A stretch of DNA of 64,000 nt from Rhizophagus irregularis (taxonomy: Eukaryota). The stretch is taken from NCBI RefSeq assembly GCF_026210795.1, contig NC_089431.1:4712001-4776000 (forward strand). Reading direction: 5' to 3'. The notes beneath the pieces are model-generated. The model ran no database searches. It was given only the letters and a program-made list of their open reading frames with translations, and was not told the DNA's origin. Position numbers and translations under genes: made by a program. Positions 1 through 64,000 of this stretch are shown here, one piece after another; within the stretch, counting starts at the first letter, position 1; the number at the start of each line of letters is the position of its first letter.

Positions 1-2470
1 ATCTATTATATTTATACATATAATTTAACTAAATTCTTTATTTAAAAAATTATTTTATATTTCTTTTAGTTGGTAAGTTATAAGTTATTTATTTAATTCT
101 ATTATATTTATATGATGTTTACGTATAATTTAAACTAACTAAATTCTTTATCTAAAAAATTATTTATTTAATAATATAGCGAGTATGTTATTTTTATATT
201 TATATAATATTTACGTAAATTTAAACTAACAAATTCTTAACTTAAAAAAATATTCAAATATTTTAGATCGTAAGTAATTTATTATATTATATAATATTTA
301 CATATAATTTAAACTAACTAAATTCTTTATTTAAATTATTTTGTAATTTCTTTTAGTTAGTAAGTTATAAGTTATTTATTTAATTCTATTATATTTATAT
401 AATGTATACATATATTTTAAACTAACCAAATTCTTTATTTAAAAAATTATTTATTTAATAATATAGCTAGTATGTCATTTATTTAATTCTATTATATTTA
501 TATAATATTTACATATAATTTAAACTAACTAAATTCTTTATTTAAAAATTATTCAAATATTTTAGATCGTAAGTGATTTATTATCATATTTATAATATTT
601 ACATAACATATAATTTAAACTAACTAAATTCTATATCAAATATTTTAGATTGTAGGTAATTTATTATATTTATATAATATTACATATAATTTAAACTAAC
701 TAAATTCTATATATAAAATTAAATATTTTAGATTGTAAGTAATTTATTATATTTATATAATAGCTTCACATAATTTAAACTACTAATTAAATTCTTTATT
801 TAAAAAATTATTCAAATATATTAGCTTGTAAGTAATTTATTAGTATATTTATATAATATTTACATATAATTTAAACTGATTAAATTTTTTATTTAAAATA
901 TTATTCAAATGTTTTATATTGTAAGTAATTTATTATTATATTTATATAATATTTAAATATAATTTAGACTAACTAAATTCTTTATTTAAAAAATTATTTT
1001 GTAATTTCTTTAGTTGGTAAGATATAAGTTATTTATTTAATTCTATTATATCTATATAATATTTACATATAATTTAAACTAACTAAATTCTTTATTTAAA
1101 AAATTATTTATTTAATAATATAGGCAGTATGTTATTTATTTAATTCTATTATATTTGTATTATGTTTACATATAATTTAAACTAACTAAATTCTTTATTT
1201 AAAAAATTATTTATTTAATAATATAGGCAGTATGTCGTTTTTAATTCTATTATATTTATATAATATTTACATATAATATAAACTAACTAAATTCTTTTAT
1301 TTAAAAAATTATTTATTTAATAATATAGGGAGTATGTTATTTATTTAATTCTATTAATATATTTATATAATTATTATAATATTTACATATAATTTAAAAA
1401 TTCATTACAATATTTTAGATTGTAAGTAATTTATTATATTTATATAATATTTAAATATAATTTAAACTAACTAAATTCTTTATTTAAAAAATTATTCAAA
1501 TATTTTAGACTGTAAGTGATTTATTATATTTATATAATGTTTACATATAATTTAAACTAACTAATTCTTTATTTAAAAATTATTCAAATATTTTAGATTG
1601 TAAGTAATTTATTACATTTATATAAAATTTACATATAATTTAAACTAATTAAATTCCTTATTTAAAAAATTATTCAAATATTTTAGATTGTAAGTAATTT
1701 ATTATTTATATAATATTTACATATAATTTAAACTAACTAAATTCCTTATTTAAAAAATTATTTTGTAATTAGTTGGTAAGATATAAGTTATTTATTTAAT
1801 TCTATTATATTTATATAATGTTTACATATAATTTAAACTAACTAAATTCTTTATTTAAAAATTATTCAAATATTTTAGATTGTAAGTAATTTATTATATT
1901 TATATAATATTTACATATAATTTAAACTAACTAAATTCTTTATTTAAAAAATTATTTTGTAATTTCCTTTAGTTGGTAAGTCATGAGTTATTTATTTAAA
2001 TCTATTATATTTATATAATAACTACATATAATTTAAACTAACTGAATTCTATTTAAAAATTATTCAATATTTTAGATCGTAAGTAAATTATTATATTTAT
2101 AAATATTTACATACAATTTAAACTAACTAAATTCTTATTTAAAATATTTTAAATCGTAAGTTATTTATTATATTTATATAGTAATGTCTACATATAATTT
2201 AAACTAACTAAGTCCTTTATTTAAAAAATCATTCAAATATTTTAGATTGTATGTAATTTATTATATTTATCCGGGGATAATCATCACCGTTGGCCAGAAT
2301 TATCAATTTTTACCGGCACTATATTTTTTAATGCTGGTCGATCGTCATAATTTCAGTCACCAGTGATCATCACCCCGGTGATAGTTAGAAAATTTAATAT
2401 CTATATTTTTTATATTTAATTTATTATACAATCTTTTTAAAAATTTTGGTAATTTATTTAGTTGGTAAGT
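1..2470 (+). repeat. Tandem array of ~25 intron-like units (~83-110 bp) separated by 3-nt putative micro-exons; runs off the left edge
   Basis: Each unit reads GTAAGT/GTATGT ... AAACTAACTAA (branch-point-like CTAAC) ... TAG, then exactly 3 nt (e.g. TTG 70-72, CGA 180-182, ATC 267-269, GCA 1124-1126, TTG 2462-2464), then the next GT. Confidence 0.8.
2271..2390. mobile_element. Short dispersed inverted-repeat element (MITE-like); second copy at ~51722-51845
   Basis: CCGGGGATAATCATCAC...GTGATCATCACCCCGG inverted ends followed by TGATAGTTAGAAAA; near-identical sequence at 51722-51845. No TSD resolved. Confidence 0.6.
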
Positions 2471-2486
2471 CATAAGTTATTATATA

Positions 2487-2619
2487 CCGTATACTTCCGA
2501 TATTAAGCACCCCCGAAAATAAGCACCTGGCCAGAATTATGAAATTTTTGGCCTACGTTATGCTGTTGCTTGCCAGCATTACGGTCAAAAAAAGGGTGCT
2601 CAATTTCGGAAGTATACGG
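2487..2619. mobile_element. Tc1/mariner-pogo-type MITE
   Basis: TIR CCGTATACTTCCGA / TCGGAAGTATACGG flanked by TA on both sides (2485-2486, 2620-2621). Confidence 0.8.
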
Positions 2620-2782
2620 TACTATTTATTTAAAATTTAAATTAATTAAATATTTATTATATTAAAATCTTATAATTTTATTTAGAGTAAGTATAATTAT
2701 TATTGTTTAATATTTAAATTTTTAATCGTAAATTTTATTTTAAACCTTAATTTTTAATATAAATTTATTTTTATATTTAAAG

Positions 2783-5515
2783 ATTTGGTACTAGTGGAAG
2801 TGAAATTATGGATCAATTTATTTTTAAAAATAAATTAAAATGGATTCCTTATGATAAATTTGAAAATATTGAATATTTTGATAAAGGAGAATTTGGTACT
2901 ATATATAAAGCTAAATATGATATTATTGAAGTAATTCTTAAATATTTTGATTATCTTAATAATTCAGATGAAGGTTTAAATGAATTACTAAATGAAGTAT
3001 GATTAAATATAATTCTTTTTTAATATTTATAATTTGTTATACTAATTAACTAAATATTATTTCTTTATAGCGGAAAATTATTAATTCAAATGAAATTATT
3101 GAAATATATGGATTTACAAAAGATCCAGATACTTTGGATTATGTATTAGTAATGGAGTATACAAATAAAGGCAGTTTAAAAAGATGTTTAACAGAAATAA
3201 CAAAAAATTGGAAACAAAAATTATTTTGTTTATATCAAATTATTAAGGGTCTTAATTATATTCATGAAAAAGATCTTATTCATTATAACTTTCATAATGG
3301 TAATATTTTATGTAACGAATATACAGGAAATATATATGGAATTCTTATTAGTGATTATTTAGGATTATATCAACTTGCAAAATCTATTTTAAAAGAAAAT
3401 AATATTTATGGAGTTTTACCATTTATAGCACCTGAAATTTTAAGAGGTCAACCTTATACTCAAGCTAGTGATATATATAGTTTTTCTATAATTATGTGGG
3501 AATTTACATCTGAAATTCCACCATTTAATGATAAAGCACATGATCTTCAACTTGCTTTAAGTATTTGTAAAGGCAAACGTCCTGAAATTATTGAAAATAC
3601 TCCACTATGCTATATAGATTTAATGACAAAATGCTGGGATGAAGATCCATTAAAAAGGCCATCTTCTAAAGAAGTTTTAAAAATTATTAAAAATTGGATT
3701 TTTCGTCCTGAGAATAAGAAAATTAAAGATATTATTAATGAAGAATTAATAAACAATATTATGGAATTTATAAATGCACCAATTGAGCATAATAACCTTA
3801 TTGTAAAATCTCATCCAAAAGCATACTCAACAAGTCATTTATTTGATTTTACTAGTAAAGAACTAAATGAAATTCTAGAAGGCACTCAAGGATTTTTTGA
3901 ATCAAAACAAAATTATCAAAGTTCTTATAATATTCAAATGGAATTAGTTAATTTACAACAAAACTCAACTTTACAAAATGAAGAATTTGCAAAAAAAGAA
4001 AACACTTTACAAATCCAAATTAAAAACTTGCAAAGTGAAAAGCAAGCTTTAGATGGTAAGCTGACTGAACAGTTAAAACAAAACAGTCAGTTAAATCAAG
4101 AAAAAAATAATTTGCAAGATAAATTAGTCCAAACAGAAGCCATTATTCAAGAATTAAAATCTCAGCAAGATCAATTTAAAAATCAATTAATTCAAATAGA
4201 GGAAGAAAATTTTAAGTTAGAAAATGAATTAGTTGATTTACAACAAAAGAATTTTAAATTTGAACAAAATAATCAAAATTTGAGGCTTAATTTAGCTATA
4301 CAAATTAAAAAATTTGCAGAAAAAGAAAATGTTTTACAAACCCAAATCATTGACCTGCAAAATGAAATGCAATTCTTAATTGATAATTTAACTAAACAAT
4401 TGGAACAAAATAAACAGACTAACCAGCAAATTCAAGTTCAAGTTAGTCAGTTAAAGCAAGAAAAATTTGATTTACAAGAAAAATTAATTCAAACAGAAGT
4501 TAATATTCAAGAATTAAAATCTCAGCAAGAAAGCTTAACTGAACAAAAAGAGCAATTAGAAAATAAACTAAGTCAGTCCCAAGTTAATTGTGAACAGATA
4601 GAACAAGAAAAGATCAGGTTGCACAATATGGTAAAAGGTCTTTCACAAGAACAAAAGCTTACAACTAAATTGAAAACCAAGTTGGAAAAAGAAATTGCTC
4701 AATTGGAACAAAAATTGATTATTGAAGAACAAATCAAAATGCAATTAACTCAAGCTTTACAGATAAAAGATGATAAAATAAATGAATTAGAAAAGAAACT
4801 TGTTACTCTTGATCAAGAACGTATTAAGCAGCTAAAAGACAAAGTAAAAGAATTGAATAAAATTGAGAAGGAATTATTAAATAAATTAACTAGTGGAGAA
4901 AATACTAAGGAAATTCATAAAGAAAAAGAAGCTAAACAAAAAGAGATGAATGAACTCCAGCAAGAATTATCAAGAACCTCAGATTCTTATGATGCCAATA
5001 GAAAAAAACTGATTATCAGTCAAGTCAACAATTTTCTGAAAGTTAAGGGTGATTTCCTAACCTTACGAGAAGAAGCTATTAAAAAACTACAAAATTGTTG
5101 TAATCATCTAGAAAGCTCCATTAATAAGGAAAGAAATACTATTAGTTCTATCAGAGATTTAAAAACCTCTAAATTGACTGACAAATATACTAAAGAATTT
5201 CAAAGTATTCTTGTAAAATATAATGATGGATTATTAGAGCTGAACAAAGATTATTATTTTTTAAAGAATGTTGTTCAGGAAAATAAAGAGCTGGAAGTTA
5301 GCCTCATGATTGAGAATATTCTTAAGTTGAATTTTTTCAATCTTGATAAATACAAAATTTTTAAATTTGCTACTAATTCTCAGGAAGGAACCAGAATTCA
5401 ATTAAATTCTAATATGATGGAAGAAGATATAAATTCATTGAGAAAGAATTTGAATGAATTGAAATTAGAATTGAACCAAGAAAAAAATGAATTAAAAAAT
5501 CTAGCAACAGTTTAG
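2783..5515 (+). CDS. TKL-like protein (pseudo)kinase with long C-terminal coiled coil; exons 2783-2996 and 3071-5515, further 5' exons probably in the micro-exon array
   Basis: GTSG..MDQFI and LKWIPY pre-kinase motifs, KGEFG, LVMEY, APE, SDIYSF, CWDEDPLKRP. GT-AG intron 2997-3070 joins the two ORFs in frame. The HRD motif reads HYN. Confidence 0.85.
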
Positions 5516-6429
5516 ATATATTGATTCATTGAAATGAAATAGGTATAGTATTTAACAAAATATATGAATATATATTCTAGAACACTATAGCACTCAGATT
5601 TTTAATGAAAGAAAATATATAGTTTTAGAAATTTTGAGTTTTTCTTTTTATTAAATTATAACTGTATTTTTATATTTTTTTGTTTTGTTTGTCAAAAGGT
5701 TTCAATAAAGGATCATAAACTTTTTTGGGAGTTCATTTAAATAACCATTATATATTTTAAATGTTATACTTATATTTAAATTAAAAACAAATAAAACTAT
5801 ATATACAATATATAAGAATACTAAATAAGCAAAACTTTTGAGCATTGATTAAATAATATTGTATATCTTAGTTTAGGAAGAAGTGATTTATTATCCAAAA
5901 AAAAAAATAATAGTAATATGATTTATTAATTTAATTCAAAATATAAAAGATGAAAATTTATTAGCTGAACTAGTAAAATATCCAATTAAAATATTTATGA
6001 ATATTCACTAATAATAAAATTGTAATTACCATTATCGATTTATAGTGTTTTTACATATTATAATTATAAAAATATATAATATCTGCAAGTGCTAAATAAT
6101 TGGTAAAAAAGCAATTTCTCTCATATTTTGGTATTATAACACTAGCAAGGCAGATTGCAAAACTATTAAGAGAAAAATTTTACAAGAGCTTAATAAATTG
6201 GGAAAAATATATTTGAAAATAAATAGAAGTAAGAAAAGCAAGCATATACAACTTTAAAAGAGTTTTGAAAGATGATTTTGAAATCCACAAAGAATGAAAG
6301 GAACATTTAATTGTATAAAAATACTAAAGATATAGCAATATAATTTGATATCATATGCTTGAAGGCAAGATCCACACTATATATTATCAAATAATAAATA
6401 AGTTTATTATTAGTCCCTATGTATGATAT

Positions 6430-6720
6430 TCAAGGTTATCTGTTATGGATTACTTTATATTATTAGGATAAATAGCGATTTATGTACCTGTGACTTAAAT
6501 TGAACCATTATAACTAGAAATTTTGTAAGGCTTGGTAAATTTACTAGATCAGCTACACTGGATATATATTTTTTAGCGATAATCCCAGATAGAATGCACT
6601 ATCTTGACTTGAGATTGTTTAAATACCAAGTGACATATATAAAGTATGTGGTCAAATAGCAATTGAAATTGATAATCGTTTAAGCTGCAATCCAAAGATT
6701 CCCTGATCTCAAGATACTGC
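6430..6720 (+). pseudogene. Decayed CMC/EnSpm (Plavaka-like) transposase fragment
   Basis: Translation at ~6577-6630 gives AIIPDRMHYLDLRLFKYQ, followed by DNRL..AIQRFPDLKI with stops and frameshifts. Resembles the PDxMHxLDLG motif of fungal Plavaka/EnSpm transposases (from memory). Limits approximate. Confidence 0.5.
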
Positions 6721-8049
6721 AACAATTACATTAAGTAAACGACATAACTTAATTACACTACAAAAGTAAAAATTAAAGATAAATTCAAATATTTAAATCT
6801 CTTATTCTAATATAAACATATATAATTTTTATAAATTTAAATTTATTCAAAACTGTCTACAGCTTTTATAGTTTATAGATGAAAATTAAATTTTATATAA
6901 TTATAAATTATCATTATAAATGTAGAGTATAGACTCTTGTCAATTGTAAGTTTAGAAATTATCATTTAAGAGCTAAAATTTTAAAAGTAATTAATTATAT
7001 TTTGATGATAAAATAAAATTAATAAATTCAGAATTTTCAAAATTCTCTAAATTTCCATGTAAAGAATGTCAATTGACTATATAAAAATTTTGAATATAAA
7101 AATTTCTAGCCTATATAGAAGAAATTGACAATAACAAAAAATTTCTTATTTATACTATATATATATAATTCTATAGTATTATAATTGTTGCCAAAGTAAG
7201 TCAATATAATAAGTAGCATACTTTTAAATCAAAACAATATTGGTGCAGGAAAAAAACTGTTCCTTATATGTCCATAATAAAACTTATTTAAGAAAGCAAG
7301 AGTTTAAAATGACAAGAAAAGTTGTATTGAGAATGTGAAATTAAGGGAGCAGAAATATACCTTTATTTTTGTTATAATATCCACTCACAAATTTTGATAA
7401 CACAAAATAGTAATCAACAAATCTTAATTTCTACTATATATAATAATTGTATGGTATTGTTTAGCATTGTCATAAAATTTCTAAAAAAAAAATAGTTTAT
7501 CATATATAATTCTATAATTTTTATATAAATATAAGCCATGTTTGACAGGTTTAATTTATTATCTTTATAATCTTGCTTAATAAAATGGCTATAGTAATTA
7601 CTTGTTTTTGAAAGAATTTCTATCAATTTTATTACAATAGCACATTGCTATAATAACATCTTGGAGGAAAAAAAATTATTTCACATAGTCCTTTTAATTG
7701 ACTTGTCATGTAATAGGTTTATTAAAGGCAATGTATATGAATGTTATGTGAATGGACTTTTTAGTATTTAATCTAATTTAATTATCTAAATTCTAAATAT
7801 GTTACCTTACATTTACACTATAAATTCTAATAAGTATATTAATGAAAGAATTAAAAATCTAAAAAAATGAAACACCACCATTAATGTAAAAAGTTTGCAA
7901 TAAAAATGTTACAGAGTATTTTTGGTAATCACATGAATATATCACATATTTTTAATAATATCATTAATATTAGATTTATTATGAACATTAAAAACATATA
8001 AATAAAATATTACAAAGTTTAAATAGAATAGTTTTTAACGTAGGCAGAT

Positions 8050-8400
8050 ATGAGCATACATAAAGAAGGAGCTAAAGATAACGAAGCAATGAAGAATTGG
8101 GCGATGAAAATGAATAATTTCTTGTGGTTGGGTCGCAAAATCATCAATTTGGCAGAACAAAGTAATATTTTGAGTGAATACGCCACGCTAAATGAAGATT
8201 TCACAAAATGGCTCAAGAACGAGAATCGCCTGACAGATAAGAAAGAGACAGGTGATAAAAGACCAAAGAAAGAGAGTCCATCTGCGAGGACAATGCGGAT
8301 GACATCTCCTGAGAATAGAGAGCAATACTTGCAAAGACTCTTGGAACGATTAGAACAGAAAAGAGAGGAAGTTAGCAAGTGGCAAAAAGCGAAGAAGTGA
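8050..8400 (+). CDS. Hypothetical charged protein, possibly a TE/retroposon remnant
   Basis: 116-aa ORF in a locally GC-richer patch; no motif recognised. Confidence 0.25.
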   Translation: MSIHKEGAKDNEAMKNWAMKMNNFLWLGRKIINLAEQSNILSEYATLNEDFTKWLKNENRLTDKKETGDKRPKKESPSARTMRMTSPENREQYLQRLLERLEQKREEVSKWQKAKK

Positions 8401-9336
8401 GGAACAGCAATGAATAGATCGTTAATTGCAATAGAAGTCACGTGATTCCATGTATAAAATATTCTGATAAAAAAAAATTTTTATTTAAGTAGCGAGGGGA
8501 ATGAGAGAATTTATTACTAACTTTTCCTCCCATCACATTTCGTCCTACAAGAAATAAAAGTTGGGATGATTGCTACTGAACGTAAGGCTTTCGGGCTCCA
8601 TCTGATTTTTCAGTTTAAGTTTCAGTCTTATAGCAAATTCCCTCCTGTAACGTTTGAGTTTTGTTTTTAGTGATGTTCTGTTTCTTATAAGATATTTTGT
8701 TTTTTTTTGTCTTCTTTAGTTAGGTTTCATTTTATTTGTTGAATCTGGATAACAGGAGTTTTATTTATTAGGATCTTAACATTGCGTGACCATACATATT
8801 ATAGCATATAGTCCGTTATATTTAGACTAGATTACCCTTTGCTATAGAGCCAATGATACTCGAGGTCTGCGGTTCTAAGTATTTCAAAAATTAATATGTA
8901 TCATTAATAAAGAAACGCAGTGAAGTACTTAAATTCTGTTGAAAATAGTGATGCCAGTCACTATGAAGAATTTCAGCTTACAGAGTGCAAAAATTAAATG
9001 GTTTAACCATCTAGTTGCTGCCATACTACAATTCAGAATTTTTAAAAAGTTCAATTAACATTTCATTTTTTTATTAACTATCTTTCGTAACTTAAGAACG
9101 TTGAGCTTCAATCATTGAAATCTATTATTTCACTTTGTAAGATAAATTTAATAAGTAATGCAAAAAAAATTTCACGTTTACATGTTTATTTGGAAATCTT
9201 TTTATTACTTACCTTATTTTGTTTAAGTGCATCTCATTTAATAATAAAGCCCAAGTGCAACGAAGGACTACATAATTCTACGCAAGGTGATACGAATGTC
9301 CTGGTGTCTGCCACGCGACAGTGTAGAATAACACAA

Positions 9337-9985
9337 CCCTATAAAAAATAAATGTCCGGAAAATGTCTACGAAAATGTCTGGAAATTGTCCAGAATAAAT
9401 CTGGCATGTCCAGAAATTGTCCGGAAAATGTCTATTTTTTGCTACAAATTTGATACCTAAAATTTTGACATATCCGGACTTTGTCCAGAATATATGCAGA
9501 ATTTGTCCAGTATAAAATTTTGGACAAATTCCGGACATAGTAAAAATTCAGATAATTTGAACTGGACAAATTCCGGACATGAAAAAATTCTGGACAAATT
9601 CTGGACGCTACTTCCAAAAAAGGATAAATTAATTTTGTAAAAAAATGCAAAAAGCACAAGACTGACATTCATAACCTTCTTTGTCATACTAATTAAATTT
9701 GCTGAGCAGGCAAAAATACTATATATTTATGATATAAAACTTTAAGTTAAAAGCAATTATAATGGTCACCTGTTGATCATCTTTTTGTGCCAAATTTTAT
9801 GAAAAAATATTTCAGGTCAATTTCCGGACAAATTCTGGACAAAATGAGTGTCCGGAAACGAGTGTGTTTTCAGAACAATTTCCGGACATGGTACCTGGCA
9901 TTTTCTGGACATTTTCTGGACAATTATTTTAGACAAATTTTCAGGACAATTTCTGGACAATTCCGGACACTTATTTTTTATAGGG
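9337..9985. mobile_element. Non-autonomous CMC/CACTA-like DNA transposon
   Basis: TIR CCCTATAAAAAATAA.TGTCCGGAA at both ends, 3-bp TSD CAA (9334-9336, 9986-9988), many subterminal TCCGGACA/TGTCCGGA repeats. Confidence 0.8.
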
Positions 9986-10930
9986 CAACCTCAGACTTAA
10001 TAATGGTTGTTCTGAATTTAATCGGTGTTGGAATGAAATTCAGATCATTTTTATATGTGCAGAGCGCACATTGTTCACAAAAGTGTTGTGCGCAACCTAT
10101 GAAGTGCTCTTAGTGCAATATCGCCTATCTCTATTTTCACATGCGCCGGTGATGCGCGGAAATTTAAGCTGCGCCAGCTGCACAGATATCACTGATCTTA
10201 ATTCTGGCCAAATTATTTTCGGGCCAGAATTTAAGAAGTCACGTGCAAGCTTTTGTCACTGACCGTAAATATTTGTCAAAAATAAAAGTGATAACTGCAG
10301 AGCAATCTTTATATTAAAAATTTTGGTAATATTTAGGTTACCCTGTATAAACTAATTTGAATTGTATTATGTATAATATATGTATCCGTCAAATTTATTA
10401 CGGATTTCTATCATAGATTATGTCATTAAGAGATGCCGATCATTTTCATTTATCACTGAAATTTAACAAAGAATCTAATATTTTTCTTCATGCTCCAAAA
10501 TATTCTTTGTGTAAGTTCATTGATCCTGGTGCGAAGCAATAGGCTATTGTTAGTTTAAAATTAAAAATTATAATTATTAATAGACTTTGGTGTTACTATC
10601 GCTGTTATAAAAAATTTACTCTTATTAATAATTAGCATAGTCTGTAACTCGTGTAACTTACCTTTTAAGTCTATTTTTATTTGAATGTTATGTAAATTAT
10701 TTATAATTTACCTTTTATTCAATTGGCTATGTCATATCATGTAAATATTTGCACAACGAAATGACCAATGGTGATTTGAATAGCACATAAGAGTGAGGTC
10801 ACACGGGTCACACCAACTCTTTTGTACGAGTAGATCTGCATAATACATATGTTTATATTTCGTACATTTTTCTTATCGTCGTTGCTCTTTGAGCCTGAAA
10901 ATTTTAAAATATAAATTTCAATTTTTAAGG

Positions 10931-13729
10931 ATGGCAGAAACAAATTATCATATTAATTGGTTGGAAAAATCAATTATTAAACAAAAGATAGATTATTACG
11001 ATTATTCAGATTTTAAAAACAAACGACTAATAGGAGGTGGTTCATTTGGAAACGTCGTACGTGCTACATGGAAAAACACCGATTCACTTTTTGCTTTGAA
11101 GTTCTTTAAAAATGATAAAGTAACACTTAAAGAAATTATTAAGGAGGTATTAAAATAAATATATTTCAAAAATTTTTACATCTTTTACATTTTTTTAAAT
11201 TATATGAAAAGATTATTCTTAATTTTCGTTTAAATACCGCAGTTAAAATTACATCGGAAGGTTAATTCTCATGAAAATATTATATATTTTTATGGAATCA
11301 CAAAAGTAAAAGATGGTAAGTATTAGAAATAAACCATCGTTATAATAATAACAACAACTTTTTACGGTATTAAAAAAAACATATATATTTTTAGATGAAA
11401 CGATTGAAGTATCTCAAGAGATAAAATACTCGTTAGTTTTGGAATATGCTGATAGTGGTACATTGGAAACTTATTTAAACGAGCATTTTAATGAACTTAA
11501 ATGGAATGACAAACTGAAACTGGCATTTCAATTAGCAAGTGCTGTATCACATTTACATAAACGTGATATTATTCATCGCGATCTGGTAATGATCAATTAT
11601 TTTTTTTTTCTTTTATAATTTATTATGTCAAATTTTGATTATTTCTTTCTTATTTTAATTTAAAAACAGCACGCGAACAATGTTCTTATACATCAGAAAA
11701 ATATTAAGTTGGCAGATTTTGGTTTATCAAAGAAGATTGCCGAAGCATCAAGTAATATATCCAAAATACATGGTGTGATTCCTTATGTTGACCCGAAAGT
11801 GTTTAACAAGAATCAAAATGAAAAATATAAATTAGATAAAAAATCTGATATATATAGTATTGGAGTTTTAATGTGGCAAATTTCGAGTGGATATCAACCG
11901 TTTTCTTCTAAAGGTGTTAATTATGATTTAAGTTTAATTTTATCTATTTCCAATGGTGAAAGAGAAGAAATTATTGTTGGAACTCCAATTGAATATAGTA
12001 ATTTATATTCAGGTAATAAGCGAAATATCTAGTATTTTAATACTTAAAAGAAGATTAATAACAATTTTATTGTTTATTTAATTTAGAATGTTGGAAATAT
12101 GAACCAAATGAACGTCCAGATATACAAGAGGTTGTCTCTAATCTTGGATCAATTTTTCTCGAAAGAAGTGACATAATTCTTTATATTAATAGCGAAAGAA
12201 AAGAAGATAATTTACTAATCGATCAATATAGTAACTCAAATTCATATAAAGAATCTATGGGAATAAATGATAATTTATCAGTACCAAGTAATATTAAGTT
12301 TGAAGGAAGTTTAAGCTCATATATGGGCCAAAATGTTACTTTAAGTATAATGGAACGTGATAATAATACAACATCGTCAACAGATACATTTGAATCATCT
12401 ATTGATAATATTGTTATTGATGAATTAATCAAAATCATGATCAAAAATCATGATAAAGGTATTACATTTGACCAGATTAAAGAAATTATAAATGAAAAAA
12501 TATTAAAATCAGGTCGAACTAAAGACAAACTCGCAAATTGGTTAATAAAAAATCAAGTTGGATCACAATATATACATTTTCTTGGATTGTTATATTATTA
12601 TAATATTTATAATATTGGTATAGAAGAAAATAGTGTTAAAGCATTTGAATTATTTTCAAAGGCATCAAAAAGTGATTATTCGTTAGCTCAAGTTTATCTT
12701 GCCAAATGTTACAATGATGGATGTGGAACTGAAAAAGATAATATCTTGGCATTTCATTGGTATAAAAAATCTGTAAAAAATGGAAGTAATATTGGAGAAT
12801 TTTATTTAGGATACTGCTATGAATTTGGAATTGGAACCCTAATAGATAAAAAGAAATCAGTTGAACTATATCGAAAAGCAGCTAAAAATGGAAATATTAC
12901 AGCAACAATTTATCTTGCGGATTGTTATAGATTAGGAAAAGGTGTTGACAAGAATGAAACTAAAGCATTTGAGTATTACAGAATACTGGCTAATAAAGAT
13001 GTAATTGATGCACAATATCAACTTGGAAATTGCTTTTATCATGGAATTGGAACAGAAATAGATAAAAAACAAGCTTTTAATTGGTATAAAAAAGCAACAA
13101 TTAATGGAAATTTTTTTGCAAAAGATATACTTAAAATATATTTTAGTAAAGAAGAAAGAGTTGAGATAGACGAACTTAAAGATACAAAATTTCCTAAAAT
13201 CTTTTCTTCCAAAAGTTTGACTCAATATGGATTAAACTATCTTGGAATTATGTTATCAAAAACAAATTATGAGAAAGCATTTTATTATTTTCATAAAACA
13301 GCTGAAGATGGATGTAAATTTGCAAAATTTAACTTAGGTGGATGCTATCAACTAGGAAAAGGCGTAAAAAAAGATGAAAGAAAAGCATATGAATTATACA
13401 ATCAATCAGCCAGCCAAGGATTTATAGATGCAAAGTTAAATCTGGGTTATTGTTATGAGTATGGAATTGGGACTGATATTAACGAGACGAAAGCATTTGA
13501 ATTATATAAAATAGCTGCAGAAAATGGAAACGCCATTGCTTGTTTCAAATTAGGTTTATGCTACACGTTAGGATATGGAGTTAACATAGATAAAAAGAAA
13601 GCCCTTCAGCTATTTAAAAAGGGAATTGAAAAAAGAGGAGTTGATAGAAAAGTAAAATTAACAATAATAAGGACTATGGAATCGATATATCAACATCTAG
13701 TGGCAGAATCTCTCTTTTCAAGAGAATAA
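10931..13729 (+). CDS. TKL-like protein kinase with C-terminal Sel1-like repeats; exons 10931-11146, 11243-11315, 11395-11585, 11670-12012, 12087-13729
   Basis: GGGSFG, FALK, HRDLH, DFG, SDIYSIG and [10 protein letters not shown] across four GT-AG introns; repeated A..LG.CY..G.G...D...AF..Y.KAA Sel1 units. Confidence 0.92.
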
Positions 13730-14777
13730 AAAGTGTTTAGAACTAAAATTTATAAAATTTGCCCAACCGGTGAATCATCACAACCATGTAAATATCAATA
13801 TAGACATATTACCTATAATTCACATTTGTTTTAATTTCGTGCTTGTCCTAGAATTAATGTGATATTATAGCCATTTAGATTTAATCCATTCAGCTTTATA
13901 GATTTTTATCTAGCTAAAACATGCGTATAATAATAAATCATTTTTCTTTCTTTTTAAAAAAAAGAAGAAAATCGATTTTTATTAATAAAATCGTTTTTCT
14001 TCAATAAAAAAAAATAAAAAATAAAAAAATAAAATAAAAAATAAAAAATAAAATAAAATAAATTGGAACAATTTGTTGGCAAAGCAATTTTTTTTTTTAA
14101 TAAAAAATTTAAAGATCTATTATTAAAAACATCGTTTTTCAATTTTTAACAAAAAATTATAAATATTTCTGACCGATCCCCAACAGTCCATCCTTAGAAA
14201 AGAAGTTTTTTTTTAATTTTAGTAAATATATATATTATTATTGCACATTTTATAAGTTGGTTTTCTTTTTTTTTTAAAAAAAAAAATTAAAATCAGCATA
14301 TCCATATATAAAAAAAATATTGTTGTAATAAATGAACAGTCTTAGCAATTCATACTTTTTTTTAATTCAATAATAAAAATTTTTACAGTTGATCAGAAAA
14401 GCGTCATGTGACCCGTATAATATTTTATACTTATTTTTTAATCTGAAATATTTCATAACTTTCTAGAGAAAGTATATCCTTTGATTCTTATTTCGTAAGA
14501 TCTTTTCTAAAGTTTATTGTCATATTTTTCAGGAAATTGTCCATTCATGATATATATTGGAATTCGGGATTCTTGGAAATAGGAATTAGGAAATTTTAAA
14601 ATAATCGCTGTTATTTTTAAAATTATTTAAAGAATTCTTTCATCGTTCCTTTTTAGATAATGCCGGTTGAAAAGCCATTACCTTTTTTGGACAATGACTG
14701 AAATTATAATAATTCCGGCCTTGCTGTCTTTTATCTTTTATATATATTTCGGGTTCTCTTAAAAATATGGTGATTAA

Positions 14778-15591
14778 GGGTCCAGTATATTACGTCATCC
14801 CATATATGGCAAAAAATTGGAGATCATCTTTTTTTTACTTTCATTACAAGAAAAAATTTTTTAATATTTTTCAAACTCCTGCTTAAAAATATCTGTTAGA
14901 GAGCCAAAGTTTCTGGTTTTTCAAATAAACTTTAAAAAAGTATAGTATAAATATAGTTTACAACGAAAAACTACCATATGAAGTTAACAGTAGTTGCGAA
15001 TTCTCTAAGGTAAGTTGTGAATTCTCTAATTAGACTAACTTTAAATTAACTTAAAACTTGCGAAACTTTGAGACGTAATAATATAGTAATTAGTTAAATA
15101 ATTTATATCAAAAAATTAGCAAGCATCATATTCAAATAAAAATTTTTACTAATACCATTTTATTTTTTTATTATCTTAAGCGTATTTGTTCCTTTAAACT
15201 AAATACAAAATATTTCATGTGTTGTGAAGTAAATAATTAGATTATTATAATTTTATAATGAAATGGAAAGGCAAATAAATTAATTTAATAACCTTGAATT
15301 ATATATTTGGCGTTTGTGGAGTTATTATCTTTAATGTACAATATCAATCAAGCAAATGGTATTTTCATTAAGTTTTGCCCATAAAAATATATAGAAATAT
15401 TAATAAATGGTTAAAATGTAGATAGGATGCATTATATTTATTATTTGAACGTATATTTAATAAAATTCATATGGTAGGTTTGGAAATATTTTATTTTTCC
15501 AAGAGTTTTCTCGTCAATTTCGTGGTCACGTGATCATATAAAATGATCGTCATATGGTCACATACAAATGATGACGTAATATACTGGACCC
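14778..15591. mobile_element. Non-autonomous DNA transposon with TTAA TSD (Kolobok-like)
   Basis: Perfect 22-bp TIR GGGTCCAGTATATTACGTCATC with TTAA on both sides. Purine-first termini favour Kolobok over piggyBac (inference). Confidence 0.75.
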
Positions 15592-16025
15592 TTAATAGAT
15601 AGATATTTCCTTTCTTCATAAAATAGAATATAAAACTGTTACGGGTAATGCCAAAATTATATCAGATTTCGATATATTCTCCGAGGATTTCATTGTAATC
15701 TTAAATGAGATTAATTGTTATATCTCAAAGGAAATTTTTAGTTGCGAATTATTACGTGGTCCACGAAGAATTAATTTATTATATTTGAATTGTAACATCC
15801 TTTTTGTGGAAATGGAAAAATAAAAATAAAAGGAAAAAGAGAAGGATAATAAGGCAACATAAAGTTGCGGCCAGGTCAACAGAACGGGAATTCCCTTTTT
15901 ACGTAAAAAAAAAAAACTCTTTCCCGTAGGACTAAAAATTATTAGAAATCCGCAGTAAGGAAAACTAAAATTACAAAAATAAAAAAAAAATTTTTTTATT
16001 TTTTCTTATTAAAACACTAATAAAT

Positions 16026-17786
16026 ATGGAGTCATATCGAGGGCAAGAGGAGTTCGAGGAACATCTATTAAAAGAAGTCAAGTCTTTTGTGAGCAAAAAT
16101 TTTACAAAAGCCAATTCTAGGCATAAAGACGAGTTAGAGGATATTTTCGACAAAATATTTTTCAGGACGCTAAAAACACATAGGTTACTAGTGGAAATAA
16201 GTAATATTACTGGCATAAAAGGTGAAACCATAGAAATAATAGCCAAAAGTATACTGAGGTTCGCATATAGAGAACATAATAACGACGTTGAAAGAATTGG
16301 AAACCAGAATATTCTGGCTGCGGCAGGCGCAGCAAAAACCTTCGACACAAGATTAAAGCTCCGAACGGTTCCAGTTTGAACCGGGAACCGATCCGGAACC
16401 GGCAAAAAATTCGGTTCGGTTCTCGGTTCGGTTTTGGACTTGGAACCGTCCGGTTCGGTTCAGTTCTATCCGAAATTAAGAAAAAATGCAAAAAAACGAA
16501 TATACGACCATCCAGTGATCGTACAAGGACGAGCCATAGCTCGTTGGAATCCTCTCATCGAGACGCGTCGAATGGTGGTAAAATCAAGTCTCTAGCATCG
16601 ATAGATTACGAGATAGCACATGGTGAGTGTTTCTTAAAAAATTTGCATTAGAAAACGATCCATTGATTCTAGAGACATGAATTTACCACCATTCGACGCA
16701 TCTCAACGAGACGAATCTAATGAGCTATAATTCGTCTTTTTGCAATCACTGGATGGTCGTGTATTCGTTTTTTCGCATTTTTTTTTAAATTTTCGATCAA
16801 AAATTAAAATTCCGATACAAGCGATTAAACGCCATCTATTGATCACACAAAGACGAATTTTAGCTCTTTGGATTCGTCTCACTGAGACGAGTCGAATGGT
16901 GGTAAAATGATGTCACTAGCATCGATAGATCGTTTTCTAATGCGAATTGTTTAAGAAACACTCACCATGGGCTATCTCACGATCTATCGATGCTAGAGAC
17001 ATCATTTTACCACCATTCGACTCGTCTCAGTGAGACGAATCCAAAGAGCTAAAATTTGTCTTTGTGTGATCAATAGATGGCGTTTAATCGCTTGTATCGG
17101 AATTTTAATTTTTGATGTTCGAAAATTTAAAAAAAAATGCGAAAAAACGAATACACGACCATCCAGTGATTGCAAAAAGACGAATTATAGCTCATTAGAT
17201 TCGTCTCGTTGAGATGCGTCGAATGGTGGTAAATTCATGTCTCTAGCATCAATGGATCGTTTTCTAATACAAATTTTTTAAGAAACACTCACCATGTTTT
17301 ATCTCGTGATGTATCGATGCTAGAGACTTGATTTTACCACCATTCGACGCGTCTCGATGAGAGGATTCCAACGAGCTATGGCTCGTCCTTGTACGATCAC
17401 TGGATGGTCGTGTATTCATTTTTTCGCATTTTTCTTAATTTCGGATAGAACCGAATCAACCGATTTGTTGGCGTTTCGGTTCCATTTCGGTTTTCGGTTC
17501 TACCCGAACCGCAAAAAAACCGAACCGAACCGACCCGTTCAGAGCTTTACACAAGATACACAACTAAATAAAGAAATAGAATGCGAGTTAAAAACACCAA
17601 TCAAAAACGTCTCAGAACAAAGAAAAATGCTGAAAAATAAAAAACGTGAAAAAAAATCAGTTAAGGAAATTGTGCTCCCATCAAATGATGATCAGATATC
17701 GATCCAAAAAAATACTGGGGCTCAGAGTACAACATCACGTGATATTTTATTTTATGATATACCATCAAGATATAGCGAGGAAGAGG
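16026..17786 (+). pseudogene. 5' part of the retroposon ORF (LINE ORF1-like, RRM-like), interrupted by the hAT foldback and by element A
   Basis: ORF from 16026 with a frameshift near 16255; resumes after the hAT TSD (TQDTQLNK...DILFYDIPSRYSEEE) and joins in frame to VVNAIKQLGKV at 44947. Confidence 0.7.
16354..17549. mobile_element. Non-autonomous hAT foldback element (1196 bp, almost wholly palindromic)
   Basis: TIR TAAAGCTC(C/T)GAACGG (YARNG start), 8-bp TSD CACAAGAT (16346-16353, 17550-17557), GAACC subterminal repeats, long inverted arms around ~16960. Confidence 0.9.
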
Positions 17787-18167
17787 AGTAGTATGAAAAC
17801 CCCAATTCTGGCTCACCTACTTATCTCATAATCTAAACCGTTTATTAATATTTTCACCTACTTATATGCTACATATTTTATAACCTAAATCACCTTTTTT
17901 ATATTTTTACCTACTTATCTCATAATCTAAACCGTTTATTAATATTTTCACCTACTTATATCCTACTTATTTCATAATCTAAATCATTTATTAATATTTT
18001 CACCTACTTACCCCCAATCGAACAAGAAATAGGATTTTAAAGCCAACGGAGCCAAAAAAGGTAAGGAAATATTAACCCATCCAGGAAACCAGCCATGGAG
18101 TCAATAGAGCGGAATAGCAAGGCAAGCAATTTCCCTTATACCGAGAAAAAATGTAATTGAATAAAAG
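17787..18167 (+). repeat. Left TIR of element A
   Basis: Reverse complement of 44562-44942 (I see 2 mismatches); internal CACCTACTTA repeats; ends in AAAAAATGTAATTGAATAAAAG. Confidence 0.95.
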
Positions 18168-18206
18168 GTAGGTACCAAGTAACTATACAGATAAATAGTA
18201 CATAAC

Positions 18207-18650
18207 ATGGTATATACCGCAGTATCAGTAATCCTCGAACTTGTGGGCCATATCCTGGAATACATTCCAAGTAGAAATTTCGGGACACATCTTCTAGAAG
18301 TCAGCCCAATCTGGAGAGCCGAAGCTGAACGAATACTCTGGAAGTGGCATAAAGAAGCCGAGGAGGCATACGACAAAGCAGTAGAAAAGAAGGAAAAAGC
18401 AAATTATGCTCTTGGTCGATCAGAGGAGGAGGGTAATAGAAATCGTGACCTCCGTGAACTTGAATGGGAGGCATATCAAAAGGCTTGTAAAGAGAGAACA
18501 AATGCCGCAGTAGAGCATATTATGGTAAAAGAAGCTATTCGCCGTTGTAGCTTACAACTATAAGTTACTTAAGGATAGAGAATACATCGGGACGAGGATG
18601 TGCTCAGTGACTCGGATGACAATCCCGATGACTCAGATGGTGAGGAATAG
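18207..18650 (+). pseudogene. F-box-like protein with acidic tail, frameshifted near the 3' end (element A)
   Basis: LELVGHILEYIP...LLEVSPIW F-box-like start; LWKWHKEAEE matches 41618-42133; acidic tail DEDVLSDSDD...GEE* lies in a shifted frame. Confidence 0.6.
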
Positions 18651-18727
18651 TTTAGGAAGACAGTACTAATCTGTCTCCCTCTTTTTTTTACCCTCATAGG
18701 GTAGGCGAACAATTAATTTTATTTTCA

Positions 18728-18750
18728 GAAAAAATGTAATTGAATAAAAG
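18728..18750 (+). promoter_or_regulatory. Putative virus-type early promoter motif upstream of pPolB
   Basis: GAAAAAATGTAATTGAATAAAAG, identical to the inner end of both element A TIRs; core lies 29 nt before ATG 18773. Confidence 0.65.
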
Positions 18751-18772
18751 AGGAGTATAAAAAGTTTACAAG

Positions 18773-21700
18773 ATGTCAACACATCAAGCAAGAAGTGCCC
18801 AACACAGACAAGTCACCCGATCAGTTCTAGCTGAACTCAAGCAGGTACCTGTCAAGTCCATCCCATATCCCCGCTCAAATGCAAAATTGCAGGAATATGA
18901 GGATGAGATCTGCCAAATCCGTGAAGCACAAGCGGCGGTAACCAATGAAGAGATAACCCGCATGATGCAAATTGACCCAGACCCACATTATGAGGTAGTC
19001 TTTGAACGTCGTGATCAAGTACGTATAGGAAAGGAGTTAACAGACTCAAACTTTACGGCTGATATTGCTATAGGAACACCTGGAGAGCATGACTATGCTT
19101 CATTTCTTACAGCACACAGTCAAACAATCCAGAATATTCTTCAGGATGAAAGAAATCAATTGGGATCAATAAAAGTAAGAATTGGAATATTTGCCACAAT
19201 AAGACGTTTAGATTCTTACCTTGAGGGATTATTCGGAGATGGTAACTTTAGTGAAGATGATGGAGTAGAGTATATCTACAGATATAACATACCATTTAAA
19301 ACTCGCAATATGCCAATCCTACCATCAACAGATATTAATGGTACATTTAATTTTGCATTAGCAAGAATCATGCAGAAAGTAGAAGACTATGTAAATTACG
19401 GATCAGGTTGGGAATTCTATCGTGTAGAAAAAATATTTATAGAAATCTCGCAATTCCAACCACCCACAGGAGCAGGACATATACCACTCCCAAAAGATCT
19501 TGTCACGAAAAAGGGAGTAGTAAATCCAGCTAATGATGATGACAAATGCTTCCAGTGGGCAATCCTAGCAGCATTACATCCAGTAGAAAAGAATGCAGAA
19601 AGAATTTCCAAGTATAAGGAGTATGTAAATGAGTTAAACTTTGAAGGTATCGAATTTCCAGTACAAGCTGATGAGGTAATTCTAAGAAGATTTGAGCGAC
19701 AGAACCCAACTATTGCCCTCTGCATCTGTGAATGGCGTGACCACCGCCTATGTCCAATATATGTTACCGATAGGGATGATGCAGAGGGCCGTAAAATAAT
19801 AGATTTAGTACTTATCAGTAACGGGGAAAAGCAGCACTATTGCTGGATTAAGAATATGAGCCGTTTAGTAAATAAATGTACAAAAGATGGACATGCAACA
19901 TTTGTCTGCCGATGGTGTATCTCCCACTTCACACATCAACAAGAAATCCATGACAAACATGTAGCAATATGTCGAGGATTAAAGAAAACCCCACAAGCAG
20001 ACCGAATGCCATCAGTAAAGAAAGGAAATGATATATATGAATTCAAGAACTGGAAACGCCGCATGCAAGTCCCATATTACTTTGTTGCAGACTTTGAAGC
20101 CCTAGTAATGGACATACCACCCACAGATGAAGACAAAGATAAGAAAACCAAGAAAGTACAAGAGCAAATCCCCTGCTCATACTCGTATATTAAGGTAAGA
20201 TATGATGGTGTAAGTGAATCACAGAAGATATTTACAGGAGAAAATGCAGCACAAAAATTTGTAATCGAAATGCTAAATGAGGCTGAAGCAATTCGCAATG
20301 AATTCAGAAATCCAATGGAAATGATGCCATTAACAACCCAAGAGCAAGTAAGTTATGATAATGCAATAAACTGCTGGATATGTCGCAACCCCTTAGATGG
20401 AAATAAAGTAAGAGACCACTGCCATATTACAGGAAGGTATCGAGGTGCAGCACATAGAGGATATAATCTTGACTTATCCATAAAACCTCGTGAAATGCAT
20501 ATCCCAGTAATCTTTCACAATTTATCAGGATATGATGGACACATAATTATGCAAGGAATTGGTGCAATGGAATGTGAGGATGATATTGATCCTATCCCTT
20601 ATAACATGGAAAAGTATATGGCATTCAAGTTAGGTTCCCTCCGATTTATAGACAGCTTACAATTCATGAAATCAAGTCTCGACAAATTAGCATCCAACCT
20701 AGGCGCAGAAAAATGTAGAGCACAAGAATGTAGTAATTCACAACACTTATGGCGAATTGATGCAGGTAGATGCTTTGCACATCCTGAAAACTTTAAGATA
20801 ACACGAAGTCAAATACCACCTGAATTACTCGAGATTTATCTTAAGAAAGGTGTCTACCCGTATGAATACATGGATGACTGGAAAAAGTTCGAGAAAACTA
20901 GTTTACCACCTAAAGGAGCATTCTATAGCAAACTTAATGAAACCCACATTAGTGATAAAGAATACGAATATGCACAGTATGTATGGGAAAAAGCAGGATG
21001 TAAAACAATGCAAGATTATCATAACATTTATCTCAAAACTGACGTCCTTCTACTAGCCGATATATTTCAGAATTTCCGAGAAATGGCCTTGAAAAAATAT
21101 GGGTTAGATCCTCTCTGGTATTACTCAACACCAGGCTTTGCATGGGATGCACTATTCTTCATGACAGGGCAAAGATTGGATCTTATAACTGACCAGGATA
21201 TGTACATGATGGTAGAACAAGGATTACGTGGTGGAATCTCTATGGTAAGTAAACGATATGCTTGTGCAAATAATCCAGGTATGGGAGAAGGTAAATGGAC
21301 TGCAGATAAGCCCAAGTCATCTATTCTATACTTAGACGCAAATAACCTATATGGATGGGCCATGTTGCAATACTTACCTACAGGTAACTTCCACTGGATA
21401 AAGGAGGAAAACGAGTTATCTAACATTCAAAGGCAAATAGAAAGTAATGAAATACCAGATGATTCTTCTGAGGGATATATCCTTAAAGTCAAACTGGAGT
21501 ACCCTCAAGCCCTTCATTCACAACACACAGATTACCCCCTTGCACCAGAACGAATGAAGGTTAAGAAGGAATGGCTTAGTAAAAAGCAGCAGGAAATAAT
21601 AGCACGTTCAGGACAACGATATACACCCACGGATAAGCTCATCCCTAACCTATTTGATAAGGATGAATATGTAGTTCATTATAGAAATCTCCAGTATTAT

Positions 21701-22669
21701 GTTAGCCAGGGCTTAGTAATCAAGAAGGTCTATGAAGCTATAAAATTCGAGCAGGCTCCATGGATGAAACCATATATAGAATTTAACACCGCCGAACGTG
21801 CTAAGGCTAAGAATGATTTTGAGAAGGACTTCTATAAACTCATGAATAATAGTGTATTTGGTAAAACTATGGAAAATCTCAGGAAACGTGTACGTGTCTC
21901 AGTAGTACAACCCCAAACCCACCCCAAGAAATATAAAAAGCTTACCTCAGATCCTGCATTCAAGGGTCGTAAAATATTCTCAGAAAATCTTGTTGCAATT
22001 CACTGACGAAAAGTGGAGGTAATGCTTAACCGTCCAACATATGTGGGTATGAGTGTGCTTGACCTCTCAAAGCTCTGTATGTATCAATTCTACTATGATA
22101 CTCTTAAAGTACGATATGGTGAAAAAATCCAGTTATGTTATACAGACACAGACTCACTTCTTGTACAAATCCAAACTGAGGATATTAATGCAGACCTTAT
22201 AGATATGGCAGACCAATTTGACTTCAGTGATTATCCTAAAGATCATCCTGTACGAAAAGCATTAGGTGATAAGACTGACATAAATATGAAAATCCCAGGG
22301 AAATTTAAGGATGAATGTAATGGAGCAGTTATAGCAGAATTTATTGGCCTCCGTCCCAAAATGTACTCCATTCTCAAGGTAGGGGATGAGACCACCAATC
22401 CAAAACATGGTATCCGTAAGGCTAAAGGTGTCCCCTCAAAGGTAGTTAAAAAAGAGTTCCACCATGAGCGGTATAATAAGGCACTCTTTGATCCTAAACA
22501 TAATGATACAGTCACCTTTAGAGCAATCCGATCTGATAGACATGCTATAAATGTTATAGAAATGTCGAAGGTGGGGTTATCCCCTATGGATGATAAAAAA
22601 TGGATTGCACAAGATAATATCACAATGTATGCACATGGAGATTATAGGATACCACAACTTGAAAATTAA
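18773..22669 (+). pseudogene. Protein-primed family B DNA polymerase (Polinton type), one in-frame TGA at 22004-22006
   Basis: Exonuclease motifs ADFEA, FHNLSGYD and YLKTDV; polymerase motifs YLDANNLYG, KLMNNSVFGK, YTDTDS and KAKG; CWIC...DHCH endonuclease VII-like insert; N-terminal GSGW, KCFQWAI and QHY. The two ORFs are in the same frame. Confidence 0.95.
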
Positions 22670-23736
22670 TATAATATATGAGTAGGAGGCAGCATAGTAT
22701 CAGATGGCACAACTAATAATTCTTCTCGAGTAAATATTTTTTTAGGTCCATCAGATAACCTATATATAACCGGCTGCCCATCAACAACTGTGGAAGATTC
22801 AATTGTATAAACTTTAGTAGACCATATTGGATCAGTTGCACGTCTCCTACCTTGGTAATCTGAGTTATCAAGTAAGTATCTCACAAGAGAACCAGCTGGT
22901 AAACATATTTCTTCTGCACCTACAGGTCTATCCTTCCGAATTTTTGAAGGTAGTGCATACACTTGATCTTTCTGGATTGCTTCAACTGGAGACATACCTA
23001 GCAGACGAGTATTAGAATTATTTAGCTCATTCACAATATCAGAAAGGTTCTTAACCCAGGCAGTATTCACACCTTCTGTAAGGAGTTCCTTTGCATCCTG
23101 TATTTTGAAAAGTCTCTCTGCTAAAGTTCGATTATACCGTTCAACAATAGCCTGACTCTTATGAGTAGTACCCACCCGAATACGCACACCTTTTTCATCC
23201 ATTAATCGGATAACTTCATCCTTAAATTCTGATCCCCCATCTACTTGTAAAACTCTTGGCCAAATAAGCGGGCAGTCTGCTTTACTATAAATCTTTTTAA
23301 ATGCCTTAGCAACACGTGCAGAGCTGCGATCTTCTAGAGATACTGAAGCTTTATATCGGCTAGCAACATCTACAATATTTAGACAGTATTTATACAGCTT
23401 TCTATCTACAGTATCATAGGGCATATATAAGATATCTGCTTGATGATACATATTTGGTCGAGTAATCTTATTAAAAGAAACCTGTGGAACATACTTGGGT
23501 ATAGGTGAGTGTATTTGCCATATAGCCTGTTTATGCAACCACTCTGTAATATCAGATATGTTAAAATCATGGCCCTCAGCTTGCACTTTAGCCCAAAGTT
23601 TTTCAGGAGTACGATAATATCCACATGGATGGTAATAGATTTGTTGAAGGATATAATTTTGTTCGATTTGTTTATTAAATGTAGGGTCTATAAAAATCTG
23701 TGGAACTGGCAATGGAAGATACATCGTTAAAGACAC
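22666..23736 (-). CDS. Retroviral-like (rve, DDE) integrase, Polinton type, no chromodomain (element A)
   Basis: HQADIL, VDVASRY, QVDGGSEF and VERYNRTL; start codon uncertain. Confidence 0.92.
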   Translation of the reverse strand: MSLTMYLPLPVPQIFIDPTFNKQIEQNYILQQIYYHPCGYYRTPEKLWAKVQAEGHDFNISDITEWLHKQAIWQIHSPIPKYVPQVSFNKITRPNMYHQADILYMPYDTVDRKLYKYCLNIVDVASRYKASVSLEDRSSARVAKAFKKIYSKADCPLIWPRVLQVDGGSEFKDEVIRLMDEKGVRIRVGTTHKSQAIVERYNRTLAERLFKIQDAKELLTEGVNTAWVKNLSDIVNELNNSNTRLLGMSPVEAIQKDQVYALPSKIRKDRPVGAEEICLPAGSLVRYLLDNSDYQGRRRATDPIWSTKVYTIESSTVVDGQPVIYRLSDGPKKIFTREELLVVPSDTMLPPTHILY

Positions 23737-26048
23737 AGATTACAAAGCTTGCACATACATTGCAATCACAAGAGCAATATATAAAATACCTGTATGGTGT
23801 AATCGAGGGTCATGAATCTGAGATAGAAGAACTTAGGCAAAAAAATGCTGAGTTGCGTGCAAAGCTTAAGAAAGCATTAGAAACGGCATCACTAAAGGAG
23901 GAAGGGCTTCAAGCATTAGAACGTCAGCTGATTGAAGTTGATACTCTAAATATTCAACTTAAAGATCGAATAAAAGAACTTGCTAATAGACAACGGAAAA
24001 ACATGGCAGCAATTCCTCCTGACCCTATTACAGAAATCTTAAATAATCGGACAACTATAGCAAATAGTGTAGCTGGTATTCGTATTCACCTTGATCGTAC
24101 AACTATAGCAGCACACCCTCATATAAATCATTTATTTAACACTGCAAATGATAGTCTTGATGCCATTATCCGATATGCTAATGAGTTGCGAAATATTATA
24201 GAAGATCAAGATAATATGGAGGATAGACTTGAAGGTTTGTTAGATGATGCACATAACCGTGAAGAATATCTTAGACATGAACTTAATAATACACGTGCTA
24301 CTATACTGAGAACAAGACGTACCTATGAGGATGCATATGCAAATGAAGTGCGTTATCGCCAACATTGGGAAGTCCTTGCACAAAATACTCAGATCCAATT
24401 GGCTAACATCCAGGCTCAATATGCTAACAGTCAAATTCAACTAGCTAATGTCCAGAGAGAACGTAATGAGAGTAGAAGAAATGCTCATAGATTATTACAG
24501 CGCTATAATACTGAAACAGAACGAAGTAGAAGGCGGGCTAATGGTATCATTCAGCAAGCTCGAGCATGGAGAGGGCAATTTTTAAACTGTCGTAATCATG
24601 GTCAAAATTTGCAAAATCAGGTCAATAATTTGAATCAACAGATTCTAGCATTACAAAATAACCCTCCGGTAATACAACAACCGATAATGGCAGAATATGC
24701 ACCTAAAAAATTTAGAGGAGCATCTGGTGAAGATCCAGAACTTTGGCTTCAAGAATTCAGGCAATGGTGTGAGTCTGCTGGACTTGATCCTGCTGCTAAT
24801 GCTAGAACTCGTGTTAGGATTCATGGGGTCTTTGAGACTTTACTTGAAGATGATGCTAGAGATTGGTATGAAACACATATCAAAGGAAAAAATTGGGAAT
24901 GTGTAAATCTTCTGGATAATACTGGTGTGGCCAATCTTGCTGCTTTTAATGCTTTGAATAATGGCGCTATACAGGCTGTAGCGGCGAATCAATTTTGTGG
25001 AGGGGCTAATGTATTACATGGACAAGCAGCTGCAGTTAATACTATTACTGGTGCTAATTTTATACCTGATCATACTGTATGGGATGAAGATTGGTCAATA
25101 GTCGAGGGTCGTCCTACTGATATAGCTGTTAATAATCCTAATGCTAATAATGGAGGTACAATTGTGGCTCCTGGAATACGTATTGGACAATTAATATATC
25201 GTTTTAAGCATTACTTCCCTACTATAACATCTGAAAAGTCTAAGCTTGCATTTAATGCTATTGTTCAGGGTAGTGATACTGTAAGCCGATTCTATTCTAA
25301 ATTACGAAGAATGGTTAGACTTGCATATCCAACTCTTCCAGAGGTAAATCAGAATGAATTAGTACGGCAACAGTTCTTAAATGGTCTTTCCAGTGAAAAT
25401 AAGTTGGATGCGTGACGTATTGGTTTAGAAAATTCAGTTGCATCTATTCTGAATAAATTGGAAGAAGTTGAGAAATACAGGACAGATATGCCACCTACTC
25501 CTATAGTTACATATCAGGGTCCAACTTTAGCGGATATTGAGAATCTTATAAATTCTAAAATTCCTATGACTACGGCTAGATCATCTGCAGTACCAGTACC
25601 ATCTTCTAGTCCATTTTCAAGTCCTCAAAATGATACATCATTTCAGAGATTACTTGCTTTAGCATATAAATTAGGTCTTCCAAGAGATATCGATATAAGT
25701 AAAGTAACCCTTAGTGATCTTGAAATATTTATTGATACAGAACTTAATAAAAATTTACCATCTGACCATATTTACCGTGGTAATCAGGTATTTGGTATAA
25801 GTTCAGGTACACGCAAACCAAAGAAATCAAAGAAATGCTCAAGTTGTGGTAAATCTGGTCATACTAAGAGTTCCTGTCCAAAATCTAAGAAGGGAAAGAG
25901 GAAAACAAATTATGCACATGACTCCTCTGATTCCTCTAACTCTTCTGACGCCTCTGACTCCTCTGACTCCTCTGATAGTGATTCAGACTCTGGACATGCC
26001 TGCTATGGATTAAAAAAAAAAGCCTACAGAAAGGAAACGTGTAGATAA
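23712..26048 (+). pseudogene. Gag-like polyprotein: coiled-coil N-terminus, retrotransposon capsid domain, CCHC zinc knuckle; in-frame TGA at 25413-25415 (element A)
   Basis: PKKFRGASGEDPELWLQEF, LEDDARDWY, QGSDTVSRFYSKL (MHR-like), QQFLNGL and CSSCGKSGHTKSSC (CX2CX4HX4C). ORFs 23700 and 25458 share a frame. Confidence 0.85.
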
Positions 26049-26922
26049 AAAGCCTACTGATAAGAAAAAATCACAACTTGAAAGGCAGCGTATTATCTTT
26101 GAGGTTTTTATACAACTCTTAAAGCTTCTGGTTCAATCCTTCGTTAATGCTGTACCAAAAGAGACTGTTATATCTGCTTACAATGCTCTGAATGCTGAAT
26201 TCATTAATTATAAAGAACCAGTACTCAGTCAGCTTAAAGGAGAACCCTCAATAAAAACACGTGAAAAAGTTTGGGATAATGTTAAGGACCTTTTCACATC
26301 TATCCTTCATCCTATGATTTCAGTTGTAACTAATAGTATGGCTGCAAATTTAATCCGTAAAAATGATGATGTTATATGTAATAATGACTTATGGTCTTCT
26401 ATAGCAGGTATTGGAATTGTTAACCGCAAGTCTGCTAGTGATGTAGTCACTATTAAGACCAAAGTAGTCGCACCTGAGAGTGAAAAATCTTTAGTTATTC
26501 CTACGACAATTTTCGATACTGGTTCTGATAGTTCTCTGATATCTAACAATATTGTAAAGCGCCTAAATCTTGACGTTGATAGAAGTAATGCTCCTGACCT
26601 TAGTGGTGTTGCAATAAAATCTGATACTATTGGGACAGTATATGGTCTTGGTATTCTTGTATATGATGGGGAGAACTCTAAAAAAATTGAAGATGACTTC
26701 ATGGTTGTTAAGAGTGATAAGGACTTTTTATTGCTAGGTGTACCTTGGATTGATCGTGCTAATGTCATTCTAGATTTCCAAAATCGGCAACTGACCATCC
26801 CTCTATCATCACGTAAAAAAATTACCATTCCAATTTCTCTACATAAACGGAAAACTAACGTGACTTCCTTGCAGATGGATACTATCGACTTAAAAAAAAT
26901 TCACACTCTCGAGGAAGATTAA
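26020..26922 (+). CDS. Retropepsin-type aspartic protease, frame open from the A10 run at the end of gag (element A)
   Basis: IFDTGSDSSLIS and FLLLGVPWI; frame is stop-free from ~26020 into the annotated 26314 ORF. Confidence 0.88.
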   Translation, partial: KPTERKRVDKKPTDKKKSQLERQRIIFEVFIQLLKLLVQSFVNAVPKETVISAYNALNAEFINYKEPVLSQLKGEPSIKTREKVWDNVKDLFTSILHPMISVVTNSMAANLIRKNDDVICNNDLWSSIAGIGIVNRKSASDVVTIKTKVVAPESEKSLVIPTTIFDTGSDSSLISNNIVKRLNLDVDRSNAPDLSGVAIKSDTIGTVYGLGILVYDGENSKKIEDDFMVVKSDKDFLLLGVPWIDRANVILDFQNRQLTIPLSSRKKITIPISLHKRKTNVTSLQMDTIDLKKIHTLEED

Positions 26923-27041
26923 CCTGTCATCTATGTGGAGCAAGTTTTGACTTTCCCTCTAAGTTAAAGCGTCATCTTGCTAGGAAAAATCCATGTGTTT
27001 CCCAAACTTCTGCGGCAATGATGGGTAGTGGCGGGCAGTGA
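26889..27041 (+). CDS. Small C2HC/C2H2-type zinc finger ORF with no upstream ATG, in -1 frame behind the protease
   Basis: LTCHLCGASFDFPSKLKRHLARKNPC; overlaps the protease end at TTA AAA AAA ATT. Confidence 0.55.
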   Translation, partial: LKKNSHSRGRLTCHLCGASFDFPSKLKRHLARKNPCVSQTSAAMMGSGGQ

Positions 27042-27111
27042 CAGGGCAGTGCCCAAATTTTTTCGGCAGTGACGGGCAGTAACAGGGCAGTGCCCAAATG
27101 TTTTGGCAGTG
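27013..27111 (+). repeat. GGCAGT repeat cluster
   Basis: About seven GGCAGT(G) copies within two longer duplicated units, between convergent genes. Confidence 0.7.
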
Positions 27112-27128
27112 ATTAGCCTTTACAAATA

Positions 27129-27367
27129 TTACATTTGCCATGTTACTCTGATTTCTAGGTCTTTACGGGTTTCTATGAGTTTTTCAATGGCATTTTTATT
27201 TTTAAAATATCGACTATATCTGATATCTAGCTTTTGAAGGTTTGGTAATATATGCAGGATTTCACTTAGCAAATCTCTAACGTCACCTTTTCCACCATAG
27301 TATTGATAATCTATTATGCTAAGTTCCTGGATATTGGGGCAAGCTTGTAGCATTTTTACAATACAGA
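27129..27367 (-). pseudogene. 3' half of F-box/LRR-like gene of element A, split by element B
   Basis: CIVKMLQACPNIQELSI...LPNLQKLDI; joins in frame with 42664-42937 across the ACAGA TSD. Confidence 0.85.
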
Positions 27368-27854
27368 GTCGTCGGGCTGGTAGTGTAGTCACTAACGTTC
27401 CTCCACCTCGGCCAGGGCCTTGCAGTACCTACATCCCCCCTCCGTGGGGCAGGTTTACCTGCCACAGTACCATGGTCTGCCACGGTATTTTTCCACTTTT
27501 TTTTTTTTCTACATTTTTTCTTATATATAACTTACTATGACAACTATGGCAACTATGGCAGAGTACTTAAAAATGGAATAAAAACGCGAATAAAGCCGAA
27601 ATCAAACAGAATCTCCTGCCATAGTACCTGCCATAGTACGAAAAATCTTATAATAATACTATGGCAGCCTTAGTCAGCCCCTCAGACCCCAAAACCCGAT
27701 TCACGCTATGATTACCCTTTATATACTCACCTAGACCCTCCAAGTATGATTCCCTATGTCCTGAACTATGGCACCCGAACTATGGCAGCCGAACTATGAC
27801 CACTTACCCCGTCAGAAAAAATATATTCGGCAATTGAAGATTAGGTAACTATAA
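27368..27854 (+). repeat. Left TIR of element B (487 bp)
   Basis: Reverse complement of 42144-42658; contains ACTATGGCA repeats in both orientations and three 14-bp GAACTATG units. Confidence 0.93.
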
Positions 27855-27882
27855 ATTAGTACTCGATTTGATAGAACAAAAA

Positions 27883-30360
27883 ATGGCCGCTCAAGTTCCA
27901 GCAATCTTTAACCCCAACAACCGTTTCTTCTACGATGACCTTCTTAAAAAATGTGTAGGTACACACACGAAAGAAAGCGTCAATTCAGCAATCTTGGCTT
28001 CTGTGGCTTTCATCACCACAAAATCCGGCATGTGGATTAGAAAAAAGAAGGCTTACAATGGAAGCATATACTTCGAGTTCGCCGCAGATCTTAAGGGGAT
28101 TTCTACTAAGCACAAGGTAATTATTCGGTCAGATACCGGAGAAGACAGTGACGTGACCACATCCACCAAATTAAAGGATCTTCTTCTCCAAGCATCAATC
28201 GCAAAGATCTGTTATACAGATGTAAACTTCATGCCTTATCCCCCAAATGCGCCAAAGTATAATCCTGAATTCTTCAATCTCTTCCTAGGTTTCAGGGCCC
28301 AACCCGCTAAGCGCATCAAACCAAACCTAGTTAATCCAATCATCCGACACGTTCATGAGGTATGGTGTGCAGAGGACAAGCAATTAACTATATACATCCT
28401 CAACTGGCTCGCATTTCTAATTCAAAATCCAGACAAAAAACCCGGTACAGCAATTATCATGCGCAGTCCCCCCAGATGTGGTAAGAATATCTTAACCGAT
28501 TTTATCGGAGAACGTATTCTCGGCCGTGAAAATTTCCTCTCCACTACTCGTCTTGAAGATGTAATGGGAAGGTTCAATGTGGCTGTTCGTGCCAAAAAAC
28601 TTATCATCCTCAATGAATGCGATATGTCAGGCAAGGAATGGCACGGGGCAAACAACCGACTCAAGAGTTTAATCACCGAGCCTTACATCTCTATTGAGGA
28701 AAAGGGGATAGATGTGAAGGTTATTGATGACTTTGCTGGCTACATGATCCTCAGTAATCATGCTATGCCAATCCGCATAGAAATGGGAGATGAAAGATTT
28801 GTAGCTCTCAACGTCTCAGCCAAATATAAGGGCAATAGAGAATACTTCGGTTCTCTCGTAAAAGTATTAGAAAATCCGGATACAGCCAGTTCCTTCATGT
28901 CCTATCTACTTAGCCGAGACTTAACTGGCTTCAATCCCCGATCTATTCCTGATACTCAAATGAAACGGGAGTTAATTGAAGCAAGTATCCCGAATCCCCA
29001 GCGTTTTATACAATATTACCTTGAAATGATGTGGCCCGACAATTGCGACACACTTGAAATCCCGTGTACAAATTTCTATAGCACTTACCAGAATTGGTGC
29101 AGTGAGAAGGGTGAAAACAAAACACTAAGTGACAATAAATTCGGTATGGAGATTAAACAATTCGCCCCTAAAATGCGTGTAAGCCGCTCAGGTACCCGAA
29201 TAAACTATTACATACTAGATAAAGCAAAAATCGTGGAGAATTTTAGTAAAGTAATCCAAGATGTACAAGACGTACAGGAAGCACCAGTAGAGGGAGTAGA
29301 GTTAGTTGCCGAGAAACCCGCTGAGGAAAAACCCGCTGAGAAAAAACCCGAACCCGCTGAGGAAAAACCCACTGAGAAAAAACCCGAACCCGCTGAGGAA
29401 AAACCCGCTGAGAAAAAACCCGAACCCGCTGAGGAAAAACCTGCACCTGTAATTCGCAAGACTCCTCCACCACTTCCACCCAAGCCTGACCACTTAAAAG
29501 AACGTCCACAAGAGTTAAGAAAAGAACAACCAGATCCCGATGAAGATACTAATGAGTCAAACACCGATAAATCTATAGATAACTTTTCAGATTGTTATTT
29601 ATCTGACGAGGAACCCGACCAAGAAGAACCTATCCCCGAGCCAGATAACTACGACGTTTTAGATGACTTGCTATCTGACTCAGATTTTACAACTGTGAAC
29701 CCAGCTGCTGAACAACAACCCGAGTATCCCGCAGAATCTTCTGCATCTGTCACTAAGCCTGACCCAGAACCGGCTTCTGAAGAGCAATTTATCCCAGAAC
29801 CCGACACAGAACCAGAAGTTGACCGGGATCCTGAACCAAAGGAAGGCACTCGAGCGCACTGGGCTTGGCAAGAAAGACACCGATGGGATCGCAAACCATG
29901 GGTTAAAAATTTAAAGGACCAGGTCTTCAATGATCTCTACAATACAGGTAAGGAATTATGGGCCAAGTACCAAGATGCGTCAGACGAATATGACTGGGAA
30001 ATACTCGCGTTTGAAATAGAGGAATGTCCCACAACGCGTATTGAGGACGAGTACCAGTACTACCTTATGGAGGTAGTAGACCGCTTCAAGGACTGGATTG
30101 AATATAATGGATACTTACCTAAAATACCTAGCCGTAAAGAACTCGCAGATTTAATAAGAATATACAAGGAGAATCGTAATGCCGAGATTATTCCCACCCC
30201 CTCTGGTTATGAAACTATGAGGGCAGATAAGGGTAAAGCGCGAGAGATCCCCGAGGAACGTCCAAAAACTGATATGGAACGTGAATGGGAGGCCGCCAAT
30301 GGAATCATCGATGACTGGGACGAAGAGGATACTGAGGGCGCTATCAACGACATATTGTAA
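27883..30360 (+). CDS. D5-like/SF3-type helicase NTPase with winged helix and long acidic, Pro-rich tail (element B)
   Basis: FNLFLGF, WLAFLIQNP, SPPRCGKN (Walker A variant), LIILNE (Walker B), LKSLIT, ILSNH and ERF; PAEEKPAEKKPE repeats at ~29310-29445. Confidence 0.85.
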   Translation: MAAQVPAIFNPNNRFFYDDLLKKCVGTHTKESVNSAILASVAFITTKSGMWIRKKKAYNGSIYFEFAADLKGISTKHKVIIRSDTGEDSDVTTSTKLKDLLLQASIAKICYTDVNFMPYPPNAPKYNPEFFNLFLGFRAQPAKRIKPNLVNPIIRHVHEVWCAEDKQLTIYILNWLAFLIQNPDKKPGTAIIMRSPPRCGKNILTDFIGERILGRENFLSTTRLEDVMGRFNVAVRAKKLIILNECDMSGKEWHGANNRLKSLITEPYISIEEKGIDVKVIDDFAGYMILSNHAMPIRIEMGDERFVALNVSAKYKGNREYFGSLVKVLENPDTASSFMSYLLSRDLTGFNPRSIPDTQMKRELIEASIPNPQRFIQYYLEMMWPDNCDTLEIPCTNFYSTYQNWCSEKGENKTLSDNKFGMEIKQFAPKMRVSRSGTRINYYILDKAKIVENFSKVIQDVQDVQEAPVEGVELVAEKPAEEKPAEKKPEPAEEKPTEKKPEPAEEKPAEKKPEPAEEKPAPVIRKTPPPLPPKPDHLKERPQELRKEQPDPDEDTNESNTDKSIDNFSDCYLSDEEPDQEEPIPEPDNYDVLDDLLSDSDFTTVNPAAEQQPEYPAESSASVTKPDPEPASEEQFIPEPDTEPEVDRDPEPKEGTRAHWAWQERHRWDRKPWVKNLKDQVFNDLYNTGKELWAKYQDASDEYDWEILAFEIEECPTTRIEDEYQYYLMEVVDRFKDWIEYNGYLPKIPSRKELADLIRIYKENRNAEIIPTPSGYETMRADKGKAREIPEERPKTDMEREWEAANGIIDDWDEEDTEGAINDIL

Positions 30361-30444
30361 GCGCTATTTGAGATTATTTCTTTTTTTTTCGTATATATAT
30401 AGAAAGATATTATTTATAGTTGAAGACAAATCATATACATAAAA

Positions 30445-32297
30445 ATGCAATACTCAAGAATTGCCCGCACTTTACCAACACGACCTGACATCAAGGAACT
30501 TCAGTATTCCGGTGCTCGCTTTTCCAGAGGAGCTATCGCCAGACTCGGTCAGACTCTCCAGACGCGATTTCCAGATAGAAAGTTCCAGATCCTACTTCCC
30601 TATGAAAACTGGAAACCCGGTGGATGGACATCAGGAAACCAACCAGCCAGCCTCTTTTCACTATTAGACCATTATGATGAAGCACAACTACCGGATGACG
30701 CAGACCCTGATTATTTTGAACGATTCATAATTTATGCAAGAGATAGTCCACCGGCCGCAGGAGGATGCAATGGGGAGCTAAATGATTGCCTGTATGAATG
30801 CCTAAAAAATATTTACGGCACATTCTCTAAAATGCTAAAGTCAATCGAAAAGCCCGAGTATATCAAAAAGGCATTAGGTCTCAATCGCGATGCTCCCATC
30901 CCAGTTTCATGCATGGACAAGGTTGAACAACTCGCAGGAAGTCTCGCAATTAATATTGTGGGGGACATTACCCGAATCTCTAAGAGTAAGTCCGATAGAC
31001 GTGCGACTCTCATCCTATCAGAAGGCCATTACTCCCTCACGTTAAATCCTGGAAGACTCCACCCCAGTAAAATAGATAAAAAGCGTAATTTACCCATTGT
31101 ATACCATGAAGATGGGACCAATAATGTAGTCACAATATACAACGGCAAAACAGTTAAGTCTTGCACAATTGCGCAGTTTCAAAAAACTAAGAATTCCAAA
31201 AGTTCTTTCATCCCCGTCGAGAAAAACCGTAAGACTGGAGTATATGAAACTCTTGAAGAAGCATATCAGAGAATCCACGAGGAGCGGAATTCCTTTCTAC
31301 AGGAGACAAAGAAGTTCGGTTTAGGAATCGACTTATCATACCATAACTGGTCTTACAAAAGAACGGCTCTCTGGTTATTCGAACGATTAAGTGTAGGAAT
31401 TCCAGCCAATGATCCTCTTGACCCGATAGAAGCGGAGTGGTTAAGTGATGCAATGATGGGAGGATTAATCTGGGCAGATAACGAGTGGAAGGGCTATGGA
31501 AGACAGTATGACGCAACAAGTTTATACCCGAGTATCCAACAATCAAACGCGAACTTTCCAATCAGACGGGGTAAATTCCAGACACTTAATGACTTTGTCG
31601 ACCACAGGGGTTATGCCTTGTATGGATTATTCCGTGCCAAAATAAGTGGGAATAATATTCTCTTCCGACAGAATAAAAGGGGAATCTATACATTCATCGA
31701 CTTACAACGAGCAAAAAAACTTGGTCTCAATATACAGTTAATACAGGATGGGAAGCCAAATGCATTGATATATGATAGAGAAGCGAGAATCCCTGGAACT
31801 GTAATATTCGGTAAGTATGTACACTTCCTCTTCAAAATTAAAAACCAGGGTGGCATAGCTGGCCGCGTGGCAAAGCGAGTCCTCAACACATTATGGGAGC
31901 ATTATGCCAGAGGAAGCGTAATTACAAGACACTCACCACAGATCAAACAGATCCATTCAAGTTTCCAGAAGGCCACACACTTGACTCCATCGTACCAGTA
32001 GGATCTGACCAGTGGCGATTCCAGTTTACAAACCCGGGTAATCCCTTCAAAGGTGAGTATCCCAGGATCGCCCCATTCTTATTAGCACGTGGTCGCAAAA
32101 TCACATCTGAGGCAATTCAACCATACAAGGATAAAGTACGACGTATCCATACAGACGGATTTATTTTAGAAGAACAGCCAGATAGCCCCGCGGTTTTCAC
32201 TTGTTCAGAGAATGCAGATACGACTCTAAAGACTTTCAAGTTTGAAACCGCGGGATACTGCCATGTGAAAAATGCGAACAAGGTTATCTGGACATGA
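30445..32297 (+). pseudogene. Compact family B DNA polymerase (protein-primed-like), single frameshift near 31895 (element B)
   Basis: MGGL, YDATSLYPS (motif A), KRVLNTLW/GAL (motif B, split by frameshift) and IHTDGF (motif C); no clear exonuclease motifs. Confidence 0.85.
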
Positions 32298-32360
32298 TTG
32301 CTAGGGACCGGTATGTATATTTTTTACTGACATATCGTGATGGCATAATTGAATAAACCT

Positions 32361-32885
32361 ATGGGATATGTAATCTTACGAGATACCCAAATGCAAAACA
32401 CCGACGGATTAGGTAGACAAGACGACGAAAGTTTCCACGCGTGGGCTAAGCGCATTCAGAATGCTGTGCAATATTATGAGACTTGTAGTAGAATAGGTTT
32501 TCATAGGCGGCTACCTTATCCAAGGTCTCGTCAAGCTGTATATGCTTATATTGTGCACATTAGGAGAATAGTATCACGACTACCAAATAGGTGGTACTGT
32601 ACCTACTGTAAATCTTTTATTGATCGCAGATGGGGAGCTGACGCTTTCATGGATCAAGCGGTGCGACTACATTTATATAGTTGCCCAAAGCATTTTAATT
32701 TTGACTATTATACTCATCATGCTGAAATGATCCAGAATGCCTTTAGGAGATATATAGAAAGAAGGAACAATAAAGCGGCTAGGATAATCCAGAAAGTCGC
32801 TATCCCCTGGTTATATAGACCAGGCTCTCCATTGATGCAAAAGGCCGAGCGACGCTTCTACTGTCTTGCAGTATCCCAAGTGTAA
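32361..32885 (+). CDS. Hypothetical protein with Zn-finger-like CxxC..H..C and IQ-like motifs (element B)
   Basis: CTYC...HLYSC; MIQNAFRRY and ARIIQKVAIPWLYRPG. Start could be 32391. Confidence 0.6.
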   Translation: MGYVILRDTQMQNTDGLGRQDDESFHAWAKRIQNAVQYYETCSRIGFHRRLPYPRSRQAVYAYIVHIRRIVSRLPNRWYCTYCKSFIDRRWGADAFMDQAVRLHLYSCPKHFNFDYYTHHAEMIQNAFRRYIERRNNKAARIIQKVAIPWLYRPGSPLMQKAERRFYCLAVSQV

Positions 32886-32967
32886 ACCCCGAGGTTCATA
32901 TTTATTTTTTCTCATTCGAATGAACAGGTAACTGAAGATTTATATTTTTTACAAAGTACAAAGAATC

Positions 32968-33438
32968 ATGTCAACATATACCGAATTCGCAAGCATTGTT
33001 AACAGCACTGACAGCACTAGTGAGGAGGTTATTTACGAGGCATCGCGCATTCAGCCTAATGTTGTCTCTGACGAAACTGTCCCCAAGATTATCCGCGCAT
33101 TAAAAGATACTATAGTAATCGCATTAGTATCTGGGTTTAGCAAAACCAGTTACCTCGTCCAGGACCACGTGAAGTATATCAAGCGAATCCAAACGGCAAA
33201 TTCTCCTGTATCATATGTGAAGTTCGTGGCCAGAAAACTCTTCCCAGATAATGCGGCATATACTGCTAAAATAGCAAAAATCCGCGAATCATACAAGAAT
33301 AAACAAGCTCTCCTAGATAAGCTTGAGGCCCTCTTCGAATTGTATTATAATGCGACTAAGGACTCATCAACCGGTCTCCCAAAGCGAGCTATTACTAAAA
33401 ACGAGGCTGAGAAAACCTTAACAGAACTTCTTGCATAA
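32968..33438 (+). CDS. Hypothetical protein (element B)
   Basis: 156-aa intronless ORF, co-oriented with neighbours, upstream AACTGAAGA motif and downstream T-run. Confidence 0.7.
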   Translation: MSTYTEFASIVNSTDSTSEEVIYEASRIQPNVVSDETVPKIIRALKDTIVIALVSGFSKTSYLVQDHVKYIKRIQTANSPVSYVKFVARKLFPDNAAYTAKIAKIRESYKNKQALLDKLEALFELYYNATKDSSTGLPKRAITKNEAEKTLTELLA

Positions 33439-33547
33439 GCGGCTCCTGTGGTCCTACGATTCTGTACGAATTTAGTCTATATTTTTTATCCATATGTAAT
33501 AGGCATACAGTAATTGAAGATAGCTATAGTATAAGTAACATAACATC

Positions 33548-33952
33548 ATGTTGGACCGATTACCAGTAGAAATAGTCGAACGCATTGTCGCAAAGATCCC
33601 AGATACTGACCTTATTGCAGCGAGTAAGGTAGATAGAGTGTGGTGGCAGGAAGTTCGTCGAGAGGCATATAAGAAGTGGAAAAATTATGCCACTACGATC
33701 GGGGATGTGTACTGTGAAATCCGAGCTCTCGGAAAGCATTATATAAAGAGGGAAATTGACTGGATAACGTTTGAAGATGTAAACGACCTCTATAAAAGAT
33801 GGATAAACCGCCTCACCGAGGATCAGCTTTATATTATGGAGAAAATGCTTAGGAATGGGATGGTCGTGGACCCCCAAGAGAGGGAAACCATAGAGCATGC
33901 ATTAAGTGAACAAAGATGGGGAGGCGATCCTTGGAGACTGGGAGTGGTATGA
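33548..33952 (+). CDS. F-box protein (element B)
   Basis: MLDRLPVEIVERIVAKIP...ASKVDRVW F-box pattern. Confidence 0.8.
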   Translation: MLDRLPVEIVERIVAKIPDTDLIAASKVDRVWWQEVRREAYKKWKNYATTIGDVYCEIRALGKHYIKREIDWITFEDVNDLYKRWINRLTEDQLYIMEKMLRNGMVVDPQERETIEHALSEQRWGGDPWRLGVV

Positions 33953-34377
33953 ATGGACTCAACAGGAGTAAGCATTTTGTACTTGACTTTCGTAGGAATT
34001 ACCCTGCAGAGTCATATTTTTTAGATCCGGCCGGCATTACCGCGTAATCCCGAATTACCGAAAAAGGAAATTTATGTTACACAAGATTCCAAACGCATTT
34101 TTACCAAAATCGATTTTTTGTGGAACTGGTATCGCCCAAAAAGGAAATGATCTACGTACCACATGAAGTCACGTGACACTCTACACATTTGTTCAGGGTA
34201 TCACGTGACATGAACTCCGTTCACATTTTCTGTAATATAATCCATAGTTTTTCCATGAATGCTTTTTAGGCCAATAATCCAATAACTTATTCATCAGGTA
34301 TCCTCGTGCTTTGCGACAAGGACTGATGACCATGTAACCTCATCATCAGGCATCCTCGCATTTTTTGACAAGGACTG

Positions 34378-35286
34378 ATGACGATGTCACTTGGTTATTG
34401 TAAATTGAAGATAACAATTAGGTATGTAGACACGTACAGAAAAAAGACATGTACATACCCTTATATAACTAATCCTATAACCGGACGTCCAATCCGTGTT
34501 GGTGGAGATACCTTTAATCGAATAGTTATGGAATCCCATGATTATATCGATGGAAGGCTTGTCCGTAGACAAACCGTACCGCCTCCACCCCAGGAACAAC
34601 CTGTATATTTAAATACAGATACAGGACGCTATATTCAACACGGTACTAGAACGTATCATAGACTGGTTGAGAGTGACTACGAGGTAGTTGAGGACTACTA
34701 CCTTGTTCATTCTGAAGAGGAGGAGCTTATAGAGGAAATCATCAATGAAACACGCTATAATGAGGAAAATCTTGATGGCCAGCGGTTAACTTTCAATAAT
34801 ATACAACAAATCAGAGCCGCTATTCAAGCTGACCAAGATGAATATGATGATTTTATCTTACAGCAGAATACGACTAACGGGACACCTTCCTCCGGTCCTT
34901 CCGGTCGTCCACGAACTTTGGAGGACCATGCCCCGAGACTTGCAGAGCTTAATATTGAGTTGTGTAGGGAATGTCTCATGCCTGTAAGCTAAGGTTGCTT
35001 GCCGAAACCTAGGGGTTTAGGCAAGATGGCGTTTCGCCGAAAAGCGAAATTCTGGCGAAACTATATTAAAGTTATATTAAAAAACTGGCGAAACTTTAGA
35101 GAAAGGCAAAACTGCCGAAACTTATTATAAATGCCGAAACTGCCGAAACTCTGCCGAAACTATAATAAATCTATAGTAAAATTTTGACGAAACTAATCGT
35201 AGGATTTTGAAGAGGTTTAGACAAGCAACCTTACTGTAAGCCCAAGTGACTTAACGGACAAGTTGTGCAAGGACTGCGCTTCCTAA
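34378..35286 (+). pseudogene. Protein with two NPxTGRxI-type repeats and a C-terminal C4 zinc finger, interrupted by a hAT MITE (element B)
   Basis: NPITGRPIRVGG and NTDTGRYIQHG; removing the MITE gives CRECLMPVSPSDLTDKLCKDCAS*. Start uncertain. Confidence 0.75.
34990..35233. mobile_element. hAT MITE (244 bp)
   Basis: TIR TAAGGTTGCTTG, 8-bp TSD CTGTAAGC (34982-34989, 35234-35241), GCCGAAAC subterminal repeats. Confidence 0.92.
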
Positions 35287-35448
35287 TGGTCAGTCCTCCG
35301 GTCCTCTGGTCTTCCGGTCTTTCCAACGGTTGATCCCATTAATGCCAGTTATTTTTTTTTTATACAAATGACAGGTATTTAAAGATAACAATATATAAAA
35401 AAGATTGTGAAGGATACTAAGTGAGTGAATAATCAAAGAAAGATAGCC

Positions 35449-36000
35449 ATGTCAACATCAATCGTAATAAACCAGTGTCAGAACTGTGGAGTATTCTCTG
35501 CAAAAGCGGCATATAGAGGATTATCCAGCGTGTTGTATAGACAGATTATAAAGAAGATTGGTGACGAGAGTGAACCTTTACAAGCCTTGGGACTTGCCAG
35601 GGATAAGTTGGTCCAGATTATCCGTCGGGCAAGTAATGCGGATTTTACACAATTATTCACACAAAGACTAGATATGAAAATTATGGACGGAGATTCATAC
35701 GAGGATACTAGGAAGTGGCTTCTTGAACAGCTTATAGCCATTGGATGTGACAGTGGGGAAATTGCCTTATATCAGTTCTTACGGAATACATACCCGGATG
35801 GTATTGACGAACCCTTTACTACATTCTATGAGAACTATGTAAATCATGTAAGAAATCCGATGACTAAGAACTTTGCTTCTCGAGCCTTAGGAGCTATTGG
35901 ATTAAAAGCTAGGATGCTACGGATTGACTTCGAAGGACGTAAAAAAAGCGCCATGATTCTTAGGGCTTCTGCGGAAGAACTTCGCGAGATGGGTTGCTAA
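35449..36000 (+). CDS. Hypothetical protein, possible C-terminal winged helix (element B)
   Basis: EPFTTFYENY...MTKNFASRAL resembles the D5-type C-terminal wHTH of the neighbouring helicase (weak). Confidence 0.6.
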   Translation: MSTSIVINQCQNCGVFSAKAAYRGLSSVLYRQIIKKIGDESEPLQALGLARDKLVQIIRRASNADFTQLFTQRLDMKIMDGDSYEDTRKWLLEQLIAIGCDSGEIALYQFLRNTYPDGIDEPFTTFYENYVNHVRNPMTKNFASRALGAIGLKARMLRIDFEGRKKSAMILRASAEELREMGC

Positions 36001-36013
36001 AGCAACCAGATTC

Positions 36014-37204
36014 TTACAAAATACTATTGATCCCTACTCGTAATGCTCGACGGTCCATATGACCCTTAGAAAAGATCTGTAAAAGGACCCCGATGCCTTC
36101 TATTATTTTTTTATTATCCAAAGGGTGACTAGACTTCAGGACTTCATATCGGAAGAATAACTCCTTTACGGTCTCAGATTTTGGAATTTCAGTCTTCGCG
36201 GTCCTATCCCGTACTTTCGCTAAGAAGTTTTGGAAGTCTGATCCCAGGGTCTTACCAGATAATCCGTAGGCTTCCCGAAAGACGTACTTAATCCAGGTAT
36301 CTGCGTTCTTAGCTATAATACCAGATACGAGGAGGTGTTTTCTCTCTTTAGGCGATGGATATTCCCGAGCAAACTCAATTAGCTGGAAGGACTTTTTTGC
36401 TTCAGCTACAGCTTTTTGGCCATAAGGACTAAACTTTGATCGAACTGGGTTCAAACTCGGATCGAACGGGGATTGAACTGAGTTCGAACTAGAATCGAAC
36501 TGAGATTGATCAGTGATCGAACTGAGACTAGTATCCCATCTAACCCGAATGGATAACGGATCGCTCTTGGATCTTCTAAGATCAAACACTACAAATTCAC
36601 GTTGCAGAGTAAGATCATCAATTACTGGTGCTAATGACTCTGATTCTTCTGTATATAGGCGGATGATTCTCTTAGTATCGGTCAAACTTCCGTGACCTCC
36701 ATGTAGGGAAATATAATTCACATTTTCACGAATAGCCTTGGGAATGGTAAAGAATCTTTGGGCCACATAAATACATGAAATATTTTTGGTTCGTCCGTGT
36801 GTAAAAAATCCAGTGATGAGATCCTGGGTTTTTTTAGGCGCATCCATCAAATCCTTGAAGATTACCACAGTAGCCTGGGTGGAGTTGAAGTCCTTAACAT
36901 TTGGAATCTCACTATGGGATACTGCGGTAAACGGAATTTCTTCTTCTTTGAAAAAATCACGTACGACTGCCCACTTCGGTTCATCGAGGTATCTGCCAAC
37001 TAGAATTACCGCATCACATAATATGTACCTTTCGCCATCCTCCTTTGCCTTCTTGTCTCCCATTAACAAATTAATAATCATAGTTGTCTTACCCGAGTCA
37101 GAACTTCCTGCTACGGCAAGACGGAAAGGCCATGATGGGGCAAACTCATTACCCTGTCTCGAGTCGGTCGTGTACTCGTCCAAATTGTATACATAAAGAT
37201 CCAT
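36014..37204 (-). CDS. A32/FtsK-HerA-like DNA packaging ATPase (element B)
   Basis: GSSDSGKTT (Walker A), VVIFKDL (Walker B variant), THGRTKNIS, AQRFF and IPKAIRENVNY. Confidence 0.88.
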   Translation of the reverse strand: MDLYVYNLDEYTTDSRQGNEFAPSWPFRLAVAGSSDSGKTTMIINLLMGDKKAKEDGERYILCDAVILVGRYLDEPKWAVVRDFFKEEEIPFTAVSHSEIPNVKDFNSTQATVVIFKDLMDAPKKTQDLITGFFTHGRTKNISCIYVAQRFFTIPKAIRENVNYISLHGGHGSLTDTKRIIRLYTEESESLAPVIDDLTLQREFVVFDLRRSKSDPLSIRVRWDTSLSSITDQSQFDSSSNSVQSPFDPSLNPVRSKFSPYGQKAVAEAKKSFQLIEFAREYPSPKERKHLLVSGIIAKNADTWIKYVFREAYGLSGKTLGSDFQNFLAKVRDRTAKTEIPKSETVKELFFRYEVLKSSHPLDNKKIIEGIGVLLQIFSKGHMDRRALRVGINSIL

Positions 37205-37235
37205 TTGAATTTTATTCTATCTTAGTTTAAATACG

Positions 37236-39418
37236 ATGTCGACACCAATTGCAATTTATACTCCTTCAGAGCCTACTGGACCGCCTCCTAGGGATTTGCG
37301 TGATATGAATAATATACCATTAGTTGCGGTAATTAAGGATCTAACAGATTTTTTAACTGTCAGTGATCGCATGGTTGTTAATCGAGATGTACAAAATGCA
37401 AATCATCGTCTTAAACATGCTCTTAATTTATTAATTCATCGCTGTAGAGAAACATACGAAGAACGCGATATATTAAAAGCGGAACGTGATCGATCTCGAA
37501 AAGAACGTGATGAATTACAAGATGAACTCGAGGTTCAAACGGGTTTGTTAGGTCTTACACAAGATGAGCTAAATAACGTACAAGATACTATTACTAGTTT
37601 AGAAGCTAATTTGGCTGAATTGGAACGTGAGTTTGGTGGTATGCGGACGACTAATCGTCGTCTTCAGCAGCAATATAATCTTATGAGAGGAGAACGTAAT
37701 AGAGCTATAGGTGAACGTAATAGAGCTATAGGCGAGCGTGATGTGGCACGAAATCGGCTTGTATATGCCAATAATCGGGTTCTTTTTGGAATTCGGACAT
37801 TGGGACGTCTTAGGAATCGACTTTTCCAACAAATAGCCGCTCTGCGTATCCAAGTACAATGGTTTCGGATTAGACAATTGAACCTTCCTCCACCTCCTCT
37901 CAACCATTCACAAAATACGATATGGCTGCCGTTGGTATAGCTGCCCCCATATTTCATGGTCGGGAAGATGAAGATCTTAATCTTTTTATTGATAACTTTT
38001 TAGGGTATATTAATACCGTTGGTATTGATCCATTGGACGATGCCGGTGCACCTCCTGGTCGGGTGCGAGCGATGGGGGTTCTTCGTAGCTGTATGAGAGA
38101 TGAAGCGGCGAGGTGGTTTGATGCAGAACTTACTGGAAAAAATTGGGAACTCTCGAATATTCGGTTAGTGGCTACTGCAAATGGTGGAGCCGGTGCTACT
38201 CGCCGAGCGTTCAGAGCTTTAGCTGTTCCTGAGGTTGCTAATGGATTACATGTTGGTACTTACTTACCCGGGTCTGATGTTGATGCATATTCAAGGATTT
38301 TAGCTAATGCGGCGAGAACCGTTGGAGAAACATTTTTCCCATCACGCGCTGATATCGTTAGAACGAATTTTAAAGTTGAAGAGCAGTGGAGGCGTGCGGG
38401 CGGACGTCCTACTCATCAACCCGTTAATGGGTTGGGAAATCATGGAGGTCCATTTAATGCTGCTGTCCAGAATCAACCAATAGTCTTACAGGGGATTCTC
38501 CTGGATCAAGCATTTATGCATATGCGTACAAATTTTCCAACCGTCGTGGAAGAAAGACTTCAAATACGATTTAGTAACCTTTACCAGGAACAAGGTGAAC
38601 CTGTTCGATCTTACTATAAGCGAGTTGAGAGGGCTGGGGATATTGTAGGATATAATCGAATTATGGTTACTGACCAGTTCTATAGAGGACTTTTGCCGGA
38701 AAACGTTATTGAAGCTTCCAGAATCGGGGCGGCACCTCTTAATACATTAATCGATAGATTGAGTGATCTTGAGCGACGAAAGGGCAAAATGTTCTATGGA
38801 TTACAAAGGCGTCAGGGTATTGAAAAGGCTAAAAAAGAGGAATTGGCTGGCTATACTCATCCCGTGACTCCACACGAAGGTGCTGTAATACAAAGGTCGA
38901 CAGACGTTATTACTCAAGAACGATTACAAGAATTGCTCAAGGCACAAGCCGAGGAACTTACCAAGAATTTCCAGGCACAATTTAAACAATTACAAGCATC
39001 TAAGCCAGTTCGTAAACCACCGGTCTATAGACAACAGATTAAACCTGTTCGGCCAAAGCCACGGCCACGCGTTGTTCAGGATCATCAGGATCCTGATTGG
39101 GATGATGGTTATGTAGATCATAATTTTGGTGATGACCCTGGTGACCCTGATGCTCCTGAGTGGACTAGTGAGGATGATCAACATGTTATTGATCTTATTA
39201 TGGGATATGAGACGTCTAAAAGATTTCCAAAGAGACTTCAGAAGGCTAAAGATAGACGCGATGATCTGGAATTAGCCCGAGCAATGAGAAACCTCGATCT
39301 TAATGATGATGCTATGGATATTGATACTAATACCGCGAGTTTTGATGACTTGAAAATTGTTCCCGATGAGGAAGGTGGTTTTCGGATTTGTGCGGTTCGA
39401 AGTACAAAAAAAAAGTAA
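37236..39418 (+). CDS. Gag-like polyprotein (coiled-coil part 37236-37940, capsid part 37922-39418; probably one ORF broken by a 1-nt indel near 37895) (element B)
   Basis: PIFHGREDEDLNLFIDNF, MRDEAARWF, QEQGEPVRSYYKRV (MHR-like) and DQFYRGL; collinear with the fused element A Gag; no zinc knuckle. Confidence 0.82.
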
Positions 39419-40137
39419 ACTCGGATAAGGGTGTAAGTATCTCGAAACTTCTTAAATCTGTTCCAAAAAAATCAGTTAAAATGACTCCTATTAAGATTCC
39501 TGTGAAGGTTACTAGTAGTAAGCCCACACTTATAAAAGCCGTCACCAAAAATGATTCATTAAGTTTATTAAGGTCTGCAGATTTTAGAAAATTACTCCGC
39601 GAGATTCTTCGGGAAGAATTAAAGTCTGCTCGTAAAAGTACGGAGATTCCGGAAGACCTAGTTGAAGAAAAACAAGAAGAGGATATCAGGGAAGATGACC
39701 CGATGGATATTGACATAGCTCGTTTGGAGAATACTAAAGATCTTTTAGCACTGGATGGGAAGGTCAATGGGATAGCAATTCAGTGTTTAGCAGACACTTG
39801 TGCTAACGCGTCTTTTATTCAGAGGGAAGCCGCTGAAGAATTAGTGTTGGATATCGACAAGAGTATTACACATAACATATCCGGCGCTCCGGGTTCTGAT
39901 AGGACATTTGGCATGGTAAAAGGTGTGTCAATCAAACTAACCCCTGATTGTGTAATCACTGAGAATCTCGCGGTTTTAAGCGATTACAAGCATAGGGAGA
40001 TTGGATTGAGCCGGACGTGTCTGAAACGTTACAATTATGATGTCCATGAATCACGTGAACATATTGCCCTTACTTGTAATGAGAAGAATGTTTTTATCCC
40101 AATAGTTTCTGACGTGAATCGAGGAGACAAAAAATAG
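39388..40137 (+). CDS. Retropepsin-like aspartic protease in -1 frame to gag, atypical DTC active-site motif (element B)
   Basis: VNGIAIQCLADTCANASFI; overlaps the gag end at A AAA AAA AAG TAA. Confidence 0.8.
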   Translation: MCGSKYKKKVNSDKGVSISKLLKSVPKKSVKMTPIKIPVKVTSSKPTLIKAVTKNDSLSLLRSADFRKLLREILREELKSARKSTEIPEDLVEEKQEEDIREDDPMDIDIARLENTKDLLALDGKVNGIAIQCLADTCANASFIQREAAEELVLDIDKSITHNISGAPGSDRTFGMVKGVSIKLTPDCVITENLAVLSDYKHREIGLSRTCLKRYNYDVHESREHIALTCNEKNVFIPIVSDVNRGDKK

Positions 40138-40151
40138 GGAATATTTATTTT

Positions 40152-41279
40152 TTATTCCCAAAACTTGCGGATTAAGGCAGGGACATCCTCCTCCAACCGG
40201 TCAGCGGGTTCCCAAGTGGCTTCGGTATCTGGGTATCGTTCCCACTTGACTAGATACTGGTCTTGACCCTTCCTGATGCGATGCCGGAGTATCCGCTCAG
40301 GTACAAATCTTTCGGGTTGCCCTCTTATCACGGAGTCAGGTGGGGGATGTTCATTTTCTGGAACAATCTGCAACTCTTTTCGGGTGTACGCACATCTGGA
40401 TACACCTAGACGCCCGTGTGGTCCATCAAGAAGATACGTAGGAGGCTGTTCGGGTGAGAGGATCATTTTTTTGATGACACGGATATTGGGATTCCATCTT
40501 ATGTCACCTGTACGAAATTTTCTATGGAGTTTATTCCCGAGTACTGAAATAGGTTCGTCTAACTTGACTCGGACATGTGTTCCTTCAGAGAGAAGTTCCG
40601 TCTTTTTTGACACTTTGGGTGACCCTGTCGGAATGTCTGGGGGATTTCTCTGCCAGATTTCATCTATTTTATTAACTACATCACGGAAATCTTCTGACCA
40701 TTCCACGGATGTCACCCCGGTCTTCAACTCCTGTGCCACCATTCGTTTTAGGAGAGGTTCCTGGATTGCTTGGATGGCTCGTTCAGCGTATGATTGCTGT
40801 TTGTGTCTTCCTGGTTCGCCGAACCTCATCATCACCCCTAGGCTGTTCAGGAAAAAATCACGTACCTGATCATTAGTGAATTCTGATCCGGAGTCTGTCT
40901 CTATTCGATGTGTTGGTGGCTTAATGCGATTTCTTCTGTAGATTTTAACAAATCCATTGAGAACCTTATTTGCGGTTTTATCCTTTAGGGGTTCTGCATC
41001 GACTTGTTTACCCGTGACTTCCACCACTACGAGGAAATAGTGGAATCCTTTGGGATCGACTGGCATCTCTGCAAGATCTGCCTGATGTGTTGCATTTGGT
41101 TTCCATACAACTACTCGTGGACGCTCTGATGACTTCTCCTTTAGGGGCTTTTTATATAGGTTGTAGTGCTCCTCACCTTTTAGAATTCGTGCCGGTACTC
41201 TGGAGAGATTGTAGTATTTGTAGTAATTCTCTAAATGCGACATATTACGACAAATTAAAGGAAAGATTTCAGACTTCAA
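40152..41279 (-). CDS. rve (DDE) integrase with C-terminal chromodomain (element B)
   Basis: HQADLAEM, ETDSGSEF and AERAIQ; FVPERILRHR...YLVKWERYPDTEATWEP chromodomain. Confidence 0.92.
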   Translation of the reverse strand: MKSEIFPLICRNMSHLENYYKYYNLSRVPARILKGEEHYNLYKKPLKEKSSERPRVVVWKPNATHQADLAEMPVDPKGFHYFLVVVEVTGKQVDAEPLKDKTANKVLNGFVKIYRRNRIKPPTHRIETDSGSEFTNDQVRDFFLNSLGVMMRFGEPGRHKQQSYAERAIQAIQEPLLKRMVAQELKTGVTSVEWSEDFRDVVNKIDEIWQRNPPDIPTGSPKVSKKTELLSEGTHVRVKLDEPISVLGNKLHRKFRTGDIRWNPNIRVIKKMILSPEQPPTYLLDGPHGRLGVSRCAYTRKELQIVPENEHPPPDSVIRGQPERFVPERILRHRIRKGQDQYLVKWERYPDTEATWEPADRLEEDVPALIRKFWE

Positions 41280-41287
41280 ATCTTAAG

Positions 41288-41608
41288 ATGACACGATTTT
41301 ACTGCCTAAAGTGTAAGAAGGAAACCGAGACTGCTAGTGAAATACAAGATATGACCACAAATGGCCGCTATCGTTTACATGGTGACTGTGTAGTTTGTGG
41401 GATGCATAAGAATACTTTTACTGGGATAGACTGGGTTATCAAAAAGAAAACCAAGGAGAAGAAAAAAGAAACTGCGGCTAAAAGACATCAGATGGCGTAC
41501 AATCGGCAATGCAAAAAACTCGGGCAGAAAATCTTAGATTCTGATGACACGTGTAAGCAGTGTATTGATAAATGCCTTAAGGAGGCAAAAAAGAGGAAGA
41601 CGGATTAG
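41288..41608 (+). CDS. Small zinc-ribbon protein (DUF5679-like) (element B)
   Basis: MTRFYCLKCKK...TNGRYRLHGDCVVCG..KNTF; ATG at 41288. Confidence 0.75.
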   Translation: MTRFYCLKCKKETETASEIQDMTTNGRYRLHGDCVVCGMHKNTFTGIDWVIKKKTKEKKKETAAKRHQMAYNRQCKKLGQKILDSDDTCKQCIDKCLKEAKKRKTD

Positions 41609-41617
41609 TACCGCCTT

Positions 41618-42133
41618 CTAAAAGTATTCCTCATCATCTGAGTCATCGAGAGATACCTCTCCATCATCTGATTCATCATCCGAGTCATCAGGAGTGCGAC
41701 CTTCCTTAAGCAATTGGATGTTGTACGTTATTTGAGTCCATTTCTCCCAGTCAGACTCTTGCGTTATAAAGCCGCATCTGAGGAGTGCTCTTTCTATTAC
41801 TACCATCCCTGCAAACCTGGTGTATTTTTTCTGATCGGCTTCATTGAAATTGTCAATGGCTTCTTTGTAGTAGTCTACTGCCTGTTTGTATACCTCTTCG
41901 GCTTCTTTATGCCGCTTCCACAACTCGGCTTTACAACAGTTATACCAGAGTCTGTTAATCTTGAGATGTTTTCCGAATTCTTTAACCGGAAGGTTTCTGA
42001 CCATCTCTGCTACTATGTCTGGGTCATTGAGGGGTGATGCCTGAATTTGGATCCATTTACGGATTCCATAGATGTCTACAAGATCAAGCCCGAGGTCTTC
42101 GGCAAGAGAAGTGGCGGCGTGTAAGTTTATCAT
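41618..42133 (-). CDS. F-box-like protein with acidic tail (element B), homologue of 18207-18650
   Basis: DPDIVAEMVRNLP...LKINRLW; LWKRHKEAEE; DDSDDESDD tail. Confidence 0.7.
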   Translation of the reverse strand: MINLHAATSLAEDLGLDLVDIYGIRKWIQIQASPLNDPDIVAEMVRNLPVKEFGKHLKINRLWYNCCKAELWKRHKEAEEVYKQAVDYYKEAIDNFNEADQKKYTRFAGMVVIERALLRCGFITQESDWEKWTQITYNIQLLKEGRTPDDSDDESDDGEVSLDDSDDEEYF

Positions 42134-42143
42134 TGTATGTTAC

Positions 42144-42658
42144 TTATAGTTACCTAATCTTCAATTGCCGAATGTATTTTTTCTGACGGGGGTAAGTGGT
42201 CATAGTTCGGGTGCCATAGTTCGGCTGTCATAGTTCGGCTGCCATAGTTCGGGTGCCATAGTTCAGGACATAGGGAATCATACTTGGAGGGTCTAGGTGA
42301 GTATATAAAGGGTAATCATAGCGTGAATCGGGTTTTGGGGTCTGAGGGGCTGACTAAGGCTGCCATAGTATTATTATAAGATTTTTCGTACTATGGCAGG
42401 TACTATGGCAGGAGATTCTGTTTGATTTCGGCTTTATTCGCGTTTTTATTCCATTTTTAAGTACTCTGCCATAGTTGCCATAGTTGTCATAGTAAGTTAT
42501 ATATAAGAAAAAATGTAGAAAAAAAAAAAGTGGAAAAATACCGTGGCAGACCATGGTACTGTGGCAGGTAAACCTGCCCCACGGAGGGGGGATGTAGGTA
42601 CTGCGAGGCCCTGGCCGAGGTGGAGGAACGTTAGTGACTACACTACCAGCCCGACGAC
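42144..42658 (-). repeat. Right TIR of element B (515 bp)
   Basis: Reverse complement of the left TIR with five instead of three 14-bp units. Confidence 0.93.
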
Positions 42659-42663
42659 ACAGA

Positions 42664-42937
42664 TAGGCCATAATAATACTCCATCCATATTAAGCTTTCT
42701 GATATATTTTCCACATACTGTCCCTGGTTTTGTGAGATGTTTGTACATTTGGAACTCCTTAATATTATAGAGGTTATAAAGGTCTGTTTCACCCCATAGG
42801 AGAGAGTTTGCTACTACAGCCCATTTTCGACACACTAATGCATAATTGCAAAGATAATGCCAACGGGAGTAAGTACCTTCATATGAAGTTTTGAATATCT
42901 TTTCTAAAAGTTCGAAAGGTAAGCTATTGTTTGTCAT
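42664..42937 (-). pseudogene. 5' half of split F-box gene of element A
   Basis: NSLPFELLEKIF...ALVCRKW F-box; ...LLWPIC continues as IVKMLQAC at 27362. Confidence 0.88.
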
Positions 42938-43041
42938 GGTATCTCATATGAGATATTGATGAAGAAGTTTTATTTAATTAGATTTTTTCTTAGGATAAAA
43001 TAATTTGAACATTTCTTTTCTATCAATAGAAAAAACCAGAC

Positions 43042-43833
43042 ATGCTTACTTTTAGTGAACTTACTCCATCTCTTACTGTTACTGAATTTAAGATCAATGT
43101 TGAAGGGCTTGATTACACCGTGCTTGGTCATAAGCTTGAACCTACTAAGGATGTTATTGCCATTAATAGCAACTTTATTCATAAAGCTTTTGAGGGTTAT
43201 GAACAGTACTTGTCTAAACCAAAAGGTGAGAGGCGATGCAGACGAAGTACACCTGACAATCCATTAAATAGACGGCGACGTACAGGGGATGGTAGCACTT
43301 TTAATGCATGCATTGAGTTTGTTATCATCTTAGCTGATACTGTACATACTATTCGTTATTTTCCTAAATCTGGTAGTATACAAGTTTTCGGGTCTTTTGA
43401 TCCTGTTGCTATCTTCTTACGTTACCTTTCTGAATGTTCCCTACCTGAATTTTCTTCTGTAGAACTTGTGGGTGAAAATAAGGCTCTCCTGCGCAATTAT
43501 AAATTTGTGATTAATATTGGGGGTGATAAGTTTATTAATCTTTCTACCTTAGCATATGCTTTAGAATCTATAGATGGTATTCGTGAGATTCTTCCCTTTC
43601 CGATAAAGTATATTAAGAATGATGCAGGTGATATTCATTCTAAAATTGCTATAATCTTTACTTCAAAGATTCGGGTACATATCTGGCCTAAATCTGGTAA
43701 GGTTAATATATTTGGCACTAAGACTGAATTGGATGCTGATATGGTTTATAAGTTCTTACAGAAGTTGTTTTCTAATCCATATAATTTTGGAGATTTTATT
43801 TGTGATGCACCTATTCCAGATTGCGAGAGGTAA
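43042..43833 (+). CDS. Viral-type TATA-binding-protein homologue (ASFV B263R-like) (element A)
   Basis: Two TBP-like repeats IRYFPKSGSIQVFG and VHIWPKSGKVNIFG; AINSNF, GDGSTFN and PIPD match my recollection of asfarvirus B263R. Confidence 0.85.
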   Translation: MLTFSELTPSLTVTEFKINVEGLDYTVLGHKLEPTKDVIAINSNFIHKAFEGYEQYLSKPKGERRCRRSTPDNPLNRRRRTGDGSTFNACIEFVIILADTVHTIRYFPKSGSIQVFGSFDPVAIFLRYLSECSLPEFSSVELVGENKALLRNYKFVINIGGDKFINLSTLAYALESIDGIREILPFPIKYIKNDAGDIHSKIAIIFTSKIRVHIWPKSGKVNIFGTKTELDADMVYKFLQKLFSNPYNFGDFICDAPIPDCER

Positions 43834-43853
43834 AAAAATGGTTTCACTGAAAA

Positions 43854-44537
43854 CTAGAAACCCTCTATTTGTAAAATCCAGCAATCGCATTCATGACTTC
43901 TTGTTGGCATAAGACATTCGTCACATAGAGTTATAGCCAACTCATTTTTTAGCCTATCCAGCTGACTCTCAGTGGTTGGTGCAAGATTTTGGTAGTATTC
44001 ATTGAATTCATTCTGCTCTTCTTCATTTATGTCTTCATCTATATCTTCATCTGTGTCTTCATCCATATCTTCATCTCCTTTTATATGATAGATGCTGAAT
44101 TCATTTCTATATTCATCATTAGGATTTGTGAATATTCTTTGTATATTGTAATCTATAATGTTGAATGTTGTAGGTTTCTTTTTTGATAATATTTCTACTA
44201 AGTCTAATAATGCATATGCTAATTCTTTATCCTCTGAGAAGTTCTTAATGATATCTGAAAATCTTTCATATATTGCCATCTCATCTGGTAGAATAGAATA
44301 TCTTATTCGTGATAAAAGTGATGGATGTATCCATATATCATCACCTTCTAACATGTCATCAAATATTTCTACTAGCTCTTCTAATCCAGATACTAACATA
44401 CTTTCTTTGCTAAATTCGGAATCTAAAGCTTTTAAATATGCTATATCTAAATACCACATTATTTCCTTTACCCATTCTTCTATGTTGAGTTCAAACTGGC
44501 CTAGTATACGTCTTAGTAATGGTCTGTATTGTGACAT
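43854..44537 (-). CDS. Acidic hypothetical protein with C-terminal Cys cluster (element A)
   Basis: 227-aa ORF directly inside the right TIR; ends LCDECLMPTRSHECDC. Confidence 0.75.
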   Translation of the reverse strand: MSQYRPLLRRILGQFELNIEEWVKEIMWYLDIAYLKALDSEFSKESMLVSGLEELVEIFDDMLEGDDIWIHPSLLSRIRYSILPDEMAIYERFSDIIKNFSEDKELAYALLDLVEILSKKKPTTFNIIDYNIQRIFTNPNDEYRNEFSIYHIKGDEDMDEDTDEDIDEDINEEEQNEFNEYYQNLAPTTESQLDRLKNELAITLCDECLMPTRSHECDCWILQIEGF

Positions 44538-44561
44538 CTTGTAAGTCTTTTATATGTGAAT

Positions 44562-44942
44562 CTTTTATTCAATTACATTTTTTCTCGGTATAAGGGAAAT
44601 TGCTTGCCTTGCTATTCCGCTCTATTGACTCCATGGCTGGTTTCCTGGATGGGTTAATATTTCCTTACCTTTTTTGGCTCCGTTGGCTTTGAAATCCTAT
44701 TTCTTGTTCGGTTGGGGGTAAGTAGGTGAAAATATTAATAAATGATTTAGATTATGAAATAAGTAGGATATAAGTAGGTGAAAATATTAATAAACGGTTT
44801 AGATTATGAGATAAGTAGGTAAAAATATAAAAAAGGTGATTTAGGTTATAAAATATGTAGCATATAAGTAGGTGAAAATATTAATAAACGGTTTAGATTA
44901 TGAGATAAGTAGGTGAGCCAGAATTGGGGTTTTCATACTACT
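44562..44942 (-). repeat. Right TIR of element A
   Basis: Reverse complement of 17787-18167; ends TACTACT. Confidence 0.95.
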
Positions 44943-46159
44943 AGAGGTGGTTAATGCCATAAAACAATTAGGCAAGGTACATAGAATTAGAATCAAAAAA
45001 CATTATAAATACCAATCAGTAAGAGCAGACATATCATTATTGGAAGATTATGAGACATCCTTCTTAAATGGAGCGTGGAAGGAGAAAGTTCTAATAGGAA
45101 GCAACGAAAAAAATAAAAAAGTCATCAACATTCGTTGGTTCAAAGGAGATAGGACTGTTAAAGATATAAAAGAAAAATGCAAATGGAAAGCTTACAAAGT
45201 AATCTGTACGAACTACTACCAAGATATAGCGAGAAAAAATTATACTTTTGAGTATGGAAAAATTGCTCGCTTTGGAAACAAAACAGTTTTCCTGGGATGA
45301 AGATCAATTGAACAATGCAATCGCTCTGGATGGCGGAATCACAGATAAAGCCTGGATTATTCGCGAAAAGCGTCAAGATGGTGCGCCGAAGAAGTCCACA
45401 AAAGAGGTTCTTCCGAGGGCGCTAATTAGCACGATCCCGAATAACAAAAAAGAAGAGTTGATTATGACAACCGTGACGTCACCAATAATTATCAAAGATA
45501 TAACTACAGAAGAGGTAGTCGATACCGTTAATAAATATAGGAAAAACCTGTTGAGTGAAAAACAATTTGAAACGATATCGCCTCCAATAAAAGATTATAC
45601 TTCCTCAGATAACGTGGTTAAAGTGATTGAGGAGTATAGAGAAGAGATAATGGTTGAATACGATAAAGTGGCGTTACCAGTTAAAGCTAATGAGGCAGAC
45701 GACAAGATAAGAGTCTACGATGAAAATCACCCAATTAGTAAAGCTAGGATTGCTTTATTCGAAAAACGCGTTGGCGACAAAAAGGGGAAGAAGTCAGAGC
45801 GTTCCACAAATGGAGAAAAAACTGTGTCTCTGATAGAAATACATGAATACAACAAAGTTAACGCTGATTGTACTAAACGATTACCATCACAAAATCAAAA
45901 GTATCCATTTACTTTTTCAAACCGTAACCCATTTATAATAGGTCCAGGTAATGGTTTTTCATCATCGTCGGACGATGAAGAACATATAAAAGAAGTCAAG
46001 AAGTGTATAAAGAAAAAACAGGGAACGCGAAGTGACACGGAATACGAAGAGACTGGAGAAGGCTTTAGAGAAGTTAAAAAAGAAAAAAAACCCTGGGCCG
46101 GGAAACCTGGAAGCAGGATGGGCCGTAAAAAGAAGAAAAAGGGTCAAAACAAAAAATAG
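44943..46159 (+). pseudogene. 3' part of the retroposon ORF, frameshift near 45250
   Basis: VVNAIKQLGKVHRIRIKK... (RRM-like strands), then a Lys-rich tail ending ~250 bp before the poly(A). Confidence 0.7.
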
Positions 46160-47950
46160 TTTAGGTTTTTTTTAGTGTAGAATAACGAGATATACCCATG
46201 TATGTAGATAGTTTGTAGATAGGTTGGTGTAGGGGTAAAAGGTGTTGATCGGGGACGGTAGTGGCCTTGACATGGAGAGAGCGAGTAGTTTTAGACTGCT
46301 CAATTTCAATGGGTATATTGAGGTTATTTTACTGCCTATATTTGTACTAGTGCGCGAAATACCTAACATAGGCCCTCTTTAATCAATAAATATGCGTTTG
46401 TCATTGTAAAAAAAAAAAAAAGAATTCCCTTTTTACGTTTAACCAATAAAATTATATCACGTGATATTTGTATCGAAGTCTTTTTTATAAAATATTTATA
46501 TATGAACGAAATGATTTCTCAAGCCAGAAGTCATTCCATTTACGAACTTTTGACTATATTAATATTATTTAACATGGTATTTTTTTGTGATACGACAAAA
46601 AGTTTTATTCTTAAAAAAATAAAAATCCGTATGGTTAAAGCAAATTTGATATGAGAAGACATGACAATAACATATGATTTGATAAAATTTATAGAAAATG
46701 TTTATGTAGACTTTATAGTTTATAAACAGAAATAGTAAATGAAAATTTAATAGTTAATGAAAATTCAGCATGATCAAAAGTGTTAGAATGGTAAAACTTT
46801 TTTTCACTGATAAGATTGATATTTGATTCTTTTTTCATAAAATCCTTTTCTATAGTAACAATTACTAGTAACAATTATCTAGAAAATTGATTCAATGTTA
46901 TTCAGTAGTTTTCCATCGACTGATGAAGGTTAAAGACAAATTTATAGTTTGAGTGAATAAGTATTATTGTACTTTTTATGACAACGTGTTAATTTTATTT
47001 AACTTTAGCAGAGGTTTAGTAAAAAATAAATAATTTTGTTATTATTTATTCTTGATTTCTCTGATCTTAAAATATAATGATTAATATTTTCTTTATTCAT
47101 AAAAGAGAATATAAACCCTATTAGTAATTCCAAATTCATAACAGATGAAGTTTCTTTCTTAGTTGCGAATCCATTACATGATCCACATATAATTTATTTT
47201 ATTATACAAATTGTAATAATTTTTTAGTAATAAATTTTGGCTATTTGCAATTCCAGGTTATTATCACTTTAAAAAAGAACGTTCAAATTTTCATATTATT
47301 TTCCAGGCATTATCGGTTATTGTTTTGTACTAAAACATTATAATTGTTATTGTCACTCTCCTTTCATCAAATACAATATGAATGGAGAATGACCACAACG
47401 AAATTTGATAAGAATTTTAACAAACTATTACGGGCTGTCTGAGAAAGAAATATCTATGTTTATAATGATATCGCATAATAAGGATGTTAGCTTGCCACCT
47501 TTTAAAGTAGAGCAGTCATTAACTATTATAAGTAATGATGTGATGTTAGTAATCATAAACATTATATAAAAATTCACTTCACTTCACGGACATAATTAAA
47601 TAAAATAGCACTATAAGAAAAAACTTTATTCAATTTATAAAAAAAAAATTTATATGGACTTGAAAAAAAGACCACTAAGTATCAAGTGTATTAAATAAAT
47701 AATTTGTTAATGCTTTAATATATGAATAGTCAAAAGTTTAAAGTATTTGAGGTTTGTATATTAATAAAGTTACAGGTAGCTAGATATGACTTGGTAGGAT
47801 AACTATATATCATTAATTACTAATAAATTGTAATGATGACAACAATAGCAAAATTATCACAAATAAATAATCTTATTTGTCATAAATTATGATTAAGATG
47901 TTTAAATGCAGGTGCCAAGAATTAGAATATGATTTAAATTGGTTAAGAAC

Positions 47951-48164
47951 TAGTGATGGCAACGGTTATGATCATAACCCATTTAACCGACCATTTGACC
48001 AACCATTTAACATTTTACTGACCATTTTTAACCATTTGACCGACCATTTAACCAATTATTTAAGTAAAATGGTATAACTGACCGTTTAACCGACCGTTTA
48101 ACCAATTTTTAACTGACCCGTTTAACTTGCTATAACCGATTATAACCGACCATTGCCATCCCTA
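47951..48164. mobile_element. Older hAT-type MITE
   Basis: TIR TAG(T/G)GATGGCAA; imperfect 8-bp TSD TTAAGAAC/TTACGGAC; TTTAACCGA repeats. Confidence 0.7.
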
Positions 48165-48856
48165 TTACGGACTCATACTACATTTTAAAGATAAAAAATA
48201 AAAATAAATAAAGAATATAAATTCTGTAGTCTTTAAACTAATAATAAAATATTATAATACACTTCTTAATTAATAATTTACATAACTGATAAATTTTACA
48301 AGAACTATTCCATACATTAATATTCGGTAAAAGGATATTATCAAGACTCCATAAAAATAAAATGTATTGTATCTAAAAAATTATTCTTACCATTATTAAT
48401 TTTTTGCAAGATCATTTAAATATATTTTAATATTTTAATAAGTTTTTATTTTATTAAGGAAATAATGTTATAAGACAAGACTTAAGGAATGAAATTAAAA
48501 GAGAAAATATGAAAAATGGTTAAAAGAAATAAAAAATGAAAAAATTAAGGACAAAAAGGGTTTATATTTAAGTTAGTAACAGTTATGTTGCTTAATAATG
48601 AATGTTATTAGGTGATTTATAAAATTATTGCAATTTTATTAGGTGATTTTTTTATTACCAGTTGTCCTTGCAATTGGTACTAATATTACCGTATTAGTAG
48701 TAAGTTTTATTTGCTCTTATTTTTATTTATATTAATAAATATGAAATAAGTATGCCTTTATTTTAGGAAAAATTTTGTAAGTTAGTATTTTTTATTTCTT
48801 TTTTATTATATTAGAATAATTGATTCAAATTTACAATATTTTTTTTATTAAGCTTT

Positions 48857-50184
48857 TTACAAAAAGATGAATGTTCTCCTGAATTTTGTCACATCATTAA
48901 TTTCTTTTCTTTTATCTTGTTCCATTTCATTAATTCCTTCTCTCAAATTTTGTTCCATTTTATTAATTCCTTTTTTAAATTTTGTTCCATTTCTTGTTTT
49001 GCTTCACTTAAATTTTGTTCTATTTCATTAATTCCTTCACTTAAATTTTGTTCCATTTTATTAATTCCTTCTCTCAAATTTTGTTCCATTTTATTAATTT
49101 CTACTCTCAAATTTTGCTCCATTTCTTGTTTTACTTCACTTAAATTTTGTTCCATTTCATCAATTTCTTCACTTAAATTTTGTTCAATTTCATTAATTAC
49201 TTCACTTAAATTTTCTTCCATTTCATTAATTCCTTCTCTCAAATTTTGTTCCATTTCATTAATTCCTTCTCTCAAATTTTGTTCCATTTCATTAATTCCT
49301 TTTTTAAACTTTTGTTCCATTTTGCGTTTTACTCCGCTAAAATTTTGTTCTATTTCATTAATTCCTTCACCTAAATTTTGTCCTATTTCTTGTTTCACAT
49401 CACTAATTTCATCACTAATTACTTTTCCCCAATTTACAATGCTAGCCCTTTGGATCTCTAAATTTAGTTCCAATTTATTAATTCCTTCTCTTAAATTTTG
49501 TTCCATTTTATTAATTCCTTCTCTCAAATTTTGTTCCATTTCATTAATTCCTACTCTCAAATTTTGCTTCATTTCTTGTTTTACTTCACTTAAATTTGGT
49601 TCCATTTCATTAATTACTTCACTTAAATTTTGTTCCTTTTCATTAATTTCTTCACTTAAATTTTGTTCCATTTCATTAATTCCTTCACTTAAATTTTCTT
49701 CCATTTCATTAATTCCTTCTCTCAAATTTTGTTCCATTTCATTAATTCCTTTTTTAAACTTTTGTTCCATTTTGTGTTTTACTCCGCTTAAATTTTGTTC
49801 TATTTCATTAATTCCTTCACCTAAATTTTGTCCTATTTCTTGTTTCACATCACTAATTTCATCACTAATTACTTTTCCCCAATTTACAATGCTAGCCCTT
49901 TGGATCTCTAAATTTTGTTCCAATTCATTAATTCCTTTTCTTAAATTTTGTTCCAAATCATTAACTTTTTTTCTTAAATTTTTTAGATTATTAGAAGGTT
50001 GGAATGTTGAATATTTTCTGAAACCAGGAAATTGTAAATTCACCAACATAAGTTTTTTTCTTGAATTTCCTAGATTACCAAGAGGTTGGAATGGTTGGAA
50101 TGTTGAATATTTTCTGAAATCAGAAGGTTTAAATGTTGAATGTTTTTTGATATCATATTTAATTAATCGTATATATCTAAACAT
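48857..50184 (-). CDS. 11-aa-repeat coiled-coil protein; apparent 1-nt frameshift near 48975
   Basis: INEMEQNL(S/R)EG repeats (33 nt) with a 450-bp higher-order period (49441 vs 49891); repeats continue in a shifted frame to a stop at 48857-48859. Confidence 0.7.
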
Positions 50185-51721
50185 TTTGTTAAACAGAATA
50201 GAGTAAATTGTATAGTAAATCTGTGACTGTATATTGTAAGTGCACATATATATATATGTATATTTATGTGTAAGATTATCAATAATGTAAAATAAGTCAA
50301 AATTATAATTAACAAATTAATTATCAACGCATAATGACAATCGTCATATCATAATATATACATTCGATTAATTATTCAGAATTATTCAGTACCAGTATAA
50401 GAAAAAATGTTAATAAGCTTTGAGATTATTAATTTAGTAAGAGATTCAATTATTTTATTATTTAATTTCATCGCACGTTTTTAAACAACTTTTTATATAC
50501 AATTAAACAGAGAAAGTTTGTGGAAAACAACTAAAAACATGATATGAAACAAATATTTTTAATTTTTTTAAAAAATTTAGTAATATGTTAGAGTTTATAA
50601 AGTAATAAATATAATCGCGTTTAATTATATGTAATTTCTAATTTCTCAAAAGCTCGTTTTCACTATAGTAGTTCGCTTTATTCTTGAGCTGAACTTAATC
50701 TAAACCGTTGATCAAATTTAATATTCTTCAATTTAACTGGAAACAAAATAACATTTAAATAATTAGCTATCCATTTTTTAAGTACTAACCGCAATGATAA
50801 GCTTTTTACATTCCAAGTTGAGAATTTCATATCCCTTTTTATTTGCCTTTCCTCAATCTTTTTTCATTTTAGAGTTTATCGTCCATTAACTGATTTTTAA
50901 ATGTCTGAATTTCTCTGAAGCCATTCTATTAATTTTAATCATTTTGTAAATAAAATAAATTATATCTTTAAAAAAATTTGAGTCATATAATTTAATAATA
51001 AAAAGTGAGTAACGAATAAAATGTAATTCAAAATCAGGATTCTATCCATCATCAATATAATATTAGAATACAATGTTCTTTTGTTTAGAAATTTTTAAAT
51101 GATTTTTCTTTAATTTCTTTTTTCAGTTCGGTTTTCCTAAAACTGAAAATATTTCTTTTAATTTTAAATAAATTTTTTTTTTCCTTCATAATCTATACTA
51201 TTATTTTTATATAATTTTTTTCATTTAATTTTATATACTATATTTCTATCATTGCTATATAAAAACATTATTAATTATTCTTTTTTTTAAAAAAATCAGT
51301 AATTGGATCGATGTTGCAGCATTATGGTAAGCATCATTTTTCAATCCTCATTTCAATAATAATTTTTTTCCATATCTATTTTATTTCTAATATTTTTTTC
51401 ATTCTTTCACCTTTAGATTTGGAACAGTGATTGGATAGATGCTGTGGTGCTATACTTGTAATAAGTGCTTCCGATTTTCATTTTAATTTCGTTCTTTTAC
51501 CTTTTAGGTTTGGATCAAAGTCAGTGCTATCTAAAGTTTTTTTTTTAAATTAAAGTTTTTTTTATAATAAATAAAATAAATTTATTAATTTTAAATATTA
51601 CAAATAAAAGTAATAAATAAATAACTTTATTTTCCTGAAACATTTATTCAGTAAAAAATGATTAATAAATTATAAACAAGACAAAATATATAAAAGCTAG
51701 AAAAATTATTTTTGGTTTTTA

Positions 51722-51845
51722 CTGGGGTGATCATCACCGCTGGCCAGAATTATCAATTTTTACCGGCACTAAATTTTTTTAATGCTGGTCGATTGTCATA
51801 ATTTCAGTCACCGGTGATGATCACCCCCGGTGATAGTTAGAAAAA
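51722..51845. mobile_element. Second copy of the 2271-2390 element
   Basis: Near-identical sequence including TGATAGTTAGAAAA. Confidence 0.6.
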
Positions 51846-51899
51846 TTCTTTTATTAAATTAGTATAAAAACAATAAAATAACCAAATGGAATAAATAAT

Positions 51900-52018
51900 T
51901 TTTCGGCGAAATGTCCATTCGGCAAAACGTCCATTTGGAGAAATATCCCTTCAGTGAAATATCCCTTCGACGAAGTGGAATTCGGTGAAATGGACTTCGG
52001 TGAAAAGTCCGGATACTC
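51900..52018. repeat. Tandem ~15-16-bp TTCGGCGAAATGTCC repeats, probable DNA-transposon end fragment
   Basis: About seven degenerate units ending in GGATACTC; no partner end found. Confidence 0.5.
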
Positions 52019-53423
52019 TTTTTTTGGTTTAACTAGATTTAAATAATACAAATAATATCAATATAACATCACTTAGTCTAGTTAATAAAATCTATGCAAA
52101 GTAAAATTTGTATTTTGATAAAAAAAAAAATCCCTTGATCTTGGTATAATTGATGATCATTTTTAGCTTAACTTCTGATGAAAAAAAAATCTAACTTCTG
52201 ATTTCTGTTTTTAATAATTTTTTAAAATGCCAGAAACACTATAAAACCAACCGTCGTGGGAGAATCATTAGGCTGTAATGAACTGATTAACTTACTAACT
52301 GACTGAATGAACAGAATAAATGCAATAAAATATGTCTTCAAGTAATTTAATTACACAATTATTACAAGTTAAACCTATCCATAAAAGTTCGATTGAGAAA
52401 CGCTAACTCAACATTGGTAATGTTGACAAAAACACATATCAATATTAAGAGATATTTAAACTAAACATATATTATTATGCTGGAGTGGACGGATTTTTTT
52501 TTTTGTCGTTAGTTTAATTTAAATTTGAAATATTTAAACGTAACTCCGTGAATTTCTTTAAAACGCAACTATATAATCTGCAAAAAAAATCATCTGATTT
52601 AAATTCCAATCATTAATGATGGACGATGGACCGTAATTATTCCGATAATGTATAACATAAACCGTAAAAAGATAAAGTTTAAGTTTGCGTGCAACTGTCA
52701 AAAAATCATGTAAAATTATAATAATTCCGGCCTGAAAAAAATACGTACAGAACTACAGATAATAGTAATATATTTTTGGCTGACTCTGACTTTTTTAATA
52801 TGATCAATAAATTAAATCTTACATTTTAACAATTGTTTAATACGGTATGAGGAAATTTTTTAAATCTATTACGTGATCCACAAAGAATTAATTTTATTTT
52901 GTTTGAATTGTAATAATTTTTTGCTAACTCACACTACTTACAATTCCAGATTATAATCATAAAAAAAAATTTTTTAATTTTTATATTTTATACTAAAACA
53001 ATTATAATTTCTCGGGAATTTAAAATTTTTATACGAATGATTCACGTGATGTTTAGCCAATAAATACGTGAAATTAAACGTGATCGATTTTAAATTTTTC
53101 AATCACTAACTATTAATTAGAAACTATGTCAGCAATCATAAATTATTATGAATACGGTGAGTAAATACACCTCACGGACATAAAATAACAAAAACTTTGT
53201 TTAATTAATAAAATAATTATATTTAATTTGTAGGTGATAAAAAATACCAAGTATCAAGTGTATCAATTAAGGAAAATGAAATATATATTACAAGATCTAT
53301 AAAAATACTTATTTATTCGAACTGGGAGTTTTGTCATTGACTATTTTCTGTGCTTCTTTACATGCTTCATATAAAATTCTTTCAAATAAATCATTAAAAA
53401 ATGCCGCTGGCACACTTTTACTT

Positions 53424-54233
53424 TTACTCGCTCCAGTAACTGCTATACCCATAGTATATATCTAAAGCAAGACCAGCAGTCCCATCTATAAGTCGTTCTT
53501 TTGCGTTATTTGGCTTCTCTAACGCATAATAAACACCAGAAGAAATTAGTTGATATACTGAACCAACAATTGGGACGATGCTAACAACTTTTGATACATT
53601 TCTCTCGGTCATTTGTGTTGAACTGAGAACCTCTAGTTTAATACTTTTGTATCTTAATTCTAACAATTTGTTTTCTAAACGTTGCAAACTTTGCGCTCTT
53701 TTGTTTCTATATATGTAAGCGATAATGTCAACTTCATCTTCATCAGTAAAGGGAAAATCAACCGAAATAATTGGATATTTTCCTAAATCCTCACTAATTG
53801 TTTCTAAATTTTTCTCAATCCATTCCGGTTTACTATTAGTTATGATAATAACAATATTTTTTTCTGCCCATTCAAAGATCTCTTTAAACAACTTGAACAT
53901 TTTTTTATCATCATCGGTAATTTTAACCTTCTTTTGAACGTAAAATATATGATTGAGAGTTACTTTACATTTCGAAAAATAATCTCTTATTTTGTTAACA
54001 GCATTCTTATGTGAAACGAGGTGAGATAGTGGTTCACCTAATCCGACTATATCAAATACTTGATATTTTTCCGTACATCTTGTGTGTATATTTAAAGTTT
54101 CTCTTCTCGCACCGTCACTAATTGTAAACGCATTATTATTTTGATAAATATCACCTTGAATAAGCATGTTAGCAATAGAGGATTTTCCATATCCGGTACG
54201 TCCGAAAAGAAGTATACCTTGTTGTTCAATCAT
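53424..54233 (-). CDS. AIG1/septin-like P-loop GTPase
   Basis: GRTGYGKSS (G1), ET (G2), FDIVG (G3), IIIT (G4 region), hydrophobic C-terminal segment. Confidence 0.85.
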   Translation of the reverse strand: MIEQQGILLFGRTGYGKSSIANMLIQGDIYQNNNAFTISDGARRETLNIHTRCTEKYQVFDIVGLGEPLSHLVSHKNAVNKIRDYFSKCKVTLNHIFYVQKKVKITDDDKKMFKLFKEIFEWAEKNIVIIITNSKPEWIEKNLETISEDLGKYPIISVDFPFTDEDEVDIIAYIYRNKRAQSLQRLENKLLELRYKSIKLEVLSSTQMTERNVSKVVSIVPIVGSVYQLISSGVYYALEKPNNAKERLIDGTAGLALDIYYGYSSYWSE

Positions 54234-55690
54234 TCTATTAAATTAGAAGAGAAATATAAGACAAGAAACATAAGGATTCGATTTTCAGGTTAGATTTATT
54301 TCAATTTAATCGATTCGTGTAACAATTAATTTCTCGTACGTGTGAAAATTTTATTTTATAAATCAATCGATTGTTACGCAACTTACGCAACCTCGATCGT
54401 CATTTATTTATTTATTAATTTTATGTAAACAAATAAATTCAATTTTTGTAATATCAATATTCTTATTAAAGAAAATTTACCCCGGTTTTTATTGGTCCTT
54501 TTTGACTCGATGTTGTACGACTAATTAATTGGTCACGGCCGGCCGCAGTAATTGATCAAGTATTATTAATAAGAATATTTTCAACAAGATGAACTAATTT
54601 TAGTTTATATTGGGAAAATAATAATTATAATATACCCAGAGATCAATATCATCAAGCAGTAAACATTCGCAGATGAATATTGGGAAACTTTAGATATTTA
54701 GAAAAGTATTTTATATTTTTTGTTTATCGTGCCGGTTATCGCTTTAATTTTTAGTATCTGCTGGTGTAGAATGATAGTAATATGCCATCATTTCTTTAGT
54801 TTTCCTCCAGTCATATTTTTTTTTTGCGCTGGAACGACCTTGCCTTTTAAAGCACTTGGTCATCTTTAATTGTTTGTACAAGTAAAAACAATCACACATG
54901 TATACATGTTTTTCCCGCACATAAGCTCAAATCGTCAAACTGACGGAGCATTTTACGATATGATGCATGGATTTGTTTGGATGAATAACTTGGATCTACT
55001 GGCTTTAGTTATAACTTTTTTTTTCAGTCCTTTAATTATAATGGGCATCCTTTTGATGTAAAGTATATGTTTAAAATTTGGTTAGGCGAAAGTAAATATC
55101 GGTAAAATTATAATAATACAATACACTGCGCATAGTTTTTTCTTGTATATGTTGTTTATTAAAAACTATATTTCAAATATTTTAAATATAATAAATTATT
55201 TATTTATTTATTTTTAAGTAAAAAAAAGTAGTTATTAATTACACGTGATCATGATACGATGCGATTTGATTGGACAGTGACTGAAGTTTTTCAAAATCCA
55301 AATATATATCGGGAAAAAAATTAGATTATAGACCATTATTCTAAACATAAATTTTTCGACATAATTAGTGATGAGAAAAAAATTATAATATTCAAAAAAA
55401 TTTATCATTTGAGCCGTAAATGCATAATTAATAATTTTTAAAATCCAAACATATTCATTTAAGAATAAGATCTGAAACGTATTTTAACGATAAAAAAATG
55501 TGTTAAAAATAATATTTGACTTATTAATATAACTACATGAGACGACTTTAAATAAATTTTTTTTAAAAAAAAATTTCCGCAGTAGATCGACAGTATCGAT
55601 TATGGATTAAATTTGGATTAGAATAGTTTCCGAAAAAAACCAAGTTTCGTATTATAAAATTTTAAATGAATAAATTTTGGACTCTTTTCT

Positions 55691-55809
55691 AGTTACGGCC
55701 ATACACAGTGAAAAGCACCGGAACCCGTCCGATCTCCGAAGTTAAGCCACTGATGGCCCAGTCAGTACTACGGTTGGGGACAACGTGGGAATACTGGGTG
55801 CTGTAACTC
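55691..55809 (+). rRNA. 5S rRNA
   Basis: AGTTACGGCCATAC...CCCGTCCGATCT...GTTAAGC...AGTACTA...GGGAATAC...GCTGTAACT; complementary ends; followed by a T-run Pol III terminator. Confidence 0.95.
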
Positions 55810-56385
55810 TTTTTTTCTTTACGAAACACCGAAAAATTTTTAGACTTTAGGAAGAATCTAAGTTGAAAGTAACAAATTGATTTATAAACCACGAATTAAG
55901 ACGTTCGGATGGGCAATATCAGAAAAATTTTTTCGATATAGAAAATTTTTTATCTACTTTATATCTATTTAATGATAATTTATCAAACTGTAACGCAATC
56001 ACAAATAATTGTGACAAAGTATACGACTTTTATTTAATAATAAATTCGTCAAAAAAAAAAAATTATGAAAGTATTTCCGTAAAGTAGTTTTTAATATACA
56101 GACAGTATTTTTTTCTTCACTAGTTTCATTGAATTACAGTTACCTGGTTGCATAATTTTTAAAAGCAATTCTTAAAATTACATCGATTATTAAAATTTAT
56201 AAAATTTATAAAAATTTTGAAACTTCAATAATATGGACGCGCTAAAGTGTGATCTAAAATAATAAAAGAAAATTTAATTTCAAAATATTAACGTCACTTC
56301 GCTACAAAAAAGTCTCTGAAACCTTAAATGTTAATTTAAAAATAAGAAACACCCTTTTACTTCCCAACCCGCTAATAATATATAA

Positions 56386-56572
56386 CGTGGGCGTCGCCTA
56401 GAAGTAGTGCAATACTAGGGACACCCATGGGAAGAGTATTGGCAAGCCAAGGGACTCTTCCCCAAATGCAAAAATTCGTTAATATCGAAGTTACACAGTG
56501 TGCAACGTTTCAGATATTAGACTGAAAAGAACAGATACTACACTTGATCTTAGCCAATAGGCAAGAGAGGAT
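56386..56572 (-). ncRNA. U2: U2 snRNA (variant copy)
   Basis: Reverse complement of TGGCTAAGATCAAGTGTAGTATCTGTTCTT, Sm site AATTTTTG, loop IV ATTGCACTAC. Confidence 0.95.
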
Positions 56573-57137
56573 AAGGACCAAAATCTTGGCGCGTTACGAT
56601 GTCATTTTATATAGAAATTCGAAAAAACGAGAATTATGGGATATCAATGATTTGTGCAACATAACCGACAAAAATTTTCATTCACGTGATCTTATAAAAA
56701 TATTTGTCCCATATACACCGTATTACGCCCACTTATTTAAAATTACAAAATTCAATTTGTCACCATTAGCCGTAACTCCGCCAAAAGTCACGTGCTATTA
56801 CGTAATAACGAATTAAATCTTTTTCCGCAGCAGGCGCAGCAAATTTAACATGTAGCTAGCGTTAGCCACATTTTTTTTTAAAGAAGCAAATATGACTAAG
56901 GATTAATAATCAACTTAATTTTATCGAATAAATCATCGAATTATTATAATAAATAGTTAGTCAACATAGGCGCAGCAATGTCGAATTAGTAAGCGGCTAA
57001 GCGCTGCGGTTAGGTTCTGCGGCAAATGACAAAAATTATGAACGTACAATTTTTACAATCATTTGAAATCCCATAATTCTCACTTTTTTGAATTTTAATA
57101 TAAAAAGGCATCGTAATGCCCCAAGCTTTTGGTCCTT

Positions 57138-57324
57138 ATCCTCTCTTGCCTATTGGCTAAGATCAAGTGTAGTATCTGTTCTTTTCAGTCTAATATCTGA
57201 AACGTTGCACACTGTGTAACTTCGATATTAACGAATTTTTGCACTTGGGAAAGAGTCCCTTGGCTTGCCAATACTCTTTCCATGAGTGTCCCTAGTATTG
57301 CACTACTTCTAGGCGACGCTCACA
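57138..57324 (+). ncRNA. U2: U2 snRNA
   Basis: GGCTAAGATCAAGTGTAGTATCTGTTCTT branch-recognition region, Sm site, stems III and IV. Confidence 0.96.
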
Positions 57325-57532
57325 TTTTAAAATTACTAGCGGGTTGGGAAGTGTTGAGTGATTTTTTATTTCTCAAAGAAAATATATTTTTTGAAATTAC
57401 TGGTGATCGCCAATAACGTGATTTAAATTTCTGATCAAAAGCTCGTAATTGTATTACGCCCACTTATTTGAAATTGCAAAATTTAATTTGTCACCATTAG
57501 CCGTAATGCCTGTTACTTCGCGTAATAATGTA

Positions 57533-58723
57533 CAGTACGGTTCGCGAAAAAAATAATCGGAATTTAAACAGAATTACAAAAGTGTAAGAATAAAAAACTA
57601 GTGATTAGAATTTCTTCAAATTTTGTGAATTTGTTGTCAAATATATAAACCTTATGTATATTAATTTCAGCCTTCTATCTTGCTTGGTTATCTCTCAATC
57701 GATTTTTTTAATTTGATAAAGTCAAAATTTAAACTGTAAAAAATATATAAATTTCATAAAGCATTCAAAATTGCAGTTTATTAAAACTTAAATAATTGTG
57801 ATTTGAGTTTATGCCATGTTAATTTTATTAAAAAAATTTGACTTTATTATTCATTAGTTATTGAGAAAATTGATTCATCATGATGATCGCAATCTGACCT
57901 TTACCCTTAATTTTCATTAAAAGAACTAAAATTCAAGAACATAAAATAAAATAAATATAAAGTTATTATAAATATTTAATGTTTAGATGTTTAGATTAAT
58001 AATTTTCAAAATATACAAATAAAAATTGTTTTAATTAAAAATCATTATAAAAAAACGTTTTTAATCCAAATATTTGAATGTGGTTAAATTTATCTAAGTT
58101 TTAATGATTTTCGAGGATTTTTGAGTCAATTTTAACACAGTTACAATTTGTATAGCTCGATCGGATCATATCACAATTCAAGATTGGATCGAAAAAAAAG
58201 TAACCAATCAGATCAAAGTTGCAATTGAGTACAATTTTTCCCATAATTTTATTATATAAGCATTTTTTCCCGTTATACCTTTTTTTTTTGAATTATTTTT
58301 TATTTAATTTTTTTTGTTATCACACTTTTTTTTTGCTTTTTTTTGCTTTTTTGACTTTTTTTGATTATAACGGTTTTTTTGATAACCGTTATTATTTTTT
58401 TAAAAAAAATAGTTTTATTTATTTATTTATTTATTTTTGTAATATAATAAAAAAATTCAGTAACGTTTAGATTATAATTTTTTATTATGGATATACGCAG
58501 TTCTGAGCACAATATTAAAATCTTTCATTTCTTAAATTTTTAACGATTTTTTTTTTCAAATTAAAAAATTGATTGAGAAATAACTAAGCAAGACAAAAGG
58601 CTGAGATTTAATATACACAATATTTACATATTTAACAACTAACTTGCAAAATTTGAAGAAATTCTAATCACTGGTTTTTTATTTTTTGCTCCTTTTGTAA
58701 TTCCGTTTACTTTTTTCGCAAAC
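57533..58723. mobile_element. Non-autonomous Tc1/mariner-like element with long diverged TIRs in the U2 spacer
   Basis: Starts TA|CAGT; ~170-bp imperfect inverted repeats (57540-57715 vs 58555-58720); the spacer at ~63185-63210 lacks it. Confidence 0.65.
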
Positions 58724-59043
58724 TAGTAGATCATTTTCCGCAGCAGGCGCAGCAAATTTAACATTCAGCTAGCTTAATCCGCATTAGTCACATTTTTTTT
58801 TAAAGAAGCAAAAATGACTAAAGATTATTAACTTAATTTTACCCGAATTATTATAATAAATAGTTAGTCAACATAGGCGCAGCAATGTCGAATTAGTAAG
58901 CGGCTAAGCGCTGCGGTTAGTTCTGCGGCAAATGACAAAATATGTAACGTACAATTTTTACAATCATTTGAAATCCCATAATTCTCACTTTTTTTGAATT
59001 TTAATATAAAAAGACATCGTAATGCCTCAAGCTTTTGGTCCTT

Positions 59044-59230
59044 ATCCTCTCTTGCCTATTGGCTAAGATCAAGTGTAGTATCTGTTCTTTTCAGTCTAAT
59101 ATCTGAAACGTTACACACTGTGTAACTTCGATATTAACGAATTTTTGCACTTGGGAAAGAGTCCCTTGGCTTGCCAATACTCTTTCCATGAGTGTCCCTA
59201 GTATTGCACTACTTCTAGGCGACGCTCACA
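59044..59230 (+). ncRNA. U2: U2 snRNA
   Basis: Same motifs as 57138-57324; shares ~300 bp of upstream sequence. Confidence 0.96.
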
Positions 59231-59436
59231 TTCTAAAATTATTAGCGGGTTGGGAAGTGTTTAAGAGTGATTTTTTATTTCTCAAAATATATTATTTCAT
59301 ATTTGTAGGGATCAAGTTTTTTGAAATTACTGATGATCACCAATAACGTGAGTTTTAATTTTTGATCACTTATTTGAAATTACAAAATTTAATTTGTCAC
59401 CATTTAACCGTAATGCCTGTTACTCCGTCAAGAAGT

Positions 59437-62400
59437 TATGGCAAGCCGAGTTGGACTAGGTGAAAAATCAAGCTGATGTTTTATCTGTATGTGCTTTATG
59501 TTTTTTATTCATCTGTGCTTGATATTTTTGTACGTCTGTGCTTGATGTTTTTGTCCAACTGTGTTTGATTTAATCCAACTATACTCGATAATTTTATCTT
59601 TGTCAAAAATTAGTTTCTTTGTCAGTACAGGGTTCGATCACATGTTTTAAGTTTAGTGTAGTTTTAAAAAATTTTTTTTTTAAATTTTACACGAATAATT
59701 TTTTTTTTATTGGCTTTTTTTTATAAACAAATTTTGTAGAGAATTTTTATTTTTAATATAGGCAAAGGCTTTGTTTGATAGAATTTCTTTGGGAACTTTT
59801 TTAATAAAAAGATTTTTTTTGATAAAAAATTTCTTTGGAAAATTTTTTTCATTGATAGGGACATTTCTGAGTTATTTTTTGATGGATAATTTCGTTAAAA
59901 AACTTTTATTTGATAGAAATTTCATTGGAGAATTTTTTTAATGAGATTTTTTTTTGACATATTTAATTTGTTGGAACAATTTTTTTTAATAGGAAAGATT
60001 TAGATAATTTCGTTAGAAAATTTTTTTAACAAGTGAGATTTTTTTTGATAGAGTTTCGTTTAAGAATTTTTTTTTAATAGGAGGGAGTTTTCCTTGATAA
60101 AGAATTTCTTTTGTGAATTTTTTTAATAGATGAAAGTATTTTTTGACGGAGAATTTCATTAAAGAATTTTTCTTTAACAGATTTCGCTGAGAATTTTTTT
60201 TCAATAGGTAAGATTTTTTTTTTTTTGATAGATCATTTCGTTAGTGTAAATTTTTTCAACAGAGGAGATTTTTTTTAGATAGAGAATTTCGGTAAAGTTT
60301 TTTTTTTAATAGGAGAGAGAATTTTTATTTGATATAGAAATTCTTTTGAGAATTTTTTTTAATAGGTTGAATTTTTTTTTAATCGGGGATATTTTTTTTT
60401 GATTGAGAATTTTATTAGAGAATTGTTTGTTGAAAATTTTTTTATTTTTTTGATGGAGAATTTTGTTTAGAAATCTTAATAGAAAATTTTATTGAAAATA
60501 GTTTTTTTTAATAAGTGTATGGCTTTAAATTTTTTTTTTAATAAAGTATTTCATTATAGATCTTTTTTTTTATAAAAAATTGATTGAAAATTTATTGGAA
60601 AATTTTTTATTAAATTTTAAAATTTTAATAAATTTTTACTCCTCTTCATCTTCCCATCACTTCTTTTCGTCTCCCGTCACTCCTTTTCGTCTCCCATCAC
60701 TCCTTTTTATCTCTCATCACTCCTCTTCGTCTCGTCTCCCATCACTATTTTCGTCTCCCATTACTCTTTTTCATCTCTTATCATGTCCTATTTCTCCTTT
60801 TTGTTTCCTATCACTCTTTTTTACTCCCTTTCATCTTCTATTACTTTCCATTACTCCATTGTTATTTCATTTTTATTTTTTATTAGCATCTTTCTCCTTA
60901 ATCATTGCAATTTACTTATCTTTTTTTTTATTATTATTGTTTCTTTTATTTGTACACTTCAATAAAAATAAATATGGTGATTTTTTTCTTTAAAATCGTA
61001 AATGCGTGACTTAAATTTTAATATTTGCAAATAAAATTTTATTAAATAAGATTATTTTGAATAAATATGTTTGCAAAAGAATTTTTTTTAAAAATATCTT
61101 TTGCAATAATAACCGATAAAATAAATACTAGATACATATGACATATTTGAAAAAAAAAACCCAGGCGATGATCGCCCAGGCGACGTTTAGCAATTAGCAA
61201 TCTCCAATTTTTATTTATATATATTAAAAGTATTTAAAATAGTAGATTTTCAAAAAATGTTTTATGCCAATTATTTTATATTATTGATGATAAAAAGAAA
61301 AAACACTTCAAACAAATTTCTGCTATATATATTTTTTTAAAGTTAACATTATTTTAAAAACTTTTTAATTTATGTTATATATGAATATTATATTTATATG
61401 ATTATAAAAGGTCTATTTGGGTTGTCTTTATTTCTTTTGTATAACTGATCGTTCAAAACAATAAAATATCGAGCTTTTCTTTTTATTGAATTCTGATGTT
61501 TTTTCGTAATGTCTGTTGGTAATGATAAGTCCGTTAAAAATCGTGTTAGTGAATAATATGTGGTGGTATCCATTTCGTTAAGTCAAAGATGGGAAATCCG
61601 TAAAGAGGTGTCAAAAAAGGCGTATATAATAAGAAATTCGTAAAAAAATTTTTAAAGAAATTAAAAAAATATCAAAATTAAAAAAAAAATGTTAAAAATT
61701 AGTTAAAAATTGAATCAAAAAATACCAAATTAAAGAAAATTATTAAATAAAGTAAGATAAATAAAAATAAATTCTAGAAACCTGAAATTATTAAAATGAA
61801 ACAAATAAAACAAAAAAAAAAAATTTATTAAAATTGTAAAATTTAATAAATTTTCAATCAATTTTTTAGTAAAAAAAGATCTCTAATGAAATTCTTTAAA
61901 AAAAAAAAAATTCAAGCCAAAATTCTCGATACACTTATTAAAAAAAACTATTTTCAATAAAATTTTCTATTGAGACTTCTAACAAAATTCTCCATCAAAA
62001 AAATAAAAAACTTTTCAACCAACAATTCTCTAATGAAATTCTCAATCAAAAAAAATATCCCCGATTAAGAAAAATTTCTAACGAAAATCTTCCATCAAAA
62101 AACACATTTTCCCTGTTAAAAAAAAATTCAAAGATTCTTACCTATTAAAAAAAATTCTCAAAAGAATTTCTATCAAAAAAAAAAAACTTCCCTCCTATTA
62201 AAAAAACAAAATTCTACCTCTCCTCCGTTAAAAAAATTTACAAATGATCTATCAAAAAAAAATTCTATGATGAAATTTCTATCAAAAAAAAATTCTCAGC
62301 GAAATTATTTATCTTCCTATTAAAGAAAAATTCTTTAATAAAATCCTCTATCAAAAATAATCCCCCTATCAAAAAAAAATTCTCTAATAAAATTCTTCGT

Positions 62401-63174
62401 CAAAAATTACTTTCACCTATTAAAAAAATTCCCAAAAGAAATTCTTTATCAAGGAAAACTCCCTCCTATTAAAAAAAAAATTTTTAACGAAATTCTCTAT
62501 CAAAAAAAAAAAATCTCATTTGTTAAAAAAATTTCCGACAAAATTATTTTTATCAAGAAAAATCTTTCCTATTAAAAAAATTCTCCAAAAGAATTTTCTA
62601 CAAAAAAAAAAAATTCTCAATGAATTCTCCATCAAAAAAAATCCTGTTAAAAAAAATTGTTCCAACAAATTAGGTATATGTCCAAAAAAAAAATCTTATA
62701 AAAAAAAAATTCTCCAATGAAATTTAAATTTTTTAACGAAATTATCAATTGAAAAAAAAAACTCGGAAATGTCCCTATCAATAAATATTCTCTAACAAAA
62801 TTTTTTATCAAAAAAAAGTCTTTTTATTAAAAAAAAAATTCCAAAAGAATTTTATCAAAAAAAGCCTTTGCTTATGTTAAAATAAAAATTTCTCTACAAA
62901 AATTGGTTTATAAAAAAAAGCCAATAAAATAAAAAAAAAATTCTTCGTGTGCTAAACTTAAAAACAATGTGATTGACAAAATATCACCAAAGAAACTAAT
63001 TTTTGACAAGATAAAATTAAAATCAAATACAGTTGGACAAAAACATTAAGTACAAATAGATAAAACCTCAAGCATAAATACCAATCACGAACAGATCAGA
63101 TAAATATCAAGCGAAAACCAAGGTAAAATGTCAGTCACGGGGTGACATTTTGTCTATTGATTCGGCTTGCCATA
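59437..63174. mobile_element. Foldback-type non-autonomous DNA transposon (~3.7 kb, arms >1 kb)
   Basis: Termini TATGGCAAGCCGA / TCGGCTTGCCATA; T-rich arm ~59700-60640 is the reverse complement of A-rich arm ~61820-62960; candidate 7-bp TSD AAGAAGT/AAAAAGT. Confidence 0.75.
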
Positions 63175-63511
63175 AAAAAGTCACGTAGTAATGTAGTAAA
63201 TCATTTTCCGCAGCAGGCGCAGCAAATTTAACATTCAGCTAGCTTAATCCGCATTAGTCACATTTTTTTTTAAAGCAAAAATGACTAAAGATTATTAACT
63301 TAATTTTACCCGAATTATTATAATAAATAGTTAGTCAACATAGGCGCAGCAATGTCGAATTAGTAAGCGACTAAGCGCTGCGGTTAGTTCTGCGGCAAAT
63401 GACAAAAATTATGTAACGTACAATTTTTACAATCATTTGAAATCCCATAATTCTCACTTTTTTGAATTTTAATATAAAAAGGCATCGTAATGCCCCAAGC
63501 TTTTGGTCCTT

Positions 63512-63698
63512 ATCCTCTCTTGCCTATTGGCTAAGATCAAGTGTAGTATCTGTTCTTTTCAGTCTAATATCTGAAACGTTACACACTGTGTAACTTCGAT
63601 ATTAACGAATTTTTGCACTTGGGAAAGAGTCACTTGGCTTGCCAATACTCTTTCCATGAGTGTCCCTAGTATTGCACTACTTCTAGGCGACGCTCACA
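63512..63698 (+). ncRNA. U2: U2 snRNA
   Basis: Same motifs as the other plus-strand copies. Confidence 0.96.
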
Positions 63699-64000
63699 TT
63701 TTTAAAATTATTAGCGGGTTGGGAAGTGTTTAAGAGTGATTTTTTATTTCTCAAAAAGAAAATATATTATTTCATTTGTAAGGAACAGTTTTTTTGAAAT
63801 TACTGGCTCAATTCTTTATATTAAAGATTTTTTTATTTTTATTAGTTATTTGCTGTTTATAAATGAATTTTACATTTAATTTAGAACGTTTCACAAGCTG
63901 ATTTACTATTAGACTAATGAACAATTTCTTGTGTTCATACAAATCATATGTTAGCGTAAGCATATCGTTATTTTAAAAAAAGTTTAGTTCGACCATATTT

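What the first reader, a model, noticed from the sequence alone, without database searches (positions are those of the whole stretch)
1..2790. The 'satellite' is an intron array: ~25 three-nucleotide micro-exons that would spell a transmembrane-like helix one codon per exon
Seen: every repeat unit has a donor (mostly GTAAGT/GTATGT), a CTAAC branch-like motif and a TAG acceptor, and units are always separated by exactly 3 nt. 23 units have intact AG; those at 918 and 2153 do not. Spliced in phase 0 the triplets read TTG CGA ATC TTA CTA ATC ATT ATT CTT TTG GCA GCA GGA ATT ACT ATT ATT TTG ATT TTG ATC ATT TTG = LRILLIIILLAAGITIILILIIL. A 5-nt exon AGTAA (2686-2690, donor GTATAA) would join this in frame to the kinase exon at 2783 (..SKFGTSG..). 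An alternative is a 1-nt exon A (2686, donor GTAAGT), which implies phase 1; that reading is also stop-free but polar. Inference: a receptor-like pseudokinase whose membrane segment can be varied by frame-preserving exon skipping and repeat expansion. The hydrophobicity could partly be a by-product of ATT/TTG being the amplified triplets.
Basis: partly seen in the sequence, partly recalled or inferred. Interest (0 to 1): 0.8.

Follow-up and report, generated by a model that had tools for sequence, protein, structure and literature searches.

The report
Codon-splitting micro-exon array in fungal kinase
In front of a kinase gene of the root-symbiotic fungus Rhizophagus irregularis lies a repeat of about 25 short introns separated by three-base spacers, and RNA from sister genes carries strings of such triplets joined to the kinase exon, so the repeat is likely spliced into a fast-evolving, water-soluble stretch of the protein rather than a membrane helix, a layout I found described only for truffle immune-receptor genes.

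Summary
The array is real: 23 intact AG-NNN-GT units, two that lost AG, then a 1-nt exon (A, 2686), in front of a Rhizophagus irregularis pseudokinase. PolyA reads, nearly all from paralogues, join the kinase exon at 2783 through loose ends that finish in TTG+A, not AGTAA (93 and 108 reads). Upstream they match the array's triplet vocabulary in register. That fixes phase 1: each codon is split between two exons, and the peptide is polar and aromatic (GRAVY -1.0), not a membrane helix. Four soil-metagenome loci carry similar arrays, all needing phase 1; triplets diverge twice as fast as their flanks. Not shown: splicing of this copy (1 of 1,099 reads at 99%+), exon skipping, the upstream exon, a function. 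Closest precedent: codon-sized micro-exons of Tuber melanosporum NACHT-ankyrin genes (seen only through citing papers). This scan noted a similar array in another genome, without RNA (e1-7450022/23). Verdict: new variant of a known kind; micro-exon idea supported, transmembrane receptor reading rejected.

The parts
1..2464 (+). Array of 25 repeat units (introns of 74-107 nt, one of 213 nt) with 23 intact 3-nt exons; three unit types A/B/C; open to the left of the window
918..920 (+). Unit that has lost its acceptor AG (donor intact); likely skipped
2153..2155 (+). Second unit without acceptor AG; likely skipped
2462..2464 (+). Last 3-nt exon (TTG); the same triplet ends every RNA loose-end consensus
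2485..2621 (.). Small insertion with 16-nt terminal inverted repeats inside the intron 2465-2685 (MITE-like, inferred)
2686..2686 (+). 1-nt exon A (acceptor TAG, donor GTAAGT); middle base of a Glu codon built from three exons
   Evidence: the same donor is used by paralogue gene models ending ..LE/LD-FG
2783..2996 (+). Kinase exon 1 (frame starts at 2784: FGTSG.., N-lobe); in-frame ATG at 2808-2810 is where public models start
2997..3070 (+). Ordinary 74-nt intron
   Evidence: P0135 and P0001 read across it
3071..5515 (+). Kinase exon 2: rest of kinase domain (Asn at the catalytic Asp position) and long coiled-coil-like tail; frame open for 885 aa from 2784

Best explanation
The repeat is likely a chain of working spliceosomal introns whose 3-nt spacers are joined in the mRNA, followed by a 1-nt exon, and would be read in phase 1 as a short, polar, fast-evolving segment in front of a predicted cytoplasmic pseudokinase. 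Shown at family level: mature RNA carries array-type triplets, then TTG, then A, then the kinase exon. Shown by frame: each codon is the last base of one exon plus the first two of the next; here 23 residues, 8 of them Tyr or Phe, no stop, GRAVY -1.0. Inferred from paralogue models: translation starts in an upstream acidic Ser/Gly-rich exon ending in phase 1, outside this window. Shown by unit types: the array grows by duplicating exon-centred blocks with breakpoints inside introns. Inferred: any gain, loss or skipping of a unit keeps the frame and also rewrites one codon, so the array acts as a generator of peptide variants. Most likely use (untested): varying a binding or regulatory surface next to the kinase N-lobe.
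For:: depth rises from about 2-4 to about 120-140 at 2783; 93 (X23) and 108 (X24) reads and 4 contigs (X4) have loose ends there, and 53 and 48 more at 2793; all five consensus strings carry CTT TTG A before the exon. Read in the register set by that A, 20 of 27 triplets of the three 2783 strings belong to the window's 10-triplet vocabulary, against 4 of 57 in the other two registers (hand count; Fisher p 6e-10; 14 of 21 without the last two triplets). The ATG at 2808 reads ATA in 175 of 269 and 194 of 306 reads, so most transcripts must start upstream. L008 (29 exons), L005 (11), L009 (5) and L002 (2) have the same arrays, and each kinase exon leaves 2 nt over, which is phase 1. Phase-1 stops: 0 against 2.64 on shuffling exon order, P=0.034. 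Codon adaptation 0.56 in phase 1 against 0.33 in phase 0, reference 0.67. In 8 of 8 homologous first-exon models the residue after ESK/VSK has a G-first codon (A, D, G, V), as expected if that exon ends in phase 1 (a ninth, unrelated match has N). Nearest-neighbour units differ at 76 of 150 triplet bases but 147 of 600 held-out flank bases. Acceptor and donor type agree across the same exon in 25 of 25 units and across the same intron in 11 of 24.
Against: The reads are paralogous: of 1,099 laid, 1 is 99%+ and 16 are 95-99% alike, so splicing of this copy is not shown. No read was matched to its own genomic array, so a continuous exon in the expressed paralogues is not formally excluded. Consensus strings are mixtures (agreement 0.58-0.72), 80 loose-end rows were not shown, and one of the five (X23, 2793 group) has a TAG in the coding frame. 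X23 and X24 come from one study. Phase 0 is also stop-free in all five arrays. The codon-usage gap is confounded by the donor's liking for G at -1, and phase 2 scores 0.53. Neighbour pairs are not independent. This copy has lost two acceptors, carries insertions and has its own ATG at 2808. L009 has a stop in its kinase exon. No skipping isoform was observed.
Confidence: 0.7

Rival explanations
1. One reading: triplets are read in phase 0 as a Leu/Ile helix, joined through a 5-nt exon AGTAA, giving a receptor-like kinase.
For: Phase 0 is stop-free with GRAVY 3.19. Public gene models of paralogues use the same reading: 20 of 70 models with the FG.SG motif end in SK, several after G/I/L-rich strings.
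Against: 0 of 5 junction consensus strings end in AGTAA. Four other loci have no frame-correcting exon and need phase 1. Their phase-0 peptides are not membrane-like (GRAVY 0.59 and 0.79 for the two long ones). Codon usage is poor in phase 0. Paralogue first exons end in phase 1 and show no ectodomain. The public models are predictions, not transcripts (inferred from their low-complexity ends).
Confidence: 0.05
2. The array is spliced, but constitutively, and the peptide is a neutral linker. The array is a by-product of tandem duplication that the frame tolerates, not a diversity device.
For: No skipping was observed. Exon-centred duplication explains growth without selection. The triplet positions differ at similar rates (21, 26 and 29 of 50), as in weakly constrained sequence.
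Against: Triplets diverge twice as fast as flanking intron bases and keep 21-32% GC against 11-14% in introns. The design recurs in divergent kinase subfamilies and keeps costly splicing.
Confidence: 0.3
3. This particular copy is silent or decaying, or is translated from the ATG at 2808 with the array in the 5' UTR, although the family uses the array as coding sequence.
For: 1 of 1,099 reads at 99%+. Two lost acceptors and insertions in the last introns. Public models P0001 and P0135 start at this Met. Catalytic Asp is replaced.
Against: The frame is open for 885 aa and through the array in phase 1. FGTSG upstream of the Met is kept. Only about a quarter of each of two runs was read, and the strain is not known to match.
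Confidence: 0.2
4. The array is an inert satellite derived from one intron, and the RNA loose ends come from paralogues with an ordinary exon.
For: No read was tied to a genomic array.
Against: AG and GT are kept in 29 of 29 (L008) and 11 of 11 (L005) units whose introns are only 78% and 71% alike (units were found by these signals, but spacing shows no gap apart from two long introns in L008). The vocabulary match is specific to one register. Triplets do not evolve like their flanks.
Confidence: 0.05

Closest known systems
Tuber melanosporum nank (NACHT-ankyrin) NLR genes with codon-sized micro-exons (Iotti et al. 2012, PMID 22289772, not held; seen only as passages in PMC4986451, PMC3689799, PMC10197012 and PMC13449251)
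   Same: Tens of 3-nt exons in an expanded gene family of a mycorrhizal fungus; proposed to diversify a protein.
   Different: Here the host gene is a protein kinase, not an NLR, in a distant fungal lineage. Exons are in phase 1 and end with a 1-nt exon (the phase in Tuber is not given in the passages I saw). Alternative splicing is reported for Tuber and untested here.
Isolated 1-3 nt exons: Coprinopsis cinerea, 89 genes with an exon of 3 nt or less (PMC12230235, passages); Fusarium CYP621A and Arabidopsis single-nucleotide exons (PMC12940212, PMC4674806, search listing only)
   Same: 1-nt and 3-nt exons between ordinary introns are spliced in fungi and plants.
   Different: Those are mostly one per gene (27 three-nt exons in 26 genes in Coprinopsis), not tandem arrays of 23-29 with fast-diverging exons.
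Schistosoma micro-exon genes (MEGs) (recalled, no call)
   Same: Runs of very short symmetric exons varied by skipping.
   Different: As recalled, MEG exons are 6-36 nt and encode secreted proteins; here 3 nt, in front of a kinase, with no secretion signal seen in paralogue models.
Exon-shuffling NB-ARC-TPR genes of brown algae (Zambounis et al. 2012; passages in PMC10197012 and PMC13449251)
   Same: Exon-plus-flank modules that are duplicated and rearranged to vary a protein.
   Different: There the exons belong to repeat-domain receptors (one repeat per exon, recalled); here each exon is one codon long.
Expanded kinase family of Rhizophagus irregularis (2,533 members, PMC10234402, passages)
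   Same: The downstream gene is a member (P0001, OCT59_021159, 100% identical over the matched part).
   Different: The passages found for 'exon', 'intron' and 'splic' in that paper's main text mention no such arrays (supplements not read). Public models start after the array or read it in phase 0.

Membership tests
Codon-sized micro-exon genes of the Tuber nank type | Tens of consecutive 3-nt exons | tested here: met
   23 in the window, 29 in L008, 11 in L005
Codon-sized micro-exon genes of the Tuber nank type | Triplets present in mature mRNA | tested here: inconclusive
   Met for paralogues as mixed consensus; not shown for this locus or unit by unit
Codon-sized micro-exon genes of the Tuber nank type | Alternative splicing of the micro-exons | not testable with these tools
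   The read tool gives one 30-letter consensus per place, not single reads
Codon-sized micro-exon genes of the Tuber nank type | NACHT plus ankyrin architecture | tested here: not met
   Only Pkinase and PK_Tyr_Ser-Thr in 3071-5512; the part upstream of the window is unseen. Works like, is not a member.
Receptor-like kinase | Transmembrane helix before the kinase | tested here: not met
   RNA-supported frame gives GRAVY -1.0
Receptor-like kinase | Signal peptide and ectodomain | tested here: inconclusive
   Upstream of the window is unavailable; paralogue models begin with a short acidic Ser/Gly-rich exon, and three with another kinase domain (P0090, P0101, P0137)
Pseudokinase | Loss of a catalytic residue | tested here: met
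   Catalytic loop reads HYNFH, Asn at the Asp position; across the 243 proteins fetched by then, 167 loop matches: D 123, N 39, S 4, G 1. Activity not assayed.
Recursive splicing (zero-nucleotide exons) and stwintrons (features recalled) | Spacer bases are absent from the final mRNA or rebuild a splice site | tested here: not met
   Units are AG-NNN-GT, not AG-GT, and triplets stand in polyA RNA
Schistosoma micro-exon genes (features recalled) | Symmetric exons of 6-36 nt in a secreted protein | tested here: not met
   Exons are 3 nt and precede a kinase domain

The most novel reading that the evidence does not exclude
Arbuscular mycorrhizal fungi have evolved, independently of truffles, a combinatorial peptide generator across a large kinase family. 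Dozens of phase-1 codon-splitting exons per gene are shuffled in the genome and skipped in the RNA, each event rewriting a codon, so one gene yields a repertoire of hypervariable recognition segments. This would be an adaptive-immunity-like source of diversity in an organism with no known sexual cycle, hidden so far because aligners and gene models miss or misread it.
Probability: 0.35. Interest if true: 0.9.

Novelty: new variant of a known kind. Interest (0 to 1): 0.74.

Why it matters
Arrays of codon-sized exons had one precedent in my searches, in truffle NLRs. A second case, in kinases of the model arbuscular mycorrhizal fungus and in related soil loci, suggests a recurring fungal way to diversify proteins. 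It bears on how these fungi generate variation. It offers a natural test of how a spliceosome removes 25 abutting introns around 3-nt and 1-nt exons. It also means that N-termini of many public Rhizophagus kinase models are probably truncated or in the wrong frame. Existing long-read cDNA could test all of this at once.

Tried and rejected
No whole genome is held, so the upstream exon and this genome's paralogous arrays could not be read. No RNA holder was on record in the run index; that is no evidence either way. Reads were laid only on 2765-3005; coverage of the array itself is unknown. Pattern scans of prokaryote genomes and viral contigs found 0 matches. Rfam: 0 matches in 1-2800. Three protein searches and one HMMER scan gave no protein that I could identify as transcript-derived with a full phase-1 linker. 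Of 15 related loci, 4 have arrays; the other 11 show none, and most are too short upstream. L012 has a CxxC-type segment directly before the same exon and no array, so the array is not universal in the wider family. Eight literature searches listed no paper on such arrays in arbuscular mycorrhizal fungi; only the top 20-30 rows were seen, subscription journals are missing, and no supplements were read. Iotti et al. 2012 is not held. Rejected: 5-nt exon AGTAA, transmembrane helix, recursive splicing, stwintron, inert satellite. No fold or complex prediction was run, as a 23-residue variable segment would not be informative.
Full report
Identity. The ORF at 3071-5515 matches OCT59_021159 of Rhizophagus irregularis at 100% over the aligned part and carries Pkinase and PK_Tyr_Ser-Thr domains. 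With the exon at 2783-2996 the frame is open for 885 aa. The catalytic loop has Asn in place of Asp, so this copy is a predicted pseudokinase; across the 243 proteins fetched by then, 123 of 167 loop matches have Asp. The species has 2,533 kinase genes (PMC10234402, passages).

Observation. It is as described: 23 intact AG-NNN-GT units between 70 and 2464, two units without AG (918, 2153), and at 2686 a choice between a 1-nt exon with donor GTAAGT and a 5-nt exon with donor GTATAA. GT and the donor +5 G are kept in 25 of 25 units. A CTRAY motif lies 36-46 nt upstream in 20 of 23 intact units. Shuffled sequence gives 0.03 matches against 23, but the units are copies, so the tests below carry more weight.

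RNA. Two polyA read sets of one study and two contig sets were laid on 2765-3005 at 82% likeness. Of 1,099 reads, 1 was 99%+ alike, 16 were 95-99%, 137 were 90-95% and 945 were under 90%, so the signal comes from paralogues. Summed depth jumps from about 2-4 to about 120-140 at 2783. There, 93 and 108 reads and 4 contigs of X4 have loose ends; 53 and 48 more reads have them at 2793, across the junction. All five consensus strings show CTT TTG A directly before the exon; none shows AGTAA. In this locus the last triplet is TTG and the 1-nt exon is A. Counting back in threes from that A, 20 of 27 triplets in the three 2783 strings are among the window's ten triplet types, against 4 of 57 in the other registers (hand count; p 6e-10, or 14 of 21 and p 2e-7 without the last two triplets). 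Caveats: the strings are majority letters of mixed reads (agreement 0.58-0.72), one has a stop in the coding frame, 80 rows were hidden, and no read was tied to its own genomic array.

Frame. TTG, A and the first base of the kinase exon make G-A-A, Glu, so array introns are in phase 1. The 23 exons then give 23 residues with no stop, 4 Tyr, 4 Phe, 3 Asn, 2 His, 2 Asp, GRAVY -1.0, ending F-E before FGTSG. Four further lines agree. First, soil-metagenome loci L008, L005, L009 and L002 (4 of 15) have arrays of 29, 11, 5 and 2 exons before a related kinase exon, and each exon leaves 2 nt over (the L005 start was corrected by one base). These four share one intron position and are not independent of each other. 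Second, phase 1 has 0 stops against 2.64 on shuffling exon order (P=0.034); phase 2 has 16 and phase 0 has 0. Third, codon adaptation is 0.56 in phase 1, 0.53 in phase 2 and 0.33 in phase 0 (confounded by donor preference). Fourth, eight paralogue models begin with an acidic Ser/Gly-rich or shorter homologous exon ending ESK or VSK, and in 8 of 8 the next residue has a G-first codon, with four different residues; a ninth regex match was unrelated and has Asn.

Coding or UTR. The in-frame ATG at 2808, where public models of this locus start, reads ATA in 175 of 269 and 194 of 306 reads. Of 70 models that include the FG.SG motif, 68 have Ile, Leu or Val there (models starting at the Met are excluded by construction). 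Most expressed family members must therefore be translated through the triplet string. For this copy a start at 2808 remains possible.

Evolution. The window's units fall into three types. Acceptor flank and donor flank agree across one exon in 25 of 25 units but across one intron in 11 of 24, so the duplicated module is exon-centred; blocks of three and of two units are repeated at 89% and 91% identity (types were assigned by my own rules). Between nearest-neighbour units chosen on half of the flank columns, the held-out flank differs at 147 of 600 bases and the triplets at 76 of 150 (window 33/240 against 16/60; L008 80/276 against 45/69; L005 34/84 against 15/21). An inert satellite would not single out these three bases. 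In the window no triplet starts with AA, AG or GA, so of 276 ordered exon pairs only the 9 that skip the last TTG would make a stop; L008 has 20 of 435 and L005 7 of 66.

Mechanism. Shown: array anatomy; triplets plus the 1-nt exon in family mRNA; phase 1. Inferred: introns of 80-110 nt with strong donors are removed by intron definition (general knowledge of fungal splicing); the string encodes a soluble segment between a short first exon and the kinase; gain, loss or skipping of a unit keeps the frame and rewrites one codon. Untested: skipping, expression of this copy, and any role in recognition or regulation. Against an active state of this copy stand two lost acceptors, insertions in the last introns and almost no matching reads in the quarter of two runs that was read.

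Comparison. [quoted passage not shown] This gene works like them in layout but is not a member: it encodes a kinase. Isolated 1-3 nt exons are known in fungi (PMC12230235 passages; PMC12940212 listing). Eight searches listed no report of such arrays in arbuscular mycorrhizal fungi. The scan noted a like array behind a kinase in another genome without RNA support (e1-7450022, e1-7450023); I did not test it.

Verdict. Real feature; micro-exon array supported, transmembrane reading rejected; new variant of a known kind; interest 0.74.

Noticed in passing
window 17787-44942: 27-kb, GC-richer element with 381-nt terminal inverted repeats (99%). Nested in it is a 15-kb element (about 27368-42658) with its own inverted repeats. 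ORFs include two integrases, a D5-like primase-helicase and an A32-like packaging ATPase; looks like nested Polinton/Maverick-like elements (label recalled).
   Followed up: partly
window 12062-13729: 555-aa ORF with 7 Sel1 repeat stretches.
   Followed up: partly
window 48894-49982: 33-bp tandem repeat (29 copies) inside a 457-aa minus-strand ORF with apolipoprotein-like coiled-coil hits below cut-off.
   Followed up: partly
window 53424-54242: Minus-strand ORF with AIG1 / MMR_HSR1 GTPase domain.
   Followed up: partly
window 16473-17436: Complex palindromic repeat with several nested inverted arms.
   Followed up: no
L008 517-813 and 2241-2684; window 2249-2685: Array introns tolerate insertions of 100-350 nt while the flanking splice sites stay intact.
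   Followed up: partly
L009 497-680: The kinase exon behind the array has an in-frame stop, a possible pseudogene that still keeps its array signals.
   Followed up: no
P0090, P0101, P0137; P0071: Some public models fuse an upstream kinase domain to this kinase exon; P0071 has a low-complexity phase-0-type string ending LSK before a coiled-coil region. Arrays may also link other domains.
   Followed up: no
P0093: First exon begins MGQCICK, resembling a myristoylation/palmitoylation signal (motif recalled); other paralogues lack the Gly.
   Followed up: no
P0001 against P0135: The current public model of this gene (771 aa) omits 106 residues of the kinase C-lobe that the open frame and an older model (877 aa) keep.
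   Followed up: no

What the first reader, a model, noticed from the sequence alone, without database searches (positions are those of the whole stretch)
17787..44942. Polinton-like DNA elements that carry retrotransposon Gag plus retropepsin instead of a jelly-roll capsid module
Seen: two separately TIR/TSD-bounded elements each encode PolB, a DDE integrase, a Gag-like capsid protein and an aspartic protease. I find no RT (no YxDD context), RNase H, LTRs or PBS, and no ORF recognisable as a double-jelly-roll MCP, penton or adenain protease. The integrases are antisense to gag-pro, lack the HHCC domain and are Polinton-like, so this is not an inserted Ty3 remnant. The two Gags are divergent but share private features, implying an old, vertically kept module. 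Established: canonical Polintons use DJR MCP, penton, A32 ATPase and a cysteine protease. Inference: a lineage of self-synthesising dsDNA elements that replaced its morphogenetic module with a retroviral-type capsid and maturation protease, i.e. a DNA-replicating genome in a Gag shell. I do not know of a description of this architecture.
Basis: partly seen in the sequence, partly recalled or inferred. Interest (0 to 1): 0.95.

Follow-up and report, generated by a model that had tools for sequence, protein, structure and literature searches.

The report
Fungal Polintons with retroviral-type capsid
Two nested, DNA-copying virus-like transposons in a root-symbiotic fungus show no recognisable capsid gene of their own kind and instead carry a protein predicted to fold as a retrovirus-type capsid plus a retroviral-type protease, which likely form a shell that would carry the element's DNA between the fungus's many nuclei.

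Summary
Observation confirmed, with corrections. A 15.3-kb element sits inside an 11.9-kb one; each has its own TIRs and 5-bp TSD, pPolB, rve integrase, Gag and retropepsin, with no RT or LTR. The host is Rhizophagus irregularis by homolog labels. The inner Gag core is predicted (pLDDT 85.5) as a two-domain retroviral CA with a family-wide ~115-aa insert. Gag-Pro is a standing part: integrase lies head-to-head with Gag in 13 of 14 long-enough soil contigs, and CA and protease are under purifying selection. Corrections: the inner element keeps an A32 ATPase, and the two elements are different replicons (Polinton-type versus mavirus-type PolB), so Gag-Pro has crossed lineages. Not wholly unseen: a 2021 figure legend labels Gag/retropepsin in a PolB element, and a 2026 survey lists such fungal elements as capsid-less plasmids, although its supplement shows retropepsin in many and never together with MCP. 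No paper found discusses it. Best reading (0.55, inferred): Gag is the 'missing capsid' of mycorrhizal Polintons and packages their DNA. No particle, cargo or expression was shown.

The parts
17782..17786 (.). Outer TSD AGAGG (left)
17787..18167 (.). Outer left TIR, 381 nt, with internal direct repeats
18204..18563 (+). Subterminal ORF (119 aa), homologous to the inner ORF 41618-42133
   Evidence: 36% over 55 aa, E 3e-9
18773..22669 (+). Outer pPolB, Polinton type (N-terminal region, OTU-like Cys/His motifs, exonuclease with EndoVII insert, palm); copy-specific TGA at 22004-22006
   Evidence: 22004 reads C in 4 of 4 runs; intact in L002; OTU label from motif likeness
22666..23724 (-). Outer rve integrase, no HHCC, head-to-head with gag
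23712..26048 (+). Outer Gag: N-terminal coiled coil, CA from 24687, CCHC knuckle near 25830; TGA at 25413-25415 in this copy
   Evidence: relatives P0001 and P0009 read through
26014..26922 (+). Outer retropepsin (DTG); +1 frame to Gag in this copy at an A10 run, one A fewer (in frame) in runs X6 and X3
27129..27362 (-). Outer F-box/LRR gene, C-terminal part
   Evidence: intact in L004, L006
27363..27367 (.). Inner TSD ACAGA (left)
27368..27854 (.). Inner left TIR
27883..30360 (+). D5-like superfamily 3 helicase (DUF5906) with acidic repetitive tail
30445..32297 (+). Inner pPolB, 617-aa mavirus type without exonuclease; copy-specific frameshift near 31894
32361..36000 (+). Five short accessory ORFs (174, 156, ~134 F-box, 203, 183 aa)
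36014..37204 (-). A32/FtsK-like packaging ATPase
   Evidence: Pox_A32 E 1.1e-8
37236..37940 (+). Coiled-coil ORF, counterpart of the outer Gag N-terminus, overlapping the Gag start
37922..39418 (+). Inner Gag, intact; CA = residues ~5-293 with insert 74-190; no CCHC; ends KKK-stop on an A run
39370..40137 (+). Inner retropepsin (DTC motif) in the -1 frame
40152..41243 (-). Inner rve integrase with chromodomain, no HHCC
41285..41608 (+). DUF5679 ORF
41618..42133 (-). Subterminal ORF (171 aa)
42144..42658 (.). Inner right TIR
42659..42663 (.). Inner TSD ACAGA (right)
42659..42937 (-). Outer F-box/LRR gene, N-terminal part
   Evidence: F-box-like E 4.3e-7
43042..43833 (+). 263-aa ORF with two TBP-like repeats (label recalled from motif; fold test inconclusive)
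43854..44537 (-). Acidic ORF (227 aa), conserved in soil relatives
44562..44942 (.). Outer right TIR
44943..44947 (.). Outer TSD AGAGG (right)

Best explanation
These are two nested self-synthesising DNA elements of a mycorrhizal fungus, each with a PolB and an integrase, that carry a Gag predicted to fold as a retroviral capsid and a retropepsin where their relatives have jelly-roll virion genes, and the Gag likely assembles a protease-matured intracellular shell that would enclose the element's own linear DNA with its integrase. Shown: gene content, nesting, conserved linkage, selection, absence of RT and LTR. Predicted: CA fold. Inferred: excision, protein-primed copying from the TIRs, Gag:protease ratio set by slippage on an A run, packaging of DNA, delivery to other nuclei of the coenocyte, integration with a 5-bp TSD. 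The Gag-Pro-integrase set is inferred to have moved between a Polinton-type and a mavirus-type replicon.
For: CA fold: pLDDT 85.5; ranks 1-38 of 48,161 chains are all Gag capsid proteins, Z 10.2 to 4.8, first unrelated row 4.2; both halves match (Arc N-lobe rmsd 1.7 over 63; PEG10 CTD rmsd 2.3 over 84); profile hit to PEG10 CTD E 7e-4. Linkage: of 36 real soil loci, 14 extend >1 kb upstream of CA; 13 of 14 have the antisense integrase, down to 34% Gag identity; the 6 that reach past the integrase all have PolB (5 of them are near-identical copies of one family). Rough dN/dS window versus soil relative: CA 0.25, protease 0.14, integrase 0.11, PolB 0.10. Gag and integrase identities rise together (rho 0.78, 15 non-independent pairs). 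365 Gag relatives at 50% clustering, also in Entrophospora. No RT motif in the elements or in 99 kb of loci; the protease motif lies 18-137 aa from the C-terminus in 114 of 114 models. Largest gap between ORFs outside the TIRs 457 nt. Published table for mavirus-related group 1: PolB with retropepsin_like 56 and pepsin_retropepsin_like 29, with RT_LTR 3 and RT_like 5; no MCP row pairs with a retropepsin or Gag domain. A Ty3-size shell has ~5e4 nm3 inside; 11.9 and 15.3 kb of duplex DNA take about 1.3e4 and 1.6e4 nm3 (1.07 nm3 per bp as), so they would fit.
Against: No particle, cargo, transcript or free linear DNA was shown. Known Gag shells pick up RNA, not duplex DNA (established knowledge). 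The inner Gag has no CCHC knuckle, and its protease has DTC for DTG in 101 of 114 motif-bearing models, so activity is uncertain. The A32 ATPase is in the inner element only, and A32 pumps normally serve jelly-roll shells. Foldseek gave no hit at E<=0.001 (best 6e-3), and Z near 10 is modest for helical domains. The gag-pro frame varies with A-run length: -1 in 5, in frame in 2, +1 in 2 of 9 loci, which could be assembly error or slippage rather than a programmed shift. Only the inner Gag was folded. A penton among the short ORFs is not excluded.
Confidence: 0.55

Rival explanations
1. PEG10/Arc-like RNA container: Gag-Pro makes particles that hold the element's mRNAs or proteins (shielding them from small-RNA silencing or moving them along hyphae), while the DNA transposes naked as a capsid-less Polinton.
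For: Best structural match is PEG10 CA; PEG10 has gag and a frameshifted protease and forms VLPs (PMC10076021); the outer Gag has a CCHC knuckle. Capsid-less Polintons exist (PMC4028283).
Against: It does not explain why retropepsin never pairs with MCP in the published group-1 table, nor why the inner element keeps a DNA-packaging ATPase beside gag. The inner Gag lacks the knuckle.
Confidence: 0.2
2. Defence cargo: the Gag is a dominant-negative capsid that poisons competing LTR retrotransposons or viruses (Fv1/p22-like, recalled), kept like the F-box accessory genes.
For: An endogenised Ty1 Gag restriction factor is among the fold matches (rank 36). The elements carry other host-interaction genes (F-box).
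Against: Whole Gag plus protease plus junction are kept; CA and protease are as conserved as the integrase (65-71%) and more than the accessory ORFs (44-57%); the family has a private ~115-aa insert in 49 of 49 full-length rows, which argues for self-assembly rather than mimicry (inference).
Confidence: 0.1
3. Helper-dependent satellite: the DNA is packaged by a jelly-roll capsid supplied in trans (or by an unrecognised short ORF) using the A32 ATPase, and Gag-Pro does something else.
For: A32 ATPase is retained in the inner element; mavirus-related elements co-occur with giant viruses (PMC13215967); the short ORFs were not all folded.
Against: The outer family has no ATPase in the window or in L004/L006; no MCP has been found for Glomus polintons (PMC7805220); no unassigned ORF exceeds 263 aa.
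Confidence: 0.1
4. Passenger: gag-pro is the remnant of an LTR retrotransposon that inserted by chance and is carried along.
For: Gag-protease order is that of LTR elements; a search for longer RT-fused forms could not be made.
Against: No LTR, RT or RNase H; fixed position beside the integrase in 13 of 14 loci; purifying selection; CpG level follows each host element (outer 0.58 versus PolB 0.50, inner 1.07 versus 0.84).
Confidence: 0.05

Closest known systems
Polintons/Mavericks (Polintoviricetes), including the MCP-less Glomus intraradices Polinton
   Same: Outer element: long pPolB with exonuclease, rve integrase without HHCC, TIRs ending AG..CT, TSD. PMC7805220 says no MCP has been found in the G. 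intraradices element.
   Different: 5-bp TSD (6 bp is the usual figure, recalled); no DJR MCP, penton, Ulp1/adenain or A32 recognised in the outer element; Gag and retropepsin instead.
Mavirus-related elements, pMVRE group 1 fungal lineage (PMC13215967)
   Same: Inner element: short exonuclease-less pPolB, separate S3H (DUF5906), rve with chromodomain, DUF5679, TIRs; their lists hold 128 Glomeromycete rows, 6 of R. irregularis.
   Different: The paper calls them free of structural proteins and likely plasmids; here the inner element has a CA-fold Gag, a retropepsin and an A32 ATPase. Membership is inferred from domain content, not from a tree.
Element labelled 'Matrix/Capsid/NC/Pro' in Starrett et al. 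2021, Fig. 5 (PMC8502044)
   Same: The legend lists Gag/retropepsin, TBP and S3H labels for elements with adintovirus-like PolB; the paper mentions Rhizophagus PolB.
   Different: Only a legend entry; the text does not discuss it. I could not see the figure or Table S1, so that it shows this family is my inference.
Ty3/Gypsy retrotransposons (Metaviridae) and PEG10
   Same: Two-domain CA, CCHC knuckle (outer), retropepsin after an A-rich junction, DDE integrase with chromodomain (inner).
   Different: No RT, RNase H, LTR or HHCC; integrase is a separate antisense gene; ~115-aa insert in the CA N-terminal domain; DNA polymerase and TIRs.
Bidnaviruses; caulimoviruses
   Same: Bidnaviruses: pPolB lineage that swapped the DJR capsid for an unrelated one (PMC11161782). 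Caulimoviruses: duplex DNA in a Gag-related shell (CA homology in PMC6525542; the rest recalled).
   Different: Bidnaviruses took a parvovirus capsid and are ssDNA; caulimoviruses copy by reverse transcription. Neither joins pPolB with Gag.

Membership tests
Polinton/Maverick (outer) | Protein-primed PolB with exonuclease | tested here: met
   All Exo and Pol motifs; weak phage PolB hit; no Pfam hit
Polinton/Maverick (outer) | rve integrase, long TIRs, TSD | tested here: met
   TSD is 5 bp
Polinton/Maverick (outer) | Double jelly-roll MCP | tested here: not met
   By coding space: no unassigned ORF over 263 aa, no gap over 457 nt, no Pfam or PHROG match; same layout in L004 and L006
Polinton/Maverick (outer) | Penton (single jelly roll) | tested here: inconclusive
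   Only the 263-aa ORF was folded, pLDDT 46, alpha/beta, best Z 4.4
Polinton/Maverick (outer) | A32 ATPase and Ulp1/adenain protease | tested here: not met
   No Pfam hit in any outer ORF scanned
Mavirus-related pMVRE group 1 (inner) | Short pPolB without exonuclease plus separate S3H | tested here: met
   617-aa family with conserved NDC and HY motifs and palm motifs, no Exo motifs; DUF5906; definition
Mavirus-related pMVRE group 1 (inner) | pPolB groups with mavirus in a tree | not tested
   No mavirus sequence could be fetched (searches found none)
Virophage (Maveriviricetes) | DJR MCP, penton, cysteine protease, ATPase | tested here: not met
   Only the ATPase is present; no ORF or gap large enough for an MCP
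LTR retrotransposon (Metaviridae) | Gag with two-domain CA | tested here: met
   (inner); outer by homology E 3e-20
LTR retrotransposon (Metaviridae) | Retropepsin | tested here: met
   inner motif is DTC, activity untested
LTR retrotransposon (Metaviridae) | RT and RNase H | tested here: not met
LTR retrotransposon (Metaviridae) | LTRs | tested here: not met
LTR retrotransposon (Metaviridae) | Primer-binding site | not tested
   No host tRNA set on hand
Virus (particle-forming) | Shell that encloses the genome | not testable with these tools
   Needs particles

The most novel reading that the evidence does not exclude
A cross-realm chimeric virus of mycorrhizal fungi: a protein-primed, DNA-to-DNA replicating linear genome packaged in a retroviral-type Gag shell, a swap that spread to both Polinton-type and mavirus-type replicons, with an A32 motor in one lineage pumping DNA into a CA lattice, and with the shell serving as a nucleus-to-nucleus shuttle in a coenocyte.
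Probability: 0.45. Interest if true: 0.95.

Novelty: new variant of a known kind. Interest (0 to 1): 0.8.

Why it matters
It offers a concrete answer to a stated open question, the missing capsid of the Glomus/Rhizophagus Polintons, and overturns the reading of a large fungal lineage as capsid-less plasmids. If the Gag encloses DNA, it is the first case I could find of a retroviral capsid serving a genome that never passes through reverse transcription, joining two viral realms, and it would show how a virus adapts to a host with thousands of nuclei in one cytoplasm. Mavericks are expanded in Glomerales, so this bears on genome change in major plant symbionts. The inner Gag ORF is intact, so the key test is direct.

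Tried and rejected
No host genome was held, so copy numbers could not be counted. The search for longer, RT-fused forms of the protease could not be made. The complex predictor was not available, so CA self-assembly was not tested. No relatives in IMG/VR or GTDB contigs; these scans are word-based and insensitive. No RNA holder listed. Contig depths are not copy numbers and were not used. No long contig was obtained for the inner family, so its gene order outside this window rests on a published domain table. The 263-aa ORF gave a poor model; TBP and no jelly-roll protein appear among weak rows, which decides nothing. Residue-propensity averages for short ORFs were uninformative. No strong RNA structure follows either gag-pro junction (-12.7 and -7.6 kcal/mol over ~90 nt, no shuffle control). 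PolBs found no PDB or NCBIfam match. L037 was dropped as spurious (GC 0.69, no match). The Gag tree is a quick tree without bootstrap (51 rows) and supports no order of events. My first idea that both junctions are -1 was wrong for the outer copy (+1). Earlier scan notes held nothing on this element.
Full report
Anatomy. The region holds two long inverted-repeat pairs. The outer pair bounds 17787-44942 (379 of 381 nt identical, TSD AGAGG) and the inner pair 27368-42658 (484 of 486 aligned, TSD ACAGA). The inner element sits inside the outer F-box/LRR gene; contigs from 4 of 4 runs laid join 27362 to 42659 with a 5-letter overlap, which is the empty site. Without it the outer element is 11,860 bp; the inner is 15,291 bp. 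Both are GC-richer (0.33-0.42) than the flanks (0.25-0.26). The closest homologs are labelled Rhizophagus irregularis, up to 100% identical over the inner Gag core, and the flanks carry kinase-Sel1 and AIG1 genes.

Two different replicons. The outer PolB (about 1,300 codons) has OTU-like Cys and His motifs, three exonuclease motifs, an EndoVII insert and the polymerase motifs; its stop at 22004 reads C in 4 of 4 runs. The inner PolB belongs to a 617-aa family (180 hits; PF03175 in 12 of 23 aligned members) with conserved NDC and HY motifs and palm motifs but no exonuclease motifs, next to a D5-like helicase. PMC11161782 (passages) describes exactly this plan, terminal protein-vOTU-palm plus a separate S3H, for mavirus. 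The two PolB profiles do not align (probability 0.1; the outer profile had only 3 rows). The inner element also has a Pox_A32 ATPase, DUF5679 and a chromodomain on its integrase. So the window shows a Polinton-type and a mavirus-type replicon sharing one Gag-Pro module. Their Gag cores align at 28% (E 3e-20), their integrases at 33%, and they share a subterminal ORF. The mavirus assignment rests on domain content; no tree was made.

The Gag is a capsid protein by prediction. A profile of 8 cores found 365 relatives at 50% clustering. With 106 sequences AlphaFold2 gave pLDDT 85.5, pTM 0.77 for the inner core. Against 48,161 PDB representatives ranks 1-38 are all Gag capsid proteins (HERV-K Z 10.2, rmsd 5.9 over 171; PEG10 CTD Z 10.1, rmsd 2.3 over 84; Arc N-lobe Z 6.9, rmsd 1.7 over 63), and the first unrelated row is Z 4.2. 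Foldseek ranks the same proteins first but reaches only E 6e-3. The Atlas gives Retrotrans_gag clusters at 0.92-0.94. The outer Gag adds a CCHC knuckle; the inner one has none. The outer Gag was not folded.

Protease and junction. Both Gags are followed by a retropepsin. In 114 of 114 models with the motif it lies 18-137 aa from the C-terminus, and the longest of the best 150 profile hits is 893 aa, so no RT polyprotein was seen; the first two searches were length-limited and the search for longer forms could not be made. The inner family has DTC in place of DTG (101 of 114, mostly near-identical copies). The inner protease is in the -1 frame behind an A run and a stop; 5 of 6 complete divergent inner-type Gags picked by a strict filter end in KK(K/R), and 11 such ends are marked on the tree. 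The outer protease is +1 in this copy but in frame in runs X6 and X3. Over 9 soil loci the frame is -1 in 5, 0 in 2, +1 in 2. A programmed -1 shift is likely for the inner type; for the outer type it is unclear.

The module is a standing part. A metagenome scan gave 37 loci, 36 real. Of 14 that extend over 1 kb upstream of CA, 13 have the antisense integrase head-to-head with gag, down to 34% Gag identity (L024); the exception L009 has a homolog of an inner-element ORF. All 6 that reach beyond the integrase have PolB; five are copies of one family at 65% identity and L021 is a second. L004 and L006 continue in the window's order: protease, F-box, 263-aa ORF, acidic ORF. No RT-like motif occurs in these 99,017 bases. 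Single contigs from other samples bridge PolB, integrase and gag (X10 20891-25573, X3 21434-24277). Rough dN/dS against L002/L004 is 0.25 for CA, 0.14 for protease, 0.11 for integrase and 0.10 for PolB, with dS near saturation. These linkage data concern the outer type only.

No LTR element, no room for an MCP. Six frames of the region have no YxDD-like motif, the flanks of gag-pro share no repeat over 20 nt, and the ORFs tile both elements with no gap over 457 nt outside the TIRs. The largest unassigned ORF is 263 aa and modelled poorly as alpha/beta. A penton among the short ORFs is not excluded.

Prior work. PMC8502044 (section 3.4 read whole, other passages; figure not held; supplement cut, Table S1 not seen) has a Fig. 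[quoted passage not shown] The text says nothing more; that the figure shows this family is my inference. PMC13215967 (first part of Results, passages, parts of supplements 3 and 5) lists 128 Glomeromycete rows among complete mavirus-related elements and calls the fungal lineage free of structural proteins and likely plasmids; 'gag' and 'protease' do not occur in its text. Its group-1 table (about 168 elements) pairs PolB with retropepsin_like 56 times, pepsin_retropepsin_like 29, rve 109, Retrotrans_gag 7, RT_LTR 3, RT_like 5, Pox_A32 9, and none of the 17 MCP rows names a retropepsin or Gag. PMC7805220 (passages) states that no MCP was found for the G. intraradices Polinton. A 2026 preprint (passages) notes Rhizophagus A32 genes near Polintons. 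PMC11952901, PMC11075540, PMC11296320, PMC4409740, PMC6431247 and PMC4028283 (passages) and 10.64898/2026.10.13.758929 (term search, no hits) do not link Gag to these elements. Eight full-text searches gave no listing that describes the architecture. Kapitonov and Jurka 2006, Pritham 2007 and Repbase were not read and may bear on novelty.

Mechanism. Shown: two mobile elements with polymerase, integrase and a selected Gag-Pro, without RT. Inferred: the element excises, is copied by protein priming from its ends, and is enclosed by Gag; the protease matures the shell; the particle moves in the shared cytoplasm to another nucleus, where the integrase inserts it with a 5-bp duplication. Ty3 shells hold ~5e4 nm3 (PMC6525542, passages); the two genomes would fill about a quarter and a third of that. 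The retained A32 in the larger element may help load DNA, or may be a relic. The strongest argument that Gag replaces the capsid is its mutual exclusion with MCP in the published table. The strongest argument against is that known Gag shells select RNA and that PEG10 makes particles from Gag and protease with no genome to carry (PMC10076021, passages). I put DNA packaging at 0.55, an RNA container at 0.2, defence cargo at 0.1, a helper capsid at 0.1 and a passenger at 0.05.

Verdict. Real, family-wide for the outer type, and surprising; glimpsed in a legend and a supplement but not discussed in anything I found. It fails membership of canonical Polintons, virophages and LTR retrotransposons, while working like a Polinton in replication and integration. 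New variant of a known kind on present evidence; categorically new if DNA-filled Gag particles are shown. Interest 0.8.

Noticed in passing
window 17324-17791 and 44917-45300: The outer element interrupts an ORF whose two parts flank it in register with the TSD, followed by a 309-aa ORF at 45230-46159; it may be another mobile element's gene. No Pfam hit for the left part or the 309-aa ORF.
   Followed up: partly
window 17787-27362 versus 27368-42658: CpG observed/expected is 0.46-0.55 in the outer element but 0.91 in the inner one and about 1 in the flanks; the outer PolB stop is a CGA-to-TGA change. The outer family looks longer exposed to methylation.
   Followed up: partly
window 18204-18563 and 41618-42133: Both elements carry a homologous ORF just inside a TIR, with 85% DNA identity patches, a sign of exchange between the two replicon types.
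   Followed up: partly
L011:1-1515: The integrase ORF runs at least 505 aa, with a ~130-aa extension beyond the match to the window's integrase that resembles a PD-(D/E)XK nuclease (recalled motif; no Pfam hit).
   Followed up: no
L009:157-393: An outer-type Gag (68%) is preceded by a homolog of an inner-element ORF (34381-34992) in place of the integrase.
   Followed up: no
proteins P0030-P0033: A third R. irregularis Gag-protease family shares the coiled-coil N-terminus and CCHC but lacks the ~115-aa CA insert; genomic context unknown; could be the link to the donor.
   Followed up: partly
window 43042-43833: 263-aa ORF with two TBP-like repeats, conserved at 56% in soil relatives; fold test inconclusive.
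   Followed up: partly
window 16473-17436: Nested inverted repeats of ~300 nt just left of the outer element, found in many copies in other samples; likely MITEs.
   Followed up: no
window 56381-57332, 58947-59238, 63415-63706: A ~290-nt repeat in direct and inverted copies; likely ends of another DNA transposon.
   Followed up: no
window 48844-49974: 33-bp tandem array that reads as a 457-aa coiled-coil ORF on the minus strand.
   Followed up: no
window 1-2300: Very AT-rich (11% GC) satellite of ~90-bp units.
   Followed up: no
L003:4254-8678 and L034:1775-3742: Soil copies broken by Plavaka and hAT transposase genes.
   Followed up: partly

Follow-up and report, generated by a model that had tools for sequence, protein, structure and literature searches.

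Polintons of the Glomus/Rhizophagus type are on record for Rhizophagus irregularis (PMC11296320; bioRxiv 10.64898/2026.06.19.733378, citing Kapitonov and Jurka 2006), and passages of the same two sources report that the A32 ATPases of Rhizophagus Polintons group with Maverick-Polintons. Rhizophagus PolBs are also included in the tree of Starrett et al. (2021; PMC8502044), where the legend of Figure 5 carries the labels TBP, Matrix/Capsid/NC/Pro and S3H, the element bearing them being unconfirmed. The passages of this literature that treat Rhizophagus Polintons give no promoters, terminators, asfarvirus origin of a TBP or helper dependence, and a survey of full-text literature, with Repbase, Kapitonov and Jurka (2006), the Koonin 2024 review and the bioRxiv supplements outside its scope, returned nothing on how these elements are promoted or whether they depend on a helper. 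For most lineages it is an open question whether Polintons live autonomously in the nucleus or parasitise giant viruses.

Several described systems provide points of comparison. The Polinton-like PgVV (Gezel-14T) uses the early promoter of its giant virus, including before the DNA polymerase gene, and has monocistronic genes; it codes for jelly-roll capsids, has a mesomimivirus as helper and shows five promoter matches before ORFs (passages of bioRxiv 2022.07.28.501842). The transpoviron pltv of Pacmanvirus lostcity, a capsid-less TIR element of an asfarvirus relative, has AAAATTGA before two genes and TATATA before six, and its virus has a T-rich 3′ motif; the passages of PMC11788076 that describe it present a 7-kb episome with a helicase and mention neither polymerase nor integrase. 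For ASFV, passages of PMC7163114 document an early promoter motif upstream of a TA(+1)NA initiator, terminators of the poly(T) kind that are enriched at early genes, and early expression of B263R.

Here we analyse a window of R. irregularis DNA, i.e. the whole stretch of 64,000 nucleotides considered, in which two nested Polinton-like elements carry a conserved promoter-terminator code that, as read from the sequence, matches that of asfarvirus-type giant viruses. The outer element (17787..44942, approximately 11.9 kb without the inner one) is bounded by 381-nt TIRs (17787-18167 and 44562-44942) that are 99% complementary, has the termini AGTAGT...ACTACT and is flanked at both ends by a 5-bp target duplication, AGAGG. 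The inner element (27369..42658, 15.3 kb, TIRs of approximately 480 nt) has its own 5-bp target duplication, with ACAGA as flanks, and sits within the F-box gene of the outer element, the frame of which continues past the insert when compared with homologue L002. Integrase, long TIRs and 5-bp duplications are thus found in both elements, as expected for Maverick/Polintons, and the outer element also has the protein-primed PolB. Compared with PgVV, these elements show no detected capsid, and they have poly(T) termination, T5 avoidance and a viral TBP; compared with pltv, they are 12-15 kb long, are integrated with 5-bp duplications, carry pPolB and integrase, and bear the early code on most genes. 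Neither corresponds to a transpoviron, defined as a TIR episome of approximately 7 kb with a helicase and few genes.

The gene content of the outer element includes a Maverick-type pPolB with an endonuclease VII domain (18773..22669, + strand), split by a stop at 22004-22006 and matching animal records at 47-49%, many of them with PF03175. It is followed by an rve integrase (22666..23724, − strand) and by coiled-coil/Gag-like, zinc knuckle and retropepsin ORFs (23712..26922, + strand), the latter stretch containing a stop at 25413-25415 and an A-run slippery-like site near 26010. The inner element encodes a D5-like primase-helicase (27883-30360, +) and a frameshifted ORF (30445-32297, +) that we take, from its PolB motifs, to be a second PolB-like gene and that had no profile match. 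Further along lie three tandem units (32347..34022, +), a 2-cysteine-adaptor ORF, an ORF at 35449-36000 (+), an A32-like packaging ATPase (PF04665; 36014..37204, −), for which no counterpart was found in the outer element, coiled-coil, Gag-like and retropepsin ORFs (37236..40137, +) and an rve-chromodomain integrase (40152..41243, −). Pfam detects the integrase domain PF00665 in both elements and, in place of an adenovirus-type cysteine protease, a retropepsin-type aspartyl protease in both. Virophages of the Sputnik/mavirus type are defined by virophage capsid, penton and cysteine protease, none of which was found in either element by profile searches. Likewise, no double jelly-roll major or minor capsid was matched in Pfam, PHROGs and NCBIfam, which contain few models of this kind. 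Those large ORFs that received no assignment appear Gag-like, which we regard as a lead only; folded from its sequence alone, the inner one gives a model with a pLDDT of 33. An Rfam search gave 0 matches, and scans of IMG/VR with the pPolB and with an alignment of element TBPs found no relatives.

The motif A[AG][TC]TGAA[GT]A occurs exactly where the earlier note had placed it before likely starts, at 18155, 18738, 27832, 30418, 32347, 32930, 33512 and 34403 on the + strand and at 42166 and 44574 on the − strand; five further exact matches lie within coding sequence (26685, 38374, 39660, −40729 and −23959). It stands 14-52 nt upstream of 10 of the 22 element genes, and 10 of the 15 matches in the elements fall 10-60 nt before a curated ATG, a zone that makes up 2.1% of positions (binomial p 4e-14). 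Positional enrichment over background held in composition-preserving shuffles: the motif is found in 9/22 upstream 60-mers, compared with a shuffle mean of 0.115 (maximum 2 in 2000) and 0 on the antisense strand. These figures are to be read with the motif derived from the very sites scored, and approximately seven of the sites are independent, since the TIRs account for two duplicated pairs and the site at 18738 is a repeat of the TIR promoter. Host promoters, checked as the 7 host ORFs of the 64-kb window, had no motif.

The TIRs do end just past the motif, the outer arms 4 nt and the inner arms (to 27854/42144) 14 nt after it, and in each arm a gene follows inward. The left outer TIR has the motif (18155..18163) at its inner end, 52 nt before the ORF 18207-18563 (+), and the right one (44566..44574) 37 nt before the ORF 44537-43854 (−), which has a T7 after its stop. 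In the left inner TIR, the motif at 27832..27840 precedes the primase-helicase by 51 nt (T9 at 30381); in the right one, that at 42158..42166 lies 33 nt before the ORF 42133-41618 (−; T6 after the stop). The pPolB motif (18738..18746) lies 35 nt upstream of its gene, with a TATA 18 nt on and the T8 of the previous gene at 18682, and the inner PolB-like gene has its motif 27 nt upstream (30418..30426) and a T6 at 32320. The three tandem units each consist of motif, ORF and T6 (32347/32361/32905; 32930/32968/33482; and 33512/33548/34017, the last F-box-like). In the first of these the initial ATG is only 14 nt from the motif, and the second in-frame ATG, 44 nt on at 32391, is the likely true start. 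At 34403..34411 the longest ORF begins 5′ of the motif; the fitting ATG of the 2-cysteine-adaptor gene (34449, 46 nt downstream; T10 at 35352) is out of frame by one extra base in this copy, a base absent from other copies.

Among the variants that had been named, that at 43003 (ATTTGAACA) holds up, lying 39 nt before the TBP gene; those at 35377 and −42979 lack the G. The former (ATTTAAAGA, with TATATA, 35377..35385) is 72 nt upstream of the ORF 35449-36000. The latter precedes the 5′ part of the outer F-box gene (42638..42979, −; ATG 42937), which the inner element interrupts, and appears decayed, since F-box orthologues retain the G. The proposed kinship of the motif with other viral and plasmid promoters stands for the common core A[AT]TTGAA and fails for the exact mimivirus form AAAATTGA and the yeast-plasmid ATNTGA, each at 0/10 sites.

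Putative transcription termination signals follow many of the genes. All seven T-runs named beforehand are present (18683, 30381, 32320, 32905, 33482, 34017 and 35352), and 12 of 18 stops have a T6 or longer run in the 70 nt that follow (background 10%, p 1e-8; A6 control 2/18), four genes being excluded from the set because they run into the following ORF or are interrupted by the inner element. Conversely, runs of T5 or longer are missing from the coding strands of motif genes: the 10 genes with the strict motif, which comprise 12 ORFs, have 0 (7.4 expected), with none of 1000 synonymous shuffles as low, and still 0 (11.1 expected) after adding three variant-motif genes. The 10 other element ORFs contain 13 (11.1 expected) and 5 host ORFs contain 10 (12.8 expected). 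If three inner "late" genes with a bare core are counted in, the motif class has 7 (14.6 expected). The avoidance extends to the outer pPolB (0 compared with 3.1 expected; 5/200 shuffles), and the code would thus have been imposed on non-viral genes, because the relatives of this Maverick-type polymerase are animal records and not asfarvirus ones. The vaccinia signal TTTTTNT is likewise depleted (0 compared with 3.7); it was rejected as the terminator, and plain oligo-T is preferred, because it is not matched by the T-runs at 32320 and 34017.

A TATA word resembling an initiator follows the motif by 13-22 nt at 7 of 13 window sites (1.9 expected), an interval picked on these same sites, and at 0/8 internal or ambiguous motif sites. 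With the interval so fixed, it is found after the core at 14/56 viral sites (6.9 expected; 26 of 5000) and at 6/15 sites of metagenomic relatives (2.5 expected; 145 of 5000).

The outer element further encodes a TBP homologue of asfarvirus type (263 aa; motif and gene together at 43003..43833, +), which the earlier note had overlooked. It has a TBP fold, its best named viral structure being that of the B263R homologue from abalone asfa-like virus, at a TM of 0.76, and is 31% identical over 256 aa to the protein at the B263R position of ASFV, so that both fold and sequence relate it to the B263R type; a sequence search against the PDB returned nothing where the fold search did match. The gene contains no sense T5 (3.4 expected) and is under purifying selection, with dN/dS of 0.14-0.58 in 36/36 pairs. 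Element TBPs form one clade (99) in a quick tree, the open forks of which do not single out a donor. No TBP is encoded by the inner element, although it shares the motif.

The same grammar recurs outside the window. In metagenomic relatives of the elements, a held-out set from which a near-copy of the window's own element (L001) was excluded, the wider core A[ATG][TC]TGAA precedes 15 of 28 dereplicated genes (shuffle mean 2.2, maximum 7 in 1000; antisense 6) and is absent from the other 13 upstream regions. Sense T5 is scarce in 33 dereplicated early-type ORFs (16 compared with 42 expected) and near expectation in 9 gag/integrase/protease stretches (7 compared with 8.8). For giant viruses, 21 of 28 loci with a B263R-type TBP were used, the near-duplicates L034, L036, L038-L040, L047 and L055 being left aside; A[AT]TTGAA lies before 56 of their 289 ORFs, with a peak at 30-40 nt (shuffle mean 7.8, maximum 16; antisense 11), and the viral TBP gene itself has the core upstream in 14/20. 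Motif ORFs contain 15 T5 runs where 56 are expected; T5 is likewise scarce in viral genes that lack the motif (172 compared with 274). At the one ASFV locus covered, the core precedes 0/10 ORFs, TBP gene included. The likeness to ASFV drawn here concerns the arrangement of motif, putative initiator and terminator, and the TBP; the early motif of ASFV is published as a logo (PMC7163114).

R. irregularis 4401 carries an asfarvirus-related insert of 1.5 Mb (PMC10640383). Read by eye, an ATG lies 20-50 nt after AAATTGAA in 10 of 15 readable rows (8 of them at 28-34 nt), compared with 6/16 rows for a control word (p 0.10); if only ATGs not closed in view are counted, the figures are 9/15 and 3/16 (p 0.02). 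In bulk, the motif was counted 57 times, compared with 55 and 19 for two controls, and is therefore not separated from one of them. The comparison with endogenous asfarvirus-related regions that the earlier note had proposed, made on this insert, weakly suggests, by eye, that the same signals are present, without the bulk counts bearing it out. The form used by the inner element, AATTGAAGA, is rare there (11 compared with 43 for AATTGAATA), and a search of the insert for both element termini gave 0 matches each, although row breaks can mask some.

As no RNA polymerase or capping domain is detected by Pfam among the 25 ORFs, in agreement with the earlier note, transcription presumably relies on another genome. 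We consider it probable that the elements behave as satellites, their genes being read by the RNA polymerase of an asfarvirus-like virus when it infects the fungus: both share the start and stop signals of asfarvirus-type viruses, the outer one also carries a TBP gene of such a virus, and they are therefore likely dependent on an infecting giant virus. The T5 purge, the grammar of the viral loci, the element's own TBP and the published insert all agree with the suggested helper nucleocytovirus, and the evidence narrows the candidate helper to an asfarvirus-like rather than a mimivirus- or poxvirus-like one. As in an asfarvirus-type early unit, an AT-rich motif with TGA stands upstream at a fixed distance, here measured to the ATG, and motif genes have poly(T) after the ORF and none inside.

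According to this model, a viral early transcription factor would bind A[AT]TTGAA, initiation would occur at TATA/TANA approximately 15-22 nt past the motif, and the polymerase would halt at whichever oligo-T it encounters first, so that each gene yields a single capped mRNA. The early set would comprise the replication genes for pPolB and the D5 primase-helicase together with those for the F-box proteins and the TBP, and transcription would run inward from each TIR; an integrated copy is predicted to be silent, and to decay, when no helper is present. More tentatively, gag-protease, integrase and A32 ATPase might be expressed after replication, as a class transcribed by a late machinery that tolerates T-runs and that the element TBP might serve or compete for. 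The second, late class hinted at previously is borne out insofar as T5 is tolerated in the gag, protease, integrase and ATPase genes and no TATA follows any core there: the outer integrase and Gag-like/retropepsin ORFs have no motif, the inner ATPase has none and contains two sense T6 runs, the inner coiled-coil, Gag-like and retropepsin ORFs tolerate sense T5/T6 and have a T6 at 40148, past their end, and the inner integrase contains one sense T6. However, a clean division by motif had to be dropped, the wider core lying before the inner cc234 (−33), gag (−46) and integrase (−38) genes, as a bare core at 37203 and 37876 for the first two. A late motif was looked for and none was found. The division into early and late genes is real, though less sharp than first proposed.

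An unlikely alternative is that a cytoplasmic linear plasmid, a virus-like element resembling pGKL2 that brings both an RNA polymerase and a capping enzyme, acts as helper, in which case the elements would be pGKL1-like while episomal. Linear plasmids resemble them in pPolB, TIRs, a promoter 20-40 nt before the ATG and reliance on the RNA polymerase of another replicon, and have been found in Mucoromycota (passages of PMC6211774 and PMC13348850); moreover, ATTTGA, compatible with ATNTGA, is found at 8 of the 15 motif sites of related elements, and a hairpin precedes the T-run at z below −2 in 5 of 17 cases (mean z −0.9), as would suit a plasmid-type terminator. Nevertheless, that consensus fits none of the strict window sites; plasmid transcripts, in the passages of PMC6211774 concerned, stop at stem-loops without a common sequence signal, whereas plain oligo-T here stands behind the stop codons and has been cleared from the coding strands. 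Plasmids of this kind are cytoplasmic, unlike the integrase-bearing insertions described here; the same passages describe no role for a B263R-type TBP in their reduced machinery, and the main text of PMC13348850 names Glomeromycota or Rhizophagus 0 times.

Maverick-type elements are generally regarded as nuclear, and they could be transcribed by host Pol II, maybe aided by their own TBP, the signals then being relics or a convergent element-specific promoter. The outer pPolB, nearest to animal records of Maverick type, fits this reading, which we also judge improbable, and to a similar degree. Neither the Pol II genes of the window nor the elements' own gag and integrase avoid T5; the signals are kept across lineages in which synonymous sites of the TBP are near saturation, stand on non-viral genes and in TIRs, and are used by an inner element devoid of TBP. 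In addition, poly(A) RNA reads over motif genes are near zero: the region 27860-44550 received 254, 340 and 306 of approximately 11 million records in three runs (run X1, of type not known, being excluded), 65-79% of these reads run on into unlike sequence, and no start or end pile-ups are seen. This near-lack fits silencing, or a strain without this copy, equally well. Finally, chance AT-rich words in compact intergenic spacers, suggested by a short, AT-rich motif selected on these sites, several of them mutual copies, can practically be discarded in view of the shuffles, the antisense and A-run controls and the held-out elements and viruses.

Returning to satellites of an asfarvirus-like virus, early promoters are usually read by virion-packaged enzymes, and for this reason the elements may ride inside helper particles. 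It is thus conceivable, if speculative, that these capsid-less chromosomal elements would enter in particles of an asfarvirus yet to be isolated, fire replication genes and a stolen B263R-type TBP at entry, and then turn the late machinery of the helper onto their own Gag, protease and integrase; their many recent copies would then constitute an inducible anti-giant-virus system and a record of routine infection. A satellite bearing the TBP of its helper would add something new to what is seen in virophages and transpovirons, and asfarvirus-like viruses would become linked to a family of fungal Polintons that has long been on record. Promoter position, combined with the loss of T5 from coding strands, provides a culture-free sequence test of such dependence, for which the other genes of the element serve as control.

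Note also that asfarvirus-like viruses in R. irregularis, a fungus sold as crop inoculant, are known only as one insert in one strain. On the satellite reading, recurrent infections by such viruses would be implied, given that TIRs with 99% identity mark a recent movement of the elements.

The stretch at 17.8-44.9 kb, over which GC content rises from ~25% to ~40% (window composition), consists of two Polinton-like elements, one nested inside the other. The outer element (17787-44942) has 381-nt terminal inverted repeats (TIRs), ends AGTAGT...ACTACT and a 5-bp target duplication, and carries genes for a Maverick-type pPolB, an integrase, a Gag-like/zinc knuckle/retropepsin module, an F-box protein, a TATA-binding protein (TBP) and two orphans. 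The inner element (27369-42658), with TIRs of ~480 nt and a 5-bp duplication of its own, is inserted in the outer F-box gene, whose reading frame picks up again past the insert; it encodes a D5-like primase-helicase, a second PolB-like protein, small ORFs, an A32 ATPase, a Gag-like/retropepsin protein and a chromodomain integrase. Both copies contain stops or frameshifts while their TIRs are 99% identical, indicating recent insertion and ongoing decay. Profile searches of the element ORFs detected no jelly-roll capsid and, as the earlier note had stated, no RNA polymerase or capping enzyme in either element.

The strict promoter motif A[AG][TC]TGAA[GT]A was confirmed at all ten sites for which it had been proposed. 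Its matches lie 10-60 nt upstream of an ATG in 10/15 cases (p 4e-14), and it occurs in 9 of 22 upstream 60-mers, where dinucleotide shuffles give 0.115 and the antisense strand 0, with the caveat that the motif was derived from these same sites and that about three of the ten are copies. For this reason we used held-out data, namely 32 metagenomic loci retrieved by means of the TBP alignment, with the gene order of the element, where the wider core A[ATG][TC]TGAA precedes 15 of 28 dereplicated genes, mostly by 28-43 nt (shuffle mean 2.2, maximum 7; antisense 6). The claim that the TIRs end just past the motif holds for 4/4 TIRs (4-14 nt after it), and a TATA word lies 13-22 nt downstream of 7/13 promoter sites. 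In two of the metagenomic loci (L027, L032) the TBP gene is directly preceded by an additional short protease-like gene that has a motif of its own, apparently from promoter duplication.

The T-runs proposed as terminators were also borne out: runs of at least six T occur within 70 nt downstream of 12/18 stops (A6, 2/18). If the polymerase halts at oligo-T, such runs must be missing from the sense strand of its genes. Relative to synonymous codons shuffled inside each gene, the ten strict-motif genes, which comprise 12 ORFs, contain 0 sense runs of at least five T (T5+) versus 7.4 expected (0/1000 shuffles as low), and 0 versus 11.1 when three variant-motif genes are included; pPolB alone has 0 versus 3.1 and TBP 0 versus 3.4. 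The ten gag, protease, integrase, ATPase and neighbouring ORFs contain 13 versus 11.1, and five host ORFs 10 versus 12.8. In relatives, 33 early-type ORFs contain 16 versus 42 expected, six of the 16 falling within ORFs extended past the likely start, and nine gag/integrase/protease stretches contain 7 versus 8.8. The feature of motif and T-runs is real. In loci L005, L006 and L007, convergent genes have in common a T-run and an A-run separated by only a few bases, a two-way terminator.

The earlier note had found the motif weak or ambiguous before gag, integrase and ATPase. These genes do tolerate T5, but the wider core precedes inner ORF cc234, gag and integrase, which speaks against a clean split into genes with and without the motif; the core there is bare, lacking the TATA word, and counting these three as motif genes gives 7 T5+ versus 14.6 (2/500 shuffles). 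T-tolerant genes are arranged as head-to-head pairs whose starts are 0-41 nt apart (23712-23724, 37204-37236, 41243-41285; likewise in L006 and L008), so that each promoter must fall within the coding sequence of its partner.

The TBP ORF (43042-43833; 263 aa; 99% identity to a Rhizophagus irregularis record) is predicted to adopt the TBP fold (pLDDT 88; matches to TBPs in the PDB at E 4e-7), and nine element TBPs give dN/dS of 0.14-0.58 in 36/36 pairs. Among named viral structures, the ORF product best matches the abalone asfa-like virus homologue of B263R (TM 0.76), a protein that the family profile recovers at E 3e-25, and it shares 31% identity across 256 aa with a 263-aa protein of locus L033, whose capsid matches ASFV B646L. 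Of 28 retrieved giant-virus loci that carry such a TBP, 21 were counted once near-duplicates were removed: A[AT]TTGAA lies upstream of 56/289 ORFs (shuffle mean 7.8; antisense 11) with a peak at 30-40 nt, motif-bearing ORFs have 15 T5 runs versus 56 expected, those without any WWTGAA 172 versus 274, and the core precedes the viral TBP gene in 14/20 loci, as it does the element TBP gene. The ASFV locus is an exception (A[AT]TTGAA before 0/10 ORFs); the ASFV early promoter motif is described at ~10 bp upstream of the start, with a TA(+1)NA initiator (Cackett et al. 2020, PMC7163114), along with poly(T) terminators of at least 4 T enriched on early genes and an early B263R proposed to act on late promoters (PMC7163114). 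What the elements have in common with viruses is A[AT]TTGAA; the likeness drawn earlier to mimivirus and yeast linear plasmids did not extend to exact AAAATTGA or ATNTGA (0/10 sites).

The element genes are probably transcribed by the RNA polymerase of an asfarvirus-like helper: judged from sequence, the T5 purge, the viral match and the TBP support the nucleocytovirus helper suggested earlier and narrow it to this group. The helper's early factor and RNA polymerase would read motif-initiator-ORF-oligo-T units, with TBP, F-box proteins and the replication proteins as products. The T-tolerant genes (gag-protease, integrase, ATPase) would form a late class read once replication has taken place, and the element TBP would serve this class or compete with the helper's own TBP. 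Enzymes packaged in the virion read poxvirus early promoters, and transpovirons travel inside helper particles. ASFV early promoters are likewise described as read by packaged enzymes (PMC7163114), so either element DNA would be carried in helper particles, transpoviron-style, or newly made early factor would read it late in infection.

It is unlikely that the helper is a pGKL2-type plasmid rather than a giant virus; such plasmids are present in Mucoromycota (PMC13348850) and hairpins precede 5/17 element T-runs, but the plasmid promoter consensus and stem-loop termination (PMC6211774) fit the elements more poorly. Equally improbable is transcription by host Pol II, or that the signals are relics. 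Sequencing runs labelled with the same species (two poly(A) runs and one other raw run) place 254-340 of ~11 million records on 27860-44550; most of these are partial and cluster in a few short patches, with no start or end piles. The near-absence of reads would be expected under helper dependence but just as well under silencing or strain difference, and carries little weight. One patch, 34990-35234, is a ~245-nt insertion that RNA reads show next to many different flanks; it is probably a MITE-like repeat frequent in host transcripts. Chance can practically be dismissed.

Polintons of R. irregularis are already recorded (PMC11296320; bioRxiv 2026.06.19.733378), and in Starrett et al. (PMC8502044) some related element carries TBP and Gag/retropepsin labels. 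Helper-promoter use is described for PgVV (bioRxiv 2022.07.28.501842), the pacmanvirus transpoviron (PMC11788076), mimivirus transpovirons and endogenous virophages. The elements appear to work similarly, yet belong to neither virophages nor transpovirons: they lack the virophage capsid and protease, and their size and gene content do not fit transpovirons. Our literature search found no publication on this promoter/terminator code in fungal Polintons.

For an asfarvirus-like helper there is a candidate in the same species, as strain 4401 is reported to carry a 1.5-Mb asfarvirus-related insert with RNA polymerase and capping genes (Zhao et al. 2023, PMC10640383). The same paper counts 15-33 copies of PolB per genome. 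Inspection by eye in 60-nt rows (48 plus-strand matches to AAATTGAA, first 30 viewed, 15 with at least 35 nt visible downstream) found an ATG 20-50 nt after AAATTGAA in 10/15 readable rows, eight at 28-34 nt, versus 6/16 for a control word (87 matches, 30 viewed), three of these closing at once (p 0.10; p 0.02 counting open ATGs). Bulk motif counts in the insert did not separate from one control. Row 2333, read whole, has the motif, an ATG at 30 nt, ~210 codons without T5 and then T8; the motif grammar in the insert is suggestive only.

The observed/expected CpG ratio (18200-44560) differs between the inner element, at 0.91, and the outer, at 0.43-0.54, as would fit a longer period of host methylation for the outer family. 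Gag-like, retropepsin and integrase genes lie within a pPolB element without detected capsid (22666-26922, 37236-41243), where Gag may replace the capsid; the integrase is on the opposite strand to the Gag-like/retropepsin genes, and outer and inner modules are just ~28-32% identical. A-run slippery-like sites mark the end of the Gag/zinc-knuckle frame and the start of the protease frame in both elements (26000-26030, 39395-39420) and the same junction in relatives L008 and L020; by analogy with retroelements a -1 frameshift is likely, though the elements lack reverse transcriptase. A terminal segment of orphan ORF 35449-36000 resembles the D5 helicase winged helix, as a lead only. A related lineage (L013-L019, L023, L027) joins outer-type TBP and protease with homologues of inner ORFs i_156 and i_174 and F-box, indicating that the two families exchange genes; several of its F-box genes lack the TGA core. 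The outer element splits a flanking ORF (17324-17791, continuing at 44917-46159), possibly another mobile element, and immediately to its left is a CpG-rich nest of ~320-nt repeats, both inverted and direct (16473-17436). The host side further contains AT-rich repeat arrays, an ORF of 33-nt tandem repeats and an inverted AT-rich repeat pair (1-2300, 48844-49974, 59668-62943).

Follow-up and report, generated by a model that had tools for sequence, protein, structure and literature searches.

Two nested elements in Rhizophagus irregularis

We analysed a window of 64,000 nucleotides of Rhizophagus irregularis (contig NC_089431.1) that holds one mobile element inside another. The outer one, A (17787-44942), is of the animal-Polinton type and measures 11,860 bp once the inner element and one target site duplication (TSD) are subtracted. 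Its terminal inverted repeats (TIRs), of 381 bp each (17787-18167, forward strand; 44562-44942, reverse strand), are identical at 379 of 381 positions and give the ends AGTAGT...ACTACT, with the TSD AGAGG on both sides (17782-17786 and 44943-44947). The inner element, B (27368-42658; 15,291 bp), carries a mavirus-type replication kit and has GTC...GAC ends. Its left TIR (27368-27854, forward strand, 487 bp) starts with GTCGTC and matches the right one (42144-42658, reverse strand, 515 bp) at 484 of 486 aligned bases; the terminal letters read GTCGTCGGG...CCCGACGAC, with the TSD ACAGA on each side (27363-27367 and 42659-42663). Both TSDs stop at 5 bp, neither extending to 6 bp, and blastn does not match the TIRs of A to those of B. 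Polinton termini are 5'-AG...CT-3', a form present in A and not in B (GT...AC). The original prediction was thus right on the unrelated TIRs, the GT...AC ends of B and the 5-bp TSDs of both elements. Yet it held such TSDs to be unusual, and the passages of PMC8547959 on mavirus and Mavericks/Polintons give a range of 5-6 bp.

B lies within an F-box gene of A, which it severs into a 5' half (42659-42937, reverse strand, 93 codons) and a 3' half (27129-27367, reverse strand, 77 codons, the start being computed from the codon count). The ORF starting at 42937 stays open through B's empty site and encodes 93+77 = 170 aa. The chance probability is ~0.0015 for the 5-bp TSD match and ~0.0035 for the 77 open codons. 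The uninterrupted gene is bridged by contigs: the empty-site joint 27362>42659 (15,296 nt skipped, 5 shared letters) occurs in four of four runs, from four studies, the empty site is also present in run X7, and A without B was found in five of the six public runs examined. In runs X6, X7 and X14, where the B TIR is present, the sequence immediately past the right end of B has the same depth as the empty-site contigs, contig depth being read as such and not as copy number. Run X2 shows a gap to the right of this end, from which nothing can be concluded. The composite A-B junction is bridged by none of the contigs listed, so the evidence for the composite itself is the window sequence, the TSD and the split F-box gene. 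The ends and TSD of B were read in one copy, and Logan contigs break at element ends. With the TSD ACAGA, the split gene and the empty-site copies of A, the predicted nesting is real, and the 27-kb composite consists of two elements, B being a second, independent family inside A. The reading as one 27-kb element is rejected given both TSDs, the split gene and the empty site in the runs. The proposed check for solo copies came out in the same way, with empty-site A in most runs and B-type genes found without A.

Gene content of the two elements

Element A starts with an end ORF (18207-18563, forward), a homolog of the end ORF of B (38% over 50 aa, with two DNA stretches at 85-86%). The protein-primed family B polymerase (pPolB; 18773-22669, forward) has vOTU-like and exonuclease motifs. 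Its nearest relatives carry PF03175, and the closest named ones from beyond Rhizophagus, at about 39-49%, are proteins of animals. A premature stop interrupts it upstream of motif C (22004-22006), where other copies are open. An rve integrase without a chromodomain match follows (22666-23724, reverse), then a Gag (23712-26048, forward) with coiled coil, Gag capsid (CA) domain and CCHC zinc knuckle, which has a premature stop at 25413-25415 that is absent in P0308. A retropepsin-type aspartic protease with a DTG motif (26014-26922, forward) overlaps the end of Gag at an A-run. Right of B lie a TBP-like ORF (43042-43833, forward), which has a feature score of 0.93-0.94 to TBP clusters and no Pfam TBP match, and an acidic ORF (43854-44537, reverse) for which no family was found. 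Pfam reveals no helicase or ATPase in A. This content agrees with the prediction of a PolB with exonuclease motifs, a TBP-like ORF and a CCHC Gag in the absence of helicase and ATPase. A is poor in CpG (observed/expected 0.46-0.55, versus 0.91 in B), and both of its premature stops are TGA codons with CG next.

Element B encodes a superfamily-3 (D5-like, DUF5906) helicase (27883-30360, forward) and a compact exonuclease-less pPolB (30445-32297, forward) that is frameshifted near 31894 in this copy. Small forward ORFs of 174, 156, 134 (F-box-like), 204 and 183 aa follow (32361-36000), three of which keep their order in the contigs L006 and L008. On the reverse strand lies an A32-like packaging ATPase (36014-37204; Pox_A32 E 1e-8), whose Walker B motif is FKD in this copy and FED in L008. 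A coiled-coil ORF (37236-37940, forward) overlaps the start of Gag (GATATGGCTG, identical in L008). The Gag itself (37922-39418, forward), with a predicted two-domain CA fold and no CCHC, ends in A9G and a stop, and the retropepsin-type protease (39370-40137, forward) is in the -1 frame relative to it. The rve integrase (40152-41243, reverse) has a C-terminal chromodomain (E 8.6e-18), in which the residues of the aromatic cage can be recognised by eye. A DUF5679 ORF (41129-41608, forward) and the end ORF (41618-42133, reverse) complete the set. The helicase, ATPase, chromo-integrase and short PolB had all been recognised in the original prediction, which however omitted B's Gag, retropepsin and F-box gene. 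Since B has these genes, there is more overlap than complementarity between the two sets, contrary to the claim of complementary gene sets. This copy of B also holds a 244-bp MITE (34990-35233) with 14-bp TIRs and an 8-bp TSD (CTGTAAGC); with the MITE in B, B in A and A in a decayed ORF, the locus has four levels of nesting.

A mavirus-type polymerase in B

The PolB of B had been described as reduced, but it is a conserved mavirus-type enzyme. Its intact form (P0121, 96%, on which PF03175 is matched) has 617 aa. In 35 aligned PolBs of 617-648 aa the vOTU C/H, motif A (YD..SLY), NTLW and TDG are kept, with the motif A aspartate in 34 of the 35; we therefore rejected a decayed PolB as a trait of the B family. 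The best Foldseek match is the mavirus pPolB, also of 617 aa (E 4e-27; next 2e-8). The structure model is poor (pLDDT 61, pTM 0.37), so the loss of the exonuclease is argued from motifs, length and the mavirus match. A pPolB with vOTU and no exonuclease, together with a separate superfamily-3 helicase, defines mavirus-like virophages in the relevant section of PMC11161782, and B has this combination. The PolBs of A and B have no BLAST similarity, and both are broken in this composite.

Gag and protease without reverse transcriptase

Both elements encode a Gag and a retropepsin and no reverse transcriptase. Retrotrans_gag is matched at E<=0.05 in 31 of 55 members of the Gag family; B's own Gag has no Pfam match. 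The model of B's Gag (pLDDT 90, pTM 0.82) has the two-domain retroviral CA fold with an insertion of ~120 aa in the N-domain. In VIA-align the top 36 of the 50 listed rows are CA proteins, whether retroviral, domesticated or from retrotransposons, including MLV (Z 9.1, rmsd 4.1, 181 aligned) and the dArc1 capsid (Z 7.8, rmsd 3.7, 152 aligned), and the first unrelated row among these 50 has Z 4.7; values of Z 8-9.5 are middling for a helical protein. Foldseek against PDB gave no match at E<=0.001 for this model (best 0.008), and a PDB sequence search with the Gag-Pro profile gave a weak match in the protease region alone (E 0.0065). The Gags of A and B are homologous (28-30%) and share the insertion. 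CCHC is found in none of 22 B-like rows and in 4 of 13 A-like rows. A K[KR][KR]-stop ends 9 of 11 full-length B-like Gags and falls within the last 6 residues in all 11. From its sequence, the conserved A9G-stop overlap is a predicted slippery site for a Gag-Pro -1 frameshift. Many members of this deep family are full-length and open; no relative of B's Gag was found in phages.

Other components of retroelements or of DNA viruses were also searched for. YxDD is absent from 38 long Gag relatives, no ORF scanned has a Pfam match to reverse transcriptase or RNase H, and the listed repeat families include no long direct repeats around Gag-Pro. A nested LTR retrotransposon is thus rejected: reverse transcriptase, RNase H and LTRs are missing in these searches, and the integrase is on the opposite strand. 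No double jelly-roll major capsid protein (MCP) was seen, every forward gene-sized ORF of at least 300 aa in A and B being assigned to another family. Used as a query on the window, the MCP of contig L032 (below) gave a best E of 3.6, outside both elements. In sequence searches the small ORFs have no Pfam match to penton or adenain/Ulp1 protease, and the candidate penton of L032 has no tblastn match in the window.

Relatives of B

The soil contig L008 carries Pol, ATPase, coiled coil, Gag, Pro, chromo-integrase and DUF5679 in the order and orientation of B, at 33-66% identity and with both overlaps (coiled coil-Gag and Gag-Pro) kept. It has the gene set of B and no A-specific gene. No other distant contig links Pol to Gag in full, and the L008 Gag is itself divided between two ORFs. 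The A32 ATPase is kept in the B-type elements L006, L008 and L018. The IMG/VR contig L032 has a B-type Pol (32%), a chromo-integrase (39%), a helicase, an ATPase and a jelly-roll MCP (TM 0.75-0.81), with no Gag or Pro match. Another candidate relative, L031, was rejected: the locus is unrelated and carries a fragment of Pol at its edge. Exact TIR patterns have no match in viral_contigs or metagenome_contigs, and single queries with B's ATPase and integrase found no confirmed relative in viral_contigs. In an unrooted integrase tree of six rows, that of B groups with viral-contig integrases, far from that of A.

Discussion

From its domains and the mavirus match, B very likely belongs to the pMVRE group 1 fungal lineage. 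As described by Wei et al. 2026 (PMC13215967), this lineage shares with B the palm-only pPolB, DUF5906, rve, chromodomain, DUF5679 and TIRs, with many elements of 13-16 kb in Rhizophagus clarus and others in Diversispora and Gigaspora. Their main text, where the word 'gag' does not occur, describes the lineage as likely plasmids, devoid of genes for viral structural proteins. Yet in their supplement 5 DNA_pol_B_2 is listed together with Asp_protease_2 (6) and with Retrotrans_gag (8), and Gag belongs to the fixed genes of B, its predicted fold being that of CA. Mavirus and mavirus-like virophages, in the sections of PMC11161782 and PMC8547959 that treat them, have the exonuclease-less vOTU pPolB, S3H, rve, ATPase and 5-6-bp TSD of B; in B, however, no jelly-roll MCP was found and no penton or Ulp1-type protease recognised, and Gag and retropepsin stand instead. 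In R. irregularis an asfar-like GEVE is described as devoid of MCP, A32 and D5 in the relevant part of PMC10640383. A resembles Polintons/Mavericks (Polintoviricetes, adintoviruses) by its animal-Polinton-like pPolB, rve, AG...CT TIRs and 5-bp TSD. Both elements have the protein-primed family B polymerase, rve, long TIRs and TSD of Polintons; they differ from them in that no MCP was found in either, the A32 ATPase was found in B only, and the ends of B are not AG. With Ty3/gypsy elements (Metaviridae), retroviruses and caulimoviruses they share the predicted two-domain CA, the retropepsin and the slippery Gag-Pro overlap, as well as the CCHC in A. Yet we found no reverse transcriptase, RNase H or LTRs in them, their DNA polymerase is protein-primed, the integrase is on the opposite strand, and the N-domain of CA has the insertion of ~120 aa. 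A Gag-derived shell contains about 8 kb of dsDNA in caulimoviruses. Bidnaviruses, as presented in PMC11161782, also joined a polinton pPolB to an unrelated capsid, but there the pPolB entered a parvovirus-derived ssDNA virus, whereas A and B have a predicted capsid of retroelement origin in an integrating genome.

An MCP-less Polinton of Glomus intraradices was already on record (PMC7805220, PMC4028283, PMC8502044), and Glomus/Rhizophagus Polintons are a standing example of capsid loss (PMC7805220). A 2021 figure legend in these sources already has Gag and retropepsin among the genes of such an element; in the section with the figure the element goes unnamed and a capsid swap is not brought up. 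Among the accessible texts on Polintons or mavirus with Gag we found no paper arguing for a Gag capsid, and the supplement of PMC8502044 may detail A or B. The oddities put forward in the original prediction are mostly known: a 5-bp TSD is usual for such elements, and the short PolB beside a separate helicase is a mavirus trait on record in Glomeromycota for a lineage regarded as capsid-less and probably plasmid-like.

B is an independent multi-copy integrating element that entered a copy of A, and both probably gave up an ancestral jelly-roll capsid module for a shared Gag and protease of retrotransposon origin, which would form their particle. No DNA-virus capsid gene was seen and a Gag shell is predicted next to a protease, so the DNA is likely wrapped in a capsid borrowed from retrotransposons. 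A jelly-roll-to-Gag swap common to two DNA-element lineages is the best reading, the direction of the swap and the Gag donor being what we infer from a comparison without outgroup. In its favour, L032 combines B-type replication genes with a jelly-roll MCP, and A and B have homologous Gags beside PolBs that BLAST does not match. One might instead suppose, though we consider it rather unlikely, that Gag-Pro is maintained in A and B for something other than packaging the DNA genome, and that naked transposons or linear plasmids are the form in which they move. Gag could then package element RNA like Arc, act as a scaffold, poison LTR retrotransposons or ferry the replication/integration complex between nuclei of the coenocytic hypha. 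All conservation data fit this idea, as do the missing knuckle in B's Gag, the domesticated CA proteins PEG10, Arc, PNMA2 and Drt2 among the structural matches and the description of the fungal lineage as probably plasmids in the main text of PMC13215967. But a restriction factor could do without a protease and without a conserved frameshift setting the Gag:Pro ratio, and the ATPase retained in L006, L008 and L018 has a known role in genome packaging. That Gag-Pro might be the dead remains of LTR retrotransposons inserted in capsid-less Polintons seems to us extremely improbable. Both Gag-Pro blocks do adjoin an rve integrase, and there are stops in the Gags of L008 and of this A; yet no reverse transcriptase, RNase H or LTR was found, the integrase lies on the opposite strand and B's groups with viral contigs in the small unrooted tree, position and overlaps are constant at 33-66% identity, and the deep family has many open full-length members.

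The nesting itself is best explained as an opportunistic pile-up in a repeat-rich locus, with no partnership. The proposal that B exploits A as a hyperparasite or complements it as a partner, targeting A and dividing functions with it, draws on the landing of B in A, on the lack of helicase and ATPase in A and of exonuclease and TBP in B, and on the homologous Gag-Pro and short 85-86% DNA stretches, which indicate that A and B exchanged genes. It is nevertheless very unlikely, since each family has its own Pol, integrase, Gag and protease and occurs alone, as empty-site A in five of six runs and as the B set of L008; the composite junction is in none of the contigs listed, and both PolBs are broken in this copy. 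Moreover, mavirus lost its exonuclease while gaining its own helicase, according to the relevant section of PMC11161782. Compatible with an opportunistic pile-up, though somewhat doubtful, is that the chromodomain of B steers it to silenced chromatin and that A was such a target. The strong domain match with its cage residues, the four levels of nesting and the CpG-poor A, with stops of TGA then CG as methylation-driven decay predicts, argue for it; but this is a single locus, A lies in a decayed repeat as well although it lacks a chromodomain, and survival bias yields the same picture.

Under the capsid-swap reading, the terminal-protein/vOTU/palm polymerase of B would prime at the GTCGTC ends and the separate helicase would unwind. 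Gag would be made in excess, with Gag-Pro arising by -1 frameshift at the A9G-stop, and the protease would mature the CA shell. Because B's Gag has no zinc knuckle, the A32 ATPase may load this shell with the 15-kb dsDNA, and the integrase would finally insert the element with a 5-bp stagger. A kept its CCHC knuckle and has no ATPase, so its Gag may co-assemble with its own nucleic acid; this contrast draws on two lineages and not on many events. An A32 ATPase is not known to load a CA lattice in any other system, and the Walker B motif of B's ATPase is altered in this copy. More tentatively still, AM fungi could harbour integrating dsDNA viruses free of reverse transcriptase, with Ortervirales Gag capsids in two Varidnaviria-derived lineages, ATPase-pumped in B and assembled through the knuckle in A. 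For such readings A and B are known here from their genes and predicted folds.

If Gag is the capsid, the virion was not given up but exchanged for one from another virus realm, and a Gag shell would be used without reverse transcription, possibly loaded by a packaging ATPase. This bears on whether a CA lattice can contain 12-15 kb of dsDNA and on the way in which large DNA elements pass from nucleus to nucleus and from strain to strain in these coenocytic symbionts of crops. While the nesting is by itself ordinary, annotations should split the 27-kb composite and should not take its Gag and protease matches for LTR retrotransposons.

Gag and protease in both elements

The elements themselves are already catalogued. 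What stands out is the structural Gag-Pro module common to A, of the animal Polinton type, and B, which is nested in A and has mavirus-type replication genes. The original prediction rightly gave A a Gag but overlooked the Gag and retropepsin of B, and both elements carry both. In B, an ORF of 498 aa stands between a coiled-coil ORF and an aspartic protease (E 8e-7 for the protease). This 498-aa product is a homologue of the Gag of A (28-30%), and 50%-identity clusters contain 162 of its relatives at E<=0.001; Retrotrans_gag is matched by 31 of the 55 aligned members of this family. The predicted model of its first 300 residues has a pLDDT of 90. With this model, the Foldseek matches listed were all CA proteins, none reaching E 0.001. 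In VIA-align, the first 36 chains were retroviral, retrotransposon or domesticated CA, several matched across both domains, such as MLV (Z 9.1, rmsd 4.1, 181 aligned) and the dArc1 capsid (Z 7.8, rmsd 3.7, 152 aligned); the earliest unrelated fold comes at Z 4.7, below all 36. The Gag N-domain carries an insertion of ~120 residues, conserved to the same degree as the core. Neither A nor B yielded an RT, RNase H or LTR. In A, the protease is in the +1 frame relative to Gag, at a run of 10 A (window 25980-26050), whereas that of B lies in the -1 frame; the offset in A may be a homopolymer length change of this copy.

The Gag-Pro module is old and fixed. Among 31 metagenome loci carrying a B-type Pol, most are too short to judge Gag linkage. 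The sole one reaching far enough, an 11-kb soil contig (L008), matches the gene order of B all the way from Pol to DUF5679, with identities of 33-66%. It departs from B by a relocated F-box ORF and a stop inside Gag, and it retains both the overlap of the coiled-coil ORF with Gag and the A9G-stop at which the protease opens in the -1 frame. The Gags of A and B fall on separate deep branches among the 35 representatives, out of 144 examined, that cover the CA region. A C-terminal K[KR][KR]-stop ends 9 of 11 full-length B-like Gags, and CCHC occurs in 0/22 B-like versus 4/13 A-like rows, many of them partial. Three IMG/VR contigs (L032, L033, L034) carry a mavirus-type Pol, chromo-integrase, helicase and ATPase; no Gag or Pro match was found in them, each being cut at a 10-kb flank, and L032 has an NCLDV-like jelly-roll MCP (major capsid protein) and a candidate penton.

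Replication genes and earlier descriptions

The PolB of B had been described as reduced. It is instead of the mavirus type: the intact form has 617 aa, and 35 relatives, chosen as full-length sequences out of genomes and metagenomes, retain both vOTU residues (cysteine and histidine) along with motifs A, B and C. At 617-648 aa with these domains, they are too short to accommodate an exonuclease. Although the structural model is of low quality (pLDDT 61), mavirus pPolB is its top viral structural match by a wide margin (E 4e-27). In mavirus, according to a passage of PMC11161782, the exonuclease is missing and an S3H is encoded separately. The PolB of A resembles animal Polinton enzymes and shows no BLAST similarity to that of B. 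In a six-row unrooted tree, with A on a long branch, the integrase of B groups with those of the viral contigs, far from that of A. Nor is the 5-bp target-site duplication (TSD) unusual, as had been supposed: a passage of PMC8547959 gives 5-6 bp for mavirus and Mavericks/Polintons.

Glomeromycota TIR elements of this type are catalogued in the parts of PMC13215967 consulted, where they are called structural-protein-free and likely plasmids, a label with which the common Gag-Pro module conflicts; supplement 5 of that paper records the domain pairs. Glomus Polintons without capsid were already known (PMC7805220, in part), and A32 ATPases in fungi were reported again in 2026 (excerpt of 10.64898/2026.06.19.733378). 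The Fig. 5 legend of PMC8502044 names Gag, retropepsin, TBP and S3H, undiscussed in the portion concerned. A Gag capsid is unmentioned in passages of PMC4028283, PMC11296320, PMC11075540, PMC5751038, PMC3671162, PMC6431247 and 10.1101/697771, and our literature search found no paper arguing a Gag capsid swap for such elements.

A capsid swap?

Independent insertion, gene content, conserved linkage and predicted CA fold are established. B would descend from a mavirus-like and A from a Polinton-like ancestor, both having lost the jelly-roll module, and one retrotransposon-derived Gag-Pro, transferred between them long ago, would have become common to both. Two short DNA stretches of 85-86% around homologous end ORFs (A 18339-18687, B 41587-41920), near one end of the elements, hint at later gene exchange.

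The frameshift signal, the protease and the retained ATPase argue for a particle, and it is fairly probable that Gag-Pro has a structural role in such a swap. The full case, with A and B as DNA virions in a Gag capsid, is more tentative, somewhat short of an even chance. The main rival, a non-virion role for Gag, seems less likely to us. According to a passage of PMC10640383, MCP was not found in R. irregularis, so the genome shows no obvious jelly-roll helper capsid.

Nesting and separate copies

The nesting and the element ends are ordinary. B (27368-42658) has TIRs of 487 and 515 bp (484/486 aligned bases identical), ends GTCGTC...GACGAC and a 5-bp flanking repeat ACAGA; A (17787-44942) has TIRs of 381 bp, ends AGTAGT...ACTACT and the repeat AGAGG. 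The F-box ORF of A stays open over 93+77 codons when read through the empty site of B. The claim that B, with its own TIRs, GT...AC ends and 5-bp TSD, is nested in A is thus borne out. Polinton termini follow the rule AG...CT, from which the ends of B depart. A doubled triplet opens both elements, which would match the need of slide-back protein priming. Proteins 96-99% identical to the Gag and PolB of B and the PolB of A are labelled R. irregularis, in agreement with AT-rich flanks that contain kinase and Sel1 genes.

We compared contigs from 6 of the 24 public sequencing runs listed, and the solo copies suggested by the original prediction were found. The joint 27362>42659 (15,296 nt skipped, 5 letters matching either side) is present in four studies (X1, X3, X6, X14), once within a single 6,751-nt contig of X14 with 863 and 727 nt on its two sides. 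An identical empty site occurs in X7; X2 has a hole there. Depth immediately right of the end of B equals that of empty-site contigs in X6, X7 and X14, where the TIR of B is nonetheless present, and in X2 and X14 B ends continue into different flanks. The composite was not seen to recur among the pieces listed. No contig piece among the matches listed (32 of 165 in one comparison) bridges its junction, so the evidence for it is the TSD together with the split F-box gene. One B end in X2 and X14 (window 42659-42664) resembles the local flank for ~6 letters, then diverges, by chance or target preference; one X2 contig has a diverged TIR variant (window 42631-42658) that retains the GAC end.

A damaged copy in a pile-up

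This copy is damaged and is one layer of a pile-up. The PolB of A has a premature stop ahead of motif C, at a site open in 19/19 relative alignments spanning it, and its Gag has a stop absent from a relative (P0308). The PolB of B has a frameshift near 31894, where most contig depth has one extra base; it may be genuine or stem from misassembly of a short run of G. With both PolBs broken, neither element could provide the other's polymerase, which speaks against the complementation proposed for this copy. B also contains a 244-bp MITE (34990-35233; 14-bp TIRs, 8-bp TSD), presumably hAT-like from its TSD length; it is skipped in 4/4 runs, and in X3 and X6 the depth across it is far higher than elsewhere in B. 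A is itself inserted in a decayed ORF (15969-17786 and 44948-46300), LINE ORF1-like by eye and with no Pfam match, beside a foldback element (about 16470-17440) that also interrupts it.

Elsewhere, a TBP-like ORF in A (43042-43833) is nearest to viral TBP clusters. The window opens with an AT-rich tandem array (1-2270; 11% GC, units of about 90 bp). Beyond A lie a 33-bp tandem repeat with both strands open for about 460 aa (48824-50316), an AIG1/MMR_HSR1-like GTPase on the minus strand (53424-54242), a ~300-bp repeat present several times and in both orientations (56381-63706) and an imperfect inverted-repeat element (about 59700-62930).
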